A stretch of 64,000 nucleotides of DNA from the IMG/VR virus record IMGVR_UViG_3300027997_000002. One strand, 5' to 3'. The stretch is from a virus. Below are positions 1 through 64,000 of the stretch, piece by piece (the first letter of the stretch is position 1; every line of letters starts with the position of its first letter). The notes below the pieces were generated by a model. The model worked only from the letters and a program-made list of their open reading frames with translations, was not told the DNA's origin and did not search any database. The position numbers were made by a program, and so were the translations under genes.

Positions 1-68
1 AGGAGCTGGAGTTCTTCATGTCGGTTCTCCCCGAGGCCGTTGAGGTAGCAAAGAAGGTGAAATCATGA
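1..68 (+). CDS. 3' end of an upstream gene (partial)
   Basis: Open frame ...ELEFFMSVLPEAVEVAKKVKS* ending in an ATGA overlap with the next gene. Confidence 0.4.
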   Translation, partial: ELEFFMSVLPEAVEVAKKVKS

Positions 69-367
69 ACGCACCTAGTTGGTGGAGCCCAGCTCGCGCC
101 GGCATTCTCGCTGGCATGGGCTTTCTCGCTTTCGCTACGGTGATCGTATTTCTCGTCCTTACCATCTCATTCGGCCTCGGGCGCGGAGCGGGTCTCAAAG
201 ACTGCCCCGAGCACCAAATAAAGGCGTGCAGTGACGACGCCTACAACGAGGAGCGGATCTGCATCCGCGATCACGGCGAGCACCTGGAGGCCTGCGCTGA
301 GCGATTGAAGCTACGCCTCGAACGCTGCGACCAGATCTTCGAAGGAGGAACAGATGAGTCCAAGTGA
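65..367 (+). CDS. Single-TM protein with Cys-containing ectodomain
   Basis: Hydrophobic segment aa 13-36; coupled to both neighbours. Confidence 0.6.
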   Translation: MNAPSWWSPARAGILAGMGFLAFATVIVFLVLTISFGLGRGAGLKDCPEHQIKACSDDAYNEERICIRDHGEHLEACAERLKLRLERCDQIFEGGTDESK

Positions 368-854
368 CATTCTAATCATCATCATCTCGGGAGCATCCAT
401 TGCGCCAGCTCTCGTTTTATCAATCATCGCGCTCGTCAAGACTGCTGATGAGGACACTCGTAACACTCGGAAGGAGAACGGGAATGCCACTCGCCTGCGG
501 CGCTACGTTTTCTGCTTGCTCTCTGCTGTGTCGGCTGGGGTCCTGGGGTTAATCCTAACGATTCTCGCAGTCCAGCCTGAGCTTGAGACGACATCCGGCT
601 GGCTCATCGTCGGGTTCTCCACGATGGTTTACGGCATCCTGGCCTACACGGCGCATCTACTAGTCGAGATTCCTCCACTCCGTGACCGCATCCGCGAGGC
701 CGTGCTCGCAGAGCGCGAAGCCTGTGCCAAGCTAGTTGACCGCTGCAAGCGAGAGGCGATCATTCCCGGACAACGCAACGACCAGGTCTACCGCGAGCAG
801 GCCTACCGCACGATCAGCGAAGAGCTCGCGGGCAAGATCCGAGCGAGGGAGTGA
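354..854 (+). CDS. Multi-pass membrane protein with C-terminal soluble segment
   Basis: Three hydrophobic helices; RBS GAAGGAGG. Confidence 0.65.
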   Translation: MSPSDILIIIISGASIAPALVLSIIALVKTADEDTRNTRKENGNATRLRRYVFCLLSAVSAGVLGLILTILAVQPELETTSGWLIVGFSTMVYGILAYTAHLLVEIPPLRDRIREAVLAEREACAKLVDRCKREAIIPGQRNDQVYREQAYRTISEELAGKIRARE

Positions 855-857
855 GCA

Positions 858-1262
858 ATGGACGACACCATCACAAAACTGCAGACATTCGCCAACAAGC
901 ACGGCGTCGTGCTCCAACTCGAAGGCGAGTGCGGCTTCGGCCGCCAGTGTGTCGGGTTCACGCACGGGAACAGCTACATCGACTACAACCCGATCAACCT
1001 CGACACCTACGACGTGATCGAAGGCTTCGAGGACGAGCGCATCGCCGAGGCCGCGCCTGAAGACGCCTACCACAAGCACATGTGCCTCGCCGTCCTCGTC
1101 GACACCGACCGCGACAAGGCGATCGCCCAGCTCGCGAAATGGGCTGATGCGATGGACGAGATCGGCATCGAGTTCGTGACCTACGAGACAGGCGCCAAGG
1201 GGATGCAGGCCTTGGTCTCCGGGCATCTCGGACGCGCGGTCCGACCGAAGGGTAGTGCGTAA
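858..1262 (+). CDS. Hypothetical phage protein
   Basis: 134 aa, strong GC3 codon bias, in operon. Confidence 0.65.
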   Translation: MDDTITKLQTFANKHGVVLQLEGECGFGRQCVGFTHGNSYIDYNPINLDTYDVIEGFEDERIAEAAPEDAYHKHMCLAVLVDTDRDKAIAQLAKWADAMDEIGIEFVTYETGAKGMQALVSGHLGRAVRPKGSA

Positions 1263-1456
1263 TGGGAACGAAGAAGCTCAAAAACGACTACCGCCACGCC
1301 CACACCCATATCAACGAGCACACCGTGGACTCCGGCAAGACCGAGCGCATGACCCGAAGCCGGGAGCGGCGCTCAGGCTCGCCGTCGCTCAAGCAGTACG
1401 CCACGACCCATCCTGACGGCCAGGCGTGGCGCGACCGAAAGCGAGGTGGGGGATGA
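1262..1456 (+). CDS. Small basic hypothetical protein
   Basis: TAATG and ATGA coupling. Confidence 0.5.
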   Translation: MGTKKLKNDYRHAHTHINEHTVDSGKTERMTRSRERRSGSPSLKQYATTHPDGQAWRDRKRGGG

Positions 1457-1692
1457 CCCACCCAGACGACGAAGTCCCTGACGACTTCCGTCCCACCAAC
1501 TTGGAGATGCTGGGCGAGACCTGCTGCCCGGGCTGCGAAGCCCTGACCGCCAAGTTCAAGGAGGTGCTCGAAAAGTTCGTGGAGGCCACCGACGCCGAGA
1601 GGCCGTTCGACAACCTCCAGGAGAAGGCCGACATCATCAAGGAGTTGGGCACGACGTCGCGCTGGCTCCTAGGGGAGGCCACAGATGGCTAG
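1453..1692 (+). CDS. Hypothetical protein with CCPGC motif
   Basis: ATGA overlap, RBS GAGG. Confidence 0.55.
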   Translation: MTHPDDEVPDDFRPTNLEMLGETCCPGCEALTAKFKEVLEKFVEATDAERPFDNLQEKADIIKELGTTSRWLLGEATDG

Positions 1693-3406
1693 CAAGACCT
1701 TCTCCATCCAGCTCGGCAAGGGCGTCCAGCTCGACGCCCGCAAGCTCGTCGACACGCGCATGCTGGTCGTCGGCAACTCGGGCTCCGGCAAGTCCTGGGC
1801 GGTCCGACTCATCGCCGAGCAGGCCGCGCCCAAGATCCAGACCATCATCCTCGACCCCGAGGGCGAGTTCGCCAGCCTGCGCGAGCTGGTCGACGTCCTC
1901 ATCGTGGGGGCCGATGGGGACCTGCAGCCGACCGTGCCGACGGCCGCGAAGCTTGCGCGCGAGTTGCTCAGGCTCGGCGTCTCGGCCGTCATCGATCTCT
2001 ACGAGCTGAAGCTGCAGGATCGCCGCGCGTTTGTCCGGTCGTTCCTCGACAGCCTCATGTCGGCACCCAAGAAGCTTTGGCGTCCCGCGCTCATCATCCT
2101 CGACGAGGCTCACAAGTATTGCCCCGAGCGCAGCAGCGGCCAGGCCGAGTCGACCGAGTCCGTCATCACGCTCCTGAGCCAGGGCCGCAAGCGAGGCTTT
2201 TGCGGCATCTTGGTGACCCAGCGGATCTCCAAGCTCCACAAGGACGCCGCGGCCGAGTGTGTCAACAACCTGATCGGACGGACCATGCTCGACGTCGACG
2301 TTCGCCGGGCCCGGGATGTCCTCGGCCTGGCCAAGAAGGACGAGGGCACCCTGCGCTCGCTCAAGGAGGGCCAGTTCTTCGGCTTCGGCCCCGCGTTCAA
2401 GGGAGCCGAAGGGGTCATCCGGTTCAAGACCGCCGCGGTCGAGACCACTCATCCCGAGGCCGGCGAGCGCCACAAGCTCACGCCGCCGCAGCCCTCGGCC
2501 AAGATCAAGAAGATCTTGCCCGAGCTCGCGGCGCTCCCCCAGGTGGTCGAGCAAGAAGCCAACGACCTGGCCTCGGCTCGCAAGCGCATCCGCGAGCTGG
2601 AGCGCGAGGCGCTTGCGGCCGCTCGCGAGAGTACGAAGGCTCGGAGAGACGGTGCCAACGGCGTCGACGTCCAAACCGCCATCACACGCGCGCTCAAGCT
2701 ACAGCGCAAGCAACTTCAGATGCGCCTCACCACATCGATCAAGCGGGTTACCGGTCTACGGCGAAGTGTCCAGTCACTCGACCGTGCCGCAGAGAACCTC
2801 GAGGATGGTATCCTTGGACTCGTCGATTCCGACACGCCCGAGGCTGCGCTCGGTGCTCCAGCGCCAAAGGCCGTGCGTCCACCTCCTCGTACACCGCGAC
2901 CTCAAGCCCCAGAACCGGACAAACCGCAGTCCGATGCCAGCGTCGGCCGTGGTGGTCTGAGTAGGATGCTCCGCGCACTCGCGCAGAACCCCGACGGCTG
3001 CGAAAGATCGCAGCTCGGGGTCCTGGCCGGCATGAGCTCACGTAGCGGCACGTTCGCTGGCTACCTCTCAACCATGCGCGGCAACGGATGGATGGTCGAC
3101 GAGGGTGGTCTCATGTTCGCGACCGAGGGAGGGGTAGAGGCACTCGGGGACTTCGACCCGTTGCCCACCGGCGACGCTCTCGTCGAGTACTGGCAGGGAC
3201 AGCTCGGGCAAGGAGGGGTTCGTCGGATCTTCGACGCGCTCATCGAGGCTGGTGCGGATGGTCTCAACCGTGACGAGCTCGCGGAGGCCGCCGAGCTCAG
3301 CGCACGGAGCGGCACGTATGCGGGCTATCTCTCCAAGCTGCGCACCTTGAAACTCGCCGCCGGCAGTGACCCGATCCGCCTGGCCAAGACTCTATTGGAG
3401 GCATAG
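1685..3406 (+). CDS. HerA/DUF87-like P-loop ATPase with coiled coil and tandem C-terminal winged helices
   Basis: Walker A GNSGSGKS, Walker B LIILDEAH, SQGRKRG and VTQR motifs of the FtsK-HerA superfamily. Confidence 0.85.
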   Translation: MASKTFSIQLGKGVQLDARKLVDTRMLVVGNSGSGKSWAVRLIAEQAAPKIQTIILDPEGEFASLRELVDVLIVGADGDLQPTVPTAAKLARELLRLGVSAVIDLYELKLQDRRAFVRSFLDSLMSAPKKLWRPALIILDEAHKYCPERSSGQAESTESVITLLSQGRKRGFCGILVTQRISKLHKDAAAECVNNLIGRTMLDVDVRRARDVLGLAKKDEGTLRSLKEGQFFGFGPAFKGAEGVIRFKTAAVETTHPEAGERHKLTPPQPSAKIKKILPELAALPQVVEQEANDLASARKRIRELEREALAAARESTKARRDGANGVDVQTAITRALKLQRKQLQMRLTTSIKRVTGLRRSVQSLDRAAENLEDGILGLVDSDTPEAALGAPAPKAVRPPPRTPRPQAPEPDKPQSDASVGRGGLSRMLRALAQNPDGCERSQLGVLAGMSSRSGTFAGYLSTMRGNGWMVDEGGLMFATEGGVEALGDFDPLPTGDALVEYWQGQLGQGGVRRIFDALIEAGADGLNRDELAEAAELSARSGTYAGYLSKLRTLKLAAGSDPIRLAKTLLEA

Positions 3407-3676
3407 ATGAGCTGGACCTGCTACGAGACAAACTGCCTAGCGAAGCTGATGCATCCCGACAAGTGGGATTTCTGCCCGTACACCGGAGAGCCCCGCAAGA
3501 GCGCGAGTGATCCAGGTCGCTACGACATCCCACGCTCGTGGCATGACAACCCGGCGGGGTGGCACAAGTTCAAGCGCCAGCTCGATAGACTCGACGCCGA
3601 CGAACTACGCCTCTCAGGCCTTCAACGCGTGAAGAAAGAGAAGAACGATGGGAACGCAGCAAAACATCACCCGTGA
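3407..3676 (+). CDS. Hypothetical protein (CxxxxC, CP motifs)
   Basis: Starts directly after the HerA TAG; SD GGAGG. Confidence 0.5.
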   Translation: MSWTCYETNCLAKLMHPDKWDFCPYTGEPRKSASDPGRYDIPRSWHDNPAGWHKFKRQLDRLDADELRLSGLQRVKKEKNDGNAAKHHP

Positions 3677-3911
3677 CCGCTTTCCAGCACAGGGCAAATG
3701 GGTTGGCAAGCGCGTCAGCGTGTGCTTCCACTACAACACCCACGACCAGGTCGAGGGCACGATCGTGCGCGACGACTCCGAGGACCCGCATTGCACGATC
3801 ATCCGCCTCGACGACGGGCGCCATGTCCTAGCGACCGAGTGCCAGTACGGGCTGAAGGAACAGCACGACCGCGCGGCCACCGTCCGCGAGGAAAAGGCCA
3901 ACTCGCTATGA
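3648..3911 (+). CDS. Small SH3-like phage protein
   Basis: Beta-rich VGKRVSVCFHY...GTIVRDD...IIRLDDGRHVLATECQY. Confidence 0.55.
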   Translation: MGTQQNITRDRFPAQGKWVGKRVSVCFHYNTHDQVEGTIVRDDSEDPHCTIIRLDDGRHVLATECQYGLKEQHDRAATVREEKANSL

Positions 3912-4243
3912 CCGTCACCGTATACGGCCCCAGATTCCACCGCCCCGAGAACTGGCCGACGCCGGCGTCGCCGCCCACGGGGCTCGAAGAGTTTGAGATG
4001 CTGAGGCGTTTCACGGCGCCGCAGCTCCGCAAGATGGGCCTCGCCTACTGGACCAAGGACGGCCCGCGGCCGCTCATGCTGTTCCCGGCGGAGTGGTACG
4101 AGTCCATTCCGGCCGGTTTCGAGTTCGAGGACATCAACGGACACGTCGAAAAGTTCGTGCCCGGCGAAACCGATGACGACCGGCGCATGGGCGCGCTACC
4201 CTACGGGATCCGGGCCAAGGCCGGCCCTAACGTGGAAGCATGA
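3908..4243 (+). CDS. Hypothetical phage protein
   Basis: ATGA overlap; ...DDDRRMGALPYGI. Confidence 0.55.
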   Translation: MTVTVYGPRFHRPENWPTPASPPTGLEEFEMLRRFTAPQLRKMGLAYWTKDGPRPLMLFPAEWYESIPAGFEFEDINGHVEKFVPGETDDDRRMGALPYGIRAKAGPNVEA

Positions 4244-4256
4244 AAGGTTTTCCGCT

Positions 4257-5081
4257 ATGAGATGCCCAGAATGCAACGGTGAAGGTTGGACCACGAGCCT
4301 CGGCAACTGCTGGCAGAAGTGCCGGACCTGCAAGGGCAAGAGGGAACTCGATGTCATCCTCGAGGAACCGAGCCAACTCCCGCCCAAGGACGAGATCGTC
4401 GAGGCGCGTCCGAAGCGTGAGACACCGTTGGTGGTGCGCGATGCATCCGACTACGACCGCGTGGTGTACGACTACGCGATCCGCCGGGTGAAGAAGCCTG
4501 AGCAGGAGAGGGAGGTCGGTACGCGCGAGCTGGTCACCGAGCTGCTCCAGCGCGTGGACCGGCTCGAGAACGAGATCATCGGCCTACGCGCCGGGGGAGG
4601 GGTCGCGCGCAGCGAGTTCGCCGGCAACATCCCCATCCCCGAGCAGAACCATCCCTACGTACTCTCCGAGTCGATTGTGGTGAAGCCGGGGGCGATGTCA
4701 TCGCTCCACCTCACCCCGAACATGTACTCGGAGGAGCACGAGTTGCTAAGCGTGATCGTCACCGCAACGAGCGACATGGACGGAAGGGACATGGCCACCC
4801 AGGGGTTCGTCGAGAAGATCGAAATCATGGGCTGGAGCATCATCTACCAGATGCCCTGCTCAGCGTTTCGGGGCGAGCCCATGCAACCTCAGATAGGGCC
4901 CGGACGCAGCTTGCCCAATGTGAACTACCAGACCGGAATCGGGGTCTGGCTCAAAAACCTCGACAAGCTCCACCCGATCCGATTCGACGCAACCGCGTGG
5001 CTGCGCCGGATCCACCGCATCGAACAACCAACCTCGGGTGACATCGCCCGGCTCAGAGGAGACTGCAACAATGGCCGCTAA
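4257..5081 (+). CDS. Zn-finger + coiled coil + beta-sandwich (jelly-roll-like) protein
   Basis: N-terminal CPECNGEG...CRTCKG; C-terminal ~125 aa of alternating beta strands resembling 40045-40770. Confidence 0.6.
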   Translation: MRCPECNGEGWTTSLGNCWQKCRTCKGKRELDVILEEPSQLPPKDEIVEARPKRETPLVVRDASDYDRVVYDYAIRRVKKPEQEREVGTRELVTELLQRVDRLENEIIGLRAGGGVARSEFAGNIPIPEQNHPYVLSESIVVKPGAMSSLHLTPNMYSEEHELLSVIVTATSDMDGRDMATQGFVEKIEIMGWSIIYQMPCSAFRGEPMQPQIGPGRSLPNVNYQTGIGVWLKNLDKLHPIRFDATAWLRRIHRIEQPTSGDIARLRGDCNNGR

Positions 5082-5340
5082 CGACAACCTCCTGCAAAAA
5101 GCACAGGACTTCATGCGTATCGTCGACTCGACGATCGACGTTCTCAAGGACCAGGGCGAGAAGAAGAAGGCAGGCGAAGAGGCGGAGATCGACGACCCGC
5201 GTAAGATCGCCGACCTGTTCGACCTGGTCGGCAAAAAGCTCGGCGAGAAGCACGGCCCCGACTACGTCGATGGCCTCGTCGGCCGCATCCAGGACCGCCG
5301 CGGCGGTCCGGAGGACGACGACGATGCCCCCGAAGGCTGA
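5071..5340 (+). CDS. Acidic helical hypothetical protein
   Basis: RBS GAGGAG, coupled. Confidence 0.55.
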   Translation: MAANDNLLQKAQDFMRIVDSTIDVLKDQGEKKKAGEEAEIDDPRKIADLFDLVGKKLGEKHGPDYVDGLVGRIQDRRGGPEDDDDAPEG

Positions 5341-5518
5341 CTGCTTCGAGATCTACGAGGACGACGCCGGCGAGTGGCGCTGGCGCGTCAAGGCCCATAA
5401 CGGCGAGATCGTCGCCGCGAGCTCGGAGGGCTACCACGACGAAGCCGAGGCGAAGTACAACGCCAAGCGCTCGCAGCAGTACCTCACCGCCGCGCTCAAC
5501 ATGGGCAAGCTCGAATGA
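5324..5518 (+). CDS. YegP/DUF1508-family small protein
   Basis: FEIYEDDAGEWRWRVKAHNGEIVAASSEGY matches the family signature. Confidence 0.8.
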   Translation: MPPKADCFEIYEDDAGEWRWRVKAHNGEIVAASSEGYHDEAEAKYNAKRSQQYLTAALNMGKLE

Positions 5519-5790
5519 AGACGCCACTCGACCACTACGCCCCGCACCTCGACGGCATCGAGAAGCCGTGCTCGTTTTGCGCGCACGAGACATCGTTCCT
5601 GGTCCCGGGCACGACCGTCCGCTGGTGCGGGCAGTGCGGTGCGATCCATTTAGATGGGCCGTTTCGTTGCCTACCGTCGGTTGCGGGACTCGATCGCGTC
5701 GCGCCTGGGGTTCCCGAGACGATCGAGAACCAGGGCCCCGACCCGGTCAAGGAGATCGGGCGTGTGCTCGACCGTCTCAAGAAGGACTAG
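5515..5790 (+). CDS. Zn-ribbon protein
   Basis: CSFC...CGQCG. Confidence 0.55.
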   Translation: MKTPLDHYAPHLDGIEKPCSFCAHETSFLVPGTTVRWCGQCGAIHLDGPFRCLPSVAGLDRVAPGVPETIENQGPDPVKEIGRVLDRLKKD

Positions 5791-6954
5791 ATGATGGTGG
5801 CCCTCATCCCACAGGCGCTCCTGACCGCGACCTTCGACGTCGAGGGCCACGACCGCAAGCAGGACTGGGGGACGCCCGACTGGTGTCTCAACGCCTGTCA
5901 CCGCGTGCTCGGCAAACCCTTCGGGATCGACCCGTTCGCCAGCCCCGAGCGCCTCATCAACGCGCGGGTCCACCTGTCACTTCCCACCGACTCCATCATC
6001 GTCCCGTGGAACGCTCCCTATCCAGACGTCGCGCCGCCGGAGACCTTCTTCGCCAACCCGAGCTTCGACATCCTCGACCGCGCGATCCCGAAGTGCTCCC
6101 AGGCCCACTACGAGGAGGGCCTCGACGGCATCGGTCTATGGCCCTGGCGCCATCACCGAAACTTCTGGGAGCCGGTGTGGTCCGCACACGCGCTCGCATT
6201 CTTGCCGGCCATCGAGTTCGTCGGGGCCGAGCACTCGGCACCGTTTGCCTGTGTCGCGGTCCTTTGGGGGCCCGAGCGAGTCCAGACCTTTATGGAGGTC
6301 TTCCGCAACTACTGTCACGTCGCGCGCATCTCGGACGGGCTCCTGGAGTTTTGGGAGCCCCACCGCCAGCTCGCGCTGCCGCTACCAAAGGAGAAACCCA
6401 TGGCCAAGAAAAAGAAGAACAACATCCAGCAGCGCCTGTTCGACGCGCAACGCGGCGTCCTCCTCGACATCTTCCGCGAGAACTCGTCGCTACCCTTCAA
6501 GGCGATCCTCGAAGAGATCGAGACGTGCTCGACGTCGGACCTGGGCGACGAGGTCGAGAAGATCCTGGCGACGATCCCGCTGCGCGAGCTGGTGATGCCG
6601 GAGGGGGCGATGGTCATCGCTGCCAGTCCCGTGGCCCAGGTCGTGGAGGGCGTCACGGCCGGTGTCCTTCAGGGGGCATACAATGCCGAGCCCAAGCCGC
6701 CGAAGAACGGCGCGCCCGCTCGCAAGAAGAAGCCGACAAACCGGGGCCGGCCGCCGGTGGGTGCGGTCGCGGAGTTCGACGACCTGGTCCTCAAAGTCGT
6801 CGGCCGTCACAAGAAAGGCCTCGGCCTCGACGAGCTCGTCGACAAGACCGAGGGGTCGGTCAAGCGAGTGCGTAGCTCGCTCGAGCGCCTGGTCAAGGGC
6901 GGCAAGGTCGAGAAGCAGGGTAAGACGAAGGGAGTCCGCTATGTCGTGGCTTAG
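5791..6954 (+). CDS. Phage Dam-like N6-adenine methyltransferase fused in frame to a basic winged-helix domain
   Basis: DWGTPDW, IDPFAS and FFANPSF (NPPF/Y variant) in aa 1-200; Lys-rich linker and wHTH C-terminus. Confidence 0.7.
   Translation: MMVALIPQALLTATFDVEGHDRKQDWGTPDWCLNACHRVLGKPFGIDPFASPERLINARVHLSLPTDSIIVPWNAPYPDVAPPETFFANPSFDILDRAIPKCSQAHYEEGLDGIGLWPWRHHRNFWEPVWSAHALAFLPAIEFVGAEHSAPFACVAVLWGPERVQTFMEVFRNYCHVARISDGLLEFWEPHRQLALPLPKEKPMAKKKKNNIQQRLFDAQRGVLLDIFRENSSLPFKAILEEIETCSTSDLGDEVEKILATIPLRELVMPEGAMVIAASPVAQVVEGVTAGVLQGAYNAEPKPPKNGAPARKKKPTNRGRPPVGAVAEFDDLVLKVVGRHKKGLGLDELVDKTEGSVKRVRSSLERLVKGGKVEKQGKTKGVRYVVA
6400..6954 (+). CDS. Possible nested in-frame product (MAKKKKNN..., nucleoid-like wHTH)
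   Basis: AAGGAG at 6388-6393 six nt before in-frame ATG 6400. Confidence 0.5.
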   Translation: MAKKKKNNIQQRLFDAQRGVLLDIFRENSSLPFKAILEEIETCSTSDLGDEVEKILATIPLRELVMPEGAMVIAASPVAQVVEGVTAGVLQGAYNAEPKPPKNGAPARKKKPTNRGRPPVGAVAEFDDLVLKVVGRHKKGLGLDELVDKTEGSVKRVRSSLERLVKGGKVEKQGKTKGVRYVVA

Positions 6955-7117
6955 AAGTCTGGTCAACGGGATCGGTAGACTTTGGTCAAGCATGGTCGAG
7001 TCCTTTGCTGGGCTCAGCGTTATCGCCATCATTGTGACCATCATCATGTTCGTCCCCGTCACGTGCCTGATGTTCGGGTCGGCCGCGGTCATCAGCGCGC
7101 TCAACTGTGGAGAGTGA
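6941..7117 (+). CDS. Small membrane protein
   Basis: One long hydrophobic helix. Confidence 0.5.
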   Translation: MSWLRSLVNGIGRLWSSMVESFAGLSVIAIIVTIIMFVPVTCLMFGSAAVISALNCGE

Positions 7118-7118
7118 G

Positions 7119-7412
7119 ATGTCCTATCGCACCGAACCACCCATTGGGCGCCAGGCGATGTTCGAGATCGACAACCTCGTCCGTGGGTACGACACGGCAC
7201 GGATGCGCCTGAGGGCCTTTTGCGAAGAGCCCGAGCTCGAGCTCATGGTCCAGGTCCGTCGAGAGAGTCGCAACCAACCCCGTGACGAGTGCTTTCCGTC
7301 TCCGGAGGTCTGCAGGACCATCACCGGTATCTGCAAGGAGTTCCTGCTCGGCGAGATGCAGGTTTACCGCACCAAGCTGGCCGAGTTCGGCGTCGACCCG
7401 GAGGCACCATGA
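7119..7412 (+). CDS. Hypothetical protein
   Basis: Coupled in operon. Confidence 0.55.
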   Translation: MSYRTEPPIGRQAMFEIDNLVRGYDTARMRLRAFCEEPELELMVQVRRESRNQPRDECFPSPEVCRTITGICKEFLLGEMQVYRTKLAEFGVDPEAP

Positions 7413-7849
7413 AGAACACCCAGCACGAGTTCATCCAGGGGTTCGCTATCACGATCCTGACGGTCGCGATGTCGGTGACCTTCCTGTTCTTCCTGTTCGG
7501 CTGTTTCGAGGACACCAGCGACCACGAGGTCAGCGGCACGACCAGCACGACATCGAGCAGCTCGTCGGGGTCCTCGGACGAGTCGACGTCGACCACCGGG
7601 ATCGACCCGTCAACATCCACTGGCTCCACGACCAGCTCGTCGACGAGCGAGACCGGCTCGGAGTCGACCGACGAGTCGTCGACCGGCGAGCCCGAGCACA
7701 CGTGCTGCGATATGACGATCTTCCCCGGCTGCGGTGACGCGATGATCGAGGCGTGCGTCTGCGCCGTCAGCGACTACTGCTGCGAGACCGCCTGGGACGG
7801 CGTCTGCGTTCAGACCGGCCAGGATCTCGGGTGCTTGATCTGCCCGTGA
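7409..7849 (+). CDS. Membrane/lipoprotein with Ser/Thr linker and Cys-rich myxobacterial-type repeat
   Basis: TM ending LFGC, S/T-rich linker, CCDMTIFPGCGDAMIEACVCAVSDYCCETAWDGVC. Confidence 0.7.
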   Translation: MKNTQHEFIQGFAITILTVAMSVTFLFFLFGCFEDTSDHEVSGTTSTTSSSSSGSSDESTSTTGIDPSTSTGSTTSSSTSETGSESTDESSTGEPEHTCCDMTIFPGCGDAMIEACVCAVSDYCCETAWDGVCVQTGQDLGCLICP

Positions 7850-7861
7850 TATGCTGGCCAC

Positions 7862-9388
7862 ATGCTCCTGGAGCCGAAGGACGTCAAGGGTATCAACGTA
7901 GGCATCAAGCCGAGCCCGCTCTTGTCCGAAGATCTGATGAAGGCTGCACAGGCTGGCAACCCATCGCTGTGGGCGAGCTCGCTTCAGGAGTCCGGAGGCA
8001 GCTGGAACGCCATCTCCCAAGGTCAGGCCGAGTACTGGGGGGAATCTCGAGCTGCACTTGCCGCGCGAGCCGCCGTCGCGTTCGGTGTCCCGAGTAACCT
8101 GCTCATTGAAGGTGCCCCGGTCAACTTTCTCGACGATGTAGTCGACTTCGCGATGACCACTCCTCTAGACGCGGCCCAGCTCGGCATCAAGTTCGCCCAG
8201 ATGGGCATCAGCATCGTCACGAAAGCGCTGTCACCGATACCCATCGTCGGATTGATCGCACAGGCCGTCGGCGGGATCGTCAACGTGATACTGGGGCTCA
8301 ACGAGAAGGATCCGATCGAACGCATGGAGGTGTTCCCCGAGCCGCAAGACTACGTGGACGCGATCGACGCGACCGTCGCCGAGACCGTGCGTATGCAAAT
8401 GAATGAGAGCGACTGGAATCGGCTGTTTGCTCCACGCTTCAAGTCGAGCTTCGAGAGCCAACGTCGCGGGGCAGAGGGCAAGCTCCTCATGTTCATTGGC
8501 ACCGAGTCATCCGACGGCATCGGTTACGTCCCCGGCACGCAGCGGATTATCGGCGGCGTCCAGGTCGGACCCATCGGCAACTCGGGCAGCGTTCAGACCA
8601 GGGCACAAAACCTCGGCGAGTGGTACCCGACCGCCGCGCAGCTCATGACAGCGATGTGGGGTCAGGTCAATGACCCTGGTCCCTATATGTACTTCGTGAA
8701 CGCGAACAAGGTGCGCGACACCTGGGACGACTACGTCTCGGCCGCGATCGAGTACGTCAACGATCATCTCACGCCGCGTGACGCCGGCGACGTCGCAGCG
8801 GGCGCCGCGTTCGCTGAAACCATCGAGGTCGCCGAGCTCAAGGCTGCGATACGACCGTTCTTCAAGGCCACGTTCGACTCGGGCTCCGGGTTCGCCCGGC
8901 AGGACCAGGACTACCGCGGTCTGCGACGCCAGACGATCTTTCAGGCCTACGTCAAACCGGCCATGAAGAAGTTGCGCCAGCGCCAGGAGCACTACCTCGG
9001 AAAGTTGACCTTGGCGTACATCGACCTCGAGGGCGCTGCGTTTCAGGACAAGGCGCTCAAAGCGAAGGCCATCGAGAATCGTAAGATCCTCCTCACGCAC
9101 CCGGCCCGCTTCGAGGTACGACTCTCGGACGTGATCGACTTGGAGTACCGGGCCGCGCTCGTGGACGCCGGCGTCAGAAAGATTCCTCAGATCCCAGGCG
9201 GATTCACAATCGCACCCAGGCCATTCGTCACGGGGGTCCCAGACGCCACACCTGGGCCGATCGAGGGCGGAGCTCCAGGCGCATTCCCCCCGGGGAAAAA
9301 GCGCAGGAACATCCTGCCGTACGTGGTCGTCGGCGCCGGACTCGGCTACCTGGGCTACAAGGCGCTCAAGCGCCGGCGTGTGCTGTAG
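7862..9388 (+). CDS. 508-aa putative virion/DNA-delivery protein with C-terminal TM anchor
   Basis: Internal amphipathic helix pair (aa ~105-145), Pro/Gly linker, C-terminal TM followed by KRRR. Confidence 0.6.
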   Translation: MLLEPKDVKGINVGIKPSPLLSEDLMKAAQAGNPSLWASSLQESGGSWNAISQGQAEYWGESRAALAARAAVAFGVPSNLLIEGAPVNFLDDVVDFAMTTPLDAAQLGIKFAQMGISIVTKALSPIPIVGLIAQAVGGIVNVILGLNEKDPIERMEVFPEPQDYVDAIDATVAETVRMQMNESDWNRLFAPRFKSSFESQRRGAEGKLLMFIGTESSDGIGYVPGTQRIIGGVQVGPIGNSGSVQTRAQNLGEWYPTAAQLMTAMWGQVNDPGPYMYFVNANKVRDTWDDYVSAAIEYVNDHLTPRDAGDVAAGAAFAETIEVAELKAAIRPFFKATFDSGSGFARQDQDYRGLRRQTIFQAYVKPAMKKLRQRQEHYLGKLTLAYIDLEGAAFQDKALKAKAIENRKILLTHPARFEVRLSDVIDLEYRAALVDAGVRKIPQIPGGFTIAPRPFVTGVPDATPGPIEGGAPGAFPPGKKRRNILPYVVVGAGLGYLGYKALKRRRVL

Positions 9389-9397
9389 ACTGGGGCC

Positions 9398-9826
9398 ATG
9401 GCGCGAAAACGGCGCAACGTCCTGCTCATCGGAGCCGGCCTCGGAATCCTCGCCGCTGCTTGGGCCATGCGTTCACGAAAGGCCGCGGCGGCAGGCAGGC
9501 CCGGCCTGATCCGTCCGACCAAGCCTGGACCGCCGAAGGGTGCCATCGACATCGACCCCAGCGCCCCGGAGGGACACCAGGAGGTCTTCGCCAACTACAA
9601 GCAGTTCGTCGATGGCTGCTTCGAACGTGGCGCGGGCCTCGACCAGGAAGACCTCGACCTCGCCGTGCGCACGCTCAAGCTGTGCGCCATGGACGAGATG
9701 TTCCCGAACCACGCGTGGCCACCGGACGCAACGGCCCACCAGTGGCAGCACAATGTGTGGAACGACCTGGACTTTTTGGCCTACGTGCAGGGCAAGTTTC
9801 AGACGCCGGACATCCCCGGACCGTGA
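9398..9826 (+). CDS. Single-pass putative virion membrane protein (WPP family)
   Basis: N-terminal TM flanked by K/R, Pro linker, FPNHAWPP. Confidence 0.65.
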   Translation: MARKRRNVLLIGAGLGILAAAWAMRSRKAAAAGRPGLIRPTKPGPPKGAIDIDPSAPEGHQEVFANYKQFVDGCFERGAGLDQEDLDLAVRTLKLCAMDEMFPNHAWPPDATAHQWQHNVWNDLDFLAYVQGKFQTPDIPGP

Positions 9827-10296
9827 GCTTTGCCGATCAGGTCGGCGAGGCGGCCCTGATCAAGGGCGTCGAGATGGCCACACGTACGTGCTGGCGCTGC
9901 GAGGGCAATAAGATCCTCGTGACCCATAGGGTTAGTAAGCACGGAAACCTCATCGAGGATCGGGTGGACTGTGACGAGTGCGGCGCTACTGGCAAGATTA
10001 TTCCCCACTGGGGGGACGTCCACGTCCAGTGCTTTGTCATGGGGGCGGCGATCGGCGCGATGGATCAGACTCGAAGTGATGAGGCGTACGACTTGGCATG
10101 GGAGATGCTCGACTGGATCCTTGCGTACTTGGCTCGTTGCGTCGATTCGGGGATGGCGGAGCTTCGCAAGGCCCACGGCGATGACGCGCCACAGGTATTG
10201 AGGCAGGCGCTCGGCGTCGAGCCTTGCGATCACGACGGTGCCCCACTGGCCGGCGCGCTCACGACCGACGAGATCGCGGAGCTGCTCAAGTCCTAG
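9823..10296 (+). CDS. Protein with DnaJ-like Zn finger
   Basis: CWRCEG...CDECGATG; GTGA overlap. Confidence 0.55.
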   Translation: MSFADQVGEAALIKGVEMATRTCWRCEGNKILVTHRVSKHGNLIEDRVDCDECGATGKIIPHWGDVHVQCFVMGAAIGAMDQTRSDEAYDLAWEMLDWILAYLARCVDSGMAELRKAHGDDAPQVLRQALGVEPCDHDGAPLAGALTTDEIAELLKS

Positions 10297-10777
10297 CGAG
10301 CCAGTCGCACAACTGGTCAAACGTCCGGCAGTCCGCGCTGCTGCAGTAGTAGCAGTTCTTCGGGCCATGAGGCGTTGGGAAGATATGCTTCTTCCAGCTT
10401 GGCCGCGTCGCCTCCGGGATGGCCAGGATCCCGCAGGTGTACTGGCTGATCACCACCGTGGCATGGGGTGTGGGCTTTTTGTCGCAGGACTTGACGTCGT
10501 CGACGATGATCTTGGGATGGGGATAATCCGACGGTCCAGTGAAGTAGGTGCGCCGCGCCTTGCAGGCGATCCTGCGGCACAAGCCACTTCGGCTGTAGAC
10601 GCGGATGTCGATCTTGTCGGTGTAGAGGTGGTTGAGCCTGGAGTCTGGCGAGATCCATAACTCGTCGACCTCTGCCTCCAGCTCGCGCACCCGAAACCGC
10701 GCGGCGAGCCAGCACTGCCACTCGTAGCCCTCCTTGAGGAGGTCGACCCATCCCTCGTGGCTAGTTACTGTCCTCAT
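10286..10777 (-). CDS. PD-(D/E)XK-fold nuclease-like protein
   Basis: D-x-x-DI-x-V...I-A-C-K pattern, helix-first topology. Confidence 0.45.
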   Translation of the reverse strand: MRTVTSHEGWVDLLKEGYEWQCWLAARFRVRELEAEVDELWISPDSRLNHLYTDKIDIRVYSRSGLCRRIACKARRTYFTGPSDYPHPKIIVDDVKSCDKKPTPHATVVISQYTCGILAIPEATRPSWKKHIFPTPHGPKNCYYCSSADCRTFDQLCDWLART

Positions 10778-11162
10778 CGTCGATCTCGAGTCCGATCATG
10801 GCCATGGTCACGTTGTACTCGACCTCCTCGATGCCGAGCCCGATCGCGGCGGCGATTGCCCTGGCGACGGCGTCATCCTCGAGGTTGACGTAGCAAGCCT
10901 GCAGACCCTCGCGCCTGCGCAGTCGAGCCTCGGGGAGTCGCTCCCTGGGAATGCAGCAGCCGTCGAACCAGATGAATCCAGGCGGGCACCGCGGCTGCGG
11001 CCGGAGCCCAACGCCGCCGCCTGGTGGAGCTGGCGGAGGCGGCGGCGGCGGCGGCGGGACGAAATCCTCGAAGATCGGTTGAGCGCGTGAATCAACCGTG
11101 TAGAGCACGTCGACGGTCGCGGAGATCGTCTGCGCCTTCGTATCGACGGTCAAAAACGGCAT
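10761..11162 (-). CDS. Poly-Pro protein with CPPG...CC motif
   Basis: P9 tract then CPPGFIWFDGCC; TGATG coupling. Confidence 0.55.
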   Translation of the reverse strand: MPFLTVDTKAQTISATVDVLYTVDSRAQPIFEDFVPPPPPPPPPAPPGGGVGLRPQPRCPPGFIWFDGCCIPRERLPEARLRRREGLQACYVNLEDDAVARAIAAAIGLGIEEVEYNVTMAMIGLEIDDEDSN

Positions 11163-11830
11163 CAGGTGAACGGTGTCGTGCGATGGGTGGCCACGGACCC
11201 TTCGGCGTCAACGATGGTCGTGATCAGGTAAAACGGGTTGCCAGCCGTGAGCAGGTCCCCGAGGTGGGTGACGTCAAAGTGGCCCTGGGCATCCGCGGCG
11301 AGCACGACCTCTGTGAATAGCAAAACGCCGCCGGTCGGGTCGAAGAAGTCGATCGTGCATGAGATGAGACCGGCGGTGATCGTTGTCCCTTTGCGGTTGA
11401 GCCACGCCGTGAACCTGGTCGTGCCACCGGCTGGGGGCTGGAAGGTCGCACCGATGTGGGTCTGGGTGTCCAGCTCGCGGAGATCGATGACGTCGTTGTC
11501 CGTGAGCACGCGAGCGCCGATGGTCGCCTCGTACTCGGCGACCAGCCACCTGGTGGTGGCCAGGAGGTTGGTGAAGGCTGCGACGTCGAGGCCGCCGTCG
11601 AAGGCGAAGAAGTTGCCACCGAGGGCGGTCAAGGTGGCTTGCCTTGTTACCCAGCCGACGGTCTTGAACGTGTTGTCGGAGAAATCGAGATACAAAGGCA
11701 GCGGAGCCTGTGGTGCGCTCGCGTCTCGGATCGCGAACACGGCCCCTGCAGCCGCTGGCAACTGCGGCGAGATGCTGAGCGAGATCTCGGCATTCGTGTC
11801 GTTTCGCTCAACTAGGATCGTCGTGCCCAC
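11162..11830 (-). CDS. Beta-rich putative structural protein (Ig-like pattern)
   Basis: 222 aa, alternating hydrophobic strands, downstream of spike gene. Confidence 0.6.
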   Translation of the reverse strand: MGTTILVERNDTNAEISLSISPQLPAAAGAVFAIRDASAPQAPLPLYLDFSDNTFKTVGWVTRQATLTALGGNFFAFDGGLDVAAFTNLLATTRWLVAEYEATIGARVLTDNDVIDLRELDTQTHIGATFQPPAGGTTRFTAWLNRKGTTITAGLISCTIDFFDPTGGVLLFTEVVLAADAQGHFDVTHLGDLLTAGNPFYLITTIVDAEGSVATHRTTPFT

Positions 11831-11833
11831 GTG

Positions 11834-12073
11834 CTACTCGGTTGCTCCCGGTGGCGGGTCGGTACCGTCGGGTGTCTCAACGATCTTGACACCGGTTGGC
11901 GCGGGCTCCTCCTCCTCCGCGATGGGCTGGAGACCACCGAGCGCATTGAGCATGTTCTGCTTGTGCTGAATCTTGGCCTTGAGGCGGGCGATCTCAGCCT
12001 GGAGATCGTCGGCGAGCTGCTGGCCGAGGCCTACGGGCATCTTCACGTTCGACGGTTGATTCGGTTGGTTCAT
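11834..12073 (-). CDS. Small coiled-coil protein
   Basis: Heptad LADDLQAEIARLKAKI. Confidence 0.55.
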   Translation of the reverse strand: MNQPNQPSNVKMPVGLGQQLADDLQAEIARLKAKIQHKQNMLNALGGLQPIAEEEEPAPTGVKIVETPDGTDPPPGATE

Positions 12074-12294
12074 CGTTTGAGCTCCGCAAGCCGCTTCTCG
12101 ATCTGGGCTATCTCGGCGTCCTTGGTAGCCCGGGCGTCGGCTGCGTTGTCGATGTCGAGCTGGGCCTCGTCAGCCGGCTCGGTGAGCTGCCGGATCGCGT
12201 CGAGGAGAAACCTCTGATCGCCCTGGCCGATGCCAGCGGCTGTCGCCATTGCGGCGGCACGTGTTGTCACTTTGTTCCATTGGTCCTGTGTCAT
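12070..12294 (-). CDS. Small coiled-coil protein
   Basis: MTQDQWNK...EIAQIEKRLAELKR; ATGA overlap. Confidence 0.55.
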   Translation of the reverse strand: MTQDQWNKVTTRAAAMATAAGIGQGDQRFLLDAIRQLTEPADEAQLDIDNAADARATKDAEIAQIEKRLAELKR

Positions 12295-12305
12295 GCGATC
12301 TGTCC

Positions 12306-13877
12306 TTAGACCCAGACTGCGATCCAGTGCGCTACGCCGGCGACGTCGATCTCGACCCACTGGGCCTGAGCTGCTGCGGTGGGTCCAGCGCCACCGATGG
12401 TACCAAGGGTCGCGGCTGCTCCGCCACCGAGCGCGATGCCGTTGTTGATGTCGACGCGGCCGTCGAATCGTGAGAGTCCGCTGGAAACCCAAAGTGCCGC
12501 GTTCAAAGCGGTACCTTCCGTAGGAGCGTTCGCCACGATGAGCGTCGCTGCGTTCGTCACCGTACCGCCGCTTAGGGTGATGCCCGGTTCCACGAGCTGC
12601 ATCGTTGCGACGCGGCCCATCGCGTTGCCGGCGAGATCGACGTTGGCGCCCGGTGAGAAGAGGACGTCGAACCAGTCACCAGCGAGGTTGACGGTCCGGG
12701 CTCCCGGAGACCATGCGAGCCACCAGTTGGCGGTCCCGTCCGGGTTGAGGGCATCGCCGAAGACGAGTGTGGCCGCGGCGTCAGCCGCTCCGCTCGGCGA
12801 CCACTTGAAGCCGGCGCCGGTACTCGAGCTGAACTCGACCACGTTGGCGGTGGCCTGGACGTCCATGTCGATGCCCTCGTTGTTGGCACCGCCGACTCCG
12901 ATGAATCGGGCGACCCCAGCTGAGGAGCGCAGGAGCTCGACCCGGTTGCCGGCGACGGTGCCCAGCACGAGGCTGACGCCGTCGTTCATGTGAATGTCGC
13001 CCGCGAAGGTCGAGATCGCCACGCCGGCCTGGCGGATGAACGTCCCCACCGCCATCGCCGAGTTGATGCCGCGCAGTGTTGTGATGCCAGCCGCAGGGAT
13101 GGCCGGGAAGTCGATGAGGTTGAGCGTGCCGATCGTGCCGCCGGCCGTGAACGACGGGGCCTTCGGCGCAAAGTAGTTGACCAGCAAAATCGTCGCGGCA
13201 CCTACCGACGCGTTGACGATCGCCGTGCAAAACAACGCCTCGTGCGACGTGACCGTGATGCTGCCCGCGATATTGGGCCCTACGCGAAGCTGCGAACGAA
13301 CGGCATTTTGCTGCGCGACAGTCCGAGCCCCGCCGGCCGGCCCTGTACGCAGGAGCGGCTGATTGATCAGCGTGTAGATCGGCCCGCTGTTGGCGCCCTC
13401 GCAGGTGATGATCGTGCCCTGCGTGAATAGGCTTTGCGTGTTGAACAGGTTGCCCTGATCGGTGACGATGCACTCGCCGGCCCACGCCACGAAGTTGGGC
13501 GCAGTGTCATTGCCGATCCCGCCGCCGCCAGGGATCGCGGTTGTTACGCTCGACGTCCACGAGAACGCAGCCCCGTCGGTCCCTATCGTTGTTTGCGTGC
13601 CGCCGTCCGGCATGTATACCGCGCTGCCGTAGCTCGTCGGATCGTCGATGAAACTCCACACGCGCCGCGCCGACGGGCCCCAGTCCATCACGGCCGGGGA
13701 GTCCGGATCGATCGCGAATACCGTGTCGGGGGTGTTGTCCCGAATGCGGAAGACGTTGCCGATCGGCGCGGCGTTGTCGACGACGGTCAGCGGGCCGATC
13801 GCGGGGTCGACCGTAATGGTGCCGTCGCCGCTGATGTCGTACGCGAGTTGCAGCGGCGTGATCTTGATGGCGCCCAT
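12306..13877 (-). CDS. Putative spike/receptor-binding protein (beta-helical, Gly/Ala/Thr-rich)
   Basis: 523 aa, low charge, beta repeats, C-terminus ...QWVEIDVAGVAHWIAVWV. Confidence 0.65.
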   Translation of the reverse strand: MGAIKITPLQLAYDISGDGTITVDPAIGPLTVVDNAAPIGNVFRIRDNTPDTVFAIDPDSPAVMDWGPSARRVWSFIDDPTSYGSAVYMPDGGTQTTIGTDGAAFSWTSSVTTAIPGGGGIGNDTAPNFVAWAGECIVTDQGNLFNTQSLFTQGTIITCEGANSGPIYTLINQPLLRTGPAGGARTVAQQNAVRSQLRVGPNIAGSITVTSHEALFCTAIVNASVGAATILLVNYFAPKAPSFTAGGTIGTLNLIDFPAIPAAGITTLRGINSAMAVGTFIRQAGVAISTFAGDIHMNDGVSLVLGTVAGNRVELLRSSAGVARFIGVGGANNEGIDMDVQATANVVEFSSSTGAGFKWSPSGAADAAATLVFGDALNPDGTANWWLAWSPGARTVNLAGDWFDVLFSPGANVDLAGNAMGRVATMQLVEPGITLSGGTVTNAATLIVANAPTEGTALNAALWVSSGLSRFDGRVDINNGIALGGGAAATLGTIGGAGPTAAAQAQWVEIDVAGVAHWIAVWV

Positions 13878-13889
13878 TGGCGACCTACC

Positions 13890-14288
13890 TTATCGCACGA
13901 CTCGGAAGCCCTGGCGGATGGTCTGCTCGTCGCGTCCTGGGCGAAGCTTCTCGTCGACCGTGGCGGCGACCAGGTTGACGATGGCGCCGTACTGCTCCGC
14001 GAGCTGGGTCCCGGGCTTGGGCGGCCAATCGTGCTGAGGCATCGCTCGATAGAACATCCGAGCCACGATCTCGTCGGGCGTGTTGGCCCCCTCGGCCACG
14101 GCCCGCTTGACCTGGCGCGAGCCCTCGCGCATCAGGTGGTTCCAGTCGGTTATCTGAAGCAGCGAGCCCTCGAGTACGATCCCGATGTTGGACGGAAGCG
14201 CCCGACGCCTTCGCTTGCGCTTGCTTCTTTGCGCGACAACGACGAGCAAAGCGCCCGCCAATAGCAGTGGAACCGCACGGTTCGCCAT
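13890..14288 (-). CDS. Single-pass putative virion membrane protein (WPP family)
   Basis: MANRAVPLLLAGALLVVV + RSKRKRRRR; MPQHDWPP. Confidence 0.65.
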   Translation of the reverse strand: MANRAVPLLLAGALLVVVAQRSKRKRRRRALPSNIGIVLEGSLLQITDWNHLMREGSRQVKRAVAEGANTPDEIVARMFYRAMPQHDWPPKPGTQLAEQYGAIVNLVAATVDEKLRPGRDEQTIRQGFRVVR

Positions 14289-14297
14289 GCGTGGCCA

Positions 14298-14321
14298 GTC
14301 TACCACCTGGTTGTGGTAGGC
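14298..14321. promoter_or_regulatory. Inverted repeat filling a very short divergent intergenic gap
   Basis: CTACCAC-ctggtt-GTGGTAG (14300-14319). Confidence 0.4.
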
Positions 14322-14325
14322 TCGA

Positions 14326-14670
14326 TTGATGCCCGTTCCGCTCGGCAGATGGCCCAGTATTCCGGCTGTTCGCGAGATCCCAAGCGGCGAGCTCGTCATC
14401 TCCCGCGCTCAAAAGCGCGTCCACATGACGACCGAGGCCTTTGCGGTCGCGATCATCGTGCCGTGGATGCTGAGCCTGGCCTTTCGCAAGAATCCGCGGA
14501 TCACGCGCCTGGACAAGTTCGCCGCGCTCTTCGTTGCGGCGGGGACCCTCGTGGTCGACGGTGGCCTCCTGCTCCAGTTCTCGAAGCGCAGGAAGACGAA
14601 GGACGGCGCTGTGGCTGGCCGACTTCGGGACCCAGACGTCATCGACACCACGGCTGTCGAGGTCGCGTGA
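14326..14670 (+). CDS. Two-TM membrane protein
   Basis: Two hydrophobic helices separated by RKNPR; start codon uncertain. Confidence 0.55.
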   Translation: MMPVPLGRWPSIPAVREIPSGELVISRAQKRVHMTTEAFAVAIIVPWMLSLAFRKNPRITRLDKFAALFVAAGTLVVDGGLLLQFSKRRKTKDGAVAGRLRDPDVIDTTAVEVA

Positions 14671-15083
14671 GCAGGAGTCAGCCGGTCCAGGCGTTGCGCT
14701 GTGTCCGCGAGGGCTGTCACGGCACCCGGCTTATCGGGAGGCTCCTTTGCAAGCTTTGCTGGTGGCGGACACCTCCAGAGCTACAGGAAGCCTGGAAGGA
14801 GGCCGGTGAGGCCAAGGACACAGCGAAGCAGGCCCACCTGGCCGTCCTGGCCGCCGAGGTACTCGTCGCTGCTGACGAGCTGGGGGCCTTCTGGGGACGC
14901 ATCTTGCTGCGGGGCTGGCGCGGATGGCCCCGGGTAGGCCCGGTGACCTGCATGGACTGTGGCCAAAGATGGGAGAGTCCGCACGGGCTCGACCTAGTCG
15001 GTGATCCGCGCTGCTGCGGGAAGCTACGCTGGCAGCGGCTCTATAAGCTGGTGGATGGTTGGCCCGGAGCTGCCAACGGGTAG
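14667..15083 (+). CDS. Cys-rich Zn-binding protein
   Basis: CxxxxC, CKLC, CMDC, CC; GTGA overlap. Confidence 0.55.
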   Translation: MSRSQPVQALRCVREGCHGTRLIGRLLCKLCWWRTPPELQEAWKEAGEAKDTAKQAHLAVLAAEVLVAADELGAFWGRILLRGWRGWPRVGPVTCMDCGQRWESPHGLDLVGDPRCCGKLRWQRLYKLVDGWPGAANG

Positions 15084-15728
15084 ATGGCGATCTCGAGCAC
15101 AGTTCGGCTGGCCATGATCGGCGCGGCATTCGGAGTCGGGGCCGCGCTGCTCAAGCGTGCGACCGGGCGAGCTCGGCCGACCTGCAGTTACCCGGGGCCG
15201 CGTCCGAGGAGTCGTGGTCCCGCGTTCTACCAGGGCGACCCGTGTCCGGTGTGGCCAGTGCGTACCGAGCATAGCCGCGGCGGAGAGGTCGCGTTCGAGG
15301 ACGGTGGCTTCCACGGCAACATGAGCCGTCGGTTCAGCGCGTGCCGGGATGGCTGCAGTCGTCATCACGCCGGCGTCGATCTCTACGCGCGAGCTGGCGA
15401 CGTCGTGCAAGCAGCGGAGGCCGGGATCGTCGTACGCAATCAATCCTTCGCCGGCGGCCTGCGTGCGGTGCTGATCGCGAGTCAATGGGGGACGCTGCTT
15501 TACGGCGAGGTCGACGATGTCATGGTCAAGGTCGGGGACCGTGTGGGTAAGGGCCAACCGATCGCACGTGTCGGACTTTGGCCAAGCGGGAGCCACATGC
15601 TCCATTTCGAAAGCTACTTTCTCGGCACGACACAAAACAGGCGATGGCATAAAAAAGCGCCGGCCGAGCTCCGAGACCCGACCGACTTCCTGCTCAGGGC
15701 GCAGGCGAGCCTGTCCAAGGTCGCGTGA
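15084..15728 (+). CDS. M23-family peptidoglycan endopeptidase with N-terminal anchor
   Basis: HHAGVDL (HxxxD) and HMLHFE (HxH) zinc motifs, VKVGDRVGKGQPIARVG. Confidence 0.85.
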   Translation: MAISSTVRLAMIGAAFGVGAALLKRATGRARPTCSYPGPRPRSRGPAFYQGDPCPVWPVRTEHSRGGEVAFEDGGFHGNMSRRFSACRDGCSRHHAGVDLYARAGDVVQAAEAGIVVRNQSFAGGLRAVLIASQWGTLLYGEVDDVMVKVGDRVGKGQPIARVGLWPSGSHMLHFESYFLGTTQNRRWHKKAPAELRDPTDFLLRAQASLSKVA

Positions 15729-16510
15729 CGCTGCCGCCAATGGGGTCGACCCCGCTCGAGACAGCTCGCTGGCTCGCCGAGGCCATTTCCTTTTGGAACG
15801 AGGAGAAGGCCAAGGGGAAGGTCGACGACGTCACGCAGGACTTCCTATTCGCCACCATCGACCTGCGTCACATCACCACTCGAGTCAAGCGCAAGTGGTA
15901 CCGAACGAGCCGCACCAAGAAGATCGGAATCTGCTTCCACCACAGCGCCGTGCTCGGCGGCTTCGGCGTCGACCGTCGCCTGATCGCCCAGTACAAGGGC
16001 GGCAAGAAGGCGAGCTTCGAGCTAGAGAACGTGCGTGGTCTCGAGCCTCGGCCCGACGAGCTTGCGCGCGCCATGGCCCTTGCGCATCGCTACTTCGGGG
16101 ACCCGCCGCGCAAGTTCAACGAGGGGGTCCCCTACCACGCCATCCACGGACCCAACTCCGTGCTCTACCTCAACCTGCCGTTCGACTGGGTGACCTGGCA
16201 CGGCAACGCCTCCAACCGCAACTTCCTCGGCGTGGCCTGGGACGCACTCTCCACCAGGGAGTCGCCGGCGGCCAAGGACATCCTCGAAGACGTCGGCCAC
16301 CTGGTCGAGCTCGGTCGTGGCGAAGGTCACCCTCTGACCGAGATCACCTGCCACTGCGCCTACACGCGCAAGCCCCAGGACCCGGGCGCTGAGTTCATCG
16401 AGACCGTCATCGTACCCGCAGCCAAGGAGCACGGCTGCGTCATCCGTTGGGACTTCAAGTCGAAGAAGACCGCGCGGTCGCTCCGCGAGGTCCTGGCCGC
16501 CGCAGCTTGA
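15725..16510 (+). CDS. N-acetylmuramoyl-L-alanine amidase (Amidase_2-like)
   Basis: ICFHHSA, PYHAI, WHGNASN, H...K.DPG. Confidence 0.75.
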   Translation: MTLPPMGSTPLETARWLAEAISFWNEEKAKGKVDDVTQDFLFATIDLRHITTRVKRKWYRTSRTKKIGICFHHSAVLGGFGVDRRLIAQYKGGKKASFELENVRGLEPRPDELARAMALAHRYFGDPPRKFNEGVPYHAIHGPNSVLYLNLPFDWVTWHGNASNRNFLGVAWDALSTRESPAAKDILEDVGHLVELGRGEGHPLTEITCHCAYTRKPQDPGAEFIETVIVPAAKEHGCVIRWDFKSKKTARSLREVLAAAA

Positions 16511-16796
16511 GCTTCAACTCGCACTCGCGCTCGGGATGCTTCTTGCGATAGTGGTGGACCATGTCCTTGTAGGTCAGCTTGCAGATCGGGCACACGGCAG
16601 TGCGCTCGTAGAACCAGTCGCCGTCACCTTGGTCCGAGTCGGAAATGTTGCCCATGCCACCCTCGTCGTGACTGGACCGGTCCCGGCCGAGGGACGCGCG
16701 GCTCACTGCCGTTCCAGTGTTACTCGAGACCCCAACCTCGCCAGGATCGAGCTGGCAAAGCATGCAGTTCGCAGGGTCCTTGCAGATGCAGCTCAC
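16455..16796 (-). CDS. Cys/His Zn-finger protein
   Basis: CIC...C..C and CPIC...HYRKKH; overlaps amidase 3' end convergently. Confidence 0.45.
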   Translation of the reverse strand: MSCICKDPANCMLCQLDPGEVGVSSNTGTAVSRASLGRDRSSHDEGGMGNISDSDQGDGDWFYERTAVCPICKLTYKDMVHHYRKKHPERECELKLKLRRPGPRGATARSSST

Positions 16797-17482
16797 ACCA
16801 TACCGAGCGCAGCTAGAGAAACGGTCCCACGGCGCGTGACGACGATGTGATCGAGCACGGGCACGCCCATGACTCGCCCTACCTCTACCAATCGACTCGT
16901 TAGCCCGATGTCCGCCTCACTCGGCTCCGGATCGCCAGAGGGGTGGTTGTGGGCAATGATGACCGAGTGTGCGCCGAGCTTGACGGCGTCGCGAAAGACC
17001 TCGCGCGGGTGTACGTCGACCTGGGCGAGCGACCCCATGCCAACCTGGAGCACGTCGATGACTTTCTGGCGTCCGCTCAGCAGGATAACCACGAAGCTCT
17101 CCTGCTCGTTGCGGCCGAGGATCCGACGCAAGAAGCGCGAGACATCCTGCGGCTCCCGCAGGTGCGTCCCGCGGGCGAGGACCTCGCAGTTGGCGTCGCA
17201 GATGTCGACCAGGGTGAACGCGGCCCTCAGGCGCCGGGCTTGGAGTGCGGTGGCTCCGAGCTCGCGGAAGCCGGCTTCTGTCGTTTGGGCGAGTCCGCGG
17301 CCGGAGGGGTGGGACTCGAGGAGACGCTTGGCGGTCTTCTCGCTGACGCCTGTCACGTCGCGAAGTGCTTGCATGGCCTCGTTCGCCGGTGGTAGCAGCG
17401 AGCGTTTGACGTTGCGCTTGAGCGCACGCTTGAGCCTACTGGCCCGGTTGATGCTGATGACGGCTTGCTTGCGCTTGGCCAT
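16793..17482 (-). CDS. radC: RadC-family JAB-domain protein with HhH N-terminus
   Basis: QESF, HPREVF, AHNHPSGDPEPSEAD, LDHIVV. Confidence 0.9.
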   Translation of the reverse strand: MAKRKQAVISINRASRLKRALKRNVKRSLLPPANEAMQALRDVTGVSEKTAKRLLESHPSGRGLAQTTEAGFRELGATALQARRLRAAFTLVDICDANCEVLARGTHLREPQDVSRFLRRILGRNEQESFVVILLSGRQKVIDVLQVGMGSLAQVDVHPREVFRDAVKLGAHSVIIAHNHPSGDPEPSEADIGLTSRLVEVGRVMGVPVLDHIVVTRRGTVSLAALGMV

Positions 17483-17502
17483 GGCGTCGATGGTACCAGG
17501 GG

Positions 17503-17760
17503 TCACCCGGCGTCGAACGAGCTGCAGACAACGCCGCGCTGGAGGCCAGACTTGGCCTCTCCGAGGTACTCGACCGCGACGTCCGTCGCGTCGGCCCACG
17601 TTGACGTGGCGTTGCCGTCCCAGGAGCGCGGTCCCATCGGACAGAAGCTGTTCGACGGGTGGATGATGCGAGCGTCGTCCTCGTCCTCCGCAGCGACGAT
17701 GGCCGAGTCGAACGTGTCGTAGCCTGTCACCGCCTTTTGCGAGATCTTGTAGAGCTTCAT
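17503..17760 (-). CDS. Conserved small phage protein
   Basis: MKLYKISQ...GYDTFDSAIVAAEDEDDARIIHP. Confidence 0.65.
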   Translation of the reverse strand: MKLYKISQKAVTGYDTFDSAIVAAEDEDDARIIHPSNSFCPMGPRSWDGNATSTWADATDVAVEYLGEAKSGLQRGVVCSSFDAG

Positions 17761-17878
17761 GGTCTTCTCCCGAAGAAAGTGGGACCCCTGTAAGGCCGGG
17801 CCCCCCTGCGCCTTCGACCTATTGGCATGCGGATTTCCCGGAATGGACGTACCAGCCACCGCACGCGCGGGTCGAACT

Positions 17879-18169
17879 CTAGCCCTTCTTCTTCTTGGTT
17901 ATCCGCTTCTCCAGCAGCGTGATGCGGTGTTGCAGCTTCTTGATCTTCTCCTGATCTTCCTCGCGCTGCGTCACCATCGCGGCCCAAAGCAGCATCCAGT
18001 CGGGGCCGACCTTGTTGCCGGAGCTGATCTGTTGCTCGAGCCAACGCGCGAGTTGGGGGTAGGTGTACGGGAACTGCATCACCAGGCCGGCGAACTCGAA
18101 CTTGTGCAGCTTCTCCCCGATGATGGGGATACCGGCCGGTTGAACGTCGTGGGTATGGTCGTGGGCCAT
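17879..18169 (-). CDS. Hypothetical protein with C-terminal coiled coil
   Basis: TGATG coupling to alkB. Confidence 0.55.
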   Translation of the reverse strand: MAHDHTHDVQPAGIPIIGEKLHKFEFAGLVMQFPYTYPQLARWLEQQISSGNKVGPDWMLLWAAMVTQREEDQEKIKKLQHRITLLEKRITKKKKG

Positions 18170-18981
18170 CAGGTGACCTTCCGGATCGTGAGGTTGAGCC
18201 GCCCAGGCTTCGGCAGCGGCGAGGTGATCGCAGGGAGGATGCGGTGGACAGCGTGGTACCAGTTGCGCGACGGCGGCGCCATGACGCAGACGTCCCCGGA
18301 TTGGAGGATCCACTTGTGCGCAGGGTCGTCCCGCTCAGGTCCCGCCATGTGGAACTCGGCGTCGTCACCGAGCGAGATCGAGACAATCGGTGCGCTCAGG
18401 TCCTGCTCGCTCTTGTCGACGTGACGGCCGAGCTTGGCGGTGGGTTCGTACCAGTTGATGGCGACGCAGTCGAAGCCGGGCGACGTGATGCCAGCTTGCC
18501 AGCATGCATGGCGACCGATCTCGAGCAGGTCCTTCGGTGCGTCTGGCCATGGACGCTTGGTCGTCGGGTGCTTCTCGGTGTAGCGGTAGCCGCCGTTTTC
18601 ATCGGACCACCAGCCAAGCGGGCCCGCGTTGGTGATCCGCACGGACATGGGCGTACCGTTTGGCATGCGTGGATACACGAGCGGAGCCTCCTTGCAGATG
18701 TCTCGGACGAGCTCGATTGCGCTTTGCTGCTGCTCTTGGTCCAGGAACATCGGCAGATGATGAAACCCCGCCTTGCGCCAGTGGTCGAGCTTGGCCCGGA
18801 CCTCCGGGTCCAAGACGGCCATGTCGAGCGTGGCGTTTCGCAGATCGATCATCATGGTCTCGAGCTTTTCCCTGGTGATCGGGCACACGCAGTCGACCAT
18901 GCCGAGGCCCGCGGCACCGAAGCCATGGGTGCCTTTGCGGTGCGGCTTGTTGCCCTGGTCGCACAGGTAACAGTCGGTCAT
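18169..18981 (-). CDS. alkB: AlkB-family 2OG-Fe(II) dioxygenase with Cys-containing N-terminal extension
   Basis: MSVRITNAGPLGWWSD, INWY...LGRHVD (HxD), SISLG, WYHAV, RLNLTIR. Confidence 0.9.
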   Translation of the reverse strand: MTDCYLCDQGNKPHRKGTHGFGAAGLGMVDCVCPITREKLETMMIDLRNATLDMAVLDPEVRAKLDHWRKAGFHHLPMFLDQEQQQSAIELVRDICKEAPLVYPRMPNGTPMSVRITNAGPLGWWSDENGGYRYTEKHPTTKRPWPDAPKDLLEIGRHACWQAGITSPGFDCVAINWYEPTAKLGRHVDKSEQDLSAPIVSISLGDDAEFHMAGPERDDPAHKWILQSGDVCVMAPPSRNWYHAVHRILPAITSPLPKPGRLNLTIRKVT

Positions 18982-19157
18982 AGCCCGTACTCCTTGAGCT
19001 TGGCGCGTAGCCGCTCGTTCTCCGCCTTCAGCTCCTTGCACTCGTGCTCAAGATCCTCGATCTCGCCCAGGAGACCCGGCCTCTCTGCGTGGGCTTTTTG
19101 AGCGGCACACTCTTCGCAGTACCGCTCGCGTCCGTGCTCGCACGGCGTCCAGCTCAC
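18978..19157 (-). CDS. Small Cys/coiled-coil protein (59 aa, not in ORF track)
   Basis: GTG start, MSWTPCEHGRERYCEEC...LKAENERLRAKL; coupled at both ends. Confidence 0.5.
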   Translation of the reverse strand: MSWTPCEHGRERYCEECAAQKAHAERPGLLGEIEDLEHECKELKAENERLRAKLKEYGL

Positions 19158-19315
19158 GATCGCGACCTCGGACGATTGAGCATCAGCTTCATCTCAAGTC
19201 GCTTGAGCACGACCTGCTCGCGTGAGATCGCGATCCTCTTGATGGTGAGACCTGTGTGGACGACGGCGTAGGCGACGAGCGCCCAGACGAACCACACTGG
19301 GATGACAATGGTCAT
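19154..19315 (-). CDS. Small single-TM protein (53 aa, not in ORF track)
   Basis: MTIVIPVWFVWALVAYAVVH; ATGA/GTGA overlaps. Confidence 0.5.
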   Translation of the reverse strand: MTIVIPVWFVWALVAYAVVHTGLTIKRIAISREQVVLKRLEMKLMLNRPRSRS

Positions 19316-19581
19316 GACGCCACGAGCGGCGCGTCTCCGCCACCCTTGAGGGCGGCCTGGGCTGTGACGTGCGCCTCGATGTCGACGACCACATCGCCGA
19401 GTAGGTCGGTGAGGTGATGCGAGGCCTCGTGGGCTTCCGTGATGCTCGCGTCAACCGTATCTTGCCACCCTTCGATACCACCGGGGGCATCGGGGGTGAG
19501 GGCCATATCGAGCTGCTTCTTGATTTTGTCGGCGTGGTCGCGCGCCTGGGAGAGCTTGACGAGGGCGAGTGCGTATCTCAT
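19312..19581 (-). CDS. Helical hypothetical protein
   Basis: Coupled in operon. Confidence 0.55.
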   Translation of the reverse strand: MRYALALVKLSQARDHADKIKKQLDMALTPDAPGGIEGWQDTVDASITEAHEASHHLTDLLGDVVVDIEAHVTAQAALKGGGDAPLVAS

Positions 19582-20450
19582 TCCGAACCCTCCGCCGCCG
19601 CTGCCGGCTCGGCCTCTGCCTTGGGCTGCCCCATCACGACGGCCAGGTCAGCCTCCAGTGCCTTGACCACCTTCTTCATCTGCTCGGCCGTGATGTCAGC
19701 CGGCCACTTCTCGAGTCCGAGTACCTGCTGCGTCAGCATCCCGCGCTTGGTCTTGAAGTGGGCCTCCTCCGACACGCTGGATACCTGGGCGTGCATGCGC
19801 TTGGCCCACTCGTGCAGCAGGCCACCGAAGACCTCCTTGGCCTTGGTCAGCTCCTTGTCCTCGGGCGCCGGCGCCGGCTCGGCGGTCGTCACGAACGTGT
19901 TCTCGTCCTGGCTGACCTCCTCGGCCGTGACCTCGCCGAAGCCGACCAGGTTGGAGATCGCGCGACCTCGAGCTCGCGTGTGCGCATGCGCTCGGACGTT
20001 GTGGACGGTGGCCTGCTTGGCGCTCTTGACCACGTCGATCATGGGCTGACCGTCCTTGTCGAGCGTGACGGTGGGTTTGCGGTTGTGCCAGGTCTTTTGG
20101 TAGACGAGCTTCTCGCTGCGGAAGCAGGCGCCATCACCGTACGCCTCGCGTCTGCCGCCGACGGCTTTGTAGACCACGCAGTAGCCCCAGTCCTCGCCGT
20201 GGTCCTCACGGCGCTCCTCGACGAGCACACACTCGACGCCCAGGGCGACGGCGACGGCGGCCCAGTACTGCTTTTTGCGAAACGGCTTGCCGTCGAGCGT
20301 GACGAGGCACTGCGGTAGCTCGGCGTCGAGGGCCTTTTGGAGCTTGGCGTACTCCCTGATCTGGGTGATGACGTGGTCGACGGCTCCGGCTTGGATCGTG
20401 GCGACGTTGTCGAGGGAGGTGTCTTCTTTCTTCGCGATTTCGGCGGTCAT
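19578..20450 (-). CDS. Putative ssDNA-annealing recombination protein (Rad52/Red-beta-like)
   Basis: AHTRARGRAISNLVGFGEVTAEE followed by low-complexity linker and helical C-domain; RBS GGAG. Confidence 0.55.
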   Translation of the reverse strand: MTAEIAKKEDTSLDNVATIQAGAVDHVITQIREYAKLQKALDAELPQCLVTLDGKPFRKKQYWAAVAVALGVECVLVEERREDHGEDWGYCVVYKAVGGRREAYGDGACFRSEKLVYQKTWHNRKPTVTLDKDGQPMIDVVKSAKQATVHNVRAHAHTRARGRAISNLVGFGEVTAEEVSQDENTFVTTAEPAPAPEDKELTKAKEVFGGLLHEWAKRMHAQVSSVSEEAHFKTKRGMLTQQVLGLEKWPADITAEQMKKVVKALEADLAVVMGQPKAEAEPAAAAEGSE

Positions 20451-20641
20451 CTTCTCTCCATTCCCTTGCAGTTGGGACATTGCACTCGGTGCAGGTGCGC
20501 AACCTCGAGGAGGGCCTTGTCGAGCACTCGGCACGTCCGAAACTTGTTCGACAGTTCCTTATGCTGGGCTCTGGCCCCGATGTAGAACGAAGCGATCGCG
20601 ATCACGACCGCAGCGACGTACGCTACGAGCACGTTGTCCAT
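20447..20641 (-). CDS. Small single-TM protein with CPNC
   Basis: N-terminal hydrophobic helix. Confidence 0.5.
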   Translation of the reverse strand: MDNVLVAYVAAVVIAIASFYIGARAQHKELSNKFRTCRVLDKALLEVAHLHRVQCPNCKGMERR

Positions 20642-20689
20642 TCCGTCTGAGCAGCGTCGCGCGAGCTGGGGGAGCTGTCAAGCGTGCGC

Positions 20690-21658
20690 CTAGGCGGCCA
20701 CTTTCGCCTTCCAAAACCGCACCTTGGTCTTGACCGATCCGCGACCCCGCGGGCCCGGGTGCGTGATGAAGCCGAGCTGGCCCTTGCGCGCGAGGCCCTT
20801 GCGCTCCAGAGCGCGCAGCGCGTTCGTGACCTGGGCTGAGCTGAGCCCCGACTCCTTGACGAGATCGCCCCCGGCGAGACCTGTGGCGATGCGTCCCTCG
20901 CGGAGCGTATGGTCGCGGTACCGCATGAGGAGACCGAGGACGAGCGCCTCGCGGTCCTCCTTGAGCATCGTCGACTCCCTGGCCTTGCGCTTGCTCTTCT
21001 TCTTGCGCTTCGGGTTTGCGAGTGTCCGGATCCGGCGTGCCTCGTCGCGGATGTCGTCGTCCGTCCATCCGGAGGCTACGGGATCGAGCCGCGCTTGTCC
21101 GAGCTCGCGACGATGACGATTGATAAGGTCGAGGTCGGGCCGCGCAGCAGGCGTCACCTTGCGAGCTGCACTCTTGGTCTTCATCGCATAAAACCATCCG
21201 TTCGGACTACCGTGCGGCTTCCAAGGATCGAGGACATAGAGGCGCCAGTACTTGGAGCCGACCGCATCGGGCACCTTGACGAGCGTGTAGCCGGCGTTGA
21301 GCGCATCCTTGGCCGCGTCAACGTCATCGTAGTCGTCGGGCGCTCCTTCGTCGTCCCGCTGCGGCGTGAAGTCGAGTTCGTCGAAGTTCCCGATGATGCC
21401 GCGTGCCTGAAGCTCCTCGTGGATTGCGTTGTCGTAGCCGGCCTCGACGTTGAAGACGTCCCAAACGCGAGGAACGGGTCTCTCGAGCAGACCACCATCG
21501 ATGACAGTCATGTACTTGGGGGTCGTGCGGTAAAGGTGCATGCGGATACAGTCGCGCCCACGACATCCGCGGAGGATCTCGAAGTCCTTCGCGGCCTCGA
21601 CCCCTCGGCGCGTCCACTTCGGATTCCGGCTCAATCGCGCTCTTCGACTTGTGCCCAT
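20690..21658 (-). CDS. Modular NP-motif protein with C-terminal winged helix
   Basis: MGTSRRARLSRNPKW start, internal LANPKRKKKSKRK linker, wHTH ending. Confidence 0.7.
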   Translation of the reverse strand: MGTSRRARLSRNPKWTRRGVEAAKDFEILRGCRGRDCIRMHLYRTTPKYMTVIDGGLLERPVPRVWDVFNVEAGYDNAIHEELQARGIIGNFDELDFTPQRDDEGAPDDYDDVDAAKDALNAGYTLVKVPDAVGSKYWRLYVLDPWKPHGSPNGWFYAMKTKSAARKVTPAARPDLDLINRHRRELGQARLDPVASGWTDDDIRDEARRIRTLANPKRKKKSKRKARESTMLKEDREALVLGLLMRYRDHTLREGRIATGLAGGDLVKESGLSSAQVTNALRALERKGLARKGQLGFITHPGPRGRGSVKTKVRFWKAKVAA

Positions 21659-22101
21659 AGCTTCCAGATCTTCTCCTCCAGCGTGCCGCCGGCGAGGGGT
21701 ACCGTGCCGAAGTCGCCGCCGTCACCCTCGGTTGCGAGTAAGGCATCGTGAGCGTCGTTGTAGGAGATGCCGTGCTCCTCGTCGTATCCGTCCAGGAGCA
21801 GCTCTCCGCTTTTGTATCGACCGGCGATGTAGCGCAGAGAGTCGAGCTCGGCCTCGGTGAGCGGGAACGAGATCCAACTCTTCTGCAGGTCGTTGACGTG
21901 CCACATCGCGACCTTGAGCGCTTGGTTCTCGGTGCGAAAGTCGTACTCGTCGGCCGGAGCTTCGCGCACGACCTCGTCGCCGTCGTCGAGGACCTTCCAC
22001 CCCCACTTGCCATGCTCGCGGTAGGTCTCGACCGTGTAGTCGGGAGCGTCGGTGGCCGGGAACGACCACTTCGGATTGCGTCTCGATCGAGCCCGAGCCA
22101 T
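21631..22101 (-). CDS. NP-motif protein with YegP-like beta3-alpha module
   Basis: MARARSRRNPKW; GKWGWKVLD...FRTENQALKVA. Confidence 0.7.
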   Translation of the reverse strand: MARARSRRNPKWSFPATDAPDYTVETYREHGKWGWKVLDDGDEVVREAPADEYDFRTENQALKVAMWHVNDLQKSWISFPLTEAELDSLRYIAGRYKSGELLLDGYDEEHGISYNDAHDALLATEGDGGDFGTVPLAGGTLEEKIWKLWAQVEERD

Positions 22102-22221
22102 GCGTCGAGTCTACCGGATCACCCCCGGTTTTGTAGTGGCGCATACAACGAGGTCTCGCCTAACTTCGAGTTTCGCTGGCCAACTACCCACCTCGGCAAA
22201 ATCTCGGCCCGACTCGAGCCC

Positions 22222-22257
22222 AAAAAAAAGCCCCCGGGGGCGAGACCTCCCGGGGGC
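22222..22257 (-). terminator. Intrinsic terminator
   Basis: 9-bp stem GCCCCCGGG/CCCGGGGGC (22230-38/22249-57), 10-nt loop, U8 tail on minus strand. Confidence 0.85.
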
Positions 22258-22311
22258 CGTTTCCTCTCGCTTCGATCAGGTCGGCAGTTTCCTAGTCCCG
22301 CCGACCCGCGC

Positions 22312-22518
22312 TCACCGTACCACGGCAGTGCGTCCGCGTGCGTTGATCTTGACGTCGACCGCGATCACCTTGCAGCCCTGGTCGTTGCAGTCGAATACGC
22401 GCTTGGCCTGGACATAGCCGAGGCGCACGAGTCCGTAGGCTGTGTTGGCCTTGTTGGTCCGGAACCAGCCGCGAGCTTGCGCGCAGTTGTTCAGGAGACG
22501 CTGCTGTGCTGGGCTCAT
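22312..22518 (-). CDS. Small winged-helix-like protein
   Basis: MSPAQQRLL...LVRLGYV...INARGR. Confidence 0.55.
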   Translation of the reverse strand: MSPAQQRLLNNCAQARGWFRTNKANTAYGLVRLGYVQAKRVFDCNDQGCKVIAVDVKINARGRTAVVR

Positions 22519-22922
22519 CGACGCACCCTCCGGAACCGGATCGGGGCGTGGAGCGTGTGCTCGATCTCTCCGCGCTCGACGAGATCCCACATGGCCTTGG
22601 TCATGTTTGGACCCGCGACGTCGGCCGTGTAGTCGTACAGCGTGACCGAGATATGGTTGAAGGTCTGGGCGCGGCCGTCGGCAAGGTACGCGAGGATCTC
22701 CACCTCAAAGCCGGCCGTCGGTCGTGCGTGCTGCTTCTTCCACTTGGCGATGACGTAGTCCCCTCGACCTGGGCGAGCCGAGCGCTCGGGGTCCCCCATC
22801 GAGCGGATCATGTGCGTGTAGCCCTCGCGTTGATCCCTCGGGACCGGGTAGCCACTAGCCCAGCCGTCGACGTGCTGGGAGTCGAGCGCTGCGATCTCCG
22901 AGCGTGTGTGGTCTGCTCTCAT
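22515..22922 (-). CDS. Hypothetical protein with C-terminal wHTH-like segment
   Basis: EILAYLADGRAQTF...KAMWDLVERGEIE. Confidence 0.55.
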   Translation of the reverse strand: MRADHTRSEIAALDSQHVDGWASGYPVPRDQREGYTHMIRSMGDPERSARPGRGDYVIAKWKKQHARPTAGFEVEILAYLADGRAQTFNHISVTLYDYTADVAGPNMTKAMWDLVERGEIEHTLHAPIRFRRVRR

Positions 22923-23848
22923 TGCTTGCCTTCCATGATGCTGTTGACGTGATCGCGATAGGTCTCGGCGACGCCCTGGTCGTTTTGAGCGTGGTTGCCC
23001 GCCCGGCCACCGGTGGCGCCCTTGGCCTCCTCAGGCGCCCGCCTGGCGGCGTAGCTCCACGCAAGCGAGTCGGAGCTTGCGATGTACGGAGCGGCGTAGC
23101 GCAGCGCCTGTGCGCCCAGGCCGAACGCGTGGAGCCCGAGCCCGCCCTGGACTCCCGCCAACTCGCGAAGGATCTCGACGGGCTCCCGGACGCTCTTGCG
23201 CCGGCAGATGGAGCCGACGCCCACGCGCTGCATGTCGCCAAGGATGACGCCGGCGTCGCGGTACATCTCGACGTGGTGCATGTAGTCGCCAAGCTCCCAG
23301 CCTTGCAGCACGGGCAACCAGTGGACCTCGGGCGCCATCGCGAAGAGCGTCCGGAAGTTGTCGACCGTGCGGCGCTGGTGCTCGGCGATGGTCAGGCCGG
23401 TAGCACGCAGCGCCGTCTCCTCGCACATCCAGTCCTGGATCGACACCCAGCCGATCGTCCCCAGCTCGCGCTGGTACCTCAGGACCTCGTCGACGAACGC
23501 CTCGGGGCTCACGGTCCAGCGTCCGTGCTGGTGCAGCTCGGTGAATCCTCCGCTGTCGACGTAGACGGGGACCGTGGCCTTGGGGTAGGCGGTGATCCGC
23601 CGGCGGATCTGGCGGATGCTCAAAAACAGGGGGCCCTGGGCGTCCCCGGCGAACGCCCAGTGCGGCCGATGGGTCCCGAGGATGAATCCCTCGTCGGACT
23701 CGTCGAGCCACGGGCACGGTCCCCCCTGGTGCTTGCCCCAGCGGTCGTACCAGAGATCGGGGACCTCGGCGCAGTCGGCCGGGTCGTGGACGAGCCCGTG
23801 CTCGTCCTCGAACGCCTCGATCGCTTCGCGTGTATCGTCGCTATGCAT
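22919..23848 (-). CDS. DpdA-like (TGT-fold) 7-deazaguanine DNA transglycosylase
   Basis: LGTHRPHW, DSGGF, QDWMCE, PVLQGW, VGVGSICRR, LHAFG, SSDSLAWS. Confidence 0.75.
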   Translation of the reverse strand: MHSDDTREAIEAFEDEHGLVHDPADCAEVPDLWYDRWGKHQGGPCPWLDESDEGFILGTHRPHWAFAGDAQGPLFLSIRQIRRRITAYPKATVPVYVDSGGFTELHQHGRWTVSPEAFVDEVLRYQRELGTIGWVSIQDWMCEETALRATGLTIAEHQRRTVDNFRTLFAMAPEVHWLPVLQGWELGDYMHHVEMYRDAGVILGDMQRVGVGSICRRKSVREPVEILRELAGVQGGLGLHAFGLGAQALRYAAPYIASSDSLAWSYAARRAPEEAKGATGGRAGNHAQNDQGVAETYRDHVNSIMEGKQ

Positions 23849-24146
23849 GCGTCTGCCTGCGCCGCAGCGTTCCGTGTTTGCGTGCGGCTTCCCACAGTGT
23901 ATGGCGCGAGACCCCGAGCGCGCGAGCTAGCTCCCCGATCGGCATGTCGGAGACACGGACCGCCTCGGCGAGTCGCTTCAGGTTGAACCCGCGGCCCGGT
24001 CGCGGGCCCTTGGGTCGCATCACGCCGGCGCGTGAGACCGCACGCCCCGCGATCGTGGCTGAGCGCCCGCATAGCTCGGCCGCTTGCTGGAGAGTCTTGC
24101 CGCCGGTGTAGAGCCGGACGATCTCCGCGTGGACTTCCGCGCTCAC
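23841..24146 (-). CDS. Tandem HTH DNA-binding protein
   Basis: LYTGGKTLQQAAELCGRS and IGELARALGVSRHTLW; GTGA overlap with sigma gene. Confidence 0.7.
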   Translation of the reverse strand: MSAEVHAEIVRLYTGGKTLQQAAELCGRSATIAGRAVSRAGVMRPKGPRPGRGFNLKRLAEAVRVSDMPIGELARALGVSRHTLWEAARKHGTLRRRQTHA

Positions 24147-24664
24147 GCGTCCGCTCCCACGGTCTCGCGCAGGCCGGCCACGACATCCGTGCGCCAGCGT
24201 GACGCCGTCGCGATGCTCACGCCCCGGCGCTCTGCCAGCTTGGAGATCCCCCCGTACTCGTACGACGTGACCAGGTCGCGCCAGGCCTTCCCGGTTGCCA
24301 AGCTGGCGACGCCGAGATCGTGCGCCAGCTCGAACACTTCGTCGGCGCGCCTGGGGTCGACGATCCGCTCGGTGTCGCGCTCGTCCTTGATCAACCGCTC
24401 GGAGTTGCGCCCGGCTCGCGTGCCCGTGATGCCGCGCCGGTGGTCTCGCATGGCGCCGTCGATCCGCCGGGCCGCGAATGCCCACAGCGTGACGCCCCGG
24501 TTCGGCTCGAACCGTGTGCGCGCCTCGGCGAGCGCGAGGAGCCCGACGGCTGCCAGCTCGCGGGAGTCGGCGCCGATGTCGGTCCAGCGCTGGGCATGGT
24601 GGTACGCGAGCCGCTCGACGCGGCGCACGTGCCATGGGTGAACAGTCCTGCTCATGGTCGTCAT
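24143..24664 (-). CDS. Minimal sigma-70-family (FliA-like) sigma factor
   Basis: Region 2 ELAAVGLLALAEARTRFEPNRGVTLWAFAARRIDGAMRDHRR; region 4 ISKLAERRGVSIATASRW. Confidence 0.8.
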   Translation of the reverse strand: MTTMSRTVHPWHVRRVERLAYHHAQRWTDIGADSRELAAVGLLALAEARTRFEPNRGVTLWAFAARRIDGAMRDHRRGITGTRAGRNSERLIKDERDTERIVDPRRADEVFELAHDLGVASLATGKAWRDLVTSYEYGGISKLAERRGVSIATASRWRTDVVAGLRETVGADA

Positions 24665-24667
24665 GGG

Positions 24668-24721
24668 TTCCATCCTTCTTGCAGCGTCATGCCGCACGCT
24701 GAGGGCTCGCACGGTGCGTCC
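24668..24721 (-). promoter_or_regulatory. Conserved leader module, copy 1 (sigma gene)
   Basis: GGACGCACCG...GGCATGACGCTGCAAGAAGGATGGAA before ATG. Confidence 0.75.
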
Positions 24722-24735
24722 CCCAGCGGGCGCCG

Positions 24736-25092
24736 TCACGCTCCCGCGTCCCCCTCCGCCATCGCCACGACGCCGCACGGGGCGTCGTCCCCCACGATCT
24801 CGAAGGGCTCGACTAGGTCGGCCATCATGGACAGCGCCAGCGCTACCTCGCGCATGTAGTCGTCGTCTGGCATGCGTGCGGCGCCCGTCAGCCAGACGCC
24901 CAGGTCGTACGACGCGAACCGGATCGCCTCGTCGTCGTCGACCAGCACGCCGCAGTTGTCGCAACGTTGGATCTCCAGGCCGCGCTCGCCGGAGTCGCAC
25001 GGCATGTAGCCCAGGCGGTGACACTCGTCGCACGCATCCTCGCGCCGTTGCATGGGGATGCCGACGGCGGTCGGTTGCTTCGCCTTGGCCAT
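24736..25092 (-). CDS. Zn-finger protein
   Basis: CDEC...CDNC. Confidence 0.55.
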   Translation of the reverse strand: MAKAKQPTAVGIPMQRREDACDECHRLGYMPCDSGERGLEIQRCDNCGVLVDDDEAIRFASYDLGVWLTGAARMPDDDYMREVALALSMMADLVEPFEIVGDDAPCGVVAMAEGDAGA

Positions 25093-26018
25093 CACATCGC
25101 CTCCCGTACCTGCGTGGCGATCCACTCGCCCACGGCCGGCGGCACCGCATTGCCGAGCCCGCACACGACGTCGCCCCGCGTGGCGTCGTCTGGCCAGCCG
25201 TAGCTATCCGGGAAGCCCATCGCCCTGGCGTTCTCGCGGAGCGTCAGGGGCCGGTACATGCGACCACGCACGACGGCCCATTGATCCTTGGTGGTGATGG
25301 TCCGGATCGGTTCGTCGAGCCCGACGCCTGGGTGGTTGCTGACGTGCTGCGTGATGAAGCGGTCGCCATGGCGCTTGCGTCCGTTGGCGATCCGTCGACG
25401 CACGGCAGCCGACGCTCCGGTGATGGGGCGCCAGTTGCCAGCGCGCCAATCGATGCACGGCCCGAAGGCGGGCTCACGGCCGCGTGGAGCCTCGACCCGC
25501 AAGGCGCCCCGGTCACGCAGCCCGACAATGAACAGCCGCCTGCGGCGCTGTGGCACGCCCAGGCGGGACGCTGTGACCACATGCTCGGAAAGCGAGTAGC
25601 CCAGATACTGCAGGCAATCGCGCCACTGTGGATAGAGACGCCAGCGTCGGAAGGCTGGCACGTTCTCCACGACGATCGCCCTGGGCTCGGTCACGTCCAC
25701 GCAGTCGACGATCGCCCAGGCGGTTGCACGCAGCGCGTCGTGCTTGCGTCGCGTCCGTCCGCTCGCGGCCCGGCTCGGCTGTGCCGCGCTGCTGTGGCCC
25801 TGGCACGCTGGCGCGGCCAGTAGCAGATCGTACTCGGGCAGCGTCGCCCAGTCGCACTGCCGCAGATCCTGGCACGCATGCGTGGTCCGGGGATGGTTCT
25901 GAGCGTGAGCCTCGACCGCGAACGGCCAGTGGTTGGCGGCCCACGCAACCCGGCAGCCCGCACGCTCGGCGCCGAGCGTGAAGCCACCGAGCCCCGCGAA
26001 CAAGTCGACGGCGATCAC
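25092..26018 (-). CDS. dcm: DNA (cytosine-5)-methyltransferase
   Basis: DLFAGLGG (I), APACQGHS (IV, PC variant), ENV (VI), QRRRRLF (VIII), LGNAVPP (X). Confidence 0.92.
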   Translation of the reverse strand: MIAVDLFAGLGGFTLGAERAGCRVAWAANHWPFAVEAHAQNHPRTTHACQDLRQCDWATLPEYDLLLAAPACQGHSSAAQPSRAASGRTRRKHDALRATAWAIVDCVDVTEPRAIVVENVPAFRRWRLYPQWRDCLQYLGYSLSEHVVTASRLGVPQRRRRLFIVGLRDRGALRVEAPRGREPAFGPCIDWRAGNWRPITGASAAVRRRIANGRKRHGDRFITQHVSNHPGVGLDEPIRTITTKDQWAVVRGRMYRPLTLRENARAMGFPDSYGWPDDATRGDVVCGLGNAVPPAVGEWIATQVREAM

Positions 26019-26446
26019 GACAGGGCCTCGGGATCGATCTCGGTGTGATGTTCGTCCGTGAGCGTCGAGCGTCCGTCTAGCTCGCATAGGGCGTCCGATA
26101 CCTCGTGAGCCCAGCACGTGATGCTGTGGATCTGGCGCTTGCGTGCTGTGCTGAACACAAGGCCCAGCGTGGTGGCAAGGTGGATCAGAGCGTCGCGGTC
26201 CGCTTGCTCCGACTGTGCGAGCCGGCCCAGCGGTACGGCGATTGTGTCGACGGGCTCGGCGGGACCGTGCAAGCCGTCAGGGTCGCACGCAAGGCAACGG
26301 CAAACGCCGCTGTACAGGCTGCGGCGTGCAGCGTTCAGCGTGCATTCACCACAGCGGCAGATGTGGCCGTACGTGTGCCAGCGTTCGGCGCTCCAATCCT
26401 TCGCGGCGATCGGCGGCGTTGTGTTGCCAAATGGGTCGTGTGCCAT
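26015..26446 (-). CDS. Cys-rich hypothetical protein
   Basis: CRCGEC...CRCLAC. Confidence 0.55.
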   Translation of the reverse strand: MAHDPFGNTTPPIAAKDWSAERWHTYGHICRCGECTLNAARRSLYSGVCRCLACDPDGLHGPAEPVDTIAVPLGRLAQSEQADRDALIHLATTLGLVFSTARKRQIHSITCWAHEVSDALCELDGRSTLTDEHHTEIDPEALS

Positions 26447-26455
26447 GCCTCCGTG

Positions 26456-26507
26456 TCCATCCTTCTGCAGCGTCATGCTGCCACCTGCCGGCTCGCGCGG
26501 TGCGTCC
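26456..26507 (-). promoter_or_regulatory. Conserved leader module, copy 2
   Basis: GGACGCACCG...GCAGCATGACGCTGCAGAAGGATGGA. Confidence 0.75.
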
Positions 26508-26527
26508 GGCAGGGGGCGGCGTGGCGC

Positions 26528-26770
26528 CTAGCTGGCCTTGCGTCGACGACGTTGCGGCGGGTCAGCGACGGCCACGGGGGCAGGAGGGTTCAGGCCTTCG
26601 GCGCGTGTGGCCAGCGTGAGCGTGAGCGTGGAGGGAGGCTCGGGGCTCTCGAACGCGGTCCGTTTCACGTACAGCGTCCCCACCAGCCAGTCGGCGCGAT
26701 CGCCTTGCTCCTTGTAGCGGTGCGTCCCCTTGGTGCTTTTCTCGTAGTCGAATGTGATCGTGGCGTTCAT
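26528..26770 (-). CDS. Small beta-hairpin (AbrB-like?) protein, first gene of leftward early operon
   Basis: ITFDYEKSTKGTHRYKE...VGTLYVKR; preceded by GAAGGATGGA at 26777-26786. Confidence 0.6.
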   Translation of the reverse strand: MNATITFDYEKSTKGTHRYKEQGDRADWLVGTLYVKRTAFESPEPPSTLTLTLATRAEGLNPPAPVAVADPPQRRRRKAS

Positions 26771-26822
26771 GGCCTGTCCATCCTTCGGGGCGGTTCTGCC
26801 GCCCGTCCAGACGCTACCACGA

Positions 26823-27103
26823 TCTCGCCCCCAGGGGGGCCCTTTCTCGCCCTGGCCAGCGTGGGGGCGAGAATCCTCACGCCAGGGCGAGAATCCCGCA
26901 GCGTGGCCTGAGAGCCAACACGCGCCCCGCTGAGCGGTTTTTCTCGCCCTGGTATAACGGTGCGTCCAGGGCGAGAAAACCCCACCTGAGGGATCCGGCC
27001 CCCCAGCGTGGGCTATCTCGCCCTGTACGGCCAGCGCGATCGCGTTCTCGCCCCGGGGGCCCCATAGCGTCCAGAATCTCGCCCTTTTGTTTTCTCGCCC
27101 TGG
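26823..27103. repeat. Array of 10 TCTCGCCC octamers in a divergent intergenic region, including a perfect 14-bp inverted repeat
   Basis: Forward at 26823, 26845, 26942, 27016, 27046, 27077, 27093; reverse at 26865, 26885, 26969; IR 26939-52/26966-79 around TATAAC. Confidence 0.9.
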
Positions 27104-27158
27104 GGCTGGTAGCTTGAGCGTGGGGCCGGTTTCGCCGGCTCCAGAAGGATGGACCCTC

Positions 27159-27884
27159 ATGCCAGGATACGTGCTCTACCGCGGACCGTCGTTGCTGGAC
27201 GGTTCGCCGATCGTGGCCATCGCCACGACGGACAGTCGCAACCGGAAGACCGGCGACATGATTCAAGTGTGGATCCTGCCGGCCGACATGTCCCCCGTCG
27301 AAGCCGTACACGCCGGGCTCGACGACAGCGTCTGCGGCGATTGCTCGCTTCGCGGCACCACGCAGGACGGCAGCAACGTCGGCCGCACCTGCTACGTGCG
27401 AGTCTTCCATGGACCGCTCAGCGTCTACAAGGCATGGCGGCGCGGCCGGTACCCCGAGCCCGCGCTGCACTGGCTGGCTGACCTTGCGTCCGGTCGACAC
27501 GTGAGGCTCGGCGCCTACGGCGATCCGGCCGCGGTACCCCGCGCCGTGTGGGAGCGTCTGCTCACCTACGCGGCGGGCTGGACCGGCTACACGCACCAAT
27601 GGCGGACCGGGCTCGCGATGGCCGATCTGTGCATGGCCAGCGTGGAGACGGACAGCGACGCCGCCGAGGCTCGCGCCCTGGGCTACCGGGTGTTTCACGT
27701 CACGCAAGGCGCCGAGCCTCGGCGCGAGGGGTACATGGTCTGCCCGGCCAGCGACGAGGCGGGCCACCGCCTGCAGTGCGACGAGTGTGGAGCGTGCGCC
27801 GGCACCAGCGCCGCCGCTCGGTCCAACGTCCAGATCGCGGCCCATGGCAGCGGCAGGGTCCACCTGCAGGTGGTGGCGGCGTGA
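27159..27884 (+). CDS. Conserved Cys-rich phage protein (GP88-like), first gene of rightward early operon
   Basis: NRKTGDMIQ, CGDCSLR...CY, RLGAYGDPAA, GYTHQW, CPAS...CDECGAC; preceded by GAAGGATGGA at 27144-27153. Confidence 0.7.
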   Translation: MPGYVLYRGPSLLDGSPIVAIATTDSRNRKTGDMIQVWILPADMSPVEAVHAGLDDSVCGDCSLRGTTQDGSNVGRTCYVRVFHGPLSVYKAWRRGRYPEPALHWLADLASGRHVRLGAYGDPAAVPRAVWERLLTYAAGWTGYTHQWRTGLAMADLCMASVETDSDAAEARALGYRVFHVTQGAEPRREGYMVCPASDEAGHRLQCDECGACAGTSAAARSNVQIAAHGSGRVHLQVVAA

Positions 27885-28111
27885 CCCGGGCACAGGTGGC
27901 AACGCTCGCCCAGACGCTGGGCGCCGCCGGCGTCGTGGTGACGTCGGCCGTGCTGTCGGAGCGTGGCGACGTGATCGAGGTAGTCCAGCCGGAGCGCTCG
28001 TCGCTGCGTTGGGACTTCACCGGAACCGGTGACCCGGTTCGCAAGCGAACGCCCAAGCGACTGGCCGCGCTCGTGCGGCAGGTGATGGACGCATCGGCGG
28101 TGGCAGCATGA
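27881..28111 (+). CDS. Hypothetical protein
   Basis: GTGA overlap. Confidence 0.5.
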   Translation: MTRAQVATLAQTLGAAGVVVTSAVLSERGDVIEVVQPERSSLRWDFTGTGDPVRKRTPKRLAALVRQVMDASAVAA

Positions 28112-28314
28112 ACGGCGCACGCTACCTCACCCCAGAAGAGCAGGCGTTCGCGGTCTGGTTGCTCGACCGCGCGCCGCTCGTGCTCCACGTGATGGCCAGG
28201 GCGCTCGCCCATTGGCCTGTACCCAATGACAAGGCAAAGCAGCAAGAACGCCGCGATCTCAACTATGCTCAAGCGTGGCTCCGTGACCACGCAGCGAAGG
28301 ATGACGAAGGATGA
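28108..28314 (+). CDS. Hypothetical protein
   Basis: ATGA overlaps. Confidence 0.55.
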   Translation: MNGARYLTPEEQAFAVWLLDRAPLVLHVMARALAHWPVPNDKAKQQERRDLNYAQAWLRDHAAKDDEG

Positions 28315-28943
28315 CGACAGCGACCCACCTATGCCGCGAGTGCGGCGTCATGCGTCCCCACCACCAATGCGAGACCGGCGAGGCCGGTTGCCTGCACTGC
28401 GACGAGTGCAGCAACATGCTCTACCCTGACGGCCCCCCGGCCGACGTGGGCTGCCCCAACTGCGGCGGTGACGTCGACGCTAACGGGCGCTGCCAACAGT
28501 CCTGCGAACCGTTCCGCGCCGAGGCTGACTTTTGGTGCCGCGGGTGCCAGGAGGTGACCGACCACACGCACGCCGACTACACCGGGACCGGCGAGCCCCG
28601 GTTCCAATGCGAGCAGTGCGGACGCTGGCTGGAACCCTGCGACGACTGCGGCAGCGAACCATGCCCGCGCCACGACGAGGCGCCGCGCATCCGGGCCGCG
28701 TTCGCGGCGGCCGGCTTCCACGTCGAGGACACCGGCGGCGGAGCGCAGGCGTTCGCTCGCACCGACGGCGACAAGCAGACGCTGGTCACGCTCCACGACG
28801 ACGCCCGGCTACCAACGCGGTTCGACGAAGCGGTGTTCGCTGGCATCTACGTCGCCGACCCGGAGGAGCCCTGGTGCTTCGACGAGCAGGTCGACTGCGA
28901 CGGCTACGAGAGCGTCACTAGCTACCTGGCGCGCTGGCTGTGA
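28311..28943 (+). CDS. Multi-Zn-ribbon protein
   Basis: Seven CxxC-type pairs in the N-terminal half. Confidence 0.6.
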   Translation: MTTATHLCRECGVMRPHHQCETGEAGCLHCDECSNMLYPDGPPADVGCPNCGGDVDANGRCQQSCEPFRAEADFWCRGCQEVTDHTHADYTGTGEPRFQCEQCGRWLEPCDDCGSEPCPRHDEAPRIRAAFAAAGFHVEDTGGGAQAFARTDGDKQTLVTLHDDARLPTRFDEAVFAGIYVADPEEPWCFDEQVDCDGYESVTSYLARWL

Positions 28944-28986
28944 CGTCGCGGTGCCTACGGCTCGGGAGCCCAGCTCGCGCGCCGTG

Positions 28987-29014
28987 GGCAGCATGACGCT
29001 GCAAGAAGGATGGA
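28987..29014 (+). promoter_or_regulatory. Conserved leader module, copy 3
   Basis: GGCAGCATGACGCTGCAAGAAGGATGGA six nt before ATG 29021. Confidence 0.75.
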
Positions 29015-29020
29015 CAGGCA

Positions 29021-29371
29021 ATGACCGGACACAGATGGCACCACGGGCCCGAGCTTCGCAGGACCCACCACTCCCTCGGCATGGACGACAAGAAGGGCCG
29101 CGCGATCGGTGCGATCGTCGTCGTGCGCATTGTAACGGTCGTCGAGAGCGGGGGCTACCGCAACCGCGAGGCGGACGCTCTGCCCATTGGCACGGAGTCG
29201 GTCAGCGTCTGCATCACGGCCGCGCGCCGCGGCCTGCCGTTCGGAGCCTCTCAGAACTCGAAGCGCATTGGCCCCCCGGGTGCCGCGACGGACGCCAAGG
29301 TCAAGGCGGAGATCGAGCGCCGCATCGCGTCCATGACCACGCGCTACCGCAAGCAGTTCGGAGGTGCGTGA
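29021..29371 (+). CDS. Hypothetical beta-sheet protein
   Basis: Follows leader module. Confidence 0.6.
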   Translation: MTGHRWHHGPELRRTHHSLGMDDKKGRAIGAIVVVRIVTVVESGGYRNREADALPIGTESVSVCITAARRGLPFGASQNSKRIGPPGAATDAKVKAEIERRIASMTTRYRKQFGGA

Positions 29372-29604
29372 TGGCGACCCCCGAACATCCCGAGTGGGTG
29401 CGCGAGCCCATCACGATAACCGACGCGGACTACCGAGCCGCCCGCAATGGCAACCTGGGCCTGTGCCTGGAGTGCGGCGCCGAGCGTGGCGGCTGCGAGC
29501 CAGACGCGCGACGCTACTACTGCGAAGCGTGTGAAGGCTCCGCGGTCTACGGCATCGAGGAGCTGCTCATGATGAACCTGCTCAACATCGTGGAGGAGGC
29601 CTGA
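29371..29604 (+). CDS. Small Zn-ribbon phage protein
   Basis: GLCLECG...EPDARRYYCEACE...VYGIEELL. Confidence 0.65.
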   Translation: MATPEHPEWVREPITITDADYRAARNGNLGLCLECGAERGGCEPDARRYYCEACEGSAVYGIEELLMMNLLNIVEEA

Positions 29605-29607
29605 GCC

Positions 29608-29967
29608 ATGAAAGCCAACCTCAACCGCATGATCTTCGAGTTGGAGGGCGCTCTCACACTGGCGCGCCAGCTCCCGACCGACCTCGACCACAAGGAGCTG
29701 ACCGACGCTCGCATGGCCGTGATCGGCCAGCGTCTCAACCGGGCCACCAAGGGCTACAACGCGCTCGGCGAGGAGCTGGACGACCGCGTCAATGCCCTCG
29801 ACCCACCAGTGGCACCGGTGGACGCGGACGCCTGGCGCGAGGGCGACGTCAACTGCCCGGGCTGCGATTCGAACGAACCGCTGGTGACCGAGACGCTCTA
29901 CGGTGGCCGCATGACGCAGCTGCGTTGCAGCAACTGCGGCCATGCGGGGGAAGAGGGCTCATGCTGA
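29608..29967 (+). CDS. Coiled coil + Zn ribbon protein
   Basis: CPGC...CSNC. Confidence 0.55.
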   Translation: MKANLNRMIFELEGALTLARQLPTDLDHKELTDARMAVIGQRLNRATKGYNALGEELDDRVNALDPPVAPVDADAWREGDVNCPGCDSNEPLVTETLYGGRMTQLRCSNCGHAGEEGSC

Positions 29968-30740
29968 CCCCAGTCTGCCAACGATGGCGCGCGGGCCGAG
30001 ACAGCTACCGGCCGGCGCGCGAGACCATCCGCACCGCGGACTACGAGGTCGCACGCATCGACACCGACCGCGTGGCCAAGTCGTTCGTGCTCGCGCATCA
30101 CTATAGTGGGACGTACCCGGCGTCGCGCTTCCGCTTCGGGCTCTACCAGCGCGAGCTGGTCGGCGTCGCCGTCTTCGCCGTGCCTGCGCAGCCCCGATGC
30201 CTCGACGTGCTCCCGGGCGACCGCATGACGGGCGTCGTGCTCGGGCGCTTCGTCCTCGTCGACCAGGTCCCCGCCAACGGCGAGTCCTGGTTCATCGCGC
30301 GCTGCTTCGAGCTGCTTCGCGACGCTGGCATCACCGGCGTTGTCTCGTTCTCCGATCCAGCCAGGCGCACGTCCGCATCGGGCGACGTCGTGTTCGGTGG
30401 TCACGTAGGGACCATCTACCAGGCCACCAACGCGCGGTACCTCGGGACCTCCAAGGCCGAGCGTCGCTGGCTGCTACCGGACGGACGCGTGCTCGACCCA
30501 CGTGCGCTGTCGAAGATCCGCCGGCGCGACCAGGGCTGGCGGTACGCTGCGGCCCAGCTCGAAGCGTTCGGCGCGAGGCCCTTACGCAAGCAGGAGCCGC
30601 GAGCGTGGCTCGACCGCTGGCTCGAGCGCTTGTGCCGACCGCTGCGTCACCCGGGCAATCACAAGTACGCGTGGGCCCTGCAGCGTCGCGACCGACGGCA
30701 TCTGCCGGCGAGCCTCCCGTACCCGAAGGTGGTGGGCTGA
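29961..30740 (+). CDS. mom: Mom-family adenine modification (GNAT-like) enzyme
   Basis: HHYSG, LGRFVLVDQVPANGESWF, VVSFSDP, GHVGTIYQATNARYLG. Confidence 0.85.
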   Translation: MLTPVCQRWRAGRDSYRPARETIRTADYEVARIDTDRVAKSFVLAHHYSGTYPASRFRFGLYQRELVGVAVFAVPAQPRCLDVLPGDRMTGVVLGRFVLVDQVPANGESWFIARCFELLRDAGITGVVSFSDPARRTSASGDVVFGGHVGTIYQATNARYLGTSKAERRWLLPDGRVLDPRALSKIRRRDQGWRYAAAQLEAFGARPLRKQEPRAWLDRWLERLCRPLRHPGNHKYAWALQRRDRRHLPASLPYPKVVG

Positions 30741-30970
30741 TGGCCGCGAGTAGACTCCCCGCACCCGGCACCGACCTGGGCCCATGCCTGCCGTCGTGCA
30801 AGCACACCGACTGCGCAGCGACCCGTATGATGGCCGCGGACCGCTGCACCTACTGCAAGCAGGAGATCGGTTACGATCGACGCTTCTACGAGATCCCACC
30901 GTCGGTGCTCGTCCACGCGAGCTGCCACGAGGCGGCCATCCTCGCGAAGCTTGAGGAGCTGATCGGCTGA
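30740..30970 (+). CDS. Small Zn-finger protein
   Basis: C...CKHTDC, CTYC, HASC. Confidence 0.55.
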   Translation: MAASRLPAPGTDLGPCLPSCKHTDCAATRMMAADRCTYCKQEIGYDRRFYEIPPSVLVHASCHEAAILAKLEELIG

Positions 30971-31311
30971 TGGGACAGCGCACCGAGACCGCGGCCGAGT
31001 TCGAAGGCATCGAGGCGAGCAACCGAGCCGAGTTCAACCGCTTCCGCAAGCGCAGGATCCTCATGCGCTCGTCGCTCCTGTGGAAAGGCCAGCGCCACTA
31101 CGTGGTCGAGCGTGCCGACGACGGGTGGTGGCGCGTGCGACGGATCCGGAGGCACAGGAGCGAGACCCGACGCTGGCTGTCTCGGTACATCTGCAACGCA
31201 ACCGAAGACCAGTTGGACGCGCGCCAGACTGGCGACAATCTGGGCTGGTACGAGCGTCGAGAGGATGCGCTCGCCCGGCTCGAACCCAAACCCAAAAGGA
31301 GAAAACGATGA
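30970..31311 (+). CDS. Basic hypothetical protein
   Basis: TGATG coupling. Confidence 0.55.
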   Translation: MGQRTETAAEFEGIEASNRAEFNRFRKRRILMRSSLLWKGQRHYVVERADDGWWRVRRIRRHRSETRRWLSRYICNATEDQLDARQTGDNLGWYERREDALARLEPKPKRRKR

Positions 31312-31622
31312 AGCTCAAAGACCTCAAGTCCATCACCGACCTCGAACGCGAGCGCACGATCATGAAGCAGTCGCTCGATGATCTCAAGCTGATGACCAAC
31401 GAGGCGACCACCCACAAGGTCATCGGGGTGCGCTGCGAGTTCATCCGCGCCAACCATGGCGAAACCGTCGTCAAGATCGTCAACTTTTGGCCCATCCGTG
31501 CGGTCGCGGTCGAGCTGATTCATGTCCAGCTTGGGCGCATCGAGGGCAAGCTGCGCGAGCTGGGCGTCGAGCTCGACGATGAGGACGAGGGCAGCCTCTA
31601 TGCGGTGGAGACCGAGCAATGA
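31308..31622 (+). CDS. Coiled-coil hypothetical protein
   Basis: RBS AGGAG; ATGA overlap. Confidence 0.55.
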   Translation: MKLKDLKSITDLERERTIMKQSLDDLKLMTNEATTHKVIGVRCEFIRANHGETVVKIVNFWPIRAVAVELIHVQLGRIEGKLRELGVELDDEDEGSLYAVETEQ

Positions 31623-31951
31623 GCTTCAAGCAACCCATGCTCCGCGACGAGACCCAACGCTACGTCGCCGCGACCATCGAGGCCCTCGGCGTCGACGAGC
31701 GCACGGTGCTCAAAGAGTGGCTCCGGGGTGAGAGCCTCGCGTCGTGCCCACGCTGGCTCGAGTCCTACCTGGGCGAGTTGGCGTGGGACAACCAGATGCT
31801 GCGCAACGGTCTGCGGGCCGGGATCATCGTCGTGCGTCAGATGTTGAATCAAATCCCGGCTGGGCCTCAACTGGGCGACGACCTCATCGGCCAGGCCAAG
31901 CTTTGGGTCAACTACGCAGCCGGCCTCGGCGAAAGGAAGCGACCGAAATGA
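31619..31951 (+). CDS. Hypothetical protein
   Basis: ATGA overlaps. Confidence 0.55.
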   Translation: MSFKQPMLRDETQRYVAATIEALGVDERTVLKEWLRGESLASCPRWLESYLGELAWDNQMLRNGLRAGIIVVRQMLNQIPAGPQLGDDLIGQAKLWVNYAAGLGERKRPK

Positions 31952-32160
31952 ACAAGATCATCAACACCACCAACTACCGTTCGCAGGAGCTTGCGATCGA
32001 ATGGCTGCGCAAGAACGGCGGCCGCGCCAAGATCTCTGGCGGCCAGGTCGCGCTCGCACGTGCGCTCGCTCGCAAGGGTCTCGCCCGGCTCGTGCGTGCG
32101 CGAGCGCCCGACAACGGCTATATCGTCGAGCTGACCGAGGAGGGGAGGCGCAGCGGCTAA
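31948..32160 (+). CDS. Small winged-helix-like protein
   Basis: ALARALARKGLARL...VELTEEGR. Confidence 0.6.
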   Translation: MNKIINTTNYRSQELAIEWLRKNGGRAKISGGQVALARALARKGLARLVRARAPDNGYIVELTEEGRRSG

Positions 32161-32168
32161 CTTCACAT

Positions 32169-32251
32169 GCCCACTTGGACTCTGCGATGCGGGCCCTTCC
32201 ATCCTTCGGGCCCGCGACAATGATGCGGCGGTTCGACTCCGTCGGTGGGCA
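32169..32251 (+). ncRNA. tRNA-like structured RNA lacking a D-stem, with an 11-nt antisense-type loop
   Basis: Acceptor GCCCACT/GGTGGGC+A, canonical T-arm GGCGG-TTCGACT-CCGTC, central 8-bp stem GCGGGCCC/GGGCCCGC with loop TTCCATCCTTC; intergenic. Confidence 0.8.
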
Positions 32252-32282
32252 CTGCCCGATGAGGGCTGAAGGAGAAACCGAA

Positions 32283-32708
32283 ATGACGAGCCCATTTGCA
32301 GTGTCCCGCGGGCTGACGCTTTGGCAGCCGATGGCGTGGGCGATCTCGGACCTCGACAAGCGCATCGAGAACCGGCCGTGGAAGCCGTGGTCCGTCGCCA
32401 AGCGGATCGCGATCCATGCCGGCAAGACGTACAACCAAGACCACGCGATACAGATCGCGCGCCACTTCAAGGTCGTGGTCCCATCGGTGAAGCGGATCCC
32501 GCTCGGTGCCATCGTGGCGGTCGCGGACATCGTCGGCTGCGTCACCGAAAGCGACGACCCGTGGTTCTCGGGCCCCTACGGCTGGCAGCTCGAAAACGTC
32601 GTCAAGCTGCCGGAGCCCATTGCGTGCGGCGGGGCGCAGGGCCTTTGGCGCCTTACGCCTGGCGTGCAACTTCAAGTCCAGGAACAGATGAGGCAGGCGC
32701 TGCTATGA
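32283..32708 (+). CDS. ASCH-domain (PUA-like) protein
   Basis: LTLWQPMAWAI...KRIENRPW...IAIHAG...GAIVAVAD...GAQGLW. Confidence 0.85.
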   Translation: MTSPFAVSRGLTLWQPMAWAISDLDKRIENRPWKPWSVAKRIAIHAGKTYNQDHAIQIARHFKVVVPSVKRIPLGAIVAVADIVGCVTESDDPWFSGPYGWQLENVVKLPEPIACGGAQGLWRLTPGVQLQVQEQMRQALL

Positions 32709-33046
32709 ACGAAGTACGCAAGCTCGCCATCGAGCGCGCGGAGTCGTTGCTCCGACGCGTGCGCACCGGGGAGATCACCGGCTTCGCCGTCTGTGCCATC
32801 CAGGCCGACGGCGGCTCGGCGTTGCTCCACGCTGGCCTCTTCGAGGTCCCGACAATGGTGGGCCTCCTCGAAGCCAAGAAGCTCCAGATCATGCAGGCAT
32901 TCATGCCGCACTTCGCAGACCACCACGCCGGCCACCAGATCCGTCCGGTGCCTGATTCCGAGACCGGGGGGTCTCCGTGGACCTGCAACATCTGCGGCGT
33001 CAAGTTCATCCGACCCGAAGACCTGGAAGGGCACACCTGCCAATGA
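32705..33046 (+). CDS. Hypothetical protein with C-terminal Zn finger
   Basis: CNICG...HTC. Confidence 0.55.
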   Translation: MNEVRKLAIERAESLLRRVRTGEITGFAVCAIQADGGSALLHAGLFEVPTMVGLLEAKKLQIMQAFMPHFADHHAGHQIRPVPDSETGGSPWTCNICGVKFIRPEDLEGHTCQ

Positions 33047-33372
33047 GCAACGAGCAAAAATACGGACCGCTGCCGCCGCCGCCGCGAGCTGCGAGCCAGG
33101 ACAAGTCGAGGGAGATCCTTCGGCTTTGGCGAAACGAAGAGGACGGACTCGAGGTCGTGATACGCGCCGCCATCTTCGAGGACCCGTTTTGCTGGGGCAT
33201 CGCACTCGTCGACATTGCGCATCACGTTGCCACGTTCGCGGTCAAGCACGGCCTGAGCGTGGACGGTGTCCTCATCACGAAGGATCAGGTGCTCGAACGA
33301 GTGCGCGAGGGCTTCGACGCGGAGTGGGACGACCCGACGGACGAGGCCAAGGAGTGGGAGCCGGACGCATGA
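33043..33372 (+). CDS. DUF5076-like protein
   Basis: EILRLW...WGIALVDIAHHVA...RVREGFDAEWDDPTD. Confidence 0.7.
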   Translation: MSNEQKYGPLPPPPRAASQDKSREILRLWRNEEDGLEVVIRAAIFEDPFCWGIALVDIAHHVATFAVKHGLSVDGVLITKDQVLERVREGFDAEWDDPTDEAKEWEPDA

Positions 33373-33692
33373 GCAACGAGACCACAGAACTCCTCGCCGG
33401 ATACCCCGGCGTCCCCGAGGTCGAGAACGCGGCGCCGGAGCCGACCAAGCCCGTCGAGATCATGCGCTGGCGGATGACCTCCCACAGGGCCGGCTGGGAC
33501 TCCGGTGCGGCCACCTTCGCCGGCGTCCTGCTGCAGCAGCTCGCGGACGACGCTGCCGCGCTCGAAACCGGCCCGGGTCGCGACGCATTGGTGGCAGCTG
33601 CGTGGGGCTTCTACGAGAAGTGCCTGCGCAGGCTCGGCGCCGACTTCGAGCTCGAGCTCGCGCACCGCGGCGTCGACCTCACCAAGCTGTGA
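33369..33692 (+). CDS. Hypothetical helical protein
   Basis: ATGA overlap. Confidence 0.55.
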   Translation: MSNETTELLAGYPGVPEVENAAPEPTKPVEIMRWRMTSHRAGWDSGAATFAGVLLQQLADDAAALETGPGRDALVAAAWGFYEKCLRRLGADFELELAHRGVDLTKL

Positions 33693-33728
33693 ACAACCTG
33701 GGGACAGCGTGGGGAAAAGTCGAAAAAC

Positions 33729-33897
33729 TTGACAGGGCCATGCGCACCGTGGTCTCTAGGTCGTCCGTGGATCACGACCGCATAGTTTCCTCGGTCTTTG
33801 TCGTGATCGGCTGAGGAGAGCCCCTGAACGGGCGGGCCCCGCCGTTCACATGACAGGGCATACGGTTTCCGGCACACACGGGTCGTCCGGAACCTAG
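33729..33897 (+). promoter_or_regulatory. Primase promoter/leader: TTGACA, hairpins and a 15-codon uORF
   Basis: TTGACA 33729-34; GGCT-GAGGAG-AGCC; hairpin 33825-33848; ATG 33850...TAG 33897. Confidence 0.4.
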
Positions 33898-33927
33898 GGG
33901 CCCGCTTTTCCCTCGCGCCTCCCGCTC

Positions 33928-35742
33928 GTGCATTCCGACGTCGCGACCCAGTTCCTATCCACGCTCGACTTCGAGGGTCGAGCGGATGCGCAGTGGACCT
34001 TCCAGACCTTCCCGGACAACAAGGAGGCCCAAAACGGCGGCCCATCGCTGACACGGATCTTCCACTCGCCGTTTCGACGGATCGCCAGCTTCCTCGACCA
34101 GCTCAACGGCCTGGGCGCCGGGATCTTCGCGTGCATGGCCGTCACCGACGGGCTCGGGCGCCGGACCGAAAACTGCATCGCGCCGCGAGCTGTGTTCCTG
34201 GACTTCGACGACGTCGAGCCGCCTTCGGGGATCGGCGCGCTACCACCGACGCTGGTGGTCCAGTCTGGCCGCGGCAAGCACGTCTACTGGGCGCTTGAGC
34301 CGGACCAGGACTTCCGCATCTGGCGCGTGGTCCAAGAGCGCCTGGCGCGGAAGTTCGGCGCCGACCCGGCCTGCCACGACCCGCCGAGGGTGATGCGCAT
34401 CCCCGGCTTCGACCATCGCAAGGCCGAGCCCAGGCTCGTCACCATCGAGCTCGCGCAGGCCGGCCCACGCTACACGCTCGACGCGATCGTCGCGGCGTAC
34501 GCGATCTCCTTCGAGCCACCCAGGCGGCCGGCGCCAGCCCCCACCGGTGACCACGAGCTGGACGAGCGCCAAAAGCGTTGCGAGGCCTACATGGAGCACG
34601 TCGAGCCCGCGATCGCGGGCGGCGGCGGATGGTTCCACACCTCCAACGCCTGCGGCATGGGCGGCGACTTCGGGCTCACCACGGACGAGTTTTGGCCGAT
34701 CCTGCTGCGCTGGAACGACCGCTGCCAGCCACCCTGGGAGGAGGAGGAGCTGCGCAAGAAGCTGGAGGCGATCCACGCCCGGCGCGACAAGGCCTTCGGC
34801 TACCGCCTGGAGGAGCCCGGACGAGAGGGGGGTTTCTCAGGGTCCCGGACGCATAGCGGCTACACCCGTGGCGACGAGCCTCCGCATCCAGCCGAGGGTG
34901 CGGTCGAGCCCTATGGGCTCAGCGAGGCTCCTACTGCGTCTGACGACGGGGTCGACCACGGCCCCACCTACGAGCCGCCTGAAGAGATCGCCCCACCTAT
35001 CGGGACACCCGAGCCCACCCAAGATGCGCAGCCGAGTGGGATCGTTGGGAAAAAGCGGGACAACTATCCGGCCAAGTCGGCCAAGCCGGACATGCCCGAC
35101 GACGTCCCCCCGCCAGCTCCTCCTGATGGCACTGGCGACATAGGCGACGTCGGCGATGGCATCGTGGCGTTTCGCGTCAGCCGCCTGCGCAAGCTCAACA
35201 CGGTGCCCCCGGTCTACTACTTCGAGATCGACGGTGCGGAGGAGCTCAAGCTCACCATCGACGAGCTGCTCAGCCCCAAGCTGTTCAAGAAGCGTTTTGT
35301 GGCCCGGTTGGACCGGCTCCCAGGGATCCCGCGAGGCAAGGGGGCCGAGGAGATCTGGGACGAGCTCGTGAGCGCATGGCTGAGCTTCGTCGTCGTGATG
35401 GACTGCCACCCAGACGACGGCTCCGACGAGGGCATGATCTTCCAGCTGCTCGACGAGATCCTGCAGACGATGGCGGTCGGCGAGCGCGTCGAGGACCTCA
35501 ACAGCGGTCGGGTCCTGCAGATCGACGCAACGACCTATGTCGCGAAGACGACCTTTCTGCGCAAGATGCTCAGCGACCGCTGGGGGGCCACGGTGGACGG
35601 GCCCCTCCTCCAGGCGCTGATCGCGAGAATGGACGGCGCGAGGTGCGGACAAAAGCGGTTCGGCAAGACCACGGTGCGCGTCACGTTCTTCAATCGCGCG
35701 GCCGACGCGCCCGACGAAGACCCCCAAAAAAAGTTGCTCTGA
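33928..35742 (+). CDS. RepB-type (AEP-like) DNA primase with PriCT-like domain
   Basis: WTFQTFPD, VFLDFDD, QSGRGKHVYW, DPACHDPPRVMRIPGFDH; WNDRCQPPWEEEEL; no P-loop in C-terminus. Confidence 0.85.
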   Translation: MHSDVATQFLSTLDFEGRADAQWTFQTFPDNKEAQNGGPSLTRIFHSPFRRIASFLDQLNGLGAGIFACMAVTDGLGRRTENCIAPRAVFLDFDDVEPPSGIGALPPTLVVQSGRGKHVYWALEPDQDFRIWRVVQERLARKFGADPACHDPPRVMRIPGFDHRKAEPRLVTIELAQAGPRYTLDAIVAAYAISFEPPRRPAPAPTGDHELDERQKRCEAYMEHVEPAIAGGGGWFHTSNACGMGGDFGLTTDEFWPILLRWNDRCQPPWEEEELRKKLEAIHARRDKAFGYRLEEPGREGGFSGSRTHSGYTRGDEPPHPAEGAVEPYGLSEAPTASDDGVDHGPTYEPPEEIAPPIGTPEPTQDAQPSGIVGKKRDNYPAKSAKPDMPDDVPPPAPPDGTGDIGDVGDGIVAFRVSRLRKLNTVPPVYYFEIDGAEELKLTIDELLSPKLFKKRFVARLDRLPGIPRGKGAEEIWDELVSAWLSFVVVMDCHPDDGSDEGMIFQLLDEILQTMAVGERVEDLNSGRVLQIDATTYVAKTTFLRKMLSDRWGATVDGPLLQALIARMDGARCGQKRFGKTTVRVTFFNRAADAPDEDPQKKLL

Positions 35743-35753
35743 CGGTGCTCCCC

Positions 35754-35875
35754 TATACGCGCGTAGAGAAGTGAGCACAGATGTAAATCCCTTACACTTC
35801 TGTTCAATATGTCGCTTCACTTGATATTTGCTTCAACATCACAGTTCAACTCCTAGTCCTACGCGCGCCTATAAT
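35754..35875. other. Candidate replication origin / helicase promoter
   Basis: ~90-bp AT-rich core with TTCA repeats bracketed by inverted CGCGCGTAG/CTACGCGCG; TATAAT at 35870-75. Confidence 0.5.
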
Positions 35876-35926
35876 ACCGAAGCAAACGCGTGACACGCGC
35901 TGCTTCAAAATGGCCCGGCAAGTACC

Positions 35927-37720
35927 ATGCCGAAGCAGCGTACCAACTGGCACCTCATCCTCGGTCCGCCCGGTACCGGGAAGACATTCACGCTCCTCGC
36001 GCACATCGAGGGCGCCCTCGGCGACGGGTGCGCACCCGACGCGATCGCCTTTATGAGCTTCACGAAAGCAGCTTGTCGTGAGGCAAAGGAGCGTGCAATG
36101 CGCAAGTTCAAGCTCGACCGTGAGGCGCTGATCTGGTTTCGAACGATCCACTCGGCAGCCTTCAAGCTCATCGGCGCCTCAATGGACGACATGATGCGCA
36201 AGGACGACTGGGCCCAGTTCTGCGAGCGCTACGGGTACGACCTGTCGGACAACCGGGGATCTCTCGAGGACGACATGGAGACCGTGCTGCGCACCGATGA
36301 TGACGAGCTCATGGCCGCCATGAACTGGGGACGCAGCCGGATGCTCGACCTCGACCGCACCGCCGCCCAGGCTCCCTTCGACATACCGGTGCCGCGCTTC
36401 ATGCTGTTCGCCGAGCGCTACAACGGATTTCGGGAGGAGACCCACAAGCTCGACTTCTACGACCAGCTCGAAGGGGCACTGCGCATGGACGCCAGACCCC
36501 ACGTCGAGATCGCCTACGTCGATGAATCTCAGGACTTGAGCCCTCTTCAGGTGGCGCTCGTCGAGAAGTGGTTTGGGCCTTGTCGCCGGGTCGTCGTGGC
36601 CGGCGATGACGACCAGGCGATCTACGGCTTCCAGGGGGGCACGCCCGATTGGCTACTGCTACTCGAACGCGAGTGCGAACGCGTCCAGGTGTTGGAGCAG
36701 TCGTACCGCATCCCAGCTCGCGTGCATCGGCTAGCGGAGGGCATCATCGGTCAGAACCGAAAGCGTGTGACCAAGAGCTACCGGCCACGGGCCGACGCCG
36801 GCGACCTGGAGGTCATGGAGCTCGACGGCGCCTTGCGTGACATCGACACCCGCAAGAAGACGCTCGTGCTCGCGCGCAACTGGGCATTCCTCAAGGAGGC
36901 CGCGAACGCACTCGCCGACCTGGGCATCGCGTTCGACGGTGGCGCACGCAAGGGATGGAGCCCGCTTGGTCACCCGACCGTGGTAGATGCGTACAGGGCC
37001 GCTCGCAAGATCCAGCAGCGCAAACCGGTGGATGCGGTCGAGTTGCGGGCGCTGTTCAAGCAGATCCCGTCGAAGACCAAGGACACCCCGGGTCTCGCTC
37101 GCGGGCTCAAGAAGCGCGCGAGGGAGAACAAGGGCCCGGTGACAGTCGATGGCCTCATCAAGGACTGGGGGCTCCGCGACCTCGTCGAGGTCATCGACAG
37201 GGACGGTGCCGGAGCACCACTCGTCAAAGCAAAGCCGGAGATCTGCAAGCGCATCGAGCGGATCATCGATCGCTACGGATTCATCCCGGACCGGCCGCTC
37301 ATTCGCATCTCGTCGATCCACGGGGCAAAGGGACGAGAGGCCGACGTCGTCATCCTCCTCTCCGATATGTCGCGCGCCACGTACGACGCGTTCGTGTTCG
37401 GGGAGACCGAGGCCGAGCGTCGCGTCGCCTACGTCGGTGTCACACGAGCCCGCGAACGGCTAATCGTCGTGCGTCCCTGGACCGAGCGCTTCTTCCCATA
37501 TGCCGAGATGGTTCGTGAGACCTTGGCGATCGAAAACATCCTGGCCGGTGCCGAGCGTTACGAGCCCGAGGTCGAGGGGCACGTCGTCGACCTCTGGCTC
37601 TCGTGCGCATCCGAGGACGCCATCTTCGGCTACCGCAAGGTTGTGGGAAAGCTGAGATCGAAGGGGCTCCAGCCAGTCGACGCGCGCTGGGCGTCGTACA
37701 TGCAACACAAGGGACTCTAG
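35927..37720 (+). CDS. UvrD/Rep-like superfamily 1 helicase
   Basis: GPPGTGKT, DESQD, GDDDQAIY, LEQSYR, SIHGAKGRE, YVGVTRAR. Confidence 0.92.
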   Translation: MPKQRTNWHLILGPPGTGKTFTLLAHIEGALGDGCAPDAIAFMSFTKAACREAKERAMRKFKLDREALIWFRTIHSAAFKLIGASMDDMMRKDDWAQFCERYGYDLSDNRGSLEDDMETVLRTDDDELMAAMNWGRSRMLDLDRTAAQAPFDIPVPRFMLFAERYNGFREETHKLDFYDQLEGALRMDARPHVEIAYVDESQDLSPLQVALVEKWFGPCRRVVVAGDDDQAIYGFQGGTPDWLLLLERECERVQVLEQSYRIPARVHRLAEGIIGQNRKRVTKSYRPRADAGDLEVMELDGALRDIDTRKKTLVLARNWAFLKEAANALADLGIAFDGGARKGWSPLGHPTVVDAYRAARKIQQRKPVDAVELRALFKQIPSKTKDTPGLARGLKKRARENKGPVTVDGLIKDWGLRDLVEVIDRDGAGAPLVKAKPEICKRIERIIDRYGFIPDRPLIRISSIHGAKGREADVVILLSDMSRATYDAFVFGETEAERRVAYVGVTRARERLIVVRPWTERFFPYAEMVRETLAIENILAGAERYEPEVEGHVVDLWLSCASEDAIFGYRKVVGKLRSKGLQPVDARWASYMQHKGL

Positions 37721-37935
37721 CCGCCGGCGTCCCCGAGCGCAGTGTCGAACTCCTCGAAGTCCATCGAGACCATCCGCGCCCTGGGTACCATGTCGTCGTT
37801 CGCCGGGTCGCCCAGCTCGCTGAGCTCCAACTTGTCCGCCACGCGATCCATCAGCCGGGCGGCCTTGCGCATGAGCGCCTTCTCCTCGCGAGTGAAGACT
37901 GGGATGGTTCCGTCCGGGGTCCGTTTGATTCGCAT
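37717..37935 (-). CDS. Small hypothetical protein
   Basis: 72 aa, convergent with helicase. Confidence 0.45.
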   Translation of the reverse strand: MRIKRTPDGTIPVFTREEKALMRKAARLMDRVADKLELSELGDPANDDMVPRARMVSMDFEEFDTALGDAGG

Positions 37936-37977
37936 GCGCAGGAGTGTCTCGAGTCAGCGCGAGCTCGAGAACCCCCT

Positions 37978-39177
37978 TTATGCGTCAGCACCCTCGCGCA
38001 CAGCGTCGACCGCCTCGCGGAGCTGTTCGAGCGTCTCCTGCTGCTCGTCGTCGAGGATCGTCCAAAGCGGCGCGATCTTCTCGATGCGCTTGTTGAGCGC
38101 GTCCCAGGCCGCGAAGAAGTCCTCGTCGGTCTGCGAGCTGAAGACGGCCTTGAGCAAGCGCAGCTCGGGCTTGCGGAGGGCGTCCATGATCTCAAACCAC
38201 TGCTCCGGCAGGATGAGCGTCCCAATGTAGCGAGCTGCCTTTGCCAGCGGCTCGTTATCGTCCTCAGCGTCGGCCGAGCCCTGCTCCTCCTCGGCCACGC
38301 CACCGGCTTGCACAGTGACGCCGCTTTTAGGCTGGACCTCGACCACCTCATCATCGTCGTCGCCGAAGAGGCCGTCGAGTATGGATGATGCGCTCCCGTT
38401 GGCACCTTGCTTGGCAATGTGCGCTTCGAACTGGGCCTTCCCCTTTGTGAGCACCTTCCCGAACATCGCGAGCATCTTGTCGCTGCGTCGCGTCTTGAAC
38501 TTCATCTCGGCGTCGATCTGCTTGGCGTCGAACATGGCCTGCATGTTGGCGTAGGAGGTCTGCCAGCCCGAAAGCGCAACAGAGCCCATGTACGCCATCA
38601 GGTTCTGCAACGGCTCGATCGCCTGATTGTTGAGCTGCGACATTTCGAGTACGCGTGCGAGTAGCCTGTCCTGCCACTCGCGGTCGTTGGTGATGACGCT
38701 CAGCATCGCATTATTACGCTCGCGCTCGGTCTCGAGCTGCATCTGCATGCGCATGTGCTCCATCTCGGCCGGGCTCATGTACGGCGCGGAGTCCTCGAAG
38801 CCTCCCTCCTGGTCGAGCTGGATGACGTAGCTGAACCGCGACTTCTTACGAGTCGCCTTCGTGTCGGTGCGCTTGTAGCAGTAGACGCGAAACAGCAGGC
38901 GCGCGCCGGGGGTCTCGGCCTGCTGCTCGGCCGCGTGCTGCATCATGATGCGGAAGACCGCGACCGCTACGTCGTCGAAGTCCTCGCTCGGGTCGTCGTT
39001 TTCTTTTGCGCACTTGAGCGAGATCGCGTTGAGCGCCGGCTCGTTGTCCTCGGCGGTGACCCGGCAGACCGAAATGCTGTAGCAGCCGGTCCACCGTCGT
39101 TCCAGCTCGCGGCGCAAGTCGTCGGGAACAATGGGTTCTTCGTCGATTTCTTCGCTGATCTGGTACTTGATGCGCAT
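37978..39177 (-). CDS. 399-aa acidic coiled-coil protein, divergent from the structural operon
   Basis: Met/Gln-rich heptads, acidic linker, helical C-domain. Confidence 0.7.
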   Translation of the reverse strand: MRIKYQISEEIDEEPIVPDDLRRELERRWTGCYSISVCRVTAEDNEPALNAISLKCAKENDDPSEDFDDVAVAVFRIMMQHAAEQQAETPGARLLFRVYCYKRTDTKATRKKSRFSYVIQLDQEGGFEDSAPYMSPAEMEHMRMQMQLETERERNNAMLSVITNDREWQDRLLARVLEMSQLNNQAIEPLQNLMAYMGSVALSGWQTSYANMQAMFDAKQIDAEMKFKTRRSDKMLAMFGKVLTKGKAQFEAHIAKQGANGSASSILDGLFGDDDDEVVEVQPKSGVTVQAGGVAEEEQGSADAEDDNEPLAKAARYIGTLILPEQWFEIMDALRKPELRLLKAVFSSQTDEDFFAAWDALNKRIEKIAPLWTILDDEQQETLEQLREAVDAVREGADA

Positions 39178-39180
39178 TTT

Positions 39181-39315
39181 GGTTCCTGGAAGTCGTTCCC
39201 GAAATCGTTCCAATATTCCAGGTCATCCCGGAACGCTACAATACGTAGCATAGAAAGACACCATTTAGAGCATAGAAAAACGCTCCAAATACGGTGTTTG
39301 CAATGGGGCTAAACC
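39181..39315. promoter_or_regulatory. AT-rich divergent control region of the main structural operon
   Basis: AGCATAGAAA at 39247 and 39269 (22-bp spacing); TCGTTCC twice at 12-bp spacing. Confidence 0.55.
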
Positions 39316-39885
39316 ATGTTCCAGACTACTGCGCAGGTCGCCGGTGCTCGGTGGCCGCAACAAAAGCAATCTTTGACCGCGATGCGGGAGTCGAAAAGCG
39401 GCATGAAAAAGTCAAGCACTCTCAACGAGCTCAGCAAACCCCAGGTCATCGACCTCCTGCACCGGGTGCGCAGCAAGTCCAAGAACCTCAAGCAGAACGC
39501 ACAGAGGCTCACGAACCGGGTTCTAGGGGCGGCCATCGCGGCGGGCACCGGATACGGCCTCGGGTATTGGATGGGCGGCATGCGTCACGAGAAGGAAACC
39601 ATTCTCAAGACTGCAGGACTCGATCCAAACACGACGACCCCCGAGCAGGCTGACGCTGCTCTCGAGGCGGCCGGCGGAGATCCCACCCAGTGGTTCGGCG
39701 TTAACAAGGACATCGTGGTCGCGGTCGGTCTCACCGGCGTTGCGCTCACGGGCCTTGCGGGCGATGCCGACCGCTCGACGGTGGGCATGGTCGTCGAGCA
39801 CGCTGCGGCGGGCTCGCTGGGCGCGGCGTTCTACGGCGCCGGGCTCGACAAGGGCTACGACAGCTCGATTAGCGAAGCTGCCTAG
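39316..39885 (+). CDS. Major membrane/core protein candidate with three Gly/Ala hydrophobic helices
   Basis: Basic N-terminus then GAAIAAGTGYGLGY, VAVGLTGVALTG, AAGSLGAAFYGAG; first gene of operon. Confidence 0.65.
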   Translation: MFQTTAQVAGARWPQQKQSLTAMRESKSGMKKSSTLNELSKPQVIDLLHRVRSKSKNLKQNAQRLTNRVLGAAIAAGTGYGLGYWMGGMRHEKETILKTAGLDPNTTTPEQADAALEAAGGDPTQWFGVNKDIVVAVGLTGVALTGLAGDADRSTVGMVVEHAAAGSLGAAFYGAGLDKGYDSSISEAA

Positions 39886-40044
39886 CTGCGCGCACCAGGT
39901 CTTTGCTCAAGCGTCCGAGGAGTGCCCAACGGGTTCGCCCGTGTCCTTAGAGGATGAGAGGCCGAGGTGGTGACGCTGGTGAGCCGAGTTGGGGGCTCAG
40001 GATCCCGACGCTTCCGTCAAACGTCGAAACAAAAGGCAACGGCA

Positions 40045-40770
40045 ATGCAGAATCTGCAGAGCTACCAGAAGATCCACGCACGCATGAGCGAGCGTGTTTC
40101 AATCCACCGCGAGCTCGGCCAAGGGAACATCATTGGTGTTCACGGCGGTCGACACCTGTACCACGGGCGTACGTTCAACTCCCCCAAGGAGAAGGCAGCG
40201 TACCTCCAGTCGGCCACGCACGCGCGCATGGCCAAAAGTGGTGCCGGCCAGCGCAAGACCGGGCCGGTCGGCGCGGTCGCTCCGGGAAGCGGAAGTCCCG
40301 GTGAGGGTCCCCGTGCGCTCACGGGTCGGTACGATCTACCGCCCCAGGACTGCACGATCCACGGGATCGTGACGATCGGCGACTCGTCGATCGCAATCGG
40401 TGCGGACGGTCAGGTGACCGTTGGCTCCGGCAGCTGTCGCTGCATGACCACGAAGTTCATGCAGGCCGCTGCGTACCGTGCGTCGGACTCGGATGCAACC
40501 AACCTCATCGAGGACTGCTCTCCGTGCCCGGTGCTGCTGGTCAACTCGCGTAGCGGGGTGTTTCCGAACAAGCTCGATATCCTGATTGGTGCTGCGTTCA
40601 CCTTCACGGACATCGATCAGGCGCCGCTCAACTGCGCAAACTGGCACAGCTTCTCGTCGATCACGGGATGCCAGCTCACTTTGGACTGGCGAAACATCAT
40701 CGACGACGGTGCGATCCATGTCCTCATGAAGATGTACGTCATCTGTGAGGGCGGCTGCTGCGACTTCTAG
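40045..40770 (+). CDS. Capsid protein candidate: basic arm + single jelly-roll-like domain
   Basis: ~95-aa basic/Gly arm then ~145 aa of alternating beta strands ending LTLDWRN...IHVLMKMYV; upstream GTG 39967 possible. Confidence 0.5.
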   Translation: MQNLQSYQKIHARMSERVSIHRELGQGNIIGVHGGRHLYHGRTFNSPKEKAAYLQSATHARMAKSGAGQRKTGPVGAVAPGSGSPGEGPRALTGRYDLPPQDCTIHGIVTIGDSSIAIGADGQVTVGSGSCRCMTTKFMQAAAYRASDSDATNLIEDCSPCPVLLVNSRSGVFPNKLDILIGAAFTFTDIDQAPLNCANWHSFSSITGCQLTLDWRNIIDDGAIHVLMKMYVICEGGCCDF

Positions 40771-40822
40771 TCGCATTCTTGCGCACGGGCTCGACGTGGG
40801 TCCGTGCGCATACGGAGTCTCC

Positions 40823-41701
40823 ATGAAGCCAGTCCCCGAAATCTTCCCAGGCGGCGCCAAGCACATGCCGGGCGACCCGCACAGCAAGCTCGGGGTCTCC
40901 AGGCAGTGCGCAAACGGGCAGGCGCGTCTCGTTTTCGCGCAGTACAACGCCGATCCGCTCTCGACTGGCACGTCGTCACCGGTGCCGCCGTTCAAGGTCG
41001 ATCAGATGATCAAGGCGGAGTACGTCGGCGAGGGCGAAAACATCCTGCCGTGGATCGTCAACCTGTGGGCATTCGAGGTCGAGCGCGTCGCCGGACTCGG
41101 CGCGCCGGTGAACCCCCTCGGGCTTTCGGAGATTCGGCGCGGCAGCATCTTCTCGCGCTACAAGGCGCGCGTCGAATGGGGCGGCGGAAACATTCGCGAC
41201 GTAGACTTCGGCCAATCGTTCCGCATTTCGACGCCGTCGCGGTTCATCACGGTGTCGACGTTGCTGCCGCCAAACAATGCGTCGTTCGTCAACCCGGAAC
41301 CCGGGAATCCGAATCAGCCGTCGCTCGCCGGCGTCGTCACCGACACGCTGTTTGGCGTCGAAGTCCAGCCAACGACGTCGCTCGTGGGGCGACCGGGCGC
41401 AACCCATACGCAGACGATCACGATCCCGCAGACCGTTGTCGACCAGTTCATCGCATTGCCGCCCGGCACCCGGAGCGTGTCGATCTATCAGACCGGGGTC
41501 GGTGATCCGATCACCGGTTTTTGGTCGCTCACGAGCACCCCGGCCGCGGTCGCGTTCAATCTCGGCTCCGTTGTCGTCAGCGGAGCCGACCTGCGTGCGC
41601 TCGATCTCATTCGCCCTGGCAATGCGGAGGGCATTGCAACCGGTCCGGCCGACATCGACGACGATCGCGTCATCACCGTTGTCTCTCACCTGGAGATCTG
41701 A
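40823..41701 (+). CDS. Capsid/vertex protein candidate with two beta-sandwich halves
   Basis: 292 aa, nearly all-beta pattern, RBS GGAG. Confidence 0.5.
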   Translation: MKPVPEIFPGGAKHMPGDPHSKLGVSRQCANGQARLVFAQYNADPLSTGTSSPVPPFKVDQMIKAEYVGEGENILPWIVNLWAFEVERVAGLGAPVNPLGLSEIRRGSIFSRYKARVEWGGGNIRDVDFGQSFRISTPSRFITVSTLLPPNNASFVNPEPGNPNQPSLAGVVTDTLFGVEVQPTTSLVGRPGATHTQTITIPQTVVDQFIALPPGTRSVSIYQTGVGDPITGFWSLTSTPAAVAFNLGSVVVSGADLRALDLIRPGNAEGIATGPADIDDDRVITVVSHLEI

Positions 41702-41704
41702 CGC

Positions 41705-42214
41705 ATGCTGTTCGAGTTTCGCTTCCGACTAGAGGGTCACGAACAGTGGAACAAGCAATACATCGTCAATCTGTGCGATGGCCTGGTCCAGATGAACGTG
41801 GCCATGATGAACGCGGAGCCCGACCTCTATCCGCACTGCCTCGGCTGCGGCGGTATTCGTTACGTCGATGCGCCCACGTGCTTCATCAAAACGGGCGGAC
41901 GCTACAAACCGCTTCCGCAGTGTCAGCCGGTCAACGCCGCCAACATCTTGGTGAAGCTCAAAAAGGGGACCTGCCTCGATCTGTCCTGTTTTTTGTGCGC
42001 TCTCAAGCGTCACCGAGGCGATCCCGGTGCGCACATCCTCATCGACGACCAGTACGACTCGTACGAGCGCCCGGTCGACGGCAAGTTTCACATGACGGTG
42101 ATGGACAGCCTCGGTCTCCATCACGATGCGCAACAGCTCGCGCTCGCCGGAGGATGCGACCAGCAAGCGCACTACAACGTTCCGGATCAGCACGCCCCCA
42201 TCGGGGGCTCGTGA
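41705..42214 (+). CDS. Transglutaminase-like cysteine protease candidate
   Basis: KGTCLDLSCFLCAL (GDCDD-like Cys helix) ... FHMTV (His) ... HDA (Asp). Confidence 0.55.
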   Translation: MLFEFRFRLEGHEQWNKQYIVNLCDGLVQMNVAMMNAEPDLYPHCLGCGGIRYVDAPTCFIKTGGRYKPLPQCQPVNAANILVKLKKGTCLDLSCFLCALKRHRGDPGAHILIDDQYDSYERPVDGKFHMTVMDSLGLHHDAQQLALAGGCDQQAHYNVPDQHAPIGGS

Positions 42215-42263
42215 GGCAGTAGGTAACCCGGGGCCGGTCGGCCTCACCGAAAGGAACAGGAGA

Positions 42264-42560
42264 ATGCTCCCAGCCATCATCAAAGTCGCCGCCGTCATCG
42301 GTGGAACCGTCTTCCTCATGAAGAAGAAGCGCAAAAAGGGCGCCGTCGGCAACTGCAGCAAGTGCGGTAAGCGAAGCCGTAGTCTCCAGCGCAAGCAGGG
42401 AATGGTCGGCGCGTGCTGCTCGAGCTGTGCGCACGGCCATAGCTGCGAGTCCGAGGAGGAGGAGGGGCCCGTCGCTGGCGCCAAGCAGGGCGATTCGTAC
42501 TGGGACAAGTTCTACGGCATGGCGCGGATCGGGAGCTCGTTCCGCCGGCGGAGGTCCTAG
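42264..42560 (+). CDS. Single-pass protein with CSKC and CCSSCAHGHSC motifs
   Basis: TM + KKKRKK; RBS AGGAG. Confidence 0.65.
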   Translation: MLPAIIKVAAVIGGTVFLMKKKRKKGAVGNCSKCGKRSRSLQRKQGMVGACCSSCAHGHSCESEEEEGPVAGAKQGDSYWDKFYGMARIGSSFRRRRS

Positions 42561-43007
42561 ATGAGCGCGCCTGTTGGTAGACGCTTCCGCACTCGCGGGA
42601 GCGTGGGGGCATTGCGCTCGGTCGTCTCCTTCTACAACACGTCGCCGGGGCTGCCGGGGAAGTACCCTTCGCACTACTTCACGGAGATGACGCCGCCGCC
42701 TCAGCAGCAGGCGATCCAGTTCCTGACCAAGGAGCCGATCATGAAGATACCGGTGGAGCCGACTGTGCCGGCGACGCCGCCACACGGATGGATGCTCCAA
42801 CGTGAGCAAACGGCGACGCCCGCTAACAGGGTGCCAATCGTCTTCGAAATCGACGAGGGCCCGCGCAGCTCGCAGCACCCCAGCTCGTCGAGGACGGGGA
42901 CCGGCGGCTTCGACGTAGGCCCCACCCCATCCATGAGCCAATCCGCGACCAGACATCGTCGCAACCTGCGTCGGCTTGCCGGCGAGCCGGGCCTGGGAGG
43001 CCCTTAG
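42561..43007 (+). CDS. Pro-rich hypothetical protein
   Basis: TAG-ATG junction. Confidence 0.5.
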   Translation: MSAPVGRRFRTRGSVGALRSVVSFYNTSPGLPGKYPSHYFTEMTPPPQQQAIQFLTKEPIMKIPVEPTVPATPPHGWMLQREQTATPANRVPIVFEIDEGPRSSQHPSSSRTGTGGFDVGPTPSMSQSATRHRRNLRRLAGEPGLGGP

Positions 43008-43011
43008 ACCA

Positions 43012-43152
43012 ATGAAAGCCATCAAGATCCTCAACCGCGGCCAGCTCCGCCAAAACCAAGAGGCCGTCGGCATGTGGATTCAGCGCAATCCCTTCGCCTC
43101 CGTCGGCATCGGCATACTTGCGACGCTGTTCATCTGCAAGCTGCTCAAGTAG
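43012..43152 (+). CDS. 46-aa single-TM NP-motif protein (not in ORF track)
   Basis: MKAIKILNRGQLRQNQEAVGMWIQRNPFASVGIGILATLFICKLLK. Confidence 0.55.
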   Translation: MKAIKILNRGQLRQNQEAVGMWIQRNPFASVGIGILATLFICKLLK

Positions 43153-43160
43153 GAGTCCAG

Positions 43161-43625
43161 GTGGCCCGCATCTCCAAGACGACCTACGTGGTCGGGGCAG
43201 TCGTCCTCTATGGAGGACTCTACCTCCTGTTCCGCAAGCCCTACAAGAAGCCCGGCTTCATCGTTCAGGGCAACTGCGATCACTTCAGCATCGCGCCGAG
43301 TGCGATCGGCCTGTACTTCCAGCGTGCCCAAGCGGCATTGAAAGCAGCGTTTCCCGACCTCCAGACGACCGACCAGATCGACGATCACACAGCCGAAGAG
43401 TACGGCTCCGTAATCATGAAGGCGGTCTTTCCGATGTGTCCGTGGCCGCCGCAAAAGGCCATCACGGTCGGCGGTCTGACCTGGGAGGACTACACCTCGA
43501 CCTTGCAGGAGTGGATTGACAAGGTCGGTGGACTCGAGGCCGTGGGCCCCGAGGCCCCGAGCGTCACAGAGCTGATCGCCCAGTTCTCGGGCGAGGTCAT
43601 GGGCCAGGCTGGAGGAGGCGAGTAG
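43161..43625 (+). CDS. Single-pass virion membrane protein (WPP family)
   Basis: GTG start after GGAG; TM; QGNCDHF; FPMCPWPP. Confidence 0.65.
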   Translation: MARISKTTYVVGAVVLYGGLYLLFRKPYKKPGFIVQGNCDHFSIAPSAIGLYFQRAQAALKAAFPDLQTTDQIDDHTAEEYGSVIMKAVFPMCPWPPQKAITVGGLTWEDYTSTLQEWIDKVGGLEAVGPEAPSVTELIAQFSGEVMGQAGGGE

Positions 43626-43626
43626 C

Positions 43627-43809
43627 GTGTCGAGTCGCGCGGAGAAGAGCCTCGTGGCCCTGGTCGTCGGGATCCCGATTGCGCTCATCGTCGTAGGTGC
43701 CATCGGCGCCGCGAGCTCGAAGCGCAAGCTCAGGGTCTCCACCCTCCAAAAGGGTGAGCCGGAGCCCGATCCAGGGAAGCCTAAGATCCCGTTTCAGAGG
43801 GGGAGGTAG
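43627..43809 (+). CDS. Small single-TM protein
   Basis: LVALVVGIPIALIVVGAIGAA + KRK. Confidence 0.55.
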   Translation: MSSRAEKSLVALVVGIPIALIVVGAIGAASSKRKLRVSTLQKGEPEPDPGKPKIPFQRGR

Positions 43810-44877
43810 ATGGACCCCTTTGGCCTCGTACCGATCGGTGGATTTCTGCTCGCCGCGTGGCTCGGCCGCAAGCGTCGCAAGCGTCCGCGGGTCGTCTCCG
43901 ATCTGCCCGACGTCATCGAGGACTGTCCGCCGTTTCCGTGGCGCAGCGAGCTGGTCAACGAGGCCATCGAGGCCGCCCTCGCGGCCGAGGTTTGCGATCC
44001 CGAGGAGATGAGCGCACACGTGGCCGACTTCGTCTACCCGGTGTGGCCTGCGGGCGACGCGATCTCGTGGCCCAAGGCTGAGCCCTGGATCCTCGACGAG
44101 GGGATGCCCGACTCGGTGCTGTGCCTGTGGGAGCGTATTCGCCTGCGCGTACGGGCCAAGATCGCAACTCTCGAGGATGCGCTTTGCCCGAATCCAGGTC
44201 CGCGCGAAGGGATCGACTACGCCGAGCTCGCGGACGCGTGGGACTCCGGCGACGTCCCCCGCACAGCACGCTGGTACCAAGCGCATGCGCCCGGCGAGTC
44301 GTCGTGGACCGAGGTCGAGAGCATGGCCAATGTGGCCCGGGAGGCGCTCGCCGCCGCCCTCATCGAGGCCGGCCACGAAGCCGAGCTCGTCGACCAGGTC
44401 GACAAGAACGGGAGCCCATTTAGGGTGATCGCCATGATGAACGTCATCGAGTGCGCACCGATCAACGACGCACTCCTGGCGAGCCCCAAGTCCGAGCTCG
44501 GGACCAATCAAAACCCCGGCCTCGGCCACTGGGCGCCCCACAACCGAGGCATCTCGTTCAACCGCGTCCACGCCGACAACCGCGACCGCATGCGCAACGG
44601 GAACACGCCGCAGCGCGCGGTCACGAACGGCGGACGCGACAACGGACGCTACGCCGAGCACAACGGCCAAGGCGGCTTCCTGCCCACGATGTGGATCCCG
44701 CTGCTCGATCTCGAGCGCCTGGCAGCGTCGCCCAACGACATCGTTCCCCAGCGAAACGCATGGCCCAACGGTCTGAGCGGGAGCTGGCCACCGACCGAGT
44801 TCATCGAGCTCGGTACCCAAAATGTACCCGTCGGGTCCTGGGGCTGCGAGCCCGAGCGATCCGCACTGCCCGCGTAG
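43810..44877 (+). CDS. Single-pass virion membrane protein (extended WPP family)
   Basis: TM + RKRRKR; EDCPPFPW; YPVWP...SWP. Confidence 0.65.
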   Translation: MDPFGLVPIGGFLLAAWLGRKRRKRPRVVSDLPDVIEDCPPFPWRSELVNEAIEAALAAEVCDPEEMSAHVADFVYPVWPAGDAISWPKAEPWILDEGMPDSVLCLWERIRLRVRAKIATLEDALCPNPGPREGIDYAELADAWDSGDVPRTARWYQAHAPGESSWTEVESMANVAREALAAALIEAGHEAELVDQVDKNGSPFRVIAMMNVIECAPINDALLASPKSELGTNQNPGLGHWAPHNRGISFNRVHADNRDRMRNGNTPQRAVTNGGRDNGRYAEHNGQGGFLPTMWIPLLDLERLAASPNDIVPQRNAWPNGLSGSWPPTEFIELGTQNVPVGSWGCEPERSALPA

Positions 44878-44887
44878 GAGGAGACCA

Positions 44888-45139
44888 ATGAAACTAGGAG
44901 GAGCAACAGGCGGCTTTATGCCGCGCAGAAAGACGAAGCCCCAGCCCGGCGACGTCCCGATGACGCTCAAGCAGCTGAGCCAACTCGGCCATGTCCACGA
45001 GGGGGACTGGACTCTCAAGATGTTCCAGGGTCAATGGGTCGCGATCGGTCTCGATGGCCGAGTCGGTCTCGGAGCGACCAAAGAAGAGGCGATCGTCAAC
45101 GCAGGAGGAAAGGCAAATGGCACCGATCGGAAGACGTAA
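44888..45139 (+). CDS. Small protein with beta3-alpha module
   Basis: WTLKMFQGQWVAIG...GATKEEAI. Confidence 0.5.
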   Translation: MKLGGATGGFMPRRKTKPQPGDVPMTLKQLSQLGHVHEGDWTLKMFQGQWVAIGLDGRVGLGATKEEAIVNAGGKANGTDRKT

Positions 45140-45370
45140 CACCGCGCCTGCATCCAGGCAGAAGCCCAAGCCCAAGCCTGGACTGGTGCCGAAACCGGTA
45201 CCGTGTCCCCCCGGGTACACCAGGAAATGTACCTGTGAACGCCTCCCGAGGCTTCCCGGACCACCGGCTGGGCTCAAAACGATTCGTCAACCCAGCTAGA
45301 TGAAACCGTCAAACCAACAAAGGAGCAGGAGGAAAAGCAAATGGCACCGATCGGAAGACAACGTAACACC
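45101..45370 (+). repeat. Direct repeat of RBS + first codons (~43 bp)
   Basis: GCAGGAGGAAA(G/A)GCAAATGGCACCGATCGGAAGAC at 45101-35 and 45325-59, continuing GTAACACC. Confidence 0.85.
45117..45299 (+). CDS. Small basic Cys peptide (MAPIGR paralog 1)
   Basis: CPPGYTRKCTC. Confidence 0.55.
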   Translation: MAPIGRRNTAPASRQKPKPKPGLVPKPVPCPPGYTRKCTCERLPRLPGPPAGLKTIRQPS

Positions 45371-45544
45371 ACCACCAATCGCACTGCACCCAAGGGCCGA
45401 GTCGGCTACTACGGGCTTCGTCGGTCGCGCTTCAAGATGAAGACGAAGCGACAGACCGTCCGCAGTCCAGGGAGACTCTCTCTCGGGCAGTGCGCAGCCG
45501 GATGGTACTGGAACAAGAGTTCCGGCCGGTGCGAGAAGGCCTAG
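45341..45544 (+). CDS. Small basic Cys peptide (MAPIGR paralog 2)
   Basis: CAAGWYWNKSSGRC. Confidence 0.6.
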   Translation: MAPIGRQRNTTTNRTAPKGRVGYYGLRRSRFKMKTKRQTVRSPGRLSLGQCAAGWYWNKSSGRCEKA

Positions 45545-45750
45545 TGGTACCGCTAGGAAGAGGGCGACCAAACGGCCGCGTGGGCCAGGTGGTCCCGCGG
45601 TCGCCACCCATACTCGGTCGGCGGCGCCATGGCAGGCTCAAGTGCCCGAAGGGGTCCGTTTGGAGCCACAGGTTGAAGCAATGCGTCTACAAGTTGCGGT
45701 TGCCGCTAGGGCTGCAGGCCCAACCGAAACCGGAGCCGGGCGGTCCATAG
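45544..45750 (+). CDS. Small basic Cys peptide (MVPLGR paralog 3)
   Basis: GTG overlapping TAG; CPKGSVWSHRLKQC. Confidence 0.5.
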   Translation: MVPLGRGRPNGRVGQVVPRSPPILGRRRHGRLKCPKGSVWSHRLKQCVYKLRLPLGLQAQPKPEPGGP

Positions 45751-45759
45751 GAAACAGCC

Positions 45760-46167
45760 ATGATCACCGTCGTTCAAACAGTCGCCGGCGCCTCCCAGTT
45801 CACTGGGCTGGCAGGTGCCGGTCTCATCGACTTCGCCGAGCTCGCGCTGGCCGGGGAGGGCGAGAGCGGCATCGTCTATAACCTTGCGCTCAAGTGGACC
45901 GACGGAGGCGCGGTCGCGGGGACGACGATCAACTGCTTCTTCCAGCGTCCTGGCGGCGGCCCGACCGAGCGGCTGCAGGTGACCACGAGAGGTCCTCTCG
46001 TCGACACGGCCGGCTTCGAGCTGGCGGGCTGTCGGATCATCGTGCCAAGGGAGTTTCCTGGGCTCGGGACGATCTGGCCCCTGCAGCTCATCACGACCGG
46101 CAAGACCGTCGACGCCAGCCTCATCATTAGCTTCGGGAAGGGACGAGTCGAGACAGGACCAGGCTGA
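45760..46167 (+). CDS. Small beta-sandwich (penton/jelly-roll-like) structural protein
   Basis: 135 aa, all-beta pattern. Confidence 0.5.
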   Translation: MITVVQTVAGASQFTGLAGAGLIDFAELALAGEGESGIVYNLALKWTDGGAVAGTTINCFFQRPGGGPTERLQVTTRGPLVDTAGFELAGCRIIVPREFPGLGTIWPLQLITTGKTVDASLIISFGKGRVETGPG

Positions 46168-46922
46168 TGCTTCGATTGACCAAACGACAGGAGGCCAGAC
46201 GGCGCCGCGACGAGCGCAAGCGTCGTGTGGCCCGTGGTGTTCCTGACGGCGAGCTTCGTCCGCATGCGGTGGAGTTTCGCTACCAGGGCCAAATGGTGGC
46301 GATGCTGACTGCCGGCATCAACGACCACATCACCGGTCAGATCATCGGCAAGAAGCGCTTCTACGAACTGGACCTGCTCGAGAGAATCCGTGCGCTCGGC
46401 ATCAAGGGGCTCTACGTCGACGTCGGCGCACACATCGGAAACCACTCGGTCTACTTCGCCAGGTACTGCCCCGCTACCCATGTCATCGCCGTCGAGGCCG
46501 ATCCGGAACTAGCAAAAATCTGCCAAGACAACCTGCAGGGATGCAGAGCGCATTGCGACACGACCTTTGAGACAGTTCCGTACGCCTGCTACGACGGGCT
46601 ACCGGTCAAGATCGTGCGTCACAAGATCAGGAACACTGGCATGCAGTCCGTGCAGACCGATTGGGACGGCCGTCCATCCAAAACACTAGCCGACATCCTT
46701 GGTGGCCGCGTACCCGCGGTCGTCAAGATCGACATCGAAGGCGGCGAGCCCGTCGTGCTCTGGGATGCGCTGCCGCTTCTGCGTGAGCACACGCCGCTCC
46801 TGGTCATCGAGTCGCGCACCGGTGCGGAATACAGTGACACCGAAGACAAGCTCCGCGAGCTGGGCTACCGGTCCGAGGGCCCCTACGCCTTGACCCCAAC
46901 CTACATCTGGAGGGCCGCATGA
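46167..46922 (+). CDS. FkbM-family O-methyltransferase
   Basis: YVDVGAHIGNHS, VEAD, VVKIDIEGGE. Confidence 0.85.
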   Translation: MLRLTKRQEARRRRDERKRRVARGVPDGELRPHAVEFRYQGQMVAMLTAGINDHITGQIIGKKRFYELDLLERIRALGIKGLYVDVGAHIGNHSVYFARYCPATHVIAVEADPELAKICQDNLQGCRAHCDTTFETVPYACYDGLPVKIVRHKIRNTGMQSVQTDWDGRPSKTLADILGGRVPAVVKIDIEGGEPVVLWDALPLLREHTPLLVIESRTGAEYSDTEDKLRELGYRSEGPYALTPTYIWRAA

Positions 46923-47656
46923 GCCTGCAGTTCTATCAAGACTACCGAGGCGACCTCGGCGACCTGCTCGAAGCCTGGAAGGCCAAGGAGCCGTTCGCAT
47001 TCACCCGCTTCGGCGACGGCGAGGCCGCGGTGCTCATCCGTCGCGAGCAGGCGGGCTATCCGCCGTTCATCGTCGAGCGCGCGAGCGAGCGCTGGCGCAG
47101 CGACCAGGTGCCCGAGAGCTTCCGCGAGCTGCTCGACCAGGCGCTGCGCTGCGATGCCGAGGGGTACTACCTCGGACTCCTGGGGCGCCGTGGACCAGAG
47201 GACCCGCACGCGATCTACTTGCACGAGAGCGCTGGCGTTCCCATGGAGCGGCGGACCTTCGCGGAGATCTTCTCCTACAACAACTACCACCGCATGCCTG
47301 TGCCGAAGCGGATGGCCAAGGACACGTGCATCGTCACGTCGAGCCCGATCCCCGACAACGAGGGGTACACGAGCTTGCTCATCCCAACCGAGGATGCGTA
47401 TGAGCTCGACCCCAAGGACACCGTCGAGGCACTGCTCGAAGTTGATCGGCCCATCTTGGTGGCGGCAGGACCACTCGCCAACGTGATCGTCCACCAGTAC
47501 TGGCTCGCCCAGACGCCGTCTCGCCGCCAGCCGATTATCGACATCGGCTCGGCGCTCGACCCGTGGATTCACGGCAGCATCACGCGCGGCTACCAGCACC
47601 CGAAAAACGCCCACCGCAAGCGCGAGTACGTCTGGCACTGGAAGGAGACCGCATGA
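46919..47656 (+). CDS. GT-D-fold (DUF1792-like) glycosyltransferase-related protein
   Basis: FAFTRFGDGE, LVAAGPLA, IIDIGSALD. Confidence 0.65.
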   Translation: MSLQFYQDYRGDLGDLLEAWKAKEPFAFTRFGDGEAAVLIRREQAGYPPFIVERASERWRSDQVPESFRELLDQALRCDAEGYYLGLLGRRGPEDPHAIYLHESAGVPMERRTFAEIFSYNNYHRMPVPKRMAKDTCIVTSSPIPDNEGYTSLLIPTEDAYELDPKDTVEALLEVDRPILVAAGPLANVIVHQYWLAQTPSRRQPIIDIGSALDPWIHGSITRGYQHPKNAHRKREYVWHWKETA

Positions 47657-49539
47657 GCTTTTGCTGCGGGATCAACAGTCTTGCCGGCGGCGGCGGCGGC
47701 GTAGCTGCGGCGTGGGATGCCGTCTTGGCCGTGGGCAACACGTCAGGCGGCACCGATGCGGTCATGACCTCCGGCGACGACCTCGCCGGTGAGGACACGG
47801 CAGCCGCTGGGCCGGCTGGCCCGATCGTGGTGCGTGGCGGCGACCACTCGGGCGTCGCGGCCGGGGACGACGGTGGCTCCGGGCTGTTCCGAGCTGGCGA
47901 TGCAGGTCTCGGCGGAGCAAGCTTCTCGACAGGCGGCGATCTGACGGTCCGAGCCGGTGACCTGTTCAGCACCGGCAACAACCGCGGCGGCAACGCTGTC
48001 TTCCGCTCCGGCGAGGGCAACTTGGCGAGCACGGCCGAGTTTGCGGCGGGGACCGTCCATTCCGGCAATGTAGGCGGCCTGGCCACGTTCCACGGCGGAG
48101 ACAACGACAGCACGGGAGGCGCGGGCGATACCTTTGTGCGAGGCGGCGACGCCGTCCTCGGCAGCAGCAACGACATCGGCAGCGATACGGCGGTCGCAGG
48201 TGGGCGAGGGCGCCTCATCGCGGACGGCGGCGACCTGTTCCTGCGCAGCGGCCTCCCGGTAACGTCGAGTTCGTCGGGCGACGTTCGCCTCACGACCAAC
48301 GTCACCACCGCACTTGGTCCGAGCCCCAGTGGGGGCAACACCGGCAGTTCAAGCGGCGACATCGACATCGACACGGTCGGCACGGGCAGCATCGCGCCGA
48401 ACACCGGCACCATCAACATCCAGACGGGCGACGTGCCCGTGGGCGCGACCGGAGGGACAGGCCCCGGCCAGATCACGCTGGCCTGCGGAAGCCTCGCCAA
48501 CACGGGGCAGTCCTTCGTCGACGCTGGCGGCATGACGTTCACCGGCGGCGACAATGCAGGGGCGACCTCGGCCCCGGCTGGCGGCTTTCTCTTCACAGGA
48601 GGCGCCCAGACCGGAACAGGAACGGGCACGAACAGCCCCTCGGGCAGCTTCACTGTCACCCTACAAAACAGTGCGCACAACGCCGCGACGTCAGGCGGCG
48701 GCTCGATCGCGCTGTCGGCAGCCCCCTCGAGTTCGGTGAACGGACCCGGCGGTAACGTCACTGCCACTGCCGGCGACATCACGAATGCCGCGGCGGTCGG
48801 GCCAGCCGGCAGTGTCACAGTGACGGCCGGTTCTGTGACGAACGCCGGCAGCGGCGCCGACGGTGGCAGCATCAACCTCGATGCGGGCACCGCCGCTGGT
48901 GCTGGCATCACAGGAGACGTCTTCTGCAATACCCGAATGGGTGTTACTGGAGCCGATCCAGCAAATGCTGACGCCGCCGCCGACGATTTTGTTATCGGAA
49001 CGACGGCGCTGGCGAATGCGGGCCTGACGATCCAGGGAGCCGTCGGCACAGTCGCGTTTGCCGATGCGGCGCTCGCCGATCCGGGCCGCTGGACCTACAC
49101 ACACACGTCCAACCGGATGACGTGGGTCGTCAACAACAACGCGCGCATGCGGTTGTCCGGTACTGTGCTCACCCCGAACGCTGCCGGAGGGACCTCCCTC
49201 GGTGACTCCACGATCCCGTGGGGCAACGTCTTTCACCAGTCCCAAAACGTCGCCACCCAGACGACAGCCGGCGTTGGCGTCATCCTGGACGCGACCGACT
49301 ACCTGCTCACCGTAACCGGCGCGGCTGCCGTCACACTCCCGGCCAGCGCGGCTGCGACCGAAGGTCGCGTCTACGCAGTCGACAACCAGCAACTCGCGGC
49401 CAGCACGACCGTCTCGCCTGTCGGCGCGGATACCATCAATGGGGCCGGTGCCGGGGTGACGATCGGCTCGGCCGCGGTCGCGATGTTCATCCTGCTCGGT
49501 ACCAACTGGAGCTCATGGGAGGCTCCGCACACAACATGA
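47653..49539 (+). CDS. Glycine-rich fibre/spike protein
   Basis: 628 aa; ~15 GG-hydrophobic-x-hydrophobic-x-x-G repeats; C-terminal AVTLPASAAATEGRVYAV...GADTING head. Confidence 0.75.
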   Translation: MSFCCGINSLAGGGGGVAAAWDAVLAVGNTSGGTDAVMTSGDDLAGEDTAAAGPAGPIVVRGGDHSGVAAGDDGGSGLFRAGDAGLGGASFSTGGDLTVRAGDLFSTGNNRGGNAVFRSGEGNLASTAEFAAGTVHSGNVGGLATFHGGDNDSTGGAGDTFVRGGDAVLGSSNDIGSDTAVAGGRGRLIADGGDLFLRSGLPVTSSSSGDVRLTTNVTTALGPSPSGGNTGSSSGDIDIDTVGTGSIAPNTGTINIQTGDVPVGATGGTGPGQITLACGSLANTGQSFVDAGGMTFTGGDNAGATSAPAGGFLFTGGAQTGTGTGTNSPSGSFTVTLQNSAHNAATSGGGSIALSAAPSSSVNGPGGNVTATAGDITNAAAVGPAGSVTVTAGSVTNAGSGADGGSINLDAGTAAGAGITGDVFCNTRMGVTGADPANADAAADDFVIGTTALANAGLTIQGAVGTVAFADAALADPGRWTYTHTSNRMTWVVNNNARMRLSGTVLTPNAAGGTSLGDSTIPWGNVFHQSQNVATQTTAGVGVILDATDYLLTVTGAAAVTLPASAAATEGRVYAVDNQQLAASTTVSPVGADTINGAGAGVTIGSAAVAMFILLGTNWSSWEAPHTT

Positions 49540-50042
49540 TCTCGCCCTACTATAAGGAGTCCGATGCCACCCTCGAGGTCGATCTCGCCGACGTGGATCT
49601 TGGGGACGTGGAGATGGTCGATGCAATCCGGCAGCTTAGACACATTGCTAGGCTTCACCGGAACAAGCGCAACTGTCTACGCGAGCTCGCCACATGGCTA
49701 AAGGCGAGAAATAAGGTGGTCGACCCTGAGCCTGAGGCCGTCGACACTAGCGAGATGGATAAGGAGGGAGCCAAGGCAGCCGAGCGCGCTGCGATTGCAA
49801 GGCAGGCCGAGCGAGAGGCGGCCAGGGCTCTCCGAAAGGTTGCCCTTGAGGCAGCGGATGCGGACCGGATCAAGTCGGAGGGGGCCGAGCGCGTTGCGAT
49901 TGCGACCCAGGCCGAGCGAGAGGCGGCTGAGGCGGCGGCGAAAGCAGCGAACGACAAGGCCAGAGCTGCTGCCGCTGCGCTCGAAGAGAAGAAGGCCGAA
50001 GAGCGGCTCCGAGCTCGCGTCGGGAGGCCACGCGAGGAATGA
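49536..50042 (+). CDS. Ala/Glu/Arg coiled-coil protein
   Basis: AAERAAIA/AEREAA repeats. Confidence 0.6.
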   Translation: MISPYYKESDATLEVDLADVDLGDVEMVDAIRQLRHIARLHRNKRNCLRELATWLKARNKVVDPEPEAVDTSEMDKEGAKAAERAAIARQAEREAARALRKVALEAADADRIKSEGAERVAIATQAEREAAEAAAKAANDKARAAAAALEEKKAEERLRARVGRPREE

Positions 50043-50467
50043 GCTGGAAGAGGCGAGAGCCCAAGGTTCTGAAACGAAAGCGAAAGTCCATGAAGATCCA
50101 TCTCAATCGAGTTGCTGTACGCAGAAACGGCGAGCCCATTCTCAAGAAGAAGCTCGACGACCAGGGCGACGAAGACACGCCCAAGGGAGATCCGATGACG
50201 GTCGGCGAGCTGATCTTCAGGGCCATCGAGGAGGCACCCACGCCGCCCAACAACACCGCGGTCAAGGTCTACCGCGAGCGCAACAAGTTCCTCGACCGTC
50301 TCGATGGGTGCGAGGACGACGGTCAGATCGACGTCGACGTCACCGAGGTCGACATGATCGAGGAGTGCGTGGCCAAGTACTTCCAGGCCCGCATCGCGGT
50401 GCCTCTCCTCAAGCAGATCCACTGGGAGTCTCCCAAGCTGGAGAAAGTCGAAGGAGGCGGCGACTAG
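50039..50467 (+). CDS. Hypothetical protein (possible fibre chaperone)
   Basis: Coupled; EVDMIEECVAKYF. Confidence 0.55.
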   Translation: MSWKRREPKVLKRKRKSMKIHLNRVAVRRNGEPILKKKLDDQGDEDTPKGDPMTVGELIFRAIEEAPTPPNNTAVKVYRERNKFLDRLDGCEDDGQIDVDVTEVDMIEECVAKYFQARIAVPLLKQIHWESPKLEKVEGGGD

Positions 50468-51979
50468 GTGGCGAATGTGCCCATCGTGCGTCGGGCGACG
50501 CGGATCCACGTCGTCGTCATGACCTACAACCGGACGGACACGGTTCGCCGGCTGTTGTCGGACGTGCTCGCGTGGGCCGACGACTACGAGGTCTCGGTCG
50601 CGGTCTACGACGATGCCTCGGACGAGGACTATTCCGAGATCGTGGCCATGTGCGAGCGCCAGGGCTTCGACTACGTGCGAGCTGGGCACAACCACGGCAA
50701 GCGCGGCTTCTGGCGGTGGGTCGGACGGATGTACAACGACCAGCGCAGCGTCGAATCCGACTTCTGGTACGTGGTCGCAGATGACTACCGGCTCTGCGAG
50801 GGCTTCTTCAAGCGCGCGATCAGCCTCTGGTCCAGAATCGCGTCGCGCCGCAAGGTGTGTTTGACGACAGTGCGCTGTCACCGGGCCCTCAAGGCCTCGT
50901 TCAACGAGGGCCATCAGGTCGAGCTCGGCGACGGCTGGATCAACTCGGGCTGGAACGACTGCTCCCAGTTCTCCGAAGAGTTCTTCTTCAAGGCCCTGGG
51001 CTATCGGGTGGCCGAGGTCAGCGACCGGCAGTGGCGCAAAAACTCCAAGCGCGGCTCGGGGGTAGGCGGCGCCGTGACGCGGCACCTGGCCGAGCGCAAC
51101 CTGGAGATGTACTGCGTCGAGGACTCGCTGGCTGTCCACGTCAACACGATCTCGGTGATGAATGACCCGAAGCTGCGCCGTGCCAATCCGCTGGGGGCCG
51201 AGCGATTCGTCGAGGGCGAGCGCATGCATGCGATCCTGGCCGAGCATGAGCCCGTTACGGCCCATATGGCGACGGTCCCCTGGCGTATTAGGCTTCTCGA
51301 ACAGACCGTCGACTCGCTCTACGATCACGTCGACAAGCTCTGCATCTACCTCAATGGCTACAAGCCCGGTGACAAGCTCCCCGTATGCGTGGGGCGTGAG
51401 CGCATCGAGACCAAGATCGATCCATCCAACGAGCTTGGCGACGCCGGCAAGTTCCACTGGGCCGGCCAGCACGGAGGCTACAACCTCCATTGCGATGACG
51501 ACATCGTCTACCCGCCCGACTACGTCCATCGGATGGTCCGGGCGATCGAACGGTACAAGCGTGAGGCCGTAGTCGGCATCCATGGGATTCTGCTCCCGGA
51601 AGAACCGACGGGATCGTACTACCGCAATCGCGCCGTCTTGCCCTGTCGCCACGAGCTCAAGGAGGACGCGCGCGTCAACATGCTGGGCACCGGAGTAATC
51701 GCCTACCACTCCAGCACGATCGATCTCTCGACCGAGGACTTTGCGTCCGCCAACATGGCGGACATCTGGATGGGGATCGCCGCGAAGCGCCAGAGCGTCC
51801 CCATGATGTGCCTGGCGCACGACGGCGGATGGATCGAGACCCTCAAGGACCCCAAGGGAGGGGACATCTACACCCGGTACAGCCAAAAGGACCAGGAACA
51901 GAGTCAACTCGTTCGCCAACATGGACCCTGGGAGCAGTTCGATGATCGTTTCAGAGAAGCTTCAGCTCCTGTTCATTGA
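50468..51979 (+). CDS. Two-domain GT-A glycosyltransferase
   Basis: VVVMTYNR...VYDDAS...VADDY, then second domain LGDAGKFHW...CDDDIVYPPDY...NMADIW. Confidence 0.85.
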   Translation: MANVPIVRRATRIHVVVMTYNRTDTVRRLLSDVLAWADDYEVSVAVYDDASDEDYSEIVAMCERQGFDYVRAGHNHGKRGFWRWVGRMYNDQRSVESDFWYVVADDYRLCEGFFKRAISLWSRIASRRKVCLTTVRCHRALKASFNEGHQVELGDGWINSGWNDCSQFSEEFFFKALGYRVAEVSDRQWRKNSKRGSGVGGAVTRHLAERNLEMYCVEDSLAVHVNTISVMNDPKLRRANPLGAERFVEGERMHAILAEHEPVTAHMATVPWRIRLLEQTVDSLYDHVDKLCIYLNGYKPGDKLPVCVGRERIETKIDPSNELGDAGKFHWAGQHGGYNLHCDDDIVYPPDYVHRMVRAIERYKREAVVGIHGILLPEEPTGSYYRNRAVLPCRHELKEDARVNMLGTGVIAYHSSTIDLSTEDFASANMADIWMGIAAKRQSVPMMCLAHDGGWIETLKDPKGGDIYTRYSQKDQEQSQLVRQHGPWEQFDDRFREASAPVH

Positions 51980-52526
51980 GGTCCCACGCACGGCCACGAC
52001 GTCGATGGCGGAGGTGCTGCTGACGTTGCCAGGCGCGATCCGCCTGTCCAGGGGCAAGACCTCCCACCACACCGAGATTCCGGTCAAGGAGTGGCGCGAG
52101 TTTTTCACGTTCGCGACCGTGCGCAATCCCTACGCGCGCGAGTACTCGGTCTACAGGCTGCGCCGGGACCACAAGATCGCGCGCAAGTGGAACCATGGGA
52201 CCGTCATCGCCGCCCAGACGATGGACTTCGAGGGTTACGTCAAGTGGCTGGGCCTTCGCAAGGGTCTCGAGTTCGACACGCCCATGGCCGAGTACCTGCG
52301 CCCGGTGCGAATCGACAAGCTCCTGCGATTCGAAGATCTCCCCGGTTGCTTCGAGGACCTCGACTTCGCCCGCGAGTTCAACCTGGAGCTTCCCAAGCTC
52401 AACACGATCATCGACGACCAGTGGCGCGAGGACTACACCGAGGCCATGGCCGATGCGGTGTGGGAGTATGCCCACGAGGACTTCGAGACCTTCGGCTACG
52501 AGCGCGACTCGTGGAGGGGAGCATGA
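51942..52526 (+). CDS. Sulfotransferase (Sulfotransfer_2 type)
   Basis: 5'-PSB FIEVPRTATTS, 3'-PB FATVRNPYAREYSVY, YAHEDFETFGY. Confidence 0.85.
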   Translation: MIVSEKLQLLFIEVPRTATTSMAEVLLTLPGAIRLSRGKTSHHTEIPVKEWREFFTFATVRNPYAREYSVYRLRRDHKIARKWNHGTVIAAQTMDFEGYVKWLGLRKGLEFDTPMAEYLRPVRIDKLLRFEDLPGCFEDLDFAREFNLELPKLNTIIDDQWREDYTEAMADAVWEYAHEDFETFGYERDSWRGA

Positions 52527-52733
52527 ATGGAAGACCTCCAGCTCGCGCGCGTCTACCTCGGCATCGCCAAGGGCACCCCGAAGGGCCACTGCCCGGCCAG
52601 ACGAGCCACCCAGGCCGCGGCGCATGGGTTCCACAGCCGCTCGATTCGGCTCGTCGACGAGGCTGTCGAGAAGTCCAAGGTGTGGGAACCTCTGCGCAAG
52701 GCCATCCACCAGTTCATCGAGGAACGAACCTGA
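52527..52733 (+). CDS. Small hypothetical protein
   Basis: TGA-ATG junction. Confidence 0.5.
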   Translation: MEDLQLARVYLGIAKGTPKGHCPARRATQAAAHGFHSRSIRLVDEAVEKSKVWEPLRKAIHQFIEERT

Positions 52734-52742
52734 GAGGCTGAC

Positions 52743-53471
52743 ATGCCAAACGGTCTACACGGATTCGAAGACAAACGCATCAACGTCGCCGCATTCACCA
52801 ACTCGATGCGGAGTCTCTACGATCTCGCGCCGAGCATGACCGCGCTGCTGGCGATCCTGGGGGTCCTTGTCGAGCTGACCGGCCGAATCACCGAGCTCCG
52901 GGGACAGATTATGATCCCGGCGCTCAACGAGATGCTCAAGCGCCAATGGGACCCCAGGATGACCGCGCTGCGGGCCGATCTGAACAGCATCATGGAGGAC
53001 GTCGGGACGCATCCCGACGAGTCGGACATTCCGATCTCCGAGCTCCGCGACAACATCGCGGGTGCGCTCCTGTACGGCAAGCACAAGGCCTACTGGGAGC
53101 CGGACCCCTGGATGCGTCAGATGGCGGTCGTGACCTGGGCAGCGAGCATGTGGAACCAACTACTCGAGGTCGCGCGCTTGAACGCGCAGACCATGCGCGA
53201 GTACCCGCCGGGATATATTGTCATTGCGGAGTCCATCATCATGGCCGAAAAGCAGCTCAGCGAGTCGGCGCCTGGGGAAGACCCCACGATACGGGACAAG
53301 ATCAGCGACGGTCTCGATGACATCGCCGACGGGGCCGAGGACCTGTTCAAGGCCATCGCCGCCGCCGCCAAGAAAGTCCTCCCGTACGTCGCACTCGGGA
53401 TAGGTGTCCTGGCGGGCCTCATCATCCTGACGCGAACCAAGCGTGTCAGCATTACCACGAGGGCCAAATGA
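52743..53471 (+). CDS. Helical protein with C-terminal TM anchor
   Basis: VLPYVALGIGVLAGLIIL + RTKR. Confidence 0.65.
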   Translation: MPNGLHGFEDKRINVAAFTNSMRSLYDLAPSMTALLAILGVLVELTGRITELRGQIMIPALNEMLKRQWDPRMTALRADLNSIMEDVGTHPDESDIPISELRDNIAGALLYGKHKAYWEPDPWMRQMAVVTWAASMWNQLLEVARLNAQTMREYPPGYIVIAESIIMAEKQLSESAPGEDPTIRDKISDGLDDIADGAEDLFKAIAAAAKKVLPYVALGIGVLAGLIILTRTKRVSITTRAK

Positions 53472-54022
53472 GACGACTCCGCATCCGCAATCCCCTCAAG
53501 GCGCTTCGGCGAAATCCGGACGGTCAACTCGGCCTCCTGCTCGGCCTCGTGGCCATAGGCGCGGGCGCATACTTCGTCACGCGCAAAAAGCCCAAGAAGG
53601 CCGCGGAGGACATTCCGACGCTGACGCCGTCGCCAGGGCCGTTGCCGGAGCCCCCGGAGCCGGAGCCAGACCCGAGCGAGTTGCCAAGTCTCGAGGGTTT
53701 CGGGAAGATTCAGGTCTTCCCGGCAGGCGCGACCGACTACCCGATCCCGACGGATCCCACCGACGTCGCGGTCACCGAGGACTGCACGGTCTTGACGGTC
53801 CCGGTCGCCTGGTGGGACACGACCGCGATCGCCATCTTCAACAGCCAATGGAACGAAGGTCGTCGCGACGCGGTCGAGATCGTCGACATGATTGCCAATA
53901 CCGAGATCGGCATGTGCGTCGGGTATGACACACCCGGCGTCAATGGATTCCTCGCTGCTTTGGCCGCATGGGTCGTGCAGCGCATCGATGAGCGGGTTGT
54001 ACCCACCACGCTACAGCAGTAA
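53468..54022 (+). CDS. NP-motif single-pass virion membrane protein
   Basis: RIRNPLKALRRNPDG + TM + Pro linker + TEDCTVL. Confidence 0.7.
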   Translation: MRRLRIRNPLKALRRNPDGQLGLLLGLVAIGAGAYFVTRKKPKKAAEDIPTLTPSPGPLPEPPEPEPDPSELPSLEGFGKIQVFPAGATDYPIPTDPTDVAVTEDCTVLTVPVAWWDTTAIAIFNSQWNEGRRDAVEIVDMIANTEIGMCVGYDTPGVNGFLAALAAWVVQRIDERVVPTTLQQ

Positions 54023-54031
54023 GGAGCAGAC

Positions 54032-54820
54032 ATGAGCACCATCTCCACCATGATCCAGGGTTTGGCCCCGAAAGGACGGCGCCGTATGAACCCCACCAAG
54101 CAGCAGGCCGCGCTTCTGATCGCAGGAGGGGCCGCCATCGCGGCGTTCTTCCTGTTTGGTCGCAAGGCCAAGGCTGCAGGCGCTGCACCTCCGCTCATCG
54201 ACGACGATGAGACCGTCGACCCCGGTGAGCCCGACCCAGTCCCCAAGCCCGGGCCCAAGCCGCCGTCGATCAAGATCGACGTCGTGTGGGGGGACATCCA
54301 AGAGTCCATGAAGGGCAGCGAGGCGTCCAACGCCAGGCTGGTCTTCGCGACCCGCCCGGCGTCCCATAAGGGCCACAAGCGCAAGGATGGTCAGAACCTC
54401 AGCTCGTGGCTGACCAATGTGGCGTTTTGGATCACCTACCCGAACACGTTGGAGTGGCCGGGCGGCGGGATCCCCAACAAGCAAAACGTCCGGAACGACC
54501 AGCACGCGGACCGACAGCAGTACGCCGACGCCTGGGTCCGGGTCAACCAGGTCATCATGGGCCGGTTCGCGAAGTACCGCGACAAGATCTTCTTCAGCGT
54601 CAACCCGAACGCCCGCGTGGTCTCGATCGGGAAGAACGCCTGGACATGGATCGATACCATCCTGGTAGGGCCCAACGGCGCGACCGCCAATGCTGGCAGC
54701 GTCCTTATCGGGGCCTGGGAGAGCGAGTACCCGAACAAGGCGACTCCTGCGACCACCGCATGGTTCAAGGCCAAGAAGAAGATGATCGACCGGGCCATCG
54801 AGAAGGGATGGCCGCTCTAG
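54032..54820 (+). CDS. NP-motif single-pass virion membrane protein
   Basis: RRRMNPT + TM + Pro linker; YPNTLEWP. Confidence 0.7.
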   Translation: MSTISTMIQGLAPKGRRRMNPTKQQAALLIAGGAAIAAFFLFGRKAKAAGAAPPLIDDDETVDPGEPDPVPKPGPKPPSIKIDVVWGDIQESMKGSEASNARLVFATRPASHKGHKRKDGQNLSSWLTNVAFWITYPNTLEWPGGGIPNKQNVRNDQHADRQQYADAWVRVNQVIMGRFAKYRDKIFFSVNPNARVVSIGKNAWTWIDTILVGPNGATANAGSVLIGAWESEYPNKATPATTAWFKAKKKMIDRAIEKGWPL

Positions 54821-55147
54821 GTGGCCAAGCGCAGCGCCATCGTCTGCTTCAAGGAGCTCGAGGACGGGTCGTTTCAGGTCGTCGATGCGACGGGTACGAC
54901 CAGGCGATGCGGGAAGGACCCGTTCTCGGTGTGGCGCTGCGTACAGGAGATCCTCGACGACGCGACGTTGCCGAGGGTCGTCGAGCAGAAGGGACGCGAC
55001 CCCAGGAACAAGACGCCGCGGCAGGACGAGGATGCGATCAGGAAGATCGCCGACGCTGCGCTGGGAGAGATGGGGCCCGTCGGCAAGGCCGCGGCCCCGT
55101 TCATCATTGGGAAGATCCACGGACTGCTCCGCAAGGTCTCGCACTAG
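54821..55147 (+). CDS. Hypothetical protein
   Basis: TAG-GTG junction. Confidence 0.55.
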   Translation: MAKRSAIVCFKELEDGSFQVVDATGTTRRCGKDPFSVWRCVQEILDDATLPRVVEQKGRDPRNKTPRQDEDAIRKIADAALGEMGPVGKAAAPFIIGKIHGLLRKVSH

Positions 55148-55876
55148 ATGGCCAAGATGTCGCCACCCACCACGCTCATGCTGATGACCCTCGGGGCCAT
55201 CGGGGTGGGGGCGATCTATCAGCTGACGTCCACCAAGGCTCCTCCTGGTCGAATAGTCGCGCCGCCGCGAGGCAAGCTGACCCAGCTTGAAGGCAAGAAG
55301 CTGCTGATGGACATCGTGTCGAAGACGCCGGCCGACGCGGCGTGGTTCGAGTTCCTGGTCGCGCGGGCCTATCGGGAGTCCCGATGGTTCCCGACCGCAC
55401 ACAACGACGATCCCAGGGAGGTCGCCGCGAGCTCGCGAGCCTACGAGCGCAACCTGGAGCGCTACGTGGGCTGCCCGTGGGCCCCGTCGCGCTACAAGCT
55501 CGGCAGCGGCGGTTACCTTGGGATCATCCCGCCGAACGGTCTTGCTGCGTTTTGGGGCACGAAGTACGAGTGCATGGACCCGCGCATGGTCTTCGACCCC
55601 ATTGCCAACGTCGTCATGGGCCTGTTCTACGGCAAGCGCCTGATGGGGTGGTCCAACTTCAAGAAGAAGCCCACGTTCTTGAACCTGTGGTCGGGCTGGG
55701 GCAACCCATCGCGGATGGGCGAGGCCGAGCGCCTGGCCAACGTGCGGCCCTTCTTCGCAGACGCGCTCCAAAAGTCCGCGGAAGATCCCTCGCTCATCGA
55801 CGAGATCGTTCCATCCATCCCACTCCCGTCAAACGGAGCTGTTCTCTACGACCAGTTGCAGCAGTTGGTGGCGTGA
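55148..55876 (+). CDS. Membrane-anchored lysozyme-like (SLT-type) transglycosylase
   Basis: TM; AYRESRW (catalytic Glu), GGYLGII, FDPIANVVMG. Confidence 0.65.
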   Translation: MAKMSPPTTLMLMTLGAIGVGAIYQLTSTKAPPGRIVAPPRGKLTQLEGKKLLMDIVSKTPADAAWFEFLVARAYRESRWFPTAHNDDPREVAASSRAYERNLERYVGCPWAPSRYKLGSGGYLGIIPPNGLAAFWGTKYECMDPRMVFDPIANVVMGLFYGKRLMGWSNFKKKPTFLNLWSGWGNPSRMGEAERLANVRPFFADALQKSAEDPSLIDEIVPSIPLPSNGAVLYDQLQQLVA

Positions 55877-56784
55877 AGAAGATGCTCGCAGCAGCCCTCA
55901 CCCTTTGCTCTGCCGGATGCCCCGAGGCGCCGCAGAGCCAGGAGGGAAGTGTGCCCGTCTATCAGCTCGCGCTCCAGGTCGAAAAAAGGCGCGAGCCGAA
56001 GCCCGCGCCGATCGCTACTGGTATCACCGCGGACCCAGTTGCCAGTACTGTGACCCCTGACCCTACCACGGACTGGTCGACGGCGTGCATGGACCACACG
56101 AAGTCCCGGCCACGATTCCGCCGCAAGGAGCAGCGGCGCACCAAGCAGCTCCTACGCCACTTCCAACGCACGGTCGGCGCGAGCTCGGACATGTTCAAGC
56201 TCACGGCCTTGGCGGCCATGCGTGAGACGAGCATGCAGGGCTCGCAGTCGCGCTTCGACGGCCAGGGCGTCATCCATCGGCTCAACCCGGACGTCGAAGG
56301 TGCGTATCGGGCCTGGCGACGACTGGCCAAGCGCTACGCCGACAACCCGCACTATGACGACGTCGAGCTTTGGTACGGAGGCGCTGGCGTGTTCGGCATG
56401 AACCGCGCGCTTTGGCTCTCGGTGTTCGACAAGACTGCGAATCCCGCCGTCCTTTGCGACACGGTCGTCGACCTGGTCGTGCTCTACCGCGCGGCCTACT
56501 ACAAGCTCCGCAAGCTTCGCGGTCCGATCCGATGCAAGGGCGAGATGGTACGCGTGCGACCGACTTGGCGAAACCTGCACCGGGCGCTGTTCGCCGGGAA
56601 GCTTTGCCCGGCCAACGGTCCCAACGCCGAGTACTACCAGCGGGCCTTCGGTCGACGGGCAGCCCGCGTGGGGCTCGACCCCGACGCCGAGGTCGGTTTC
56701 AAGGACATCGGAAAGTCGCCGGGGGGCATGACTCGCTACGAGTTGGTCGACCATGTCTGGGAGACCTTTGAGGAGGCCGCATGA
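55873..56784 (+). CDS. Lipoprotein with lysozyme-like domain
   Basis: Lipobox-like LCSAGC; AMRETS (Glu), GAGVFGMN. Confidence 0.55.
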   Translation: MKKMLAAALTLCSAGCPEAPQSQEGSVPVYQLALQVEKRREPKPAPIATGITADPVASTVTPDPTTDWSTACMDHTKSRPRFRRKEQRRTKQLLRHFQRTVGASSDMFKLTALAAMRETSMQGSQSRFDGQGVIHRLNPDVEGAYRAWRRLAKRYADNPHYDDVELWYGGAGVFGMNRALWLSVFDKTANPAVLCDTVVDLVVLYRAAYYKLRKLRGPIRCKGEMVRVRPTWRNLHRALFAGKLCPANGPNAEYYQRAFGRRAARVGLDPDAEVGFKDIGKSPGGMTRYELVDHVWETFEEAA

Positions 56785-57170
56785 AACGCGAGACGCGAAT
56801 CCTGGGATACCTGGCCGCCGCAGCTGCGGGTGCCTTCTTTCTCCTTCGCAAGAAGAAGCCCGCGCCGGCGGTAACCGAGGATCTGGAGGAGGAGGTTCCG
56901 GATCCAGAAAAGGAACCAGGTGTCCACGGCAGCTATCGCAAATGGTTCTTCTCACTCCGTGAGCATCAGGTGGGCGAGTTCGCCGCCTGGGGCGTCTGGG
57001 TCGCCGACGTCCGGGCCCCTGCTCCCAACCCGTTCCTCTACCTGGCGACCGAGTCGATCCCCGAGGCGTGGTTTGTCGACAACGCCGGTACGGAGGGGGA
57101 GGCTAAGGACATCATGAAGGCGCACGTCGAAGCCCTACCTGTCGGGCTCAAGGAGGACATCCAGCCGTGA
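56781..57170 (+). CDS. Single-pass protein with beta3-alpha module
   Basis: TM + RKKK; ...AGTEGEAKDIMKAHVE. Confidence 0.65.
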   Translation: MKRETRILGYLAAAAAGAFFLLRKKKPAPAVTEDLEEEVPDPEKEPGVHGSYRKWFFSLREHQVGEFAAWGVWVADVRAPAPNPFLYLATESIPEAWFVDNAGTEGEAKDIMKAHVEALPVGLKEDIQP

Positions 57171-57370
57171 AGAAGCCCCCCATCGACCCCACGATCGCGA
57201 CCCTAGTCGGCGCGCTCTTCGGCGGCCTGGGAGTGTTCGGCGTGTTCACCCAGCTTGAGCTCGACGCGGACCAGGTCGCCATGCTGACCGGCTTCGCCGG
57301 CGCTGCGCTCACGGCAATCCGGACCCTTTGGCTGCGGCGAGCCTACAAGGCGGAGGGAGATGGTGGCTGA
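57167..57370 (+). CDS. Holin candidate (two TM, 67 aa)
   Basis: Two TMs, basic C-terminus, next to hydrolases. Confidence 0.5.
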   Translation: MKKPPIDPTIATLVGALFGGLGVFGVFTQLELDADQVAMLTGFAGAALTAIRTLWLRRAYKAEGDGG

Positions 57371-57872
57371 GAATGGCGATGCAGCAGTCACCCAGGAAGT
57401 TGGGATTGACGAGTTTCGCACTGCCACCCGCGAGCTTGGCAAGGCCGGCACCGCCATGCAGACGATCGCTGATGTCATGGCGAAGGAGGCCGAGGCCAAC
57501 GGAGACCGATCGTGGCTCGCCAAGAACCCAGGGGTCTTCATCACCGTCGTCGTCACCGTTTGCAGCGTGCTCATCGTGGGGTTCCAGTACTACTTCCAAA
57601 ACGAGCTCGAGCGCGGCCAGCGGGACTTCTACGAGACCAAGACCGCCCCCAAGGTCGAGGACATCGAGACCACCATCGAGATCCGTGGCCGCGAGGCCGC
57701 CCAAGAGCACGTCGACATCAACAAGCGAATCGACGCCGTCGGCGACCTCCAGATCGAACAGGGCAAAGACCACCGCAAGATCCTCAAGGACCTCGCGGAG
57801 AAGCAACGCATCCCAGTGGCAGGTAAGACCGAGGACCTCAAGGCCGCTGAGAGCAAGGTGATGGAAAAATGA
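57360..57872 (+). CDS. Single-pass coiled-coil protein
   Basis: WLAKNPG + TM + heptads. Confidence 0.6.
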   Translation: MVAENGDAAVTQEVGIDEFRTATRELGKAGTAMQTIADVMAKEAEANGDRSWLAKNPGVFITVVVTVCSVLIVGFQYYFQNELERGQRDFYETKTAPKVEDIETTIEIRGREAAQEHVDINKRIDAVGDLQIEQGKDHRKILKDLAEKQRIPVAGKTEDLKAAESKVMEK

Positions 57873-58762
57873 CCCCGATCGGAACCCACCTACGCAAACT
57901 TCGACGAAACCCCGTCGACCCAGCCTCGCTGCTGTTCATCGGGGGCGCTGCTTTCGTCCTATGGCTCATCGGTGGCAAGAAGAAGAAGCGGCGTCCGCCT
58001 GGCGTCATCACCGGCCCATGCGTACCGCCGAACTGCAAGATCCCACCGCCCAGCACGGGGCCGAGCGATCCGTTACCGCCGGGCTCAGGCGGCGGACACC
58101 TCCCCAAGGGCGGCGGCTATCGACCCCCGCCCGGCATGAAGACCAACGAGGTCTGGGTCTCGGATGACTGCCAGGCGTTCATCTACGGCAGCGAGTGGTT
58201 CCCGGTCGCAGGTGACAAGGACGCCTACCAGTGGTTCGTGGACTTCGTCCAGCGCGGTGATCCGGACTGGGGAGACTGGTGGAGCGAGTACTTCCAAAAG
58301 CGTGCGCTGGAGGAGGGTCTCGAGGGCACCGAGTTCGTCAAGGGTCTCAAGCTGTGGACCTGGCACGTCGAACCGGGCGACGCGATCTCGGGCTTCTTCC
58401 CCGGTCGCTTCGCGAGTTGGCCATCGGAGCCCGCTCCCAATATCCCACAGACGATACCGGAGCCCACCTTCGCGTTCGCCGAGGAGGTCCTCGCCGAGCT
58501 CGCGCCGCAGTGCGCCCCGCCGAGATGGCAGGACTACGAGGACTCGGACGAGTGGATTGCGGACTACACGGCCTGGCGACGCCAGTTCCCGCGCATGGCC
58601 CTGCTCTTCGACCAGGCGATGGCCCTCGGCGCCGAGGGTCCGCTACCGGTCGGTCAAAACCTCAGCCTTGCAACCAACGAGACGTACGAAGGCGTACGCA
58701 ACATGTGGAATGCCCACATCGATCAGGTGGGCGCTACCAAGGGTCACATCGAGATCGTGTAG
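57869..58762 (+). CDS. NP-motif single-pass virion membrane protein
   Basis: RKLRRNPVD + TM + KKKKRR + Pro linker + VSDDCQAF; LAPQCAPP. Confidence 0.7.
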   Translation: MTPIGTHLRKLRRNPVDPASLLFIGGAAFVLWLIGGKKKKRRPPGVITGPCVPPNCKIPPPSTGPSDPLPPGSGGGHLPKGGGYRPPPGMKTNEVWVSDDCQAFIYGSEWFPVAGDKDAYQWFVDFVQRGDPDWGDWWSEYFQKRALEEGLEGTEFVKGLKLWTWHVEPGDAISGFFPGRFASWPSEPAPNIPQTIPEPTFAFAEEVLAELAPQCAPPRWQDYEDSDEWIADYTAWRRQFPRMALLFDQAMALGAEGPLPVGQNLSLATNETYEGVRNMWNAHIDQVGATKGHIEIV

Positions 58763-58774
58763 GAGACCAACGAC

Positions 58775-59158
58775 ATGAAAGCCATCAATCTTCGTCGCCT
58801 CAACAAGAACCCCGACGGTCGCCTCTACGCGCTCGCGCTCCTGGCCGCTGCCGGTGCCGGGGTCTACTACTTCACCCGCAAGAAGAAGGTGACACCACCA
58901 GGGGTCCCGGCCGACGAAAAGCTCCCAGACAAGGGGCCCCAAACGGGCGAAAGGGTCACGGTCGACAGCGCCGGAGTGGGCGAGTTCTGCAACTGGGTCC
59001 TCTACCAGCAGGGCAACATGTTCGGCTTCGATGCCATCACCACCGCCGGCGAGGTCCCCGAGCCCTTCAACTCGGGGCCGATCTATCCGTCCGAGCAGGT
59101 GGCACGCGAGGCCGTCGCCAAGCACGTCGCCGACTGGACGGCGGATGGGAAGTGCTGA
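58775..59158 (+). CDS. NP-motif single-pass protein with beta3-alpha module
   Basis: RRLNKNPDG + TM + RKKK; YPSEQVAREAVAKHV. Confidence 0.7.
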   Translation: MKAINLRRLNKNPDGRLYALALLAAAGAGVYYFTRKKKVTPPGVPADEKLPDKGPQTGERVTVDSAGVGEFCNWVLYQQGNMFGFDAITTAGEVPEPFNSGPIYPSEQVAREAVAKHVADWTADGKC

Positions 59159-59162
59159 TCGA

Positions 59163-59549
59163 GTGAACCGACTGCGCCAGCTCGTCTCTGCCGCGTTCCT
59201 GACGTTCACCGTCGGTTTCTTCATCTGTGGTTGCAAGCCCACGGTCCCAGGTGCGCTCGACGGCGCCAACAAGGCCCTCGTCGGGGTCGACATCGCGCTC
59301 GAAGAGGCAGCGAAGGCGTGGGCCGCTGCCGTCGACGCGAAGATCGCCCTGTGTCGGGCCAAGAACCTGCCGACACCGAAGGCTCGGGAGGACTGCCTGG
59401 GCATCTTCGCCCGCGGCAAGGAGGTCGAGCCCCAACTCGAGCTCGCGTCCAAGTCGTACGACCAGATCGTCGAGGGCCTGCGCCAGCTCGCGGAGGCCTA
59501 CGGTGCGCTGCGGCCTTACATCGAGGCTGCGAAGGAGGCCAAGCAGTGA
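59163..59549 (+). CDS. Helical lipoprotein (spanin-like?)
   Basis: Signal ending FICGC; amphipathic helices. Confidence 0.55.
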   Translation: MNRLRQLVSAAFLTFTVGFFICGCKPTVPGALDGANKALVGVDIALEEAAKAWAAAVDAKIALCRAKNLPTPKAREDCLGIFARGKEVEPQLELASKSYDQIVEGLRQLAEAYGALRPYIEAAKEAKQ

Positions 59550-59752
59550 GCACATTCATGCAGGTGTGGAAGAACCGGGGCGTGCTGCTTGAGCTGCTCG
59601 ACATCCTCAAGAAGCTCGCCGCGGGCGCGAAGACCATCGCCGAGATGCGTAATCGCATCGCCCAGGGCGCCCACCGAGGGGACCTCGACGACGTGCTAAA
59701 ACGGTTTGCCAGCGCCAACGAAAGGGCGCGAGACTTCGTCAACAACGGCTGA
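59546..59752 (+). CDS. Small helical protein
   Basis: GTGA overlap, RBS AAGGAGG. Confidence 0.55.
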   Translation: MSTFMQVWKNRGVLLELLDILKKLAAGAKTIAEMRNRIAQGAHRGDLDDVLKRFASANERARDFVNNG

Positions 59753-59764
59753 AAGGAAAAAGCA

Positions 59765-59983
59765 ATGAACCTCCCTTGCGCCTGTAAACAAGGACACCCC
59801 GGTCACAACCCGCAGCACCAGCAGCCCCAGGGCCGCGTCGGGCGCCACAGGGCCGGCCCGAAGAACGCGGGTCCCCCCGGCGTTGTGCCCAGGTGCCCGG
59901 TCGGCCAGACCCGCGGCGCCGACGGTCGGTGCCGTCCAGCGCCATCAATGGCGAACCCTGGCACCCCCCGTTCGAGGTACTAG
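59765..59983 (+). CDS. Small basic Cys peptide
   Basis: CAC; CPVGQTRGADGRC; MANPG. Confidence 0.5.
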   Translation: MNLPCACKQGHPGHNPQHQQPQGRVGRHRAGPKNAGPPGVVPRCPVGQTRGADGRCRPAPSMANPGTPRSRY

Positions 59984-59986
59984 ACC

Positions 59987-60394
59987 ATGGCCAAAGAAAG
60001 CCGCCTCAGGTGGATCGCTGAGATCGCAGCCGCCAGCGTGATCGGTGCGCTGGCGGTCCGGGCCATGGACAAGTACTTCTCCAAGAAGACCGAGCAACAG
60101 GCGCTGCCCGCCGAGCCTCAGCAAAACCCAGCGATGGTCGCCGGTCAGCAGCCAACGCAGCAGTTCCTGGTCGCGCCGCCGGTTCCACCGCCGGTGCCCA
60201 TGCCGGTACCGTTCCCGGTCTACACCCAGGCTCCGCAAATGATGCAACCTCAGCAACCAAACTTCCCGCAAGTTCCCCAGTTCCCGCGGCTCAACCCGGA
60301 GGAGGAGGAGCCCGAGCTCGAAGAGGTCGTCGAGGAGATCGACCCCGTCGACGAGATCGAGCGGGAGTGGGAGGAGAATGGCTGGGACGCATAA
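59987..60394 (+). CDS. TM + Pro/Gln-rich + acidic tail protein
   Basis: Low-complexity PQ tract, EEEE tail. Confidence 0.6.
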   Translation: MAKESRLRWIAEIAAASVIGALAVRAMDKYFSKKTEQQALPAEPQQNPAMVAGQQPTQQFLVAPPVPPPVPMPVPFPVYTQAPQMMQPQQPNFPQVPQFPRLNPEEEEPELEEVVEEIDPVDEIEREWEENGWDA

Positions 60395-61091
60395 CCCCAC
60401 CGGCTACGTCGCCTCCACGCGCGAGATGGACCTCGACGACGCGCCGCGCTACCTGAACGACGCGGGCAAGCTCGTATGGCTCAACGCCTACGAGTCCGCC
60501 GAGCGGGCCTACGGCGATCTGCGGTGGGCGAAGCCGCACGACGTGGCCGACTACGTGGCCTCGGGGTGGCGCAACATGCCCGCGGCTGGGAAGGGCAAGG
60601 TCGAGCTCCCGTGGCAAGGGGCGACCACCTACCTCGGGACCATGCTCGAGGTCCACTATGCGCTCACCGAGGGCCAGGTGTTCGTGCAGAGCTTCGGCCG
60701 TAGCCCGCCGGCGCTTTTGTGGAGCGCATCGCAAAAGGAGGACCGCGCGGGCGGCTCGGTCTACGCCTACCCGGGCCTCAAGATCCCGACGCCGAGCCTC
60801 AACGCCTACGAGGCCCCAAAGGCGGCGCGGGTCTACACCCAGTGGCGCGACGGCAACGAGCGACCCCGAGGAGCGAGTGAGGTCGACTTCCCGGTGCCGA
60901 ACGTGAGCGCGGCCAAGCCCGCCATTGCGGTCGTGTACCGATCCGACAAGTTCTCGCCCGGCAAGAAGATCGACTACATCCACCACTTCGACAAGGGCGT
61001 GCGCGTACGACTGGGTCCGGGCAAGATTCCGAACGCTGTGTACATCACGGGCGGTCGGCTGCGGCTGACCGAGAGGGGACTCGAGCGCTGA
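60378..61091 (+). CDS. Putative virion core protein
   Basis: THNP start; C-terminal VVYRSDKF...YIHHF...ITGGRLRLTERG. Confidence 0.65.
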   Translation: MAGTHNPTGYVASTREMDLDDAPRYLNDAGKLVWLNAYESAERAYGDLRWAKPHDVADYVASGWRNMPAAGKGKVELPWQGATTYLGTMLEVHYALTEGQVFVQSFGRSPPALLWSASQKEDRAGGSVYAYPGLKIPTPSLNAYEAPKAARVYTQWRDGNERPRGASEVDFPVPNVSAAKPAIAVVYRSDKFSPGKKIDYIHHFDKGVRVRLGPGKIPNAVYITGGRLRLTERGLER

Positions 61092-61783
61092 TGGCCAAGA
61101 AAACAACACTCTCAGCTGCCCAGCGAGCCGCCCTGGCGAAGGGCCGTGCCAAGCTGGCCAAGAGAGGCAAGAAGAAAGCGTCCAAGGAAGGGCCACGGAC
61201 GGCCCTGAAGGACGTCCGATACCGCGGCTACACCATTTTCCCTATCGTCGGCACGACCAGCCCGGGACGTCGCTTCTACGAGGCTGACATTACCAAAGGC
61301 AACACGAGCGTGGACTTCGTGACCGGCTCAACTCGGGCGATCGTGCTTCGCCGAGCTCGTCGCACGATCGACAAATACTTCATCAAAGGCGTTCCTCATC
61401 GGAAGGTCAAGCGAGGGAAGAAAAAGGTCGTCAAAGTCTCCTACGCAACGCGAGCTCGGCTTCTCAAGGCGCGCGGGGGCAAGAAGAACCGCCGTGCCAG
61501 GACGGCCCACCTGGGTGCGGCGGTCGCAACGGCAGTGGCGAACCCGAGCACTCCACGGCGCGCCAAGAAGAAGGGCAAGAAGAACCGATCGGCTCGTCTG
61601 GGCGCAGCAGCCAAGCCGTCGCGCGCGAGACGGCAGCGACCCGGGGAAGGGTTCGCTTACCTGGTCCAGGTCCAGGACTCCAACTCGAAGAAGAGGACCC
61701 GTAAAAATCCCGAGGTCGATACCGGCACCGCAAGCCCAGCTCGCGCGAAGCAGATCGCGGCGGCGTTCCTCAGGAGCGTATGA
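61091..61783 (+). CDS. Highly basic DNA-condensing/core protein with NP motifs
   Basis: LSAAQRAALAKGRAK, K/R-rich, VANP and RKNP, ends IAAAFLRSV. Confidence 0.7.
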   Translation: MAKKTTLSAAQRAALAKGRAKLAKRGKKKASKEGPRTALKDVRYRGYTIFPIVGTTSPGRRFYEADITKGNTSVDFVTGSTRAIVLRRARRTIDKYFIKGVPHRKVKRGKKKVVKVSYATRARLLKARGGKKNRRARTAHLGAAVATAVANPSTPRRAKKKGKKNRSARLGAAAKPSRARRQRPGEGFAYLVQVQDSNSKKRTRKNPEVDTGTASPARAKQIAAAFLRSV

Positions 61784-62485
61784 ATGCCCCAGAAGAAGAA
61801 GAAGCGCCATAGCTATTCGGCCGAGATCTTCTACAGGCGAAAGCGCAGCAAGCCGGGAAAGTTCATCGCGAAGATGTCCCGCGACGCACGCGAGGCCGGG
61901 AAACCGTTCCGAGCGCCGCATCAAACGGTTTCGCGCAGGGGGATGTACGGTCCGCCATTCCACGGTGAGGTTGGGAAGGCGGACGGTGGCATCTTACTCC
62001 TCGACGACCTTCAGGACTGGTCACCCGTAGTCCTCAGGGGCATCCGCGAGTTCATCGAGGACAACGGCCTGACTGTGCGGATTGTTGCGATCGTCGACCT
62101 GGATGCCACCGATGAGATGACCGGCAAGACTAGGACGAACACCCAAGAGAGGCTCAAGAAGATCGAGAAGATCTTCTGGCCCTCATTGGGGCCACCGGAG
62201 GAGGAGAAGACCGCCGCCCCCAAGAAGAAGAAGGTCCCGGTGCTCCCCTGGCCCCGCCGCAGCACGGTCGACATCGAGCGACTCCCGGGCCGCAAGTTCG
62301 GCTCCTGCCTGCGATGTGCAATCTGCATCGCCTACGATGTCAATCGAGGCTGCTGCACCGTATGCGGTCGACCGCTCTCGGCCAACGCCAAGAAGAAGTC
62401 CAAGAACCCGGCCAAGCATAACCCCAAGCACAAGCTCGCGCGCCAGCGCCGTATTGCAAGCTCGTTCCTGCGCAGCATTCGATGA
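61784..62485 (+). CDS. Basic protein containing a ComM/YifB-like AAA+ fragment, Cys cluster and NP motifs
   Basis: PFRAPHQTVS...GEVGKADGGILLLDDL...LRGIREFIEDNG; no Walker A; ends IASSFLRSIR. Confidence 0.7.
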   Translation: MPQKKKKRHSYSAEIFYRRKRSKPGKFIAKMSRDAREAGKPFRAPHQTVSRRGMYGPPFHGEVGKADGGILLLDDLQDWSPVVLRGIREFIEDNGLTVRIVAIVDLDATDEMTGKTRTNTQERLKKIEKIFWPSLGPPEEEKTAAPKKKKVPVLPWPRRSTVDIERLPGRKFGSCLRCAICIAYDVNRGCCTVCGRPLSANAKKKSKNPAKHNPKHKLARQRRIASSFLRSIR

Positions 62486-64000
62486 AGTACCGGTACAAGG
62501 GCTACGAGATCGAGATCCTGCGTCGTGAGACCGGGAGCCACGAGTACGTCCTGAGCAAGAAGGGGCGTCGACTCGAGCGCGCGCACGCGTCAGCCTTCCC
62601 GGGCTACACGGCCGAGCAGGCCCTGGCCGCGGCGAAGCGGCGCGTCGACAAGAAGACGGCCAAGAAGAAGAAGCCCGCGACCCAAAGGCGGCTGCCGAAG
62701 ATGGAGGTCTTCGACGTCGAGGCGGTCGAGCTCGCCATCAAGAAGCTCCCGCTTCGAATGCGGGTGAAGATCTTCCCGGCCGCGCGCAAGCTCGCGGACC
62801 GGCTCGAGCAGCCGCCAGTCATCGTGCGCCGCGAGATGGAGAAGCTCGACCTGGTCGAGCCCATGGGCCAGGGCTTTTGGGGCCTGAGCAAGCTCGGGAC
62901 CCGCTACTACGTCATACACCGCCAAAGGCTGGAGGAGGCCCTGGCCAAGGACCTCGGCTTCGAGCTGGAGAAGAAGCAGAGGCCCAACAAGAAGAAGAAC
63001 CCGATCCGCAAGAAGGGCGTGTTCCCGAAGTACCTCCTTCAGGCCGGCTACGACACGGTGTGGAACTACCGCGGGTGGACCATCGGGATCACCCAGCGCA
63101 GCAACACCGAGTGGGCGTGGAAGGGCAGACACCCAACCCTCAAGGTTGGGCCTATCATGGCCCGTGGGCAGCGCATCATCATGGACAAGCACGCCTACCT
63201 GGGCGAGCTCACGGGTCCGACGGGTGAGACCGAGCAAGACGCGCTTTGGATCGCCAAGTACTGGGTCGACAAGTACGAGTTGTTCTGGGCCATGTGGCAC
63301 AAAAACCGCGACGACGCCGAGAAGCTCATGACGGCGATCGGTATGCTTGAAAACACCGCCGATAAGCTAGTCCTCCGGAAAAAGCTATCGCGAGCCAATC
63401 TTGCGCGAGAGTGGCAGAGGCTCAACCCCAAACAGTCTGGCCTGTCTTCAAAGGGGGCGATCGCTTGGCAGTACTTCGAGACGCTGCCGAGCAAGGAGCG
63501 TCTGGGGATCATGGATGAGGTCAACGAATACACGAAGCGCGCGAGCTGGTGGGAGATCCTGCCCACCGCGGAGCAACGACGTCGTGGGGGCGGGCAGGCC
63601 AACCCCAAGGGCAAGAGACGCCCAAACACGATGCTCACCAAGGAGAAGGCGAAGTATCTGATGCGGTCAGGTGGCCGGCGCGTGTGGCAGTACGGCAAAG
63701 ACTGGGAGTTTCACACGTTCAAGGATTCACCCGTCGAATGGGAGGCGGAGGTCGTCGGTAGCGATCCCCGCAAACCGGGACTCGGACACACGGCCGGCAA
63801 GACCGAGCAGGATGCGCTAGCGACGGCCAAGTACCGAGTCGATCAGGAAGCCTTCCTCCACAAGATCAAGCCTGCGACGAGACGGATGCGGTTACGCGAG
63901 ATCATCATCATCCTCGAGCAGCTGGCCAATGATCGCGCCAGCGCGGACGAGACGCCTCGACGTTCCGATGTAGCACGCGAGCTCCAGACCAGAATGACAG
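62482..64000 (+). CDS. Modular basic protein >506 aa with three beta3-alpha repeats and NP linkers (runs off the window, not in ORF track)
   Basis: Hand translation from ATG 62482 is open to the end; TAEQALAAAKRRVD, TEQDALWIAKYWVD, TEQDALATAKYRVD; KKNP, RLNP, QANP. Confidence 0.8.
   Translation, partial: MKYRYKGYEIEILRRETGSHEYVLSKKGRRLERAHASAFPGYTAEQALAAAKRRVDKKTAKKKKPATQRRLPKMEVFDVEAVELAIKKLPLRMRVKIFPAARKLADRLEQPPVIVRREMEKLDLVEPMGQGFWGLSKLGTRYYVIHRQRLEEALAKDLGFELEKKQRPNKKKNPIRKKGVFPKYLLQAGYDTVWNYRGWTIGITQRSNTEWAWKGRHPTLKVGPIMARGQRIIMDKHAYLGELTGPTGETEQDALWIAKYWVDKYELFWAMWHKNRDDAEKLMTAIGMLENTADKLVLRKKLSRANLAREWQRLNPKQSGLSSKGAIAWQYFETLPSKERLGIMDEVNEYTKRASWWEILPTAEQRRRGGGQANPKGKRRPNTMLTKEKAKYLMRSGGRRVWQYGKDWEFHTFKDSPVEWEAEVVGSDPRKPGLGHTAGKTEQDALATAKYRVDQEAFLHKIKPATRRMRLREIIIILEQLANDRASADETPRRSDVARELQTRMT

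Follow-up and report, generated by a model that had tools for sequence, protein, structure and literature searches.

Gene content and layout of the modification region

We analysed a 64,000-nucleotide stretch (the window) of a 75.6-kb viral contig, IMGVR_UViG_3300027997_000002, with a GC content of 65%. The five modification-related genes that a preliminary description had placed there were all found intact at the positions it gave, with strong family matches for the C5-cytosine methyltransferase (MTase), DpdA, Mom-like and AlkB proteins. These genes and the features beside them are as follows.

5515..5790, plus strand: small zinc-ribbon ORF (CxxC-x15-CxxC; weak Zn_ribbon Pfam matches), abutting the start codon of the Dam-like gene
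5791..6954, plus strand: Dam-like N6-adenine MTase domain with a C-terminal winged helix (phrog_111 1.6e-6; EutK_C 3e-5)
16793..17599, minus strand: RadC-like JAB domain protein (PF04002 6.7e-39), downstream of AlkB in the same leftward transcription unit
18169..18981 (ORF to 19041), minus strand: AlkB-family Fe(II)/2OG dioxygenase (PF13532 7.8e-48; PDB 3khc 4.5e-33)
22222..22257, minus strand: GC-rich hairpin with a T-run, putative terminator of the C5-MTase/sigma/DpdA unit
22515..22922, minus strand: small ORF of 135 aa, with an ATGA overlap indicating translational coupling to DpdA; conserved in the relative L001
22919..23848, minus strand: singleton DpdA, DNA-guanine transglycosylase family (PF23859 3.3e-55)
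24143..24700, minus strand: sigma-70-family factor, regions 2 to 4 (PF04542 2.3e-9), between C5-MTase and DpdA
25092..26018 (ORF to 26117), minus strand: orphan C5-MTase (PF00145 1.8e-42; phrog_116 1.3e-69)
29608..29967, plus strand: ORF with a CPGC-x19-CSNC zinc ribbon at its C-terminal end, overlapping the Mom start as ATGCTGA
29961..30740 (ORF from 29925), plus strand: Mom-family GNAT-fold DNA adenine modifier (PF25680 5.4e-23; phrog_1384 2.8e-29)

All five modification-related ORFs showed the codon-position GC bias typical of genuine genes. The orphan C5-MTase, the viral sigma factor, the singleton DpdA and its small coupled ORF would form a leftward unit that leaves a divergent control region and ends at the terminator, and AlkB and RadC would make up the next leftward unit. 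On the other strand, a rightward early unit would carry the zinc-ribbon ORF coupled to the Mom-type enzyme, with primase and helicase further downstream, and the fusion of the Dam-like methylase to a winged helix would belong to a separate plus-strand cluster. This layout is backed by stop-start codon overlaps (zinc-ribbon ORF with Mom, C5-MTase with its upstream ORF) and by the terminator. The start of the sigma factor is uncertain and lies inside the ORF 24143-25150, where TIGR02937 spans residues 175-328. No nuclease partner was recognised among the ORFs neighbouring the C5-MTase or the Dam-like MTase.

Candidate enzymes for cytosine and adenine modification

The C5-MTase scored well above the profile cut-offs (PF00145, 146.3 bits against 22; TIGR00675, 123 bits against 100.65), and probably starts at GTG 26018, where the two ORFs, this one and the one upstream, overlap as GTGA. 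Motifs I to X were intact (DLFAGLGG, APACQG, VENVP, PQRRRR, RENARAMGFP and GNAVPP), and the catalytic Cys in APACQG aligned to C81 of M.HhaI. Motif IV has Pro-x-Cys in place of the canonical Pro-Cys; Acica, SS2019XI and Omnicron, its phage relatives, show the same arrangement, and judged from these sequences the variant is typical of the phage subfamily. The conserved catalytic residues make 5-methylcytosine modification a well-supported prediction, and the product would be 5-methylcytosine at a short motif.

The Mom-like protein scored 82.1 bits against PF25680 (cut-off 27.1), and its start at ATG 29961 was as previously annotated. Residues H58, Y59, R111, S124, D149 and Y159 are important for the activity of Mu Mom (PMC13219725); when the Mom-like protein was aligned to 8BV8, the equivalents of all six were kept, and they were also conserved across seven Mom-like relatives. 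Mu Mom also needs R151, W181 and an HTH-like insertion for activity. At the sequence level the window protein has a basic helical insert and a subfamily-invariant Arg at D+4, compared with D+2 for R151 of Mu Mom; the position of Mu Mom W181 is Val, in a low-confidence part of the alignment. The arrangement resembles the com-mom module of phage Mu (PDB 8BV8) in that both enzymes belong to PF25680 and in both a zinc-ribbon ORF (CxxC...CxxC) precedes and overlaps mom. However, identity to Mu Mom is very low (phmmer E = 0.0027), the ORF upstream here has 119 aa with an N-terminal part additional to Mu Com, which is a translational activator, and the operon that holds the gene appears to be early, whereas mom of Mu is late and terminal. 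Mom-type adenine modification is nevertheless a well-supported prediction from the conserved catalytic residues, and the enzyme would modify adenine N6 via glycyl-tRNA.

The Dam-like protein is the weakest of the five assignments. It consists of an MTase domain (residues about 20-180), a Lys-rich linker and an EutK_C-like winged helix, an architecture also found in relatives P0009-P0013. None of the Pfam MTase profiles, including PF05869, matched it at E ≤ 0.01, but 157 relatives were found, and 29 of 40 matched PF05869 (best 1.9e-34). The AF2 model of its N-terminal domain (pLDDT 86) gave as best PDB folds the N6-adenine MTases PCIF1, RlmJ and PacII (Foldseek probability 1.0, TM 0.45-0.48). 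By sequence the gene is distantly related to the phage Dam family PF05869, a group of small phage methylases of the GATC type that includes the enzymes of T1, HP1 and VT2. It shares with that family the motif order W-x-T-P, (L/I)DP and N-P-x-(Y/F), a catalytic domain of ~170 aa and, in the model, the N6-adenine MTase fold, and differs from it in the sub-threshold Pfam score, the added C-terminal winged helix and motif IV, which reads NPSF instead of the canonical (D/N)PP(Y/F). The second Pro of this motif is at least 90% conserved in PF05869, and NPSF is also present in a 52% relative of the Dam-like protein. The enzyme would add N6-methyladenine, and we consider this activity probable. The proposal of two adenine writers holds better for the Mom-like enzyme, with its conserved key residues, than for the Dam-like enzyme, with its non-canonical motif IV.

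The singleton DpdA and possible guanine exchange

The DpdA protein scored 187.6 bits against PF23859, for which the cut-off is 27. The catalytic residues of bDpdA are D95, D130 and D256 (PMC10164549); in the window protein the catalytic Asp residues are kept as D98 (DSGGF), D139 (QDW) and D260 (SDS) and are invariant in alignments, and the base-binding QG and GVGS loops are strictly kept. Comparison with L001 gave dN/dS = 0.12, which argues for an enzyme. A structural Zn site has been described as conserved across DpdA and TGT (PMC10164549), yet every ligand of this site (CxCx2C...H; in this subfamily C-x-H-x2-C-x2-C) is replaced in the window DpdA and in L001. All Zn ligands are lost in ~25 of the best 120 DpdA homologues, and at least two Cys are kept in phage Orion and in 142 of 145 classifiable related loci. 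The 135-aa ORF beside DpdA gave zero family matches in the profile search; by eye, its C-terminal part looks winged-helix-like.

We found no pathway for the precursor base: tblastn with the FolE, QueD, QueE and QueC proteins of Rosebush gave nothing below E = 1 in the 64 kb of the 75.6-kb contig, and no preQ0-pathway Pfam family was present among ~65 ORFs of the window. Genes of the que type lay nearby in only 1 of 160 related DpdA loci, whose genomic carriers were mostly actinobacteria. The nearest tested relative, the DpdA of Mycobacterium phage Orion, is 41% identical to the window protein; Orion also carries a singleton DpdA, and its DNA is unmodified and free of 7-deazaguanine (PMC6884629). 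Salmonella phage 7-11, another singleton carrier, has trace dADG, and M. smegmatis, the single actinobacterial host with evidence on this point, is without the preQ0 pathway (PMC6884629). The window DpdA has in common with these group 3 phages of Hutinet et al. [quoted passage not shown] It differs in that the Cys/His zinc knuckle kept in Orion is lost here and in the closest metagenomic clade, and in that the probable host is a proteobacterium able to make preQ0.

The host is probably an alphaproteobacterium, with Rhizobiaceae providing the closest relatives of AlkB and roseophages those of a DUF7227 protein. Alphaproteobacteria normally make preQ0 or preQ1 for queuosine. Hutinet et al. suggested that the host may feed singleton-DpdA phages (PMC6884629), and DpdA could exchange guanine here only with host-supplied preQ0 or a related base, in a step that may be minor or different. 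Guanine exchange in virion DNA is thus only weakly indicated, and a layered epigenome on three of the four bases, as proposed in the preliminary description, goes beyond the evidence. A possible but less probable explanation is that the Zn-less singleton DpdA clade uses another base, acts on RNA, or binds DNA without catalysis, so that the marks would fall only on C and A. The rarity of que genes near related loci, their mostly actinobacterial carriers, the missing pathway in M. smegmatis, the unmodified DNA of Orion and the loss of Zn ligands in part of the homologues all agree with this explanation; the strictly kept Asp triad and loops, the low dN/dS and the trace dADG of phage 7-11 speak against it.

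AlkB as a candidate repair enzyme

The probable start of AlkB is ATG 18981, which yields 270 aa as in a 94% relative, and the protein has a Cys-rich N-terminal extension of ~80 aa. In the core alignment with E. coli AlkB (EcAlkB; structure 3khc) about a third of the residues were identical. HVD, YHAVH, RLNLTIR and LGWW...GYRY (the Fe triad, the 2OG site and a W69/Y76-type lid) aligned to EcAlkB, and the score was below the cut-off of the NCBIfam AlkB equivalog (157 against 267). It shares with group 1A EcAlkB the Fe(II)/2OG ligands, the 2OG-binding Arg and the aromatic residues of the nucleotide-recognition lid, but has the added Cys-rich segment and, for D135, a Ser, the same change as in engineered D135S. 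Ser or Thr occupies this position in the whole 6-member clade of the window AlkB and its five closest relatives, and Ser also in two viral homologues from IMG/VR, whereas the remaining 111 proteins with a matching motif in the top 120 AlkB matches have Asp there.

Wild-type EcAlkB prefers m1A and m3C, and D135 sets the base preference; D135S and D135T variants gain m1G activity, and activity on m6A was reported for D135I (PMC7968990). Thus the Ser suggests that the range of the window AlkB may include m1G, and the idea that it erases the virus's own m6A found no support. The alternative offered with that idea, repair of alkylation, fared better: AlkB looks like a group-1A-like repair enzyme, with its Fe, 2OG and lid residues kept, rather than an eraser. 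It would most likely reverse methyl lesions at purine N1 and pyrimidine N3 in single-stranded DNA or RNA of the virus. Such repair has a viral precedent in the Flexiviridae, whose AlkB repairs viral nucleic acid (PMC2553587); compared with these plant-virus domains, the carrier here is a bacterial dsDNA virus, in which AlkB is rare, and no AlkB homologue was found in 50,697 phage records. Substrates could also include off-target damage from the virus's own methylases; 3mC is a by-product of DNMT-type enzymes and is repaired by ALKB2 (PMC9246332).

These observations can be extended to a tentative and rather doubtful proposal, that bacterial viruses have their own AlkB lineage with a natural Ser or Thr at D135, acting here as a broad proofreader against methyl damage at purine N1 and cytosine N3, caused in replicating viral DNA by the host and by the viral methylases, and, separately, that what singleton DpdAs of the Zn-less clade install may not be a preQ0-type base. 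If true, AlkB and the methylases would be a writer-plus-proofreader module. However, a related AlkB occurs in a complete 70.8-kb viral genome without C5, N6_N4 or D12 MTases, so the proofreader idea is not general.

Probable role of the gene set

The reading we favour, with somewhat more than even confidence, is that an uncultured high-GC virus-like element of bacteria carries a multi-enzyme DNA-modification set directed against host restriction and spread over its early transcription units, which would make it a richly equipped instance of an already known way to escape restriction. We infer the activities, targets and timing; family membership and conserved catalytic residues could be read directly from the proteins. 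Protection against restriction, also the earlier view, is the natural reading of the gene set, although its guanine component is weak. Calling the writers four independent ones went too far, since related elements repeatedly combine DpdA, C5-MTase and Mom: of 160 loci with a related DpdA, 28 had a same-strand C5-MTase and 7 had Mom within 10 kb of it, and this co-occurrence indicates recurrent modification islands. AlkB was near DpdA in none of the 160. Like the DpdA loci of temperate actinophages and prophages with C5-MTase and/or Mom, the window has orphan enzymes in nuclease-free, one-strand clusters in early regions; here AlkB is added and DpdA is without its Zn site.

It is improbable that all four writers act on virion DNA (on C, A twice and G) and that AlkB removes or edits m6A set by the virus itself. 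In favour of this reading, each of the five proteins is intact and under selection, and preQ0 or preQ1 from an alphaproteobacterium could feed the singleton DpdA, but the Zn-less DpdA with its unmodified nearest tested relative, NPSF in the Dam-like protein and an AlkB residue of the m1G-gaining type rather than D135I all argue otherwise.

We give an equally low probability to the genes serving a lysogen, with the methylase, Mom and AlkB altering or protecting host DNA, for example to tolerate alkylation or for epigenetic control. Bacterial chromosomes contain related DpdA, C5-MTase and Mom islands, presumably within prophages, and AlkB belongs to the group-1A type of bacteria. Nevertheless the genes here lie inside long early operons near the sigma factor, primase and helicase and are not isolated morons at a prophage end, and mom expression at the wrong time is described as toxic and as tightly prevented in Mu (PMC3378877).

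The restriction-evading virus-like element is also preferred to a plasmid or integrative conjugative element with the enzymes as leading-region anti-restriction functions, which is very unlikely. Such an element would fit the encoded RepB-type primase, HerA/FtsK-type ATPase, helicase, M23 peptidase and RadC, and the 64-kb window, in which no capsid gene and no tailed-phage hallmark gene was recovered. Against it, FtsK/HerA ATPases also package DNA in tailless membrane-containing viruses, the element had zero matches in 72,556 plasmids, 96-100% of the DUF7227/GP88 family in the Atlas is viral, and phages hold the best named relatives of DpdA, Mom and the C5-MTase.

Modification genes and their recurrent association

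Because the GC content of the window is 62-71%, many of its ORFs are spurious, and we chose genes by codon-position GC bias. Together with profile searches, this bias confirmed as genuine genes all five modification-related ORFs of the preliminary description, which are listed here with three further genes.

Modification-related genes and neighbouring features of the window (coordinates, strand, description)
5791-6954, +: 'Dam-like' protein; phrog_111 at 1.6e-6 and a C-terminal EutK_C-like winged helix only
16793-17599, -: RadC-like JAB protein, in the AlkB transcription unit
18169-19041, -: AlkB; PF13532 at 7.8e-48
22919-23848, -: DpdA; PF23859 at 3.3e-55, phrog_1279 at 6.5e-61
24143-24700, -: sigma-70-family factor, between C5-MTase and DpdA in the leftward early unit
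25092-26117, -: C5-MTase; PF00145 at 1.8e-42, phrog_116 at 1.3e-69
27087-27884, +: DUF7227/GP88 protein, opening the rightward early unit; phrog_2554 at 3.2e-73
29925-30740, +: Mom-like protein; PF25680 at 5.4e-23, phrog_1384 at 2.8e-29

Among 160 loci that encode a related DpdA, 28 had a C5-MTase within 10 kb, in every case on the DpdA strand and frequently at a distance below 1 kb; Mom was near DpdA in seven, C5-MTase and Mom occurred together at one locus, and AlkB was found at none. Thus the writers are recurrent partners in modification islands and not four independent acquisitions, and the loci suggest that DpdA and C5-MTase form a module recurring mainly in actinobacterial prophages. 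The gene set belongs, as a rich example, to the known class of anti-restriction modification islands, and the original reading is supported in part: guanine writing is weakened by the loss of the zinc site, the failure to find preQ0 genes and the unmodified DNA of phage Orion, and nothing supports an m6A eraser. Stacked DNA modifications are a known phage escape from restriction, so that the arsenal itself is unsurprising, and with more than 8,000 Mom homologues in viromes the mere presence of Mom is ordinary. What is unusual and testable is a viral AlkB with a natural switch in specificity, a zinc-less singleton DpdA (one without folE, queD, queE or queC), and Com-like zinc-ribbon ORFs before two of the modification genes; the D135S/T AlkB clade, the zinc-less DpdA clade and the possible tailless carrier are worth a test at the bench.

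Transcription-unit layout

The C5-MTase probably begins at GTG 26018, where it overlaps ORF 26015-26476 by GTGA; this start agrees with the N-termini of its homologues. On the minus strand it is followed by the sigma-70-family factor, DpdA and a 135-aa ORF (22515-22922) coupled to DpdA through an ATGA overlap, and a strong hairpin with a T-run lies beyond this last ORF at ~22.23 kb. A frameshifted sigma gene across ORFs 24143-25150 and 23841-24635 was considered and rejected, as the first ORF alone spans sigma regions 2 to 4; ORF 23841-24635, which overlaps the sigma gene and has HTH-like matches, is probably spurious. A second leftward unit carries AlkB and RadC, and AlkB probably begins at ATG 18981, giving 270 aa, the same as in its 94% relative P0157. 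The same unit contains a protein (19578-20534, minus strand) with a weak match to DUF3164 of Mu-like phages.

The Mom-like gene lies within the rightward unit leading to primase and helicase, and starts at ATG 29961, overlapping the stop codon of a zinc-ribbon ORF (29608-29967, plus strand) as ATGCTGA. The Dam-like gene is in a separate plus-strand cluster, where a CxxC...CxxC ORF (5515-5790, plus strand) abuts its start. These two small zinc-ribbon ORFs (CxxC-x15/19-CxxC) ahead of the Dam-like and Mom-like genes resemble the com-mom layout of phage Mu, in which Com activates mom translation.

The adenine and cytosine writers

In the C5-MTase, motifs I, IV, VI, VIII, IX and X are intact and the catalytic Cys is aligned with C81 of M.HhaI. 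A defect was suspected from the Ala-Cys of motif IV and was rejected, since the entire phage subfamily has Pro-x-Cys, including the closest phage enzymes from Acidovorax phage Acica (49%), Pseudomonas phage SS2019XI (44%) and mycobacteriophage Omnicron (37%). With no recognised nuclease partner, the enzyme is considered an orphan methylase; ORF 26015-26476, considered as a Vsr-like repair partner, has no family match.

In phage Mu, Mom takes glycine from Gly-tRNA and attaches it to N6 of adenine in duplex DNA, after which the adduct rearranges to 6-NcmdA; four of its residues (R111, S124, D149, R151) are essential or nearly so, and four others (H58, Y59, Y159, W181) are important (2026; PMC13219725). 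Alignment with the Mu structure 8BV8 showed that the Mom-like protein keeps H58, Y59, R111, S124, D149 and Y159 and does not keep W181. An invariant D-P-x-x-R is common to the seven Mom relatives near DpdA genes, and thus the R151-equivalent arginine appears displaced by two residues.

For the Dam-like protein, an exhaustive profile-free search yielded 157 relatives, and 29 of the 40 that were aligned matched PF05869 (best E-value 1.9e-34); relatives P0009-P0013 have the same long architecture, in which a Lys-rich linker leads to a winged helix. The protein retains the W-x-T-P, DP and N-P motifs, and its motif IV reads NPSF, as also in a 52% relative, compared with NPP(Y/F) in at least 90% of relatives. 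Modelling with AlphaFold from the alignment of relatives (pLDDT 86, pTM 0.79) gave N6-adenine methyltransferases as the best structural matches (PCIF1/CAPAM, RlmJ, PacII M, MmeI and type I M subunits). Activity of the Dam-like protein is probable, not certain. Hia5-type non-specific methylases were excluded as kin, being members of the DPPY-bearing Dam/D12 lineage and not of PF05869. A sequence search of the PDB found no match for the Dam-like protein or for DpdA.

AlkB carries a natural substitution at the base-selecting position

The core of the window AlkB matches E. coli AlkB (EcAlkB) at 4.5e-33 and keeps H131, D133, H187, R204, R210 and the lid aromatic residues. At the position of D135, it has Ser/Thr together with its closest clade (P0157-P0161, 51-94% identity, all from short metagenomic contigs), whereas Asp occupies it in the remaining 111 motif-matched proteins of the 120 best AlkB matches. 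Two further AlkB-like proteins of IMG/VR viral contigs (L011:2127-2708 and L012:8001-8657), which were picked by patterns in which the D135 motif plays no part, both have Ser; a tblastn search of 50,697 phage records gave no AlkB homologue. In EcAlkB, D135 selects adenine and cytosine via their exocyclic amines, and in the D135A variant activity moves to 1-meG (PMC2800194). The engineered variants D135S and D135T still remove m1A and m3C and in addition demethylate m1G, and D135I is the variant with reported m6A activity (PMC7968990). Hence Ser at this position predicts a broadened repair enzyme rather than an m6A eraser, and nothing supports the suggestion that AlkB edits the virus's own m6A.

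A link between AlkB and the C5-MTase is attractive, given that 3mC is a by-product of DNMT-type enzymes, which co-evolve with ALKB2 (PMC9246332). One of the two IMG/VR contigs is a complete 70.8-kb genome with terminal repeats, in which no C5, N6_N4 or D12 methylase was found, so that the link is not general, and two other viral genomes give no support to the idea that viral methylases always need AlkB beside them or the reverse. Plant viruses are already known to carry AlkB domains, which there repair viral RNA (PMC2553587). A viral clade with a natural D135S/T switch could show how heavily self-methylating viruses handle collateral alkylation, and could provide natural enzymes for demethylation-assisted tRNA sequencing.

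The window AlkB also has an N-terminal extension of ~80 residues (AlkB residues 21-100; noted together with window 18982-19041) with CxxC...CxC, which only P0157 has as well, the other homologues being ~200 aa long.

A zinc-less singleton DpdA

Residues D98, D139 and D260 of the window DpdA are invariant in alignments and are the counterparts of D95, D130 and D256 of bacterial DpdA, which act as general acid/base, base-binding residue and nucleophile (PMC10164549). A structural Zn site, conserved across DpdA and TGT according to PMC10164549, is gone from the window DpdA, from its 95% relative in L001, a close relative of the window, and from ~25 of the 120 best homologues; all of these have a common N-S-Q...A-E-x-Y-R segment instead. 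The window DpdA is nevertheless under purifying selection (dN/dS 0.12 against L001). For preQ0 genes, tblastn with Rosebush QueC, QueD, QueE and FolE returned only noise over the 64 kb, Pfam scans of ~65 window ORFs found none, and que genes lie within 10 kb of a related DpdA at only one of the 160 loci (mostly actinobacterial chromosomes and IMG/VR contigs).

Singleton-DpdA phages form a group of unknown modification status in Hutinet et al. (PMC6884629), where DNA of Mycobacterium phage Orion contained no 7-deazaguanine and that of Salmonella phage 7-11 only 0.02% dADG. Orion DpdA is 41% identical to the window DpdA, and no phage relative is closer, but it still has the zinc knuckle that the window DpdA has lost. 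Thus the claim of guanine writing is weakened, because the Zn site is lost, preQ0 genes were not found and the nearest tested relative is unmodified. A zinc-less clade under purifying selection and nearly always without preQ0 genes sharpens the question of singleton DpdA function.

This clade (P0281-P0298 and other top homologues; window 22919-23060) is sizeable and metagenomic and has lost every Zn ligand, and a limited search of the DpdA literature found no description of it. ORF 22515-22922 was rejected as a QueD-like partner, having no Pfam or PHROG match and a C-terminal part that is winged-helix-like by eye.

Carrier element and host

Neither 50,697 phage records nor 72,556 plasmid records gave a nucleotide match to the window. 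According to the protein database the contig of the window is 75.6 kb long, and the scans covered the 64 kb of the window. Scans recognised a HerA/FtsK-type ATPase, a RepB-type primase, a helicase, RadC and an M23 peptidase, and found no tailed-phage hallmark genes among the window ORFs. If the carrier is a large tailless virus, as it may be, hypermodification chemistry would reach beyond tailed phages. The DUF7227/GP88 family is 96-100% viral and present in 152 phage records; the best relatives of the window protein are in roseophages (~50% identity), and the nearest cellular relatives of the window AlkB are in Rhizobiaceae (44-49%). By these two affinities, the host is likely an alphaproteobacterium.

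DUF7227/GP88 is a virus-only family of unknown function, and two ORFs of 508 and 523 aa (7862-9388, plus strand, and 12306-13877, minus strand) have no Pfam or PHROG match. ORF 20690-21658 (322 aa, weak MarR-like match) is missing from L001, which is 84% identical, and window positions 20646-21635 represent an indel between these close relatives.

Follow-up and report, generated by a model that had tools for sequence, protein, structure and literature searches.

The divergent early control region

The virus, at least 76 kb in size, was found in identical form (99.97-100%) in at least four assemblies from seawater samples. The window analysed here, by which we mean the whole stretch of 64,000 nucleotides, is 64.8% GC and its small genes are densely packed. 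A HerA/FtsK-type packaging ATPase is encoded and no terminase, and a tyrosine integrase gene is located just left of the window (L278:2540-3577), ~30 kb from the array described below; because of this integrase, the virus is considered temperate.

A divergent intergenic control region of 388 bp (26771-27158; 68% GC) separates an 80-aa gene on the minus strand (26528-26770) from a 241-aa gene on the plus strand (27159-27884), each of which is the first gene of an early operon. The gap is filled by a short-repeat array, and the location at an "early divergent switch" given in the preliminary description is thus borne out as a position between the first genes of two divergent early operons. Beyond the 80-aa gene, the leftward operon encodes a Cys-rich 143-aa protein, a C5 DNA methylase, an ECF-like sigma factor, a 101-aa protein with two helix-turn-helix (HTH) modules, and DpdA. 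The rightward operon includes genes for a Mom-like protein, a RepB-type primase and a UvrD-type helicase. A second divergent gap, located before the late operon (39178-39372), is the lowest-GC spot of the window (44%) and carries four GGAAC/GTTCC words that resemble ECF-type -35 elements; it may be a target of the virus's own sigma factor (24143-24673).

Both first genes are preceded by a short hairpin and the same private ribosome site, GAAGGATGGA. In the leader of the 241-aa gene (27124-27153, plus strand), this site (27144-27153) follows a hairpin, GGCCGG-TTTCG-CCGGC, the stem of which is retained in relatives though the letters of both loop and stem differ. The leader of the 80-aa gene (26777-26804, minus strand) has the same arrangement, with the hairpin GGGCGG-CAGAA-CCGCCC (26788-26804) followed by the ribosome site at 26777-26786.

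The ten-copy repeat array

Ten exact copies of the core TCTCGCCC were found within 278 bp (26823-27100), seven forward and three reverse. Numbered R1 to R10 from left to right, the cores start at 26823, 26845, 26942, 27016, 27046, 27077 and 27093 on the plus strand, and at 26865, 26885 and 26969 on the minus strand. The complete 12-mer, TTCTCGCCCTGG, is present in five array copies. The preliminary description had reported ten copies in these orientations, several of them extended, and its count and coordinates proved exact. Over both strands of the 64-kb window, TCTCGCCC occurs 19 times, compared with 6.21 ± 2.60 in dinucleotide-preserving shuffles, none of which (0/100) reached 19. The chance expectation per 285 bp is only ~0.03-0.04 copies, giving a probability of ~1e-21 for at least ten. 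No one-mismatch variants of the core were present in 26700-27200.

A weight matrix built from the ten copies gave a site consensus of approximately W-TCTCGCCC-Y-G-G, with W at position -1 and Y at +1. Position -10 is a G in nine of the ten copies, which constitutes a weak second conserved element ~10 bp upstream of the core. When the window was scanned with this matrix, the array copies accounted for 10 of the 12 best matches. The sole complete TTCTCGCCCTGG beyond the array within the window, at 5151-5162 on the minus strand and inside gene 5071-5340, may be an outlying site or a chance occurrence. Two more TCTCGCCC cores, in opposite orientations and 57 bp apart, lie ~1.4 kb left of the window start (L278:4072-4136), ~0.5 kb from the tyrosine integrase; the adjoining gap (L278:3578-3740) is strikingly AT-rich and may hold attP. 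No other short-repeat array was detected in the window and the 8.7 kb beyond it (~73 kb of genome).

The spacing of the cores is uneven (22, 20, 20, 57, 27, 47, 30, 31 and 16 bp), with R1-R4 phased at 20-22 bp. R5 and R6 together form a perfect 14-bp inverted repeat, TTTTCTCGCCCTGG at 26939-26952 and CCAGGGCGAGAAAA at 26966-26979, with a 13-nt loop that contains TATAAC, exactly as had been noted before. On the minus strand the loop reads GGACGCACCG, a word that occurs exactly four times in the window, always on the minus strand (24712, 26498, 26718 and 26958); the copy at 26958 is that of the palindrome loop, and those at 24712 and 26498 are in hairpin-plus-RBS leaders before left-operon genes. 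The array also includes small dyads, namely the palindrome CGCGATCGCG (27035-27044), GCCCCC-A-GGGGGGC (26827-26840) and GCCCC-G-GGGGC (27050-27060), the last of which is changed symmetrically to GCCCT-G-AGGGC in the relative L250. A second, dimeric factor may bind at these dyads.

Three extended -10-like elements of the form TGGTA-N3-T/C were recognized in the 388-bp region, compared with 0.42 expected (P=0.009), and each is located 0-6 bp from a core. By eye, they suggest three candidate promoters. The candidate leftward promoter, P_L, has TGGTAGCGT at 26811-26819 on the minus strand, 3 nt from R1; the relative L251 has TGGTAGTCT at the equivalent place. A candidate internal rightward promoter has TGGTATAAC at 26950-26958, directly after the R5 core. 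The candidate rightward promoter, P_R, would consist of TTGTTT (27087-27092), a 17-nt spacer opened by R10, and TGGTAGCTT (27107-27115), spanning 27087-27115 on the plus strand. A scan of the region with the sigma-70 consensus gave no promoter.

The heptamer AGCGTGG, which had been described as recurring four times in the array, was indeed found there at 26858, 26900, 27005 and 27117. These four copies belong to a wider cluster of eleven over 26166-30602, all on the plus strand (~0.5 expected, P ~1e-11), which crosses genes in all reading frames, antisense strands and non-coding DNA, and AGCGTGG is the most locally enriched 7-mer of the region. For this reason, it is a phenomenon separate from the TCTCGCCC array. 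It may be a polar DNA-level word centred on the early switch, conceivably a Chi-like one.

Conservation in relatives

Diverged relatives are known from short contigs only: L165, L250 (of the same lineage as L249) and L251. The contig L165, in which the 241-aa protein is 84% identical, spans R5-R10. Its array part is 95.5% identical to that of the virus, compared with 83% for the adjacent coding sequence, 70% for third codon positions and 78% for the leader. The contig L250, in which the 80-aa protein is 89% identical, spans the whole gap at 91% identity. Nine of its ten cores are intact, R3 being changed to TCCCGCCC, and the L250-type variant was also found on a contig from a marine-sediment run. 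Changes affect 1 of 80 core positions, compared with 17 of 214 positions elsewhere (one-sided Fisher p=0.022), and the R5/R6 inverted repeat is 100% conserved in both L165 and L250. The preliminary description had proposed that an array not conserved in relatives would, together with an absence of protein binding, speak against the role it envisaged; in both of these relatives, the array is conserved. By alignment, the array sites appear conserved beyond neutral expectation, as under purifying selection. The spacers are also well conserved, which may reflect dense function or a recent exchange of the segment.

The third relative, L251, is more distant. The 80-aa protein (71% identity) and the 76-aa gene are kept, and the hairpin-plus-RBS design and the TGGTA elements are shared. 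Its sequence contains no TCTCGCCC, only a borderline, degenerate family resembling TATTSCGGCA. Neither the 241-aa gene nor the 143-aa gene is present, nor is a primase encoded at the corresponding position. Where the virus has its primase, L251 has an intein-split helicase, the intein carrying a LAGLIDADG homing endonuclease (L251:3-1448).

Wider searches returned no further relatives of the array. The palindrome pattern had no match in viral_contigs, and in genome_contigs it matched 21 isolated hairpins in unrelated bacteria, with no genes in common with the window. A three-copy pattern matched 84 loci, nearly all with regular spacing, mostly in multiples of 3 as in in-frame tandem repeats, and these loci had no proteins in common with the window except for one weak methylase match. 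A search of viral_contigs with the sigma-factor protein gave no relatives. For the 80-aa family, there were no matches in genome_contigs and two distant matches without context in viral_contigs. A DNA search of the phage database gave weak gene-level matches only. The array is private to this virus lineage, and it can be assigned to no family by homology.

Candidate readers of the motif

Two of the binders named in the preliminary description are products of the leftward operon. The 80-aa protein appears to be a small beta-barrel with a basic tail, PPQRRRRKAS, and matches no Pfam or PHROG family. It is disfavoured as the binder, judging from L251, and so is the 76-aa protein, because both are retained there without TCTCGCCC. 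The 101-aa protein (23841-24146, minus strand), encoded by the sixth gene of the operon, fared better. In its model (pLDDT 88.6), a basic Pro/Gly linker of 16 residues connects two HTH modules of three helices each, and relatives of the protein contain three to six such modules. Foldseek matches to the model were weak (E 0.04-0.4) and included Tc3/Mos1 transposases, AraC-type regulators, a paired-type domain, a CRISPR-repeat-binding protein and Mu Mor. The bipartite fold is apt and makes this protein the best structural fit among the candidates, although this is a likeness of predicted shape only. A protein of this kind could read asymmetric sites as a monomer in either orientation, which would suit the mixed orientation, the irregular spacing and the upstream element of the array.

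The Cys-rich 143-aa protein (26015-26446) is a possible binder, but its HICRCGEC motif fits the HxxxCxxC of zinc anti-sigma factors (by eye; there is no Pfam match), which suggests an anti-sigma factor instead. Its N-terminal 75 residues are ~80% conserved in relatives and its C-terminal half is divergent; the true start of the gene is likely the ATG at 26446. The 241-aa protein, which is assigned to phrog_2554 and weakly to DUF7227 and has seven invariant Cys residues, is unlikely to be the binder, as it models as an enzyme-like alpha/beta fold (pLDDT 93.8) rather than a DNA-binding one. Its best structural matches were weak and were all to radical-SAM enzymes (QueE first, Z 5.2). Further candidate binders are two proteins that look like winged helices, of 70 aa (31948-32160) and 68 aa (22312-22518), and the primase through its C-terminal half.

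A proposed operator array

We consider it about an even call that the array is a multi-site operator array that controls both early operons. The ten sites would serve as operators for one virus-encoded, sequence-specific DNA-binding protein. This putative protein would recognize an asymmetric site of ~12-21 bp and would probably do so as a monomer, or as a module on a loose tether, which is proposed to explain why the sites are mixed in orientation and unevenly spaced. At the two ends of the array, R1 and R10 fall within the spacers of the predicted promoters P_L and P_R, and R5 and R6 bracket the third, internal -10-like element. Occupancy of the sites might switch off both early operons together, either as an early shut-off or as silencing in the lysogen, and the inner sites might contribute cooperativity or looping. 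If the binder were the 101-aa product of the leftward operon, the circuit would be autoregulatory. The sites themselves, where they lie, how well they are kept and their restriction to this lineage are observed; protein binding, repression as its effect and the identity of the binder are what we infer.

Several observations favour the operator reading. The ten cores are exact, with conserved flanks and no degenerate copies, and they lie exactly between the divergent early operons, where the repeats abut three -10-like elements. The array appears to be under purifying selection, its cores changing less than its spacers. The region is GC-rich, with no DNA unwinding element (DUE) and no DnaA box, and AT-rich gaps are found elsewhere. 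The leftward operon encodes a two-HTH protein, and corticovirus PM2 has the same layout. Moreover, an integrase-bearing virus would need a means of silencing its early operons.

Other observations speak against it. The promoters were read by eye, and the sigma-70 scan was negative. The spacers are conserved as well as the cores, possibly through the segment exchange considered above. The array is also the sole one of its kind in ~73 kb, and an origin must exist somewhere. Of the two possibilities raised in the preliminary description, a lysis/lysogeny switch with multiple operators or an iteron-type origin, the operator fits better, given the three -10-like elements and the GC-richness, and the iteron origin is weakened. 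The multi-operator part of the first is favoured, and the specific assignment to lysis/lysogeny does not follow, since both flanking operons look lytic and early, and a classical CI/Cro bistable switch is not evident.

Alternative explanations

An iteron-type origin, alone or combined with promoter control, is the strongest competitor of the operator reading, though an unlikely one. On this view a viral initiator, which could be the C-terminal portion of the 604-aa RepB-primase-like protein, would bind the repeats, so that the primase and the UvrD-type helicase are loaded at the array, with the 14-bp palindrome possibly extruded as a priming hairpin. This would account for the array being the only one with multiple short repeats in the sequence available, for the iteron-like phasing of R1-R4, and for a genome in which primase and helicase are encoded with no recognised initiator; in L251, a single case, the array is absent and so is a primase at the matching position. 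Phage P4 provides a precedent, as its short repeats, present in both orientations, are bound by its primase-helicase. The base composition of the array speaks against an origin: it is 68% GC, above the genome mean, and even its lowest 60-bp window is 58% GC. No AT-rich unwinding element adjoins it, the AT-rich spots of the window being at 35761 and 39131, and the region contains no DnaA box with up to one mismatch. GC skew, suggested earlier as a check, is flat and uninformative. A distance of 6.8 kb separates the array from the primase gene. Directly after that gene, between primase and helicase (35743-35926), there is an AT-rich gap with short repeats of its own. This gap is the second most AT-rich spot of the window (45-49% GC, 45% in 150 bp, vs the 65% mean) and contains three copies of GCTTCA, ACGCGC/GCGCGT palindromes and a perfect TATAAT. 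It is plausibly a better origin candidate than the array. [quoted passage not shown]

A broader interpretation arises from the 241-aa gene. Its homologs are common in unrelated phages, as the first early gene. Across 141 non-redundant loci, 400-bp windows with at least five copies of one 8-mer were ~5 times commoner within 800 bp upstream of the gene than elsewhere. The repeat word of these arrays differs from phage to phage, and in the cases checked the arrays sit between the terminase gene and the 241-aa-type first early gene. The simplest reading is that the homolog tends to be the first early gene beside the main non-coding control or terminal region. It is also conceivable, if doubtful, that private arrays upstream of the phrog_2554 gene constitute a recurrent, portable entry-control module, found in T7-like phages, in phages with T4-type terminases and in this virus. 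Each phage would have its own word and its own factor to read it, and the TCTCGCCC array would be a single case of such a module.

The probability left over falls to roles at the RNA level, in packaging or partition, or for a host factor. If the array acted as RNA, which we regard as quite improbable, it would form part of a long leader in which the three GGGCGAGA copies pair alternately with the seven UCUCGCCC copies, as an attenuator or processing platform, and the palindrome would display the GGACGCACCG loop in the manner of the two other left-operon leader hairpins. The restriction of GGACGCACCG to the minus strand and its recurrence in those leaders are consistent with such a role. Both strands fold better than shuffles (z of -2.8 and -2.4), although such modest scores would arise with any set of inverted copies. 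In relatives, the single altered core is R3 (A>G), and in a plus-strand RNA this change would still allow a G-U pair. However, the predicted promoters are gene-proximal, which would leave most of the array untranscribed. The exactness of the 8-mer in both orientations, together with the conserved non-pairing flanks (W and YGG), is a better fit to recognition of duplex DNA by a protein, and Rfam gave no meaningful family match.

Less probable again is a DNA-handling site, whether a loading or packaging signal for an FtsK/HerA-type ATPase, a partition site resembling a centromere, or clustered arm-type sites for the integrase. FtsK-family motors are guided by 8-bp polar words, and the reverse complement of the core, GGGCGAGA, resembles the KOPS and SRS words in being a G-rich 8-mer. 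The possession of a HerA/FtsK-like ATPase in place of a terminase would agree with this role, as would the arrays of private repeats that, in the unrelated phages with a 241-aa homolog, separate the terminase gene from the first early gene. The mixed orientation of the cores (seven plus, three minus) nevertheless contradicts a polar guide. Among ~50 proteins scanned, no FtsK gamma domain, ParA or ParB was detected, and, with the integrase ~30 kb away, the region has no tRNA-like core.

The distance between the array and the integrase gene speaks against an attP with arm-type sites; no tRNA or tmRNA was found in the array region. Two further identities were rejected. A phage sigma-factor promoter element would hardly occur as ten copies in both orientations within 280 bp, with none before late genes. 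A CRISPR array is excluded, as the preliminary description had argued from the irregular spacing: the cores are 8-14 bp rather than 24-48 bp, their orientation is mixed, the spacings vary from 16 to 57 bp, and Tandem Repeats Finder detected no array.

Significance and comparison with known systems

The group to which this large, tailless, temperate marine virus belongs is undescribed, and there was no prior knowledge of its regulation. The array marks the central control region, offers a precise entry point for tests in the form of a 12-bp word, three candidate promoters and a few candidate binders, and helps to distinguish that region from the probable origin. Since operator arrays with many sites are already well known, the result is useful to the specialist rather than surprising.

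In the transposable phage Mu, the operators comprise about nine to ten short asymmetric consensus copies, in both orientations and irregularly spaced over ~200 bp between divergent promoters, and the repressor is an oligomerising protein with a monomeric DNA-binding domain. O1-O3 is the operator region of the Mu repressor c/Rep (Krause and Higgins 1986, cited in PMC3820752). The present array resembles O1-O3 in having many short asymmetric sites of mixed orientation and irregular spacing between divergent promoters, which here are predicted ones. It differs in that there is no sequence or protein homology and that the Mu sites are degenerate whereas the cores here are exact. Moreover, this virus, with its integrase, primase and helicase, is not a transposable one, and no Mu-type repressor was found in it.

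The corticovirus PM2, a tailless, membrane-containing virus, has divergent early operons, of which the leftward one encodes the repressors P15 and P16 and the rightward one encodes replication functions and late activators (PMC1950889). The virus described here is similarly tailless, with two opposed early operons, regulators leftward and replication functions rightward. In contrast, PM2 has a genome of only 10 kb and a rolling-circle Rep, nothing homologous to P15/P16 was detected here, and a ten-site repeat array is not a described feature of PM2.

The model of the 101-aa protein can be likened to Tc3/Mos1, AraC/MarA, the paired domain and Mu Mor, which are bipartite two-HTH domains that recognize asymmetric sites as monomers, whichever way the sites point, although the candidate has no transposase or AraC sensor domain attached. 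The array also shares features with P4 ori/crr (alpha) and with PICI/SaPI origins, namely a set of short repeats within a single non-coding region, and a primase and helicase encoded by the element itself (PMC6092414, PMC2777425). Unlike these origins, which have an AT-rich melting region and, in PICIs, are adjacent to pri-rep, the array here is GC-rich and 6.8 kb upstream of the primase gene. In layout, the nearest parallels are the operator region of Mu and the region of divergent early promoters in PM2, and the closest rival class is that of the short-iteron origins.

Follow-up and report, generated by a model that had tools for sequence, protein, structure and literature searches.

A 122-nt gap in a 64-kb stretch of phage DNA (hereafter the window, meaning the whole stretch analyzed) separates a 70-aa gene (31948–32160) from a 141-aa phrog_3193 gene (32283–32708), and within this gap lies an 83-nt element with the outline of a tRNA (Table 1). 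Both flanking genes agree with independent gene calls on an identical contig, and the element is situated ~5 kb into a rightward operon. The window derives from an uncultured phage found in seawater metagenomes; the metagenome runs carrying the locus are DNA runs. Gene content includes terminase-like, RepB-type primase, UvrD helicase, DNA methylase, Mom-like, and TGT/DpdA-like proteins, and no integrase was seen among the window proteins scanned. The window has almost no relatives among 5.8 billion proteins. The helicase has relatives at only ~30%, and relatives of the primase led to one distant contig (L161) only, where the element is absent. No DNA match to INPHARED phages was obtained with either near (10 kb) or distant (231 nt) queries.

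Table 1. Features of the element, sites in the window complementary to its loop, and ribosome sites on two related contigs (L164 and L183)
Feature	Position	Strand	Remarks
Predicted tRNA-shaped RNA gene, 83 nt	32169–32251	+	Acceptor stem, stemless D region, long hairpin replacing the anticodon arm, 11-nt variable region, T arm, discriminator A
Acceptor 5' strand, GCCCACU	32169–32175	+	Partner 32244–50; nucleotide −1 is U
8-bp GC stem (32189–96/32208–15) with 11-nt loop UUCCAUCCUUC (32197–207)	32189–32215	+	
T arm, GGCGG-UUCGACU-CCGUC	32227–32243	+	Canonical T loop; read from sequence
Acceptor 3' strand, GGUGGGC, and discriminator A (A32251)	32244–32251	+	CCA not encoded
Trailer hairpin, GCCC-GAUGA-GGGC	32254–32266	+	Placed after the element, ahead of the next gene's ribosome site; kept in L162 and L190
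Target 1, GAAGGAUGGA(A)	24669–24678	−	4 nt before ATG of sigma-70 region-2 protein gene (24143–24664); 11/11 loop match, −17.0 kcal/mol
Target 2	26456–26465	−	9 nt before ATG at 26446, gene 26015–26446
Target 3	26777–26786	−	6 nt before ATG of first leftward gene (26528–26770); 13-nt match CCCGAAGGAUGGA
Target 4	27144–27153	+	5 nt before ATG of first rightward gene (27159–27884, phrog_2554)
Target 5	29005–29014	+	6 nt before ATG of gene 29021–29371
Possible weaker sixth target, tandem CGAAGGAUGA-CGAAGGAUG	28295–28313	+	Runs into ATG of gene 28311–28943; 9-nt match, −12.0 kcal/mol
L164, first rightward gene site			GAAGGAUGAAU
L164, first leftward gene site			GAAGGAUGGAC
L164, further site	4839		GAAGGAUGACG
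L183, target 5 homologue			GGAAGGAUGAG; carries GGAAGGAUGA, matching its own loop
L183, further site	3833		GAAGGAUGAAG

The secondary structure was read from the sequence. The acceptor, GCCCACU/GGUGGGC, forms 7 bp including one terminal U.G pair, and the canonical T-loop residues (G53, U54, U55, C56, R57, A58, and C61) are all present. There is no D stem; 11 unpaired nucleotides follow U8–G9 and precede the long stem, GCGGGCCC/GGGCCCGC, which closes the loop UUCCAUCCUUC. The element is followed at its 3' side by CUG, so that CCA is not encoded. An earlier note on this DNA had described a 7-bp acceptor stem, a discriminator A, a T arm, and an 8-bp GC stem, with neither D stem nor CCA, and every detail of this architecture was confirmed from the sequence. 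Folding z-scores of the elements are modest, at −1.5 to −3. Two other readings of the structure were rejected: the hairpin as a terminator, since a U tract is absent on both strands, and an RNA on the opposite strand, where the G.U pairs would become A.C mismatches and the T loop is strand-specific. A search upstream of the element found no sigma-70-type promoter.

Ribosome sites complementary to the loop

The 10-mer GAAGGATGGA occurs exactly six times in the 64-kb window, against 0.12 copies expected, and none of 100 shuffles reached six. Five of the six copies lie 4–9 nt before the start codons of early genes, and the sixth is the complement of the loop itself (32198–207, − strand). The earlier note had claimed these five ribosome-site copies, the 11/11 match at the sigma factor gene and a 13-nt match among them, as well as the rarity of the 10-mer by chance; the exact coordinates were recovered here, and the shuffles bear out the rarity. 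For the gene behind target 2, the start at 26446 is the one conserved in a close relative (L163, below). An AUG inside the motif was also considered as a start codon and was found inconsistent, as its frame differs between sites.

A loop-duplex scan was carried out with the 11-nt loop against both strands of the 64-kb window (128 kb). After the self-complement, the five ribosome sites occupy ranks 1–5 among loop partners, at −16.3 to −17.0 kcal/mol. When 38 gene starts, taken from the independent gene calls on the identical contig, were tested, the best loop duplex at the 33 starts other than these five was −12.0 kcal/mol. The complementarity of the loop to the ribosome sites is specific. Targets 1, 2, and 5 (24669, 26456, and 29005) are, however, copies of one leader module, in which a GCAGC-AUGAC-GCUGC hairpin is followed directly by the motif, so the sites represent ~3 independent target occurrences plus the loop rather than five. 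In predicted folds of each target, a GC hairpin stands 1–3 nt upstream of the motif, and the motif itself is unpaired or weakly paired.

With a generic 16S tail, the five sites pair at ~−8.8 kcal/mol; most other genes have GGAGG-type sites, at −10 to −15 kcal/mol. Strong pairing with the loop combined with weak pairing with 16S sets these five genes apart as a distinct ribosome-site class. The GAAGGA part of the motif is a plain Shine–Dalgarno sequence, and only UGGA(A) is private to it. Weak 16S pairing of this kind might suggest a positive factor, in which a private anti-Shine–Dalgarno sequence on a tRNA frame aids ribosomes or stabilizes mRNAs at sites poorly matched to 16S, and motif and loop do resemble the canonical pair, each partner lengthened by one matching nucleotide. 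We regard this as highly improbable: no precedent for a positive role is known to us, pairing over the Shine–Dalgarno sequence normally excludes the 30S subunit, and AAGGA by itself serves adequately as a ribosome site.

As double-stranded DNA, the six copies are one and the same motif, and the 10-mer could in principle be a signal at the DNA or protein level (a promoter, an operator, or the RNA operator of a repressor protein), with the copy in the loop being a sixth site or a coincidence. Three copies fall in the repeated leader module, which may include promoters, and a sigma factor is encoded nearby. The arrangement of the copies speaks against such a signal, in that five are co-oriented with genes at Shine–Dalgarno distance, whereas the sixth is inverted and placed exactly in the loop of a perfect 8-bp hairpin within a tRNA frame, as antisense logic predicts. 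Furthermore, loop and targets changed together in one relative (L183, below), and a protein operator needs no complementary copy. A signal of this type is very unlikely to account for the data.

Relatives of the element and an unrelated phage with the same loop

Five related elements were recovered from other metagenome contigs (L162, L190, L164, L202, and L183). L162, a 728-nt contig from another assembly, was reached via an 84%-identical homologue of the upstream 70-aa protein and keeps the element (83 bits with a single-sequence covariance model), though its downstream gene differs. Searching a metagenome collection for the T-arm/acceptor pattern gave L190, which has an 83-nt element with an identical loop; L183, a 136-nt version of the element, was likewise found by pattern. 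The 80-aa first leftward protein led to two contigs: L163, which is 94% identical to the window over the control region, and L164, a 69% relative on a 7-kb contig, in which a 117-nt version of the element (20.5 bits with a single-sequence covariance model) occupies a 121-nt gap of the same operon. The L202 element, which also came from the pattern search, is identical to that of L164. The element was not found at 80 IMG/VR loci with a phrog_2554 neighbor, nor at three with a phrog_3193 neighbor.

The acceptor stems divide the elements into an A lineage (window, L190, and L162; GCCCACU/GGUGGGC) and a B lineage (L164/L202 and L183; GCCCGGC/GCCGGGC). Three pairs differ between the two and all are still paired (A-U to G-C, C-G to G-C, and U.G to C-G); two of these are double compensatory changes, and the third replaces U.G by C-G. 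As MAFFT gave no end-to-end alignment of the two lineages, this covariation was taken by eye from the sequences. In the T stem, the second pair is G.U in some members and G-C in others (L162/L183), and in L190 and in relatives from sediment run X4 the substitution C32213U turns a G-C pair of the long stem into G.U, leaving the loop unchanged. In the B lineage the central domain has been rebuilt, giving an element of 117–136 nt with a long stem and two hairpins in which pyrimidine loops are still displayed. A perfect long hairpin is present in every one of at least five element contigs from different samples, L202 being identical to L164. Taken as sequence evidence, the compensatory acceptor changes and the G.U/G-C alternation indicate that the RNA structure is under selection, and the same acceptor changes, together with the G.U pairs in relatives, indicate that the element is a structured RNA on the + strand.

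Another reading of the element is processing or stability punctuation only, whereby RNase P and RNase Z cuts separate the cistrons and the loop match has no function in trans. The mid-operon place and the lack of an own promoter fit such a role, as does the retention of the element in L162 ahead of a different gene; in the B lineage, moreover, the AUG of the next gene begins 2 nt after the discriminator, and 3' tRNA processing would give an almost leaderless mRNA. Punctuation, however, needs an acceptor and T arm only and leaves unexplained an 8-bp hairpin that carries the exact complement of the five best sites, and the rebuilt B-lineage domain still has anti-ribosome-site loops matching its own sites. 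We consider punctuation alone to be quite unlikely.

The proposal that loop and ribosome-site motif should co-vary in relatives was borne out in part. L163 keeps GAAGGATGGA at two sites, and its third site, GGAGGATGGA, is G.U-compatible; the substitutions in this contig cluster in the spacers between motif and ATG (3/6, ~5/9, and ~3/5 positions) and in one upstream hairpin. The loop is unchanged in L190, which belongs to the same assembly series as L163; that both short contigs originate from one phage is an assumption. The loops of L183 are CGUUUCCAUCCAUG and UCUUUCAUCCUUCC, and in a loop-by-site cross-matrix the latter pairs with its own sites, GGAAGGAUGAG and GAAGGAUGAAG, at −17.0 and −20.0 kcal/mol, respectively, and with A sites at −14 to −15 kcal/mol. 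The A loop in turn pairs at −16 to −17 kcal/mol with A sites and at ~−12 kcal/mol with the GAUGA sites, so that a cognate preference is seen between A and L183 (B2). From A to L183, GGAUGGA/UCCAUCC has become GGAUGAA/UUCAUCC, a compensatory G-C to A-U change. The expectation fared less well with L164 (B1): its loop, UUUGUUCAUCCUCC, reaches only moderate values with the sites present on the 7-kb contig that carries it (−10 to −15 kcal/mol), and its homologue of target 2 is without the motif. As far as these sequences go, the complementarity appears to be conserved in relatives and to co-vary partly.

A loop-plus-T-loop pattern gave 38 matches in IMG/VR, all of which were chance or real tRNA-Gly(UCC) except for one, in a phage designated L018; the same kind of pattern gave 31 matches in 185,579 species genomes, all chance, several of which resemble tmRNA 3' ends by eye. 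L018 (43.6 kb) has no protein in common with the window, and a direct repeat of 256 nt at its termini indicates that the contig is probably complete. It contains a tRNA-like gene with all four arms, which scores 39.5 bits with the Rfam tRNA model and is not found by ARAGORN, and whose anticodon arm consists of an 8-bp stem and the loop UCCAUCCUUCC (UCCAUCCUUC), the same as that of the window element. Since its frame resembles a tRNA-Lys, the L018 gene would have a separate origin; no relatives were found by its T arm and acceptor. A chance origin of the same 11-mer in the same structural place is very unlikely, and the loop was therefore either acquired twice or is old. The motif is absent from L018 gene starts, and the one extra exact copy is inside a 680-aa ORF. 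This points to a partner outside the phage, rather than a set of ribosome sites in its own genome, and argues against a purely private target set of the loop.

The loop may accordingly be a general or host-directed anti-ribosome-site sequence, either mimicking the 16S tail or being antisense to CsrA/RsmA-like AGGAUG(G/A) sites, with host mRNAs or host sponge RNAs as the main partners, presumably through sequences of the GAAGGAUGGAA type, and the five phage sites as secondary ones. In addition to the case of L018, unrelated and apparently complete, every member has a loop resembling UCA(U)CCU(C/U)C, which we take to be the 16S tail UCACCUCC with one extra U, and the target AAGGAUG(G/A) presumably resembles the CsrA/RsmA binding consensus, ARGGAUG being the CsrA SELEX core. 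If the phage sites were incidental, it would be hard to see why all five carry the full 10–13-nt complement and conserve it while their flanks mutate; no CsrA-like protein was found among 20 early-region proteins compared with Pfam. A host-directed loop is thus unlikely in our estimation, albeit worth keeping in view.

Known RNA families and the tRNA-Thr frame

ARAGORN found no tRNA or tmRNA genes in the window, and an Rfam search of the window at gathering thresholds returned no matches. When the locus (32100–32320) was searched at E ≤ 10, the best match within the tRNA clan was tRNA-Sec, with 14.1 bits against a gathering score of 47; L162, L190, L164, and L183 had no Rfam match at E ≤ 1. 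These are among the programs that the earlier note had named for a comparison, and neither an ordinary tRNA nor tmRNA nor any other Rfam family emerged from them. With an ordinary tRNA the element has in common a 7-bp acceptor stem, a canonical T arm, and a discriminator; that identity was nevertheless rejected in view of the 8-bp stem and 11-nt loop, the lack of a D stem, and the lack of a 5-bp anticodon stem with 7-nt loop. The tRNA-like domain of tmRNA is similar in its acceptor and T arm, its stemless GG-containing D loop, and its long helix in place of the anticodon arm. A tmRNA was rejected as well, with ARAGORN and Rfam silent and the third acceptor pair being C3-G70 rather than G3.U70; the element is without a tag reading frame and pseudoknots.

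The closest functional parallels are found in phage antisense RNAs. The C4 RNA of P1/P7, the CI RNA of satellite P4, and the CA RNA of N15 are phage-encoded, ~80 nt long, cloverleaf-like, released by RNase P from an operon transcript, and trans-acting (PMC12197685). Like C4 and CI, the element is ~80 nt in length, has a closing acceptor-like stem, and presents a loop complementary to ribosome-site regions of genes in its own genome. Unlike them, it has a genuine tRNA T arm and a tRNA-Thr acceptor, a single loop where they have two, and five (possibly six) targets spread over two divergent operons instead of confined to one; the immunity/antirepressor context and signs of lysogeny were not seen for it. 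The C4/CI models (RF01695, c4-2, and c4-a1b1) gave no match on 32100–32320 at E ≤ 10 and none in the window at gathering score, and the element is therefore not a member of this family.

One-to-many translational repression by exposed loops is known from the alpha-r14 or "cuckoo" sRNAs of Alphaproteobacteria (NfeR1, CcsR1-4; RF02344), whose hairpin loops carry a pyrimidine motif (CCUCCUCCC) that pairs with ribosome sites on many mRNAs. The element shares their one-to-many anti-Shine–Dalgarno logic, whereas these sRNAs are chromosomal, have their own promoter and terminator, use a generic motif, and are without a tRNA frame. Membership in RF02344 was rejected, there being no Rfam match and the loop of the element being UUCCAUCCUUC rather than CCUCCUCCC.

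The frame itself could be traced to tRNA-Thr. In the B lineage it (GCCCGGC ... GGCGGUUCGAAUCCGUC GCCGGGC A) has exactly the acceptor, T arm, and discriminator of a metagenomic tRNA-Thr(UGU); the frame of the A lineage comes close to that of a tRNA-Thr(AGU), and its T arm is identical to that of a metagenomic tRNA-Thr(UGU). The identity of the B frame suggests that the element is a converted tRNA-Thr-like gene, which differs from tRNA-Thr in having no D stem, 7-nt anticodon loop, anticodon, or encoded CCA. The same identity would be expected of a functionless relic, either a decaying tRNA pseudogene or an attP-type tRNA fragment, and phage attachment sites often copy tRNA 3' ends. The 5' acceptor strand, however, has been retained and changes in step with the 3' strand from lineage to lineage, which, together with the lack of an integrase among the proteins scanned, argues against an attP relic; conservation of the element, perfect long hairpin included, across the contigs described above makes a functionless remnant of either kind barely credible.

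Proposed mode of action

In our proposal, to which we assign roughly even confidence, the element is an antisense RNA that is cut from a longer transcript, works in trans, and blocks the ribosome-binding sites of early genes. We infer from the features above that the RNA is expressed, is processed, acts in trans, and has a repressive sign. The locus would encode a small and stable RNA of tRNA shape, would descend from a tRNA-Thr-like gene, and would be transcribed as part of the rightward early/middle operon. Given its mid-operon place and the lack of a sigma-70-type promoter upstream, the RNA would need to be released by processing. Host tRNA-processing enzymes could perform this excision, with RNase P cutting at U−1/G+1 and RNase Z or exonucleases cutting the 3' end at or near the discriminator; CCA would be added after trimming. 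The RNase P determinants present in the element are U−1, G+1, a 12-bp acceptor/T coaxial stack, the T loop, and A73, all of which are known requirements of bacterial RNase P.

Once released, the RNA would be long-lived owing to the stability of its acceptor/T-arm frame, and its long GC hairpin would display the 11-nt pyrimidine loop. This loop is predicted to pair in trans with GAAGGAUGGA(A), the Shine–Dalgarno region of five promoter-proximal early cistrons, namely the genes that open the two divergent operons, the sigma factor gene, and two further ones. The resulting 10–13-bp duplex (~−16 to −17 kcal/mol) would hold these sites much more tightly than does the 16S tail (~−9 kcal/mol). As the RNA accumulated, the sites would be progressively occluded, giving a delayed shut-off of early translation by negative feedback. 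Early protein synthesis is thus probably switched off by a tRNA-shaped RNA, as far as can be judged from sequence. C4 of P1 and CI of P4 act in this manner on one operon only. A comparable task falls to RegA of T4, a phage early protein that stops the translation of a group of early mRNAs by sitting on their ribosome-binding sites; the proposed effector here is an RNA, and it would recognize its sites by base pairing.

The interpretation offered in the earlier note, a trans-acting repressor of an early regulon, is upheld as far as the structured + strand RNA and the specific, conserved complementarity are concerned, and thus in part. As an extension, which we rate as rather improbable, tRNA-Thr-derived scaffolds with a private anti-Shine–Dalgarno sequence and a matching Shine–Dalgarno variant (AGG-A-UGR, in which one base is inserted into the canonical extended site) might constitute an orthogonal system of ribosome-site recognition, through which a phage could reach an entire early regulon; because an unrelated phage converged on the same loop, host AGGAUG-type (CsrA-like) sites might be addressed too. 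Such a system would amount to RNA-based global control of translation initiation on a tRNA body.

The further claim that a one-to-many system would be new in itself was overstated, as multi-target anti-Shine–Dalgarno sRNAs such as the alpha-r14/cuckoo group are known in bacteria. Genuinely new, and to our knowledge not described before, are the tRNA-Thr frame in a phage, the private motif extension, and the early regulon with a sigma factor in it. Maturation of phage antisense RNAs by tRNA enzymes is, as far as we know, restricted to a few temperate coliphage systems, each of which guards one operon. If the proposed mechanism is true, the element would be the first case of a true tRNA frame (tRNA-Thr acceptor and T arm) converted into the carrier of an anti-ribosome-site loop, and the first such RNA whose regulon of early genes takes in the sigma factor of the phage itself. 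It would place an RNA beside RegA and other proteins that repress translation, and its design, a stable tRNA body with a programmable loop, would be compact and portable. The small family described here provides natural variants suited to reporter tests, and the identical loop in an unrelated phage hints at a wider meaning of the target sequence. In evolutionary terms, the element would illustrate a simple route from a tRNA gene to a regulatory RNA.

The loop in an unrelated phage, and features of divergent relatives

The hairpin loop of the window's tRNA-shaped element was also found in L018, a phage unrelated to that of the window, whose 43.6-kb genome is probably complete because it carries a 256-nt terminal repeat. 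Its tRNA-like gene is built of four arms, with an 8-bp stem and the loop UCCAUCCUUCC, identical to that of the window element, forming the anticodon arm. The Rfam tRNA model gives this gene 39.5 bits, and no tRNA was called in it by ARAGORN. The complementary motif was absent from every gene start of the L018 genome.

In the B lineage, the divergent relatives of the element on contigs L164 and L183, only 2 nt (CU) separate the discriminator from the AUG of the next gene, so that tRNA-type 3' processing would be expected, judging from the sequence, to leave this gene with an almost leaderless mRNA. Its ribosome site is otherwise buried within the acceptor and T arm. An exact same-sense copy of the 11-nt L164 loop lies downstream of the element, on the mRNA strand within the coding region of a 482-aa gene; about 0.003 such matches are expected by chance in this contig.

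Positions of the features described
Feature	Position	Strand	Sequence record
Repeated leader module	24662-24692	-	window
Repeated leader module	26444-26476	-	window
Repeated leader module	28993-29023	+	window
Tandem 10-nt repeat, CGAAGGATGA-CGAAGGATG	28295-28313	+	window
TCTCGCCC(TGG) array, divergent control region	26790-27140		window
TCTCGCCC(TGG) array, divergent control region	640-980		L163
Four-armed tRNA-like gene	291-370 (G001:C1:6394-6473)		L018 (IMGVR_UViG_3300045125_000029)
Junction GGGCA-CU-AUG	2360-2363		L164
Junction GGGCA-CU-AUG	7351-7356		L183
Loop copy, GUUCAUCCUCC	494-504	+	L164
Modification-related genes	22919-23848; 25092-26018	-	window
Modification-related genes	29961-30740; 5791-6954	+	window

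Mini tRNA-like elements

A distinct class of mini tRNA-like elements, apparently a common one, was observed in GC-rich metagenome contigs (L176, L178, L182, L184, L189, L193, L196, L197, L201, L203, L204, L211, L217, L222, L224 and L232). In each, an acceptor-like 5' strand and a short, variable hairpin are combined with a T arm and acceptor (GGCGGTTCGAyTCCGCCGGTGGGCA), directly 3' of which a predicted UCCCC...GGGGAG hairpin would sequester the next gene's Shine-Dalgarno sequence. Possible identities are tRNA-shaped signals for processing or fragments of attachment sites.

Gene starts, control region and modification genes of the window

The private target motif at ribosome sites of the window and of L164 and L183, AAGGAUG(G/A)A, appears to resemble the CsrA/RsmA binding consensus (ARGGAUG), as well as repeats found in CsrB-type sponge RNAs. 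The leader module forms a hairpin, GCAGC-AUGAC-GCUGC, with an ATG within its loop. Before the sigma factor gene this ATG starts a 9-codon mini-ORF (MTLQEGWNP), the stop of which overlaps the sigma ATG (ATGA); the hairpin ATG is in frame with its gene at 26476 and out of frame at 28993. The tandem repeat extends into the ATG that opens gene 28311-28943, and both units show a 9-nt match to the complement of the loop plus stem.

The array of TCTCGCCC(TGG) repeats is kept almost perfectly in L163, a contig 94% identical over the control region; such conservation would fit a DNA-binding regulator having its operator or iteron sites here. The window also encodes a queuine tRNA-ribosyltransferase homologue of the TGT/DpdA type (phrog_1279, E 6.5e-61). 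Together with two DNA methyltransferase-like genes and one Mom-like gene, it suggests heavy modification of the phage DNA.
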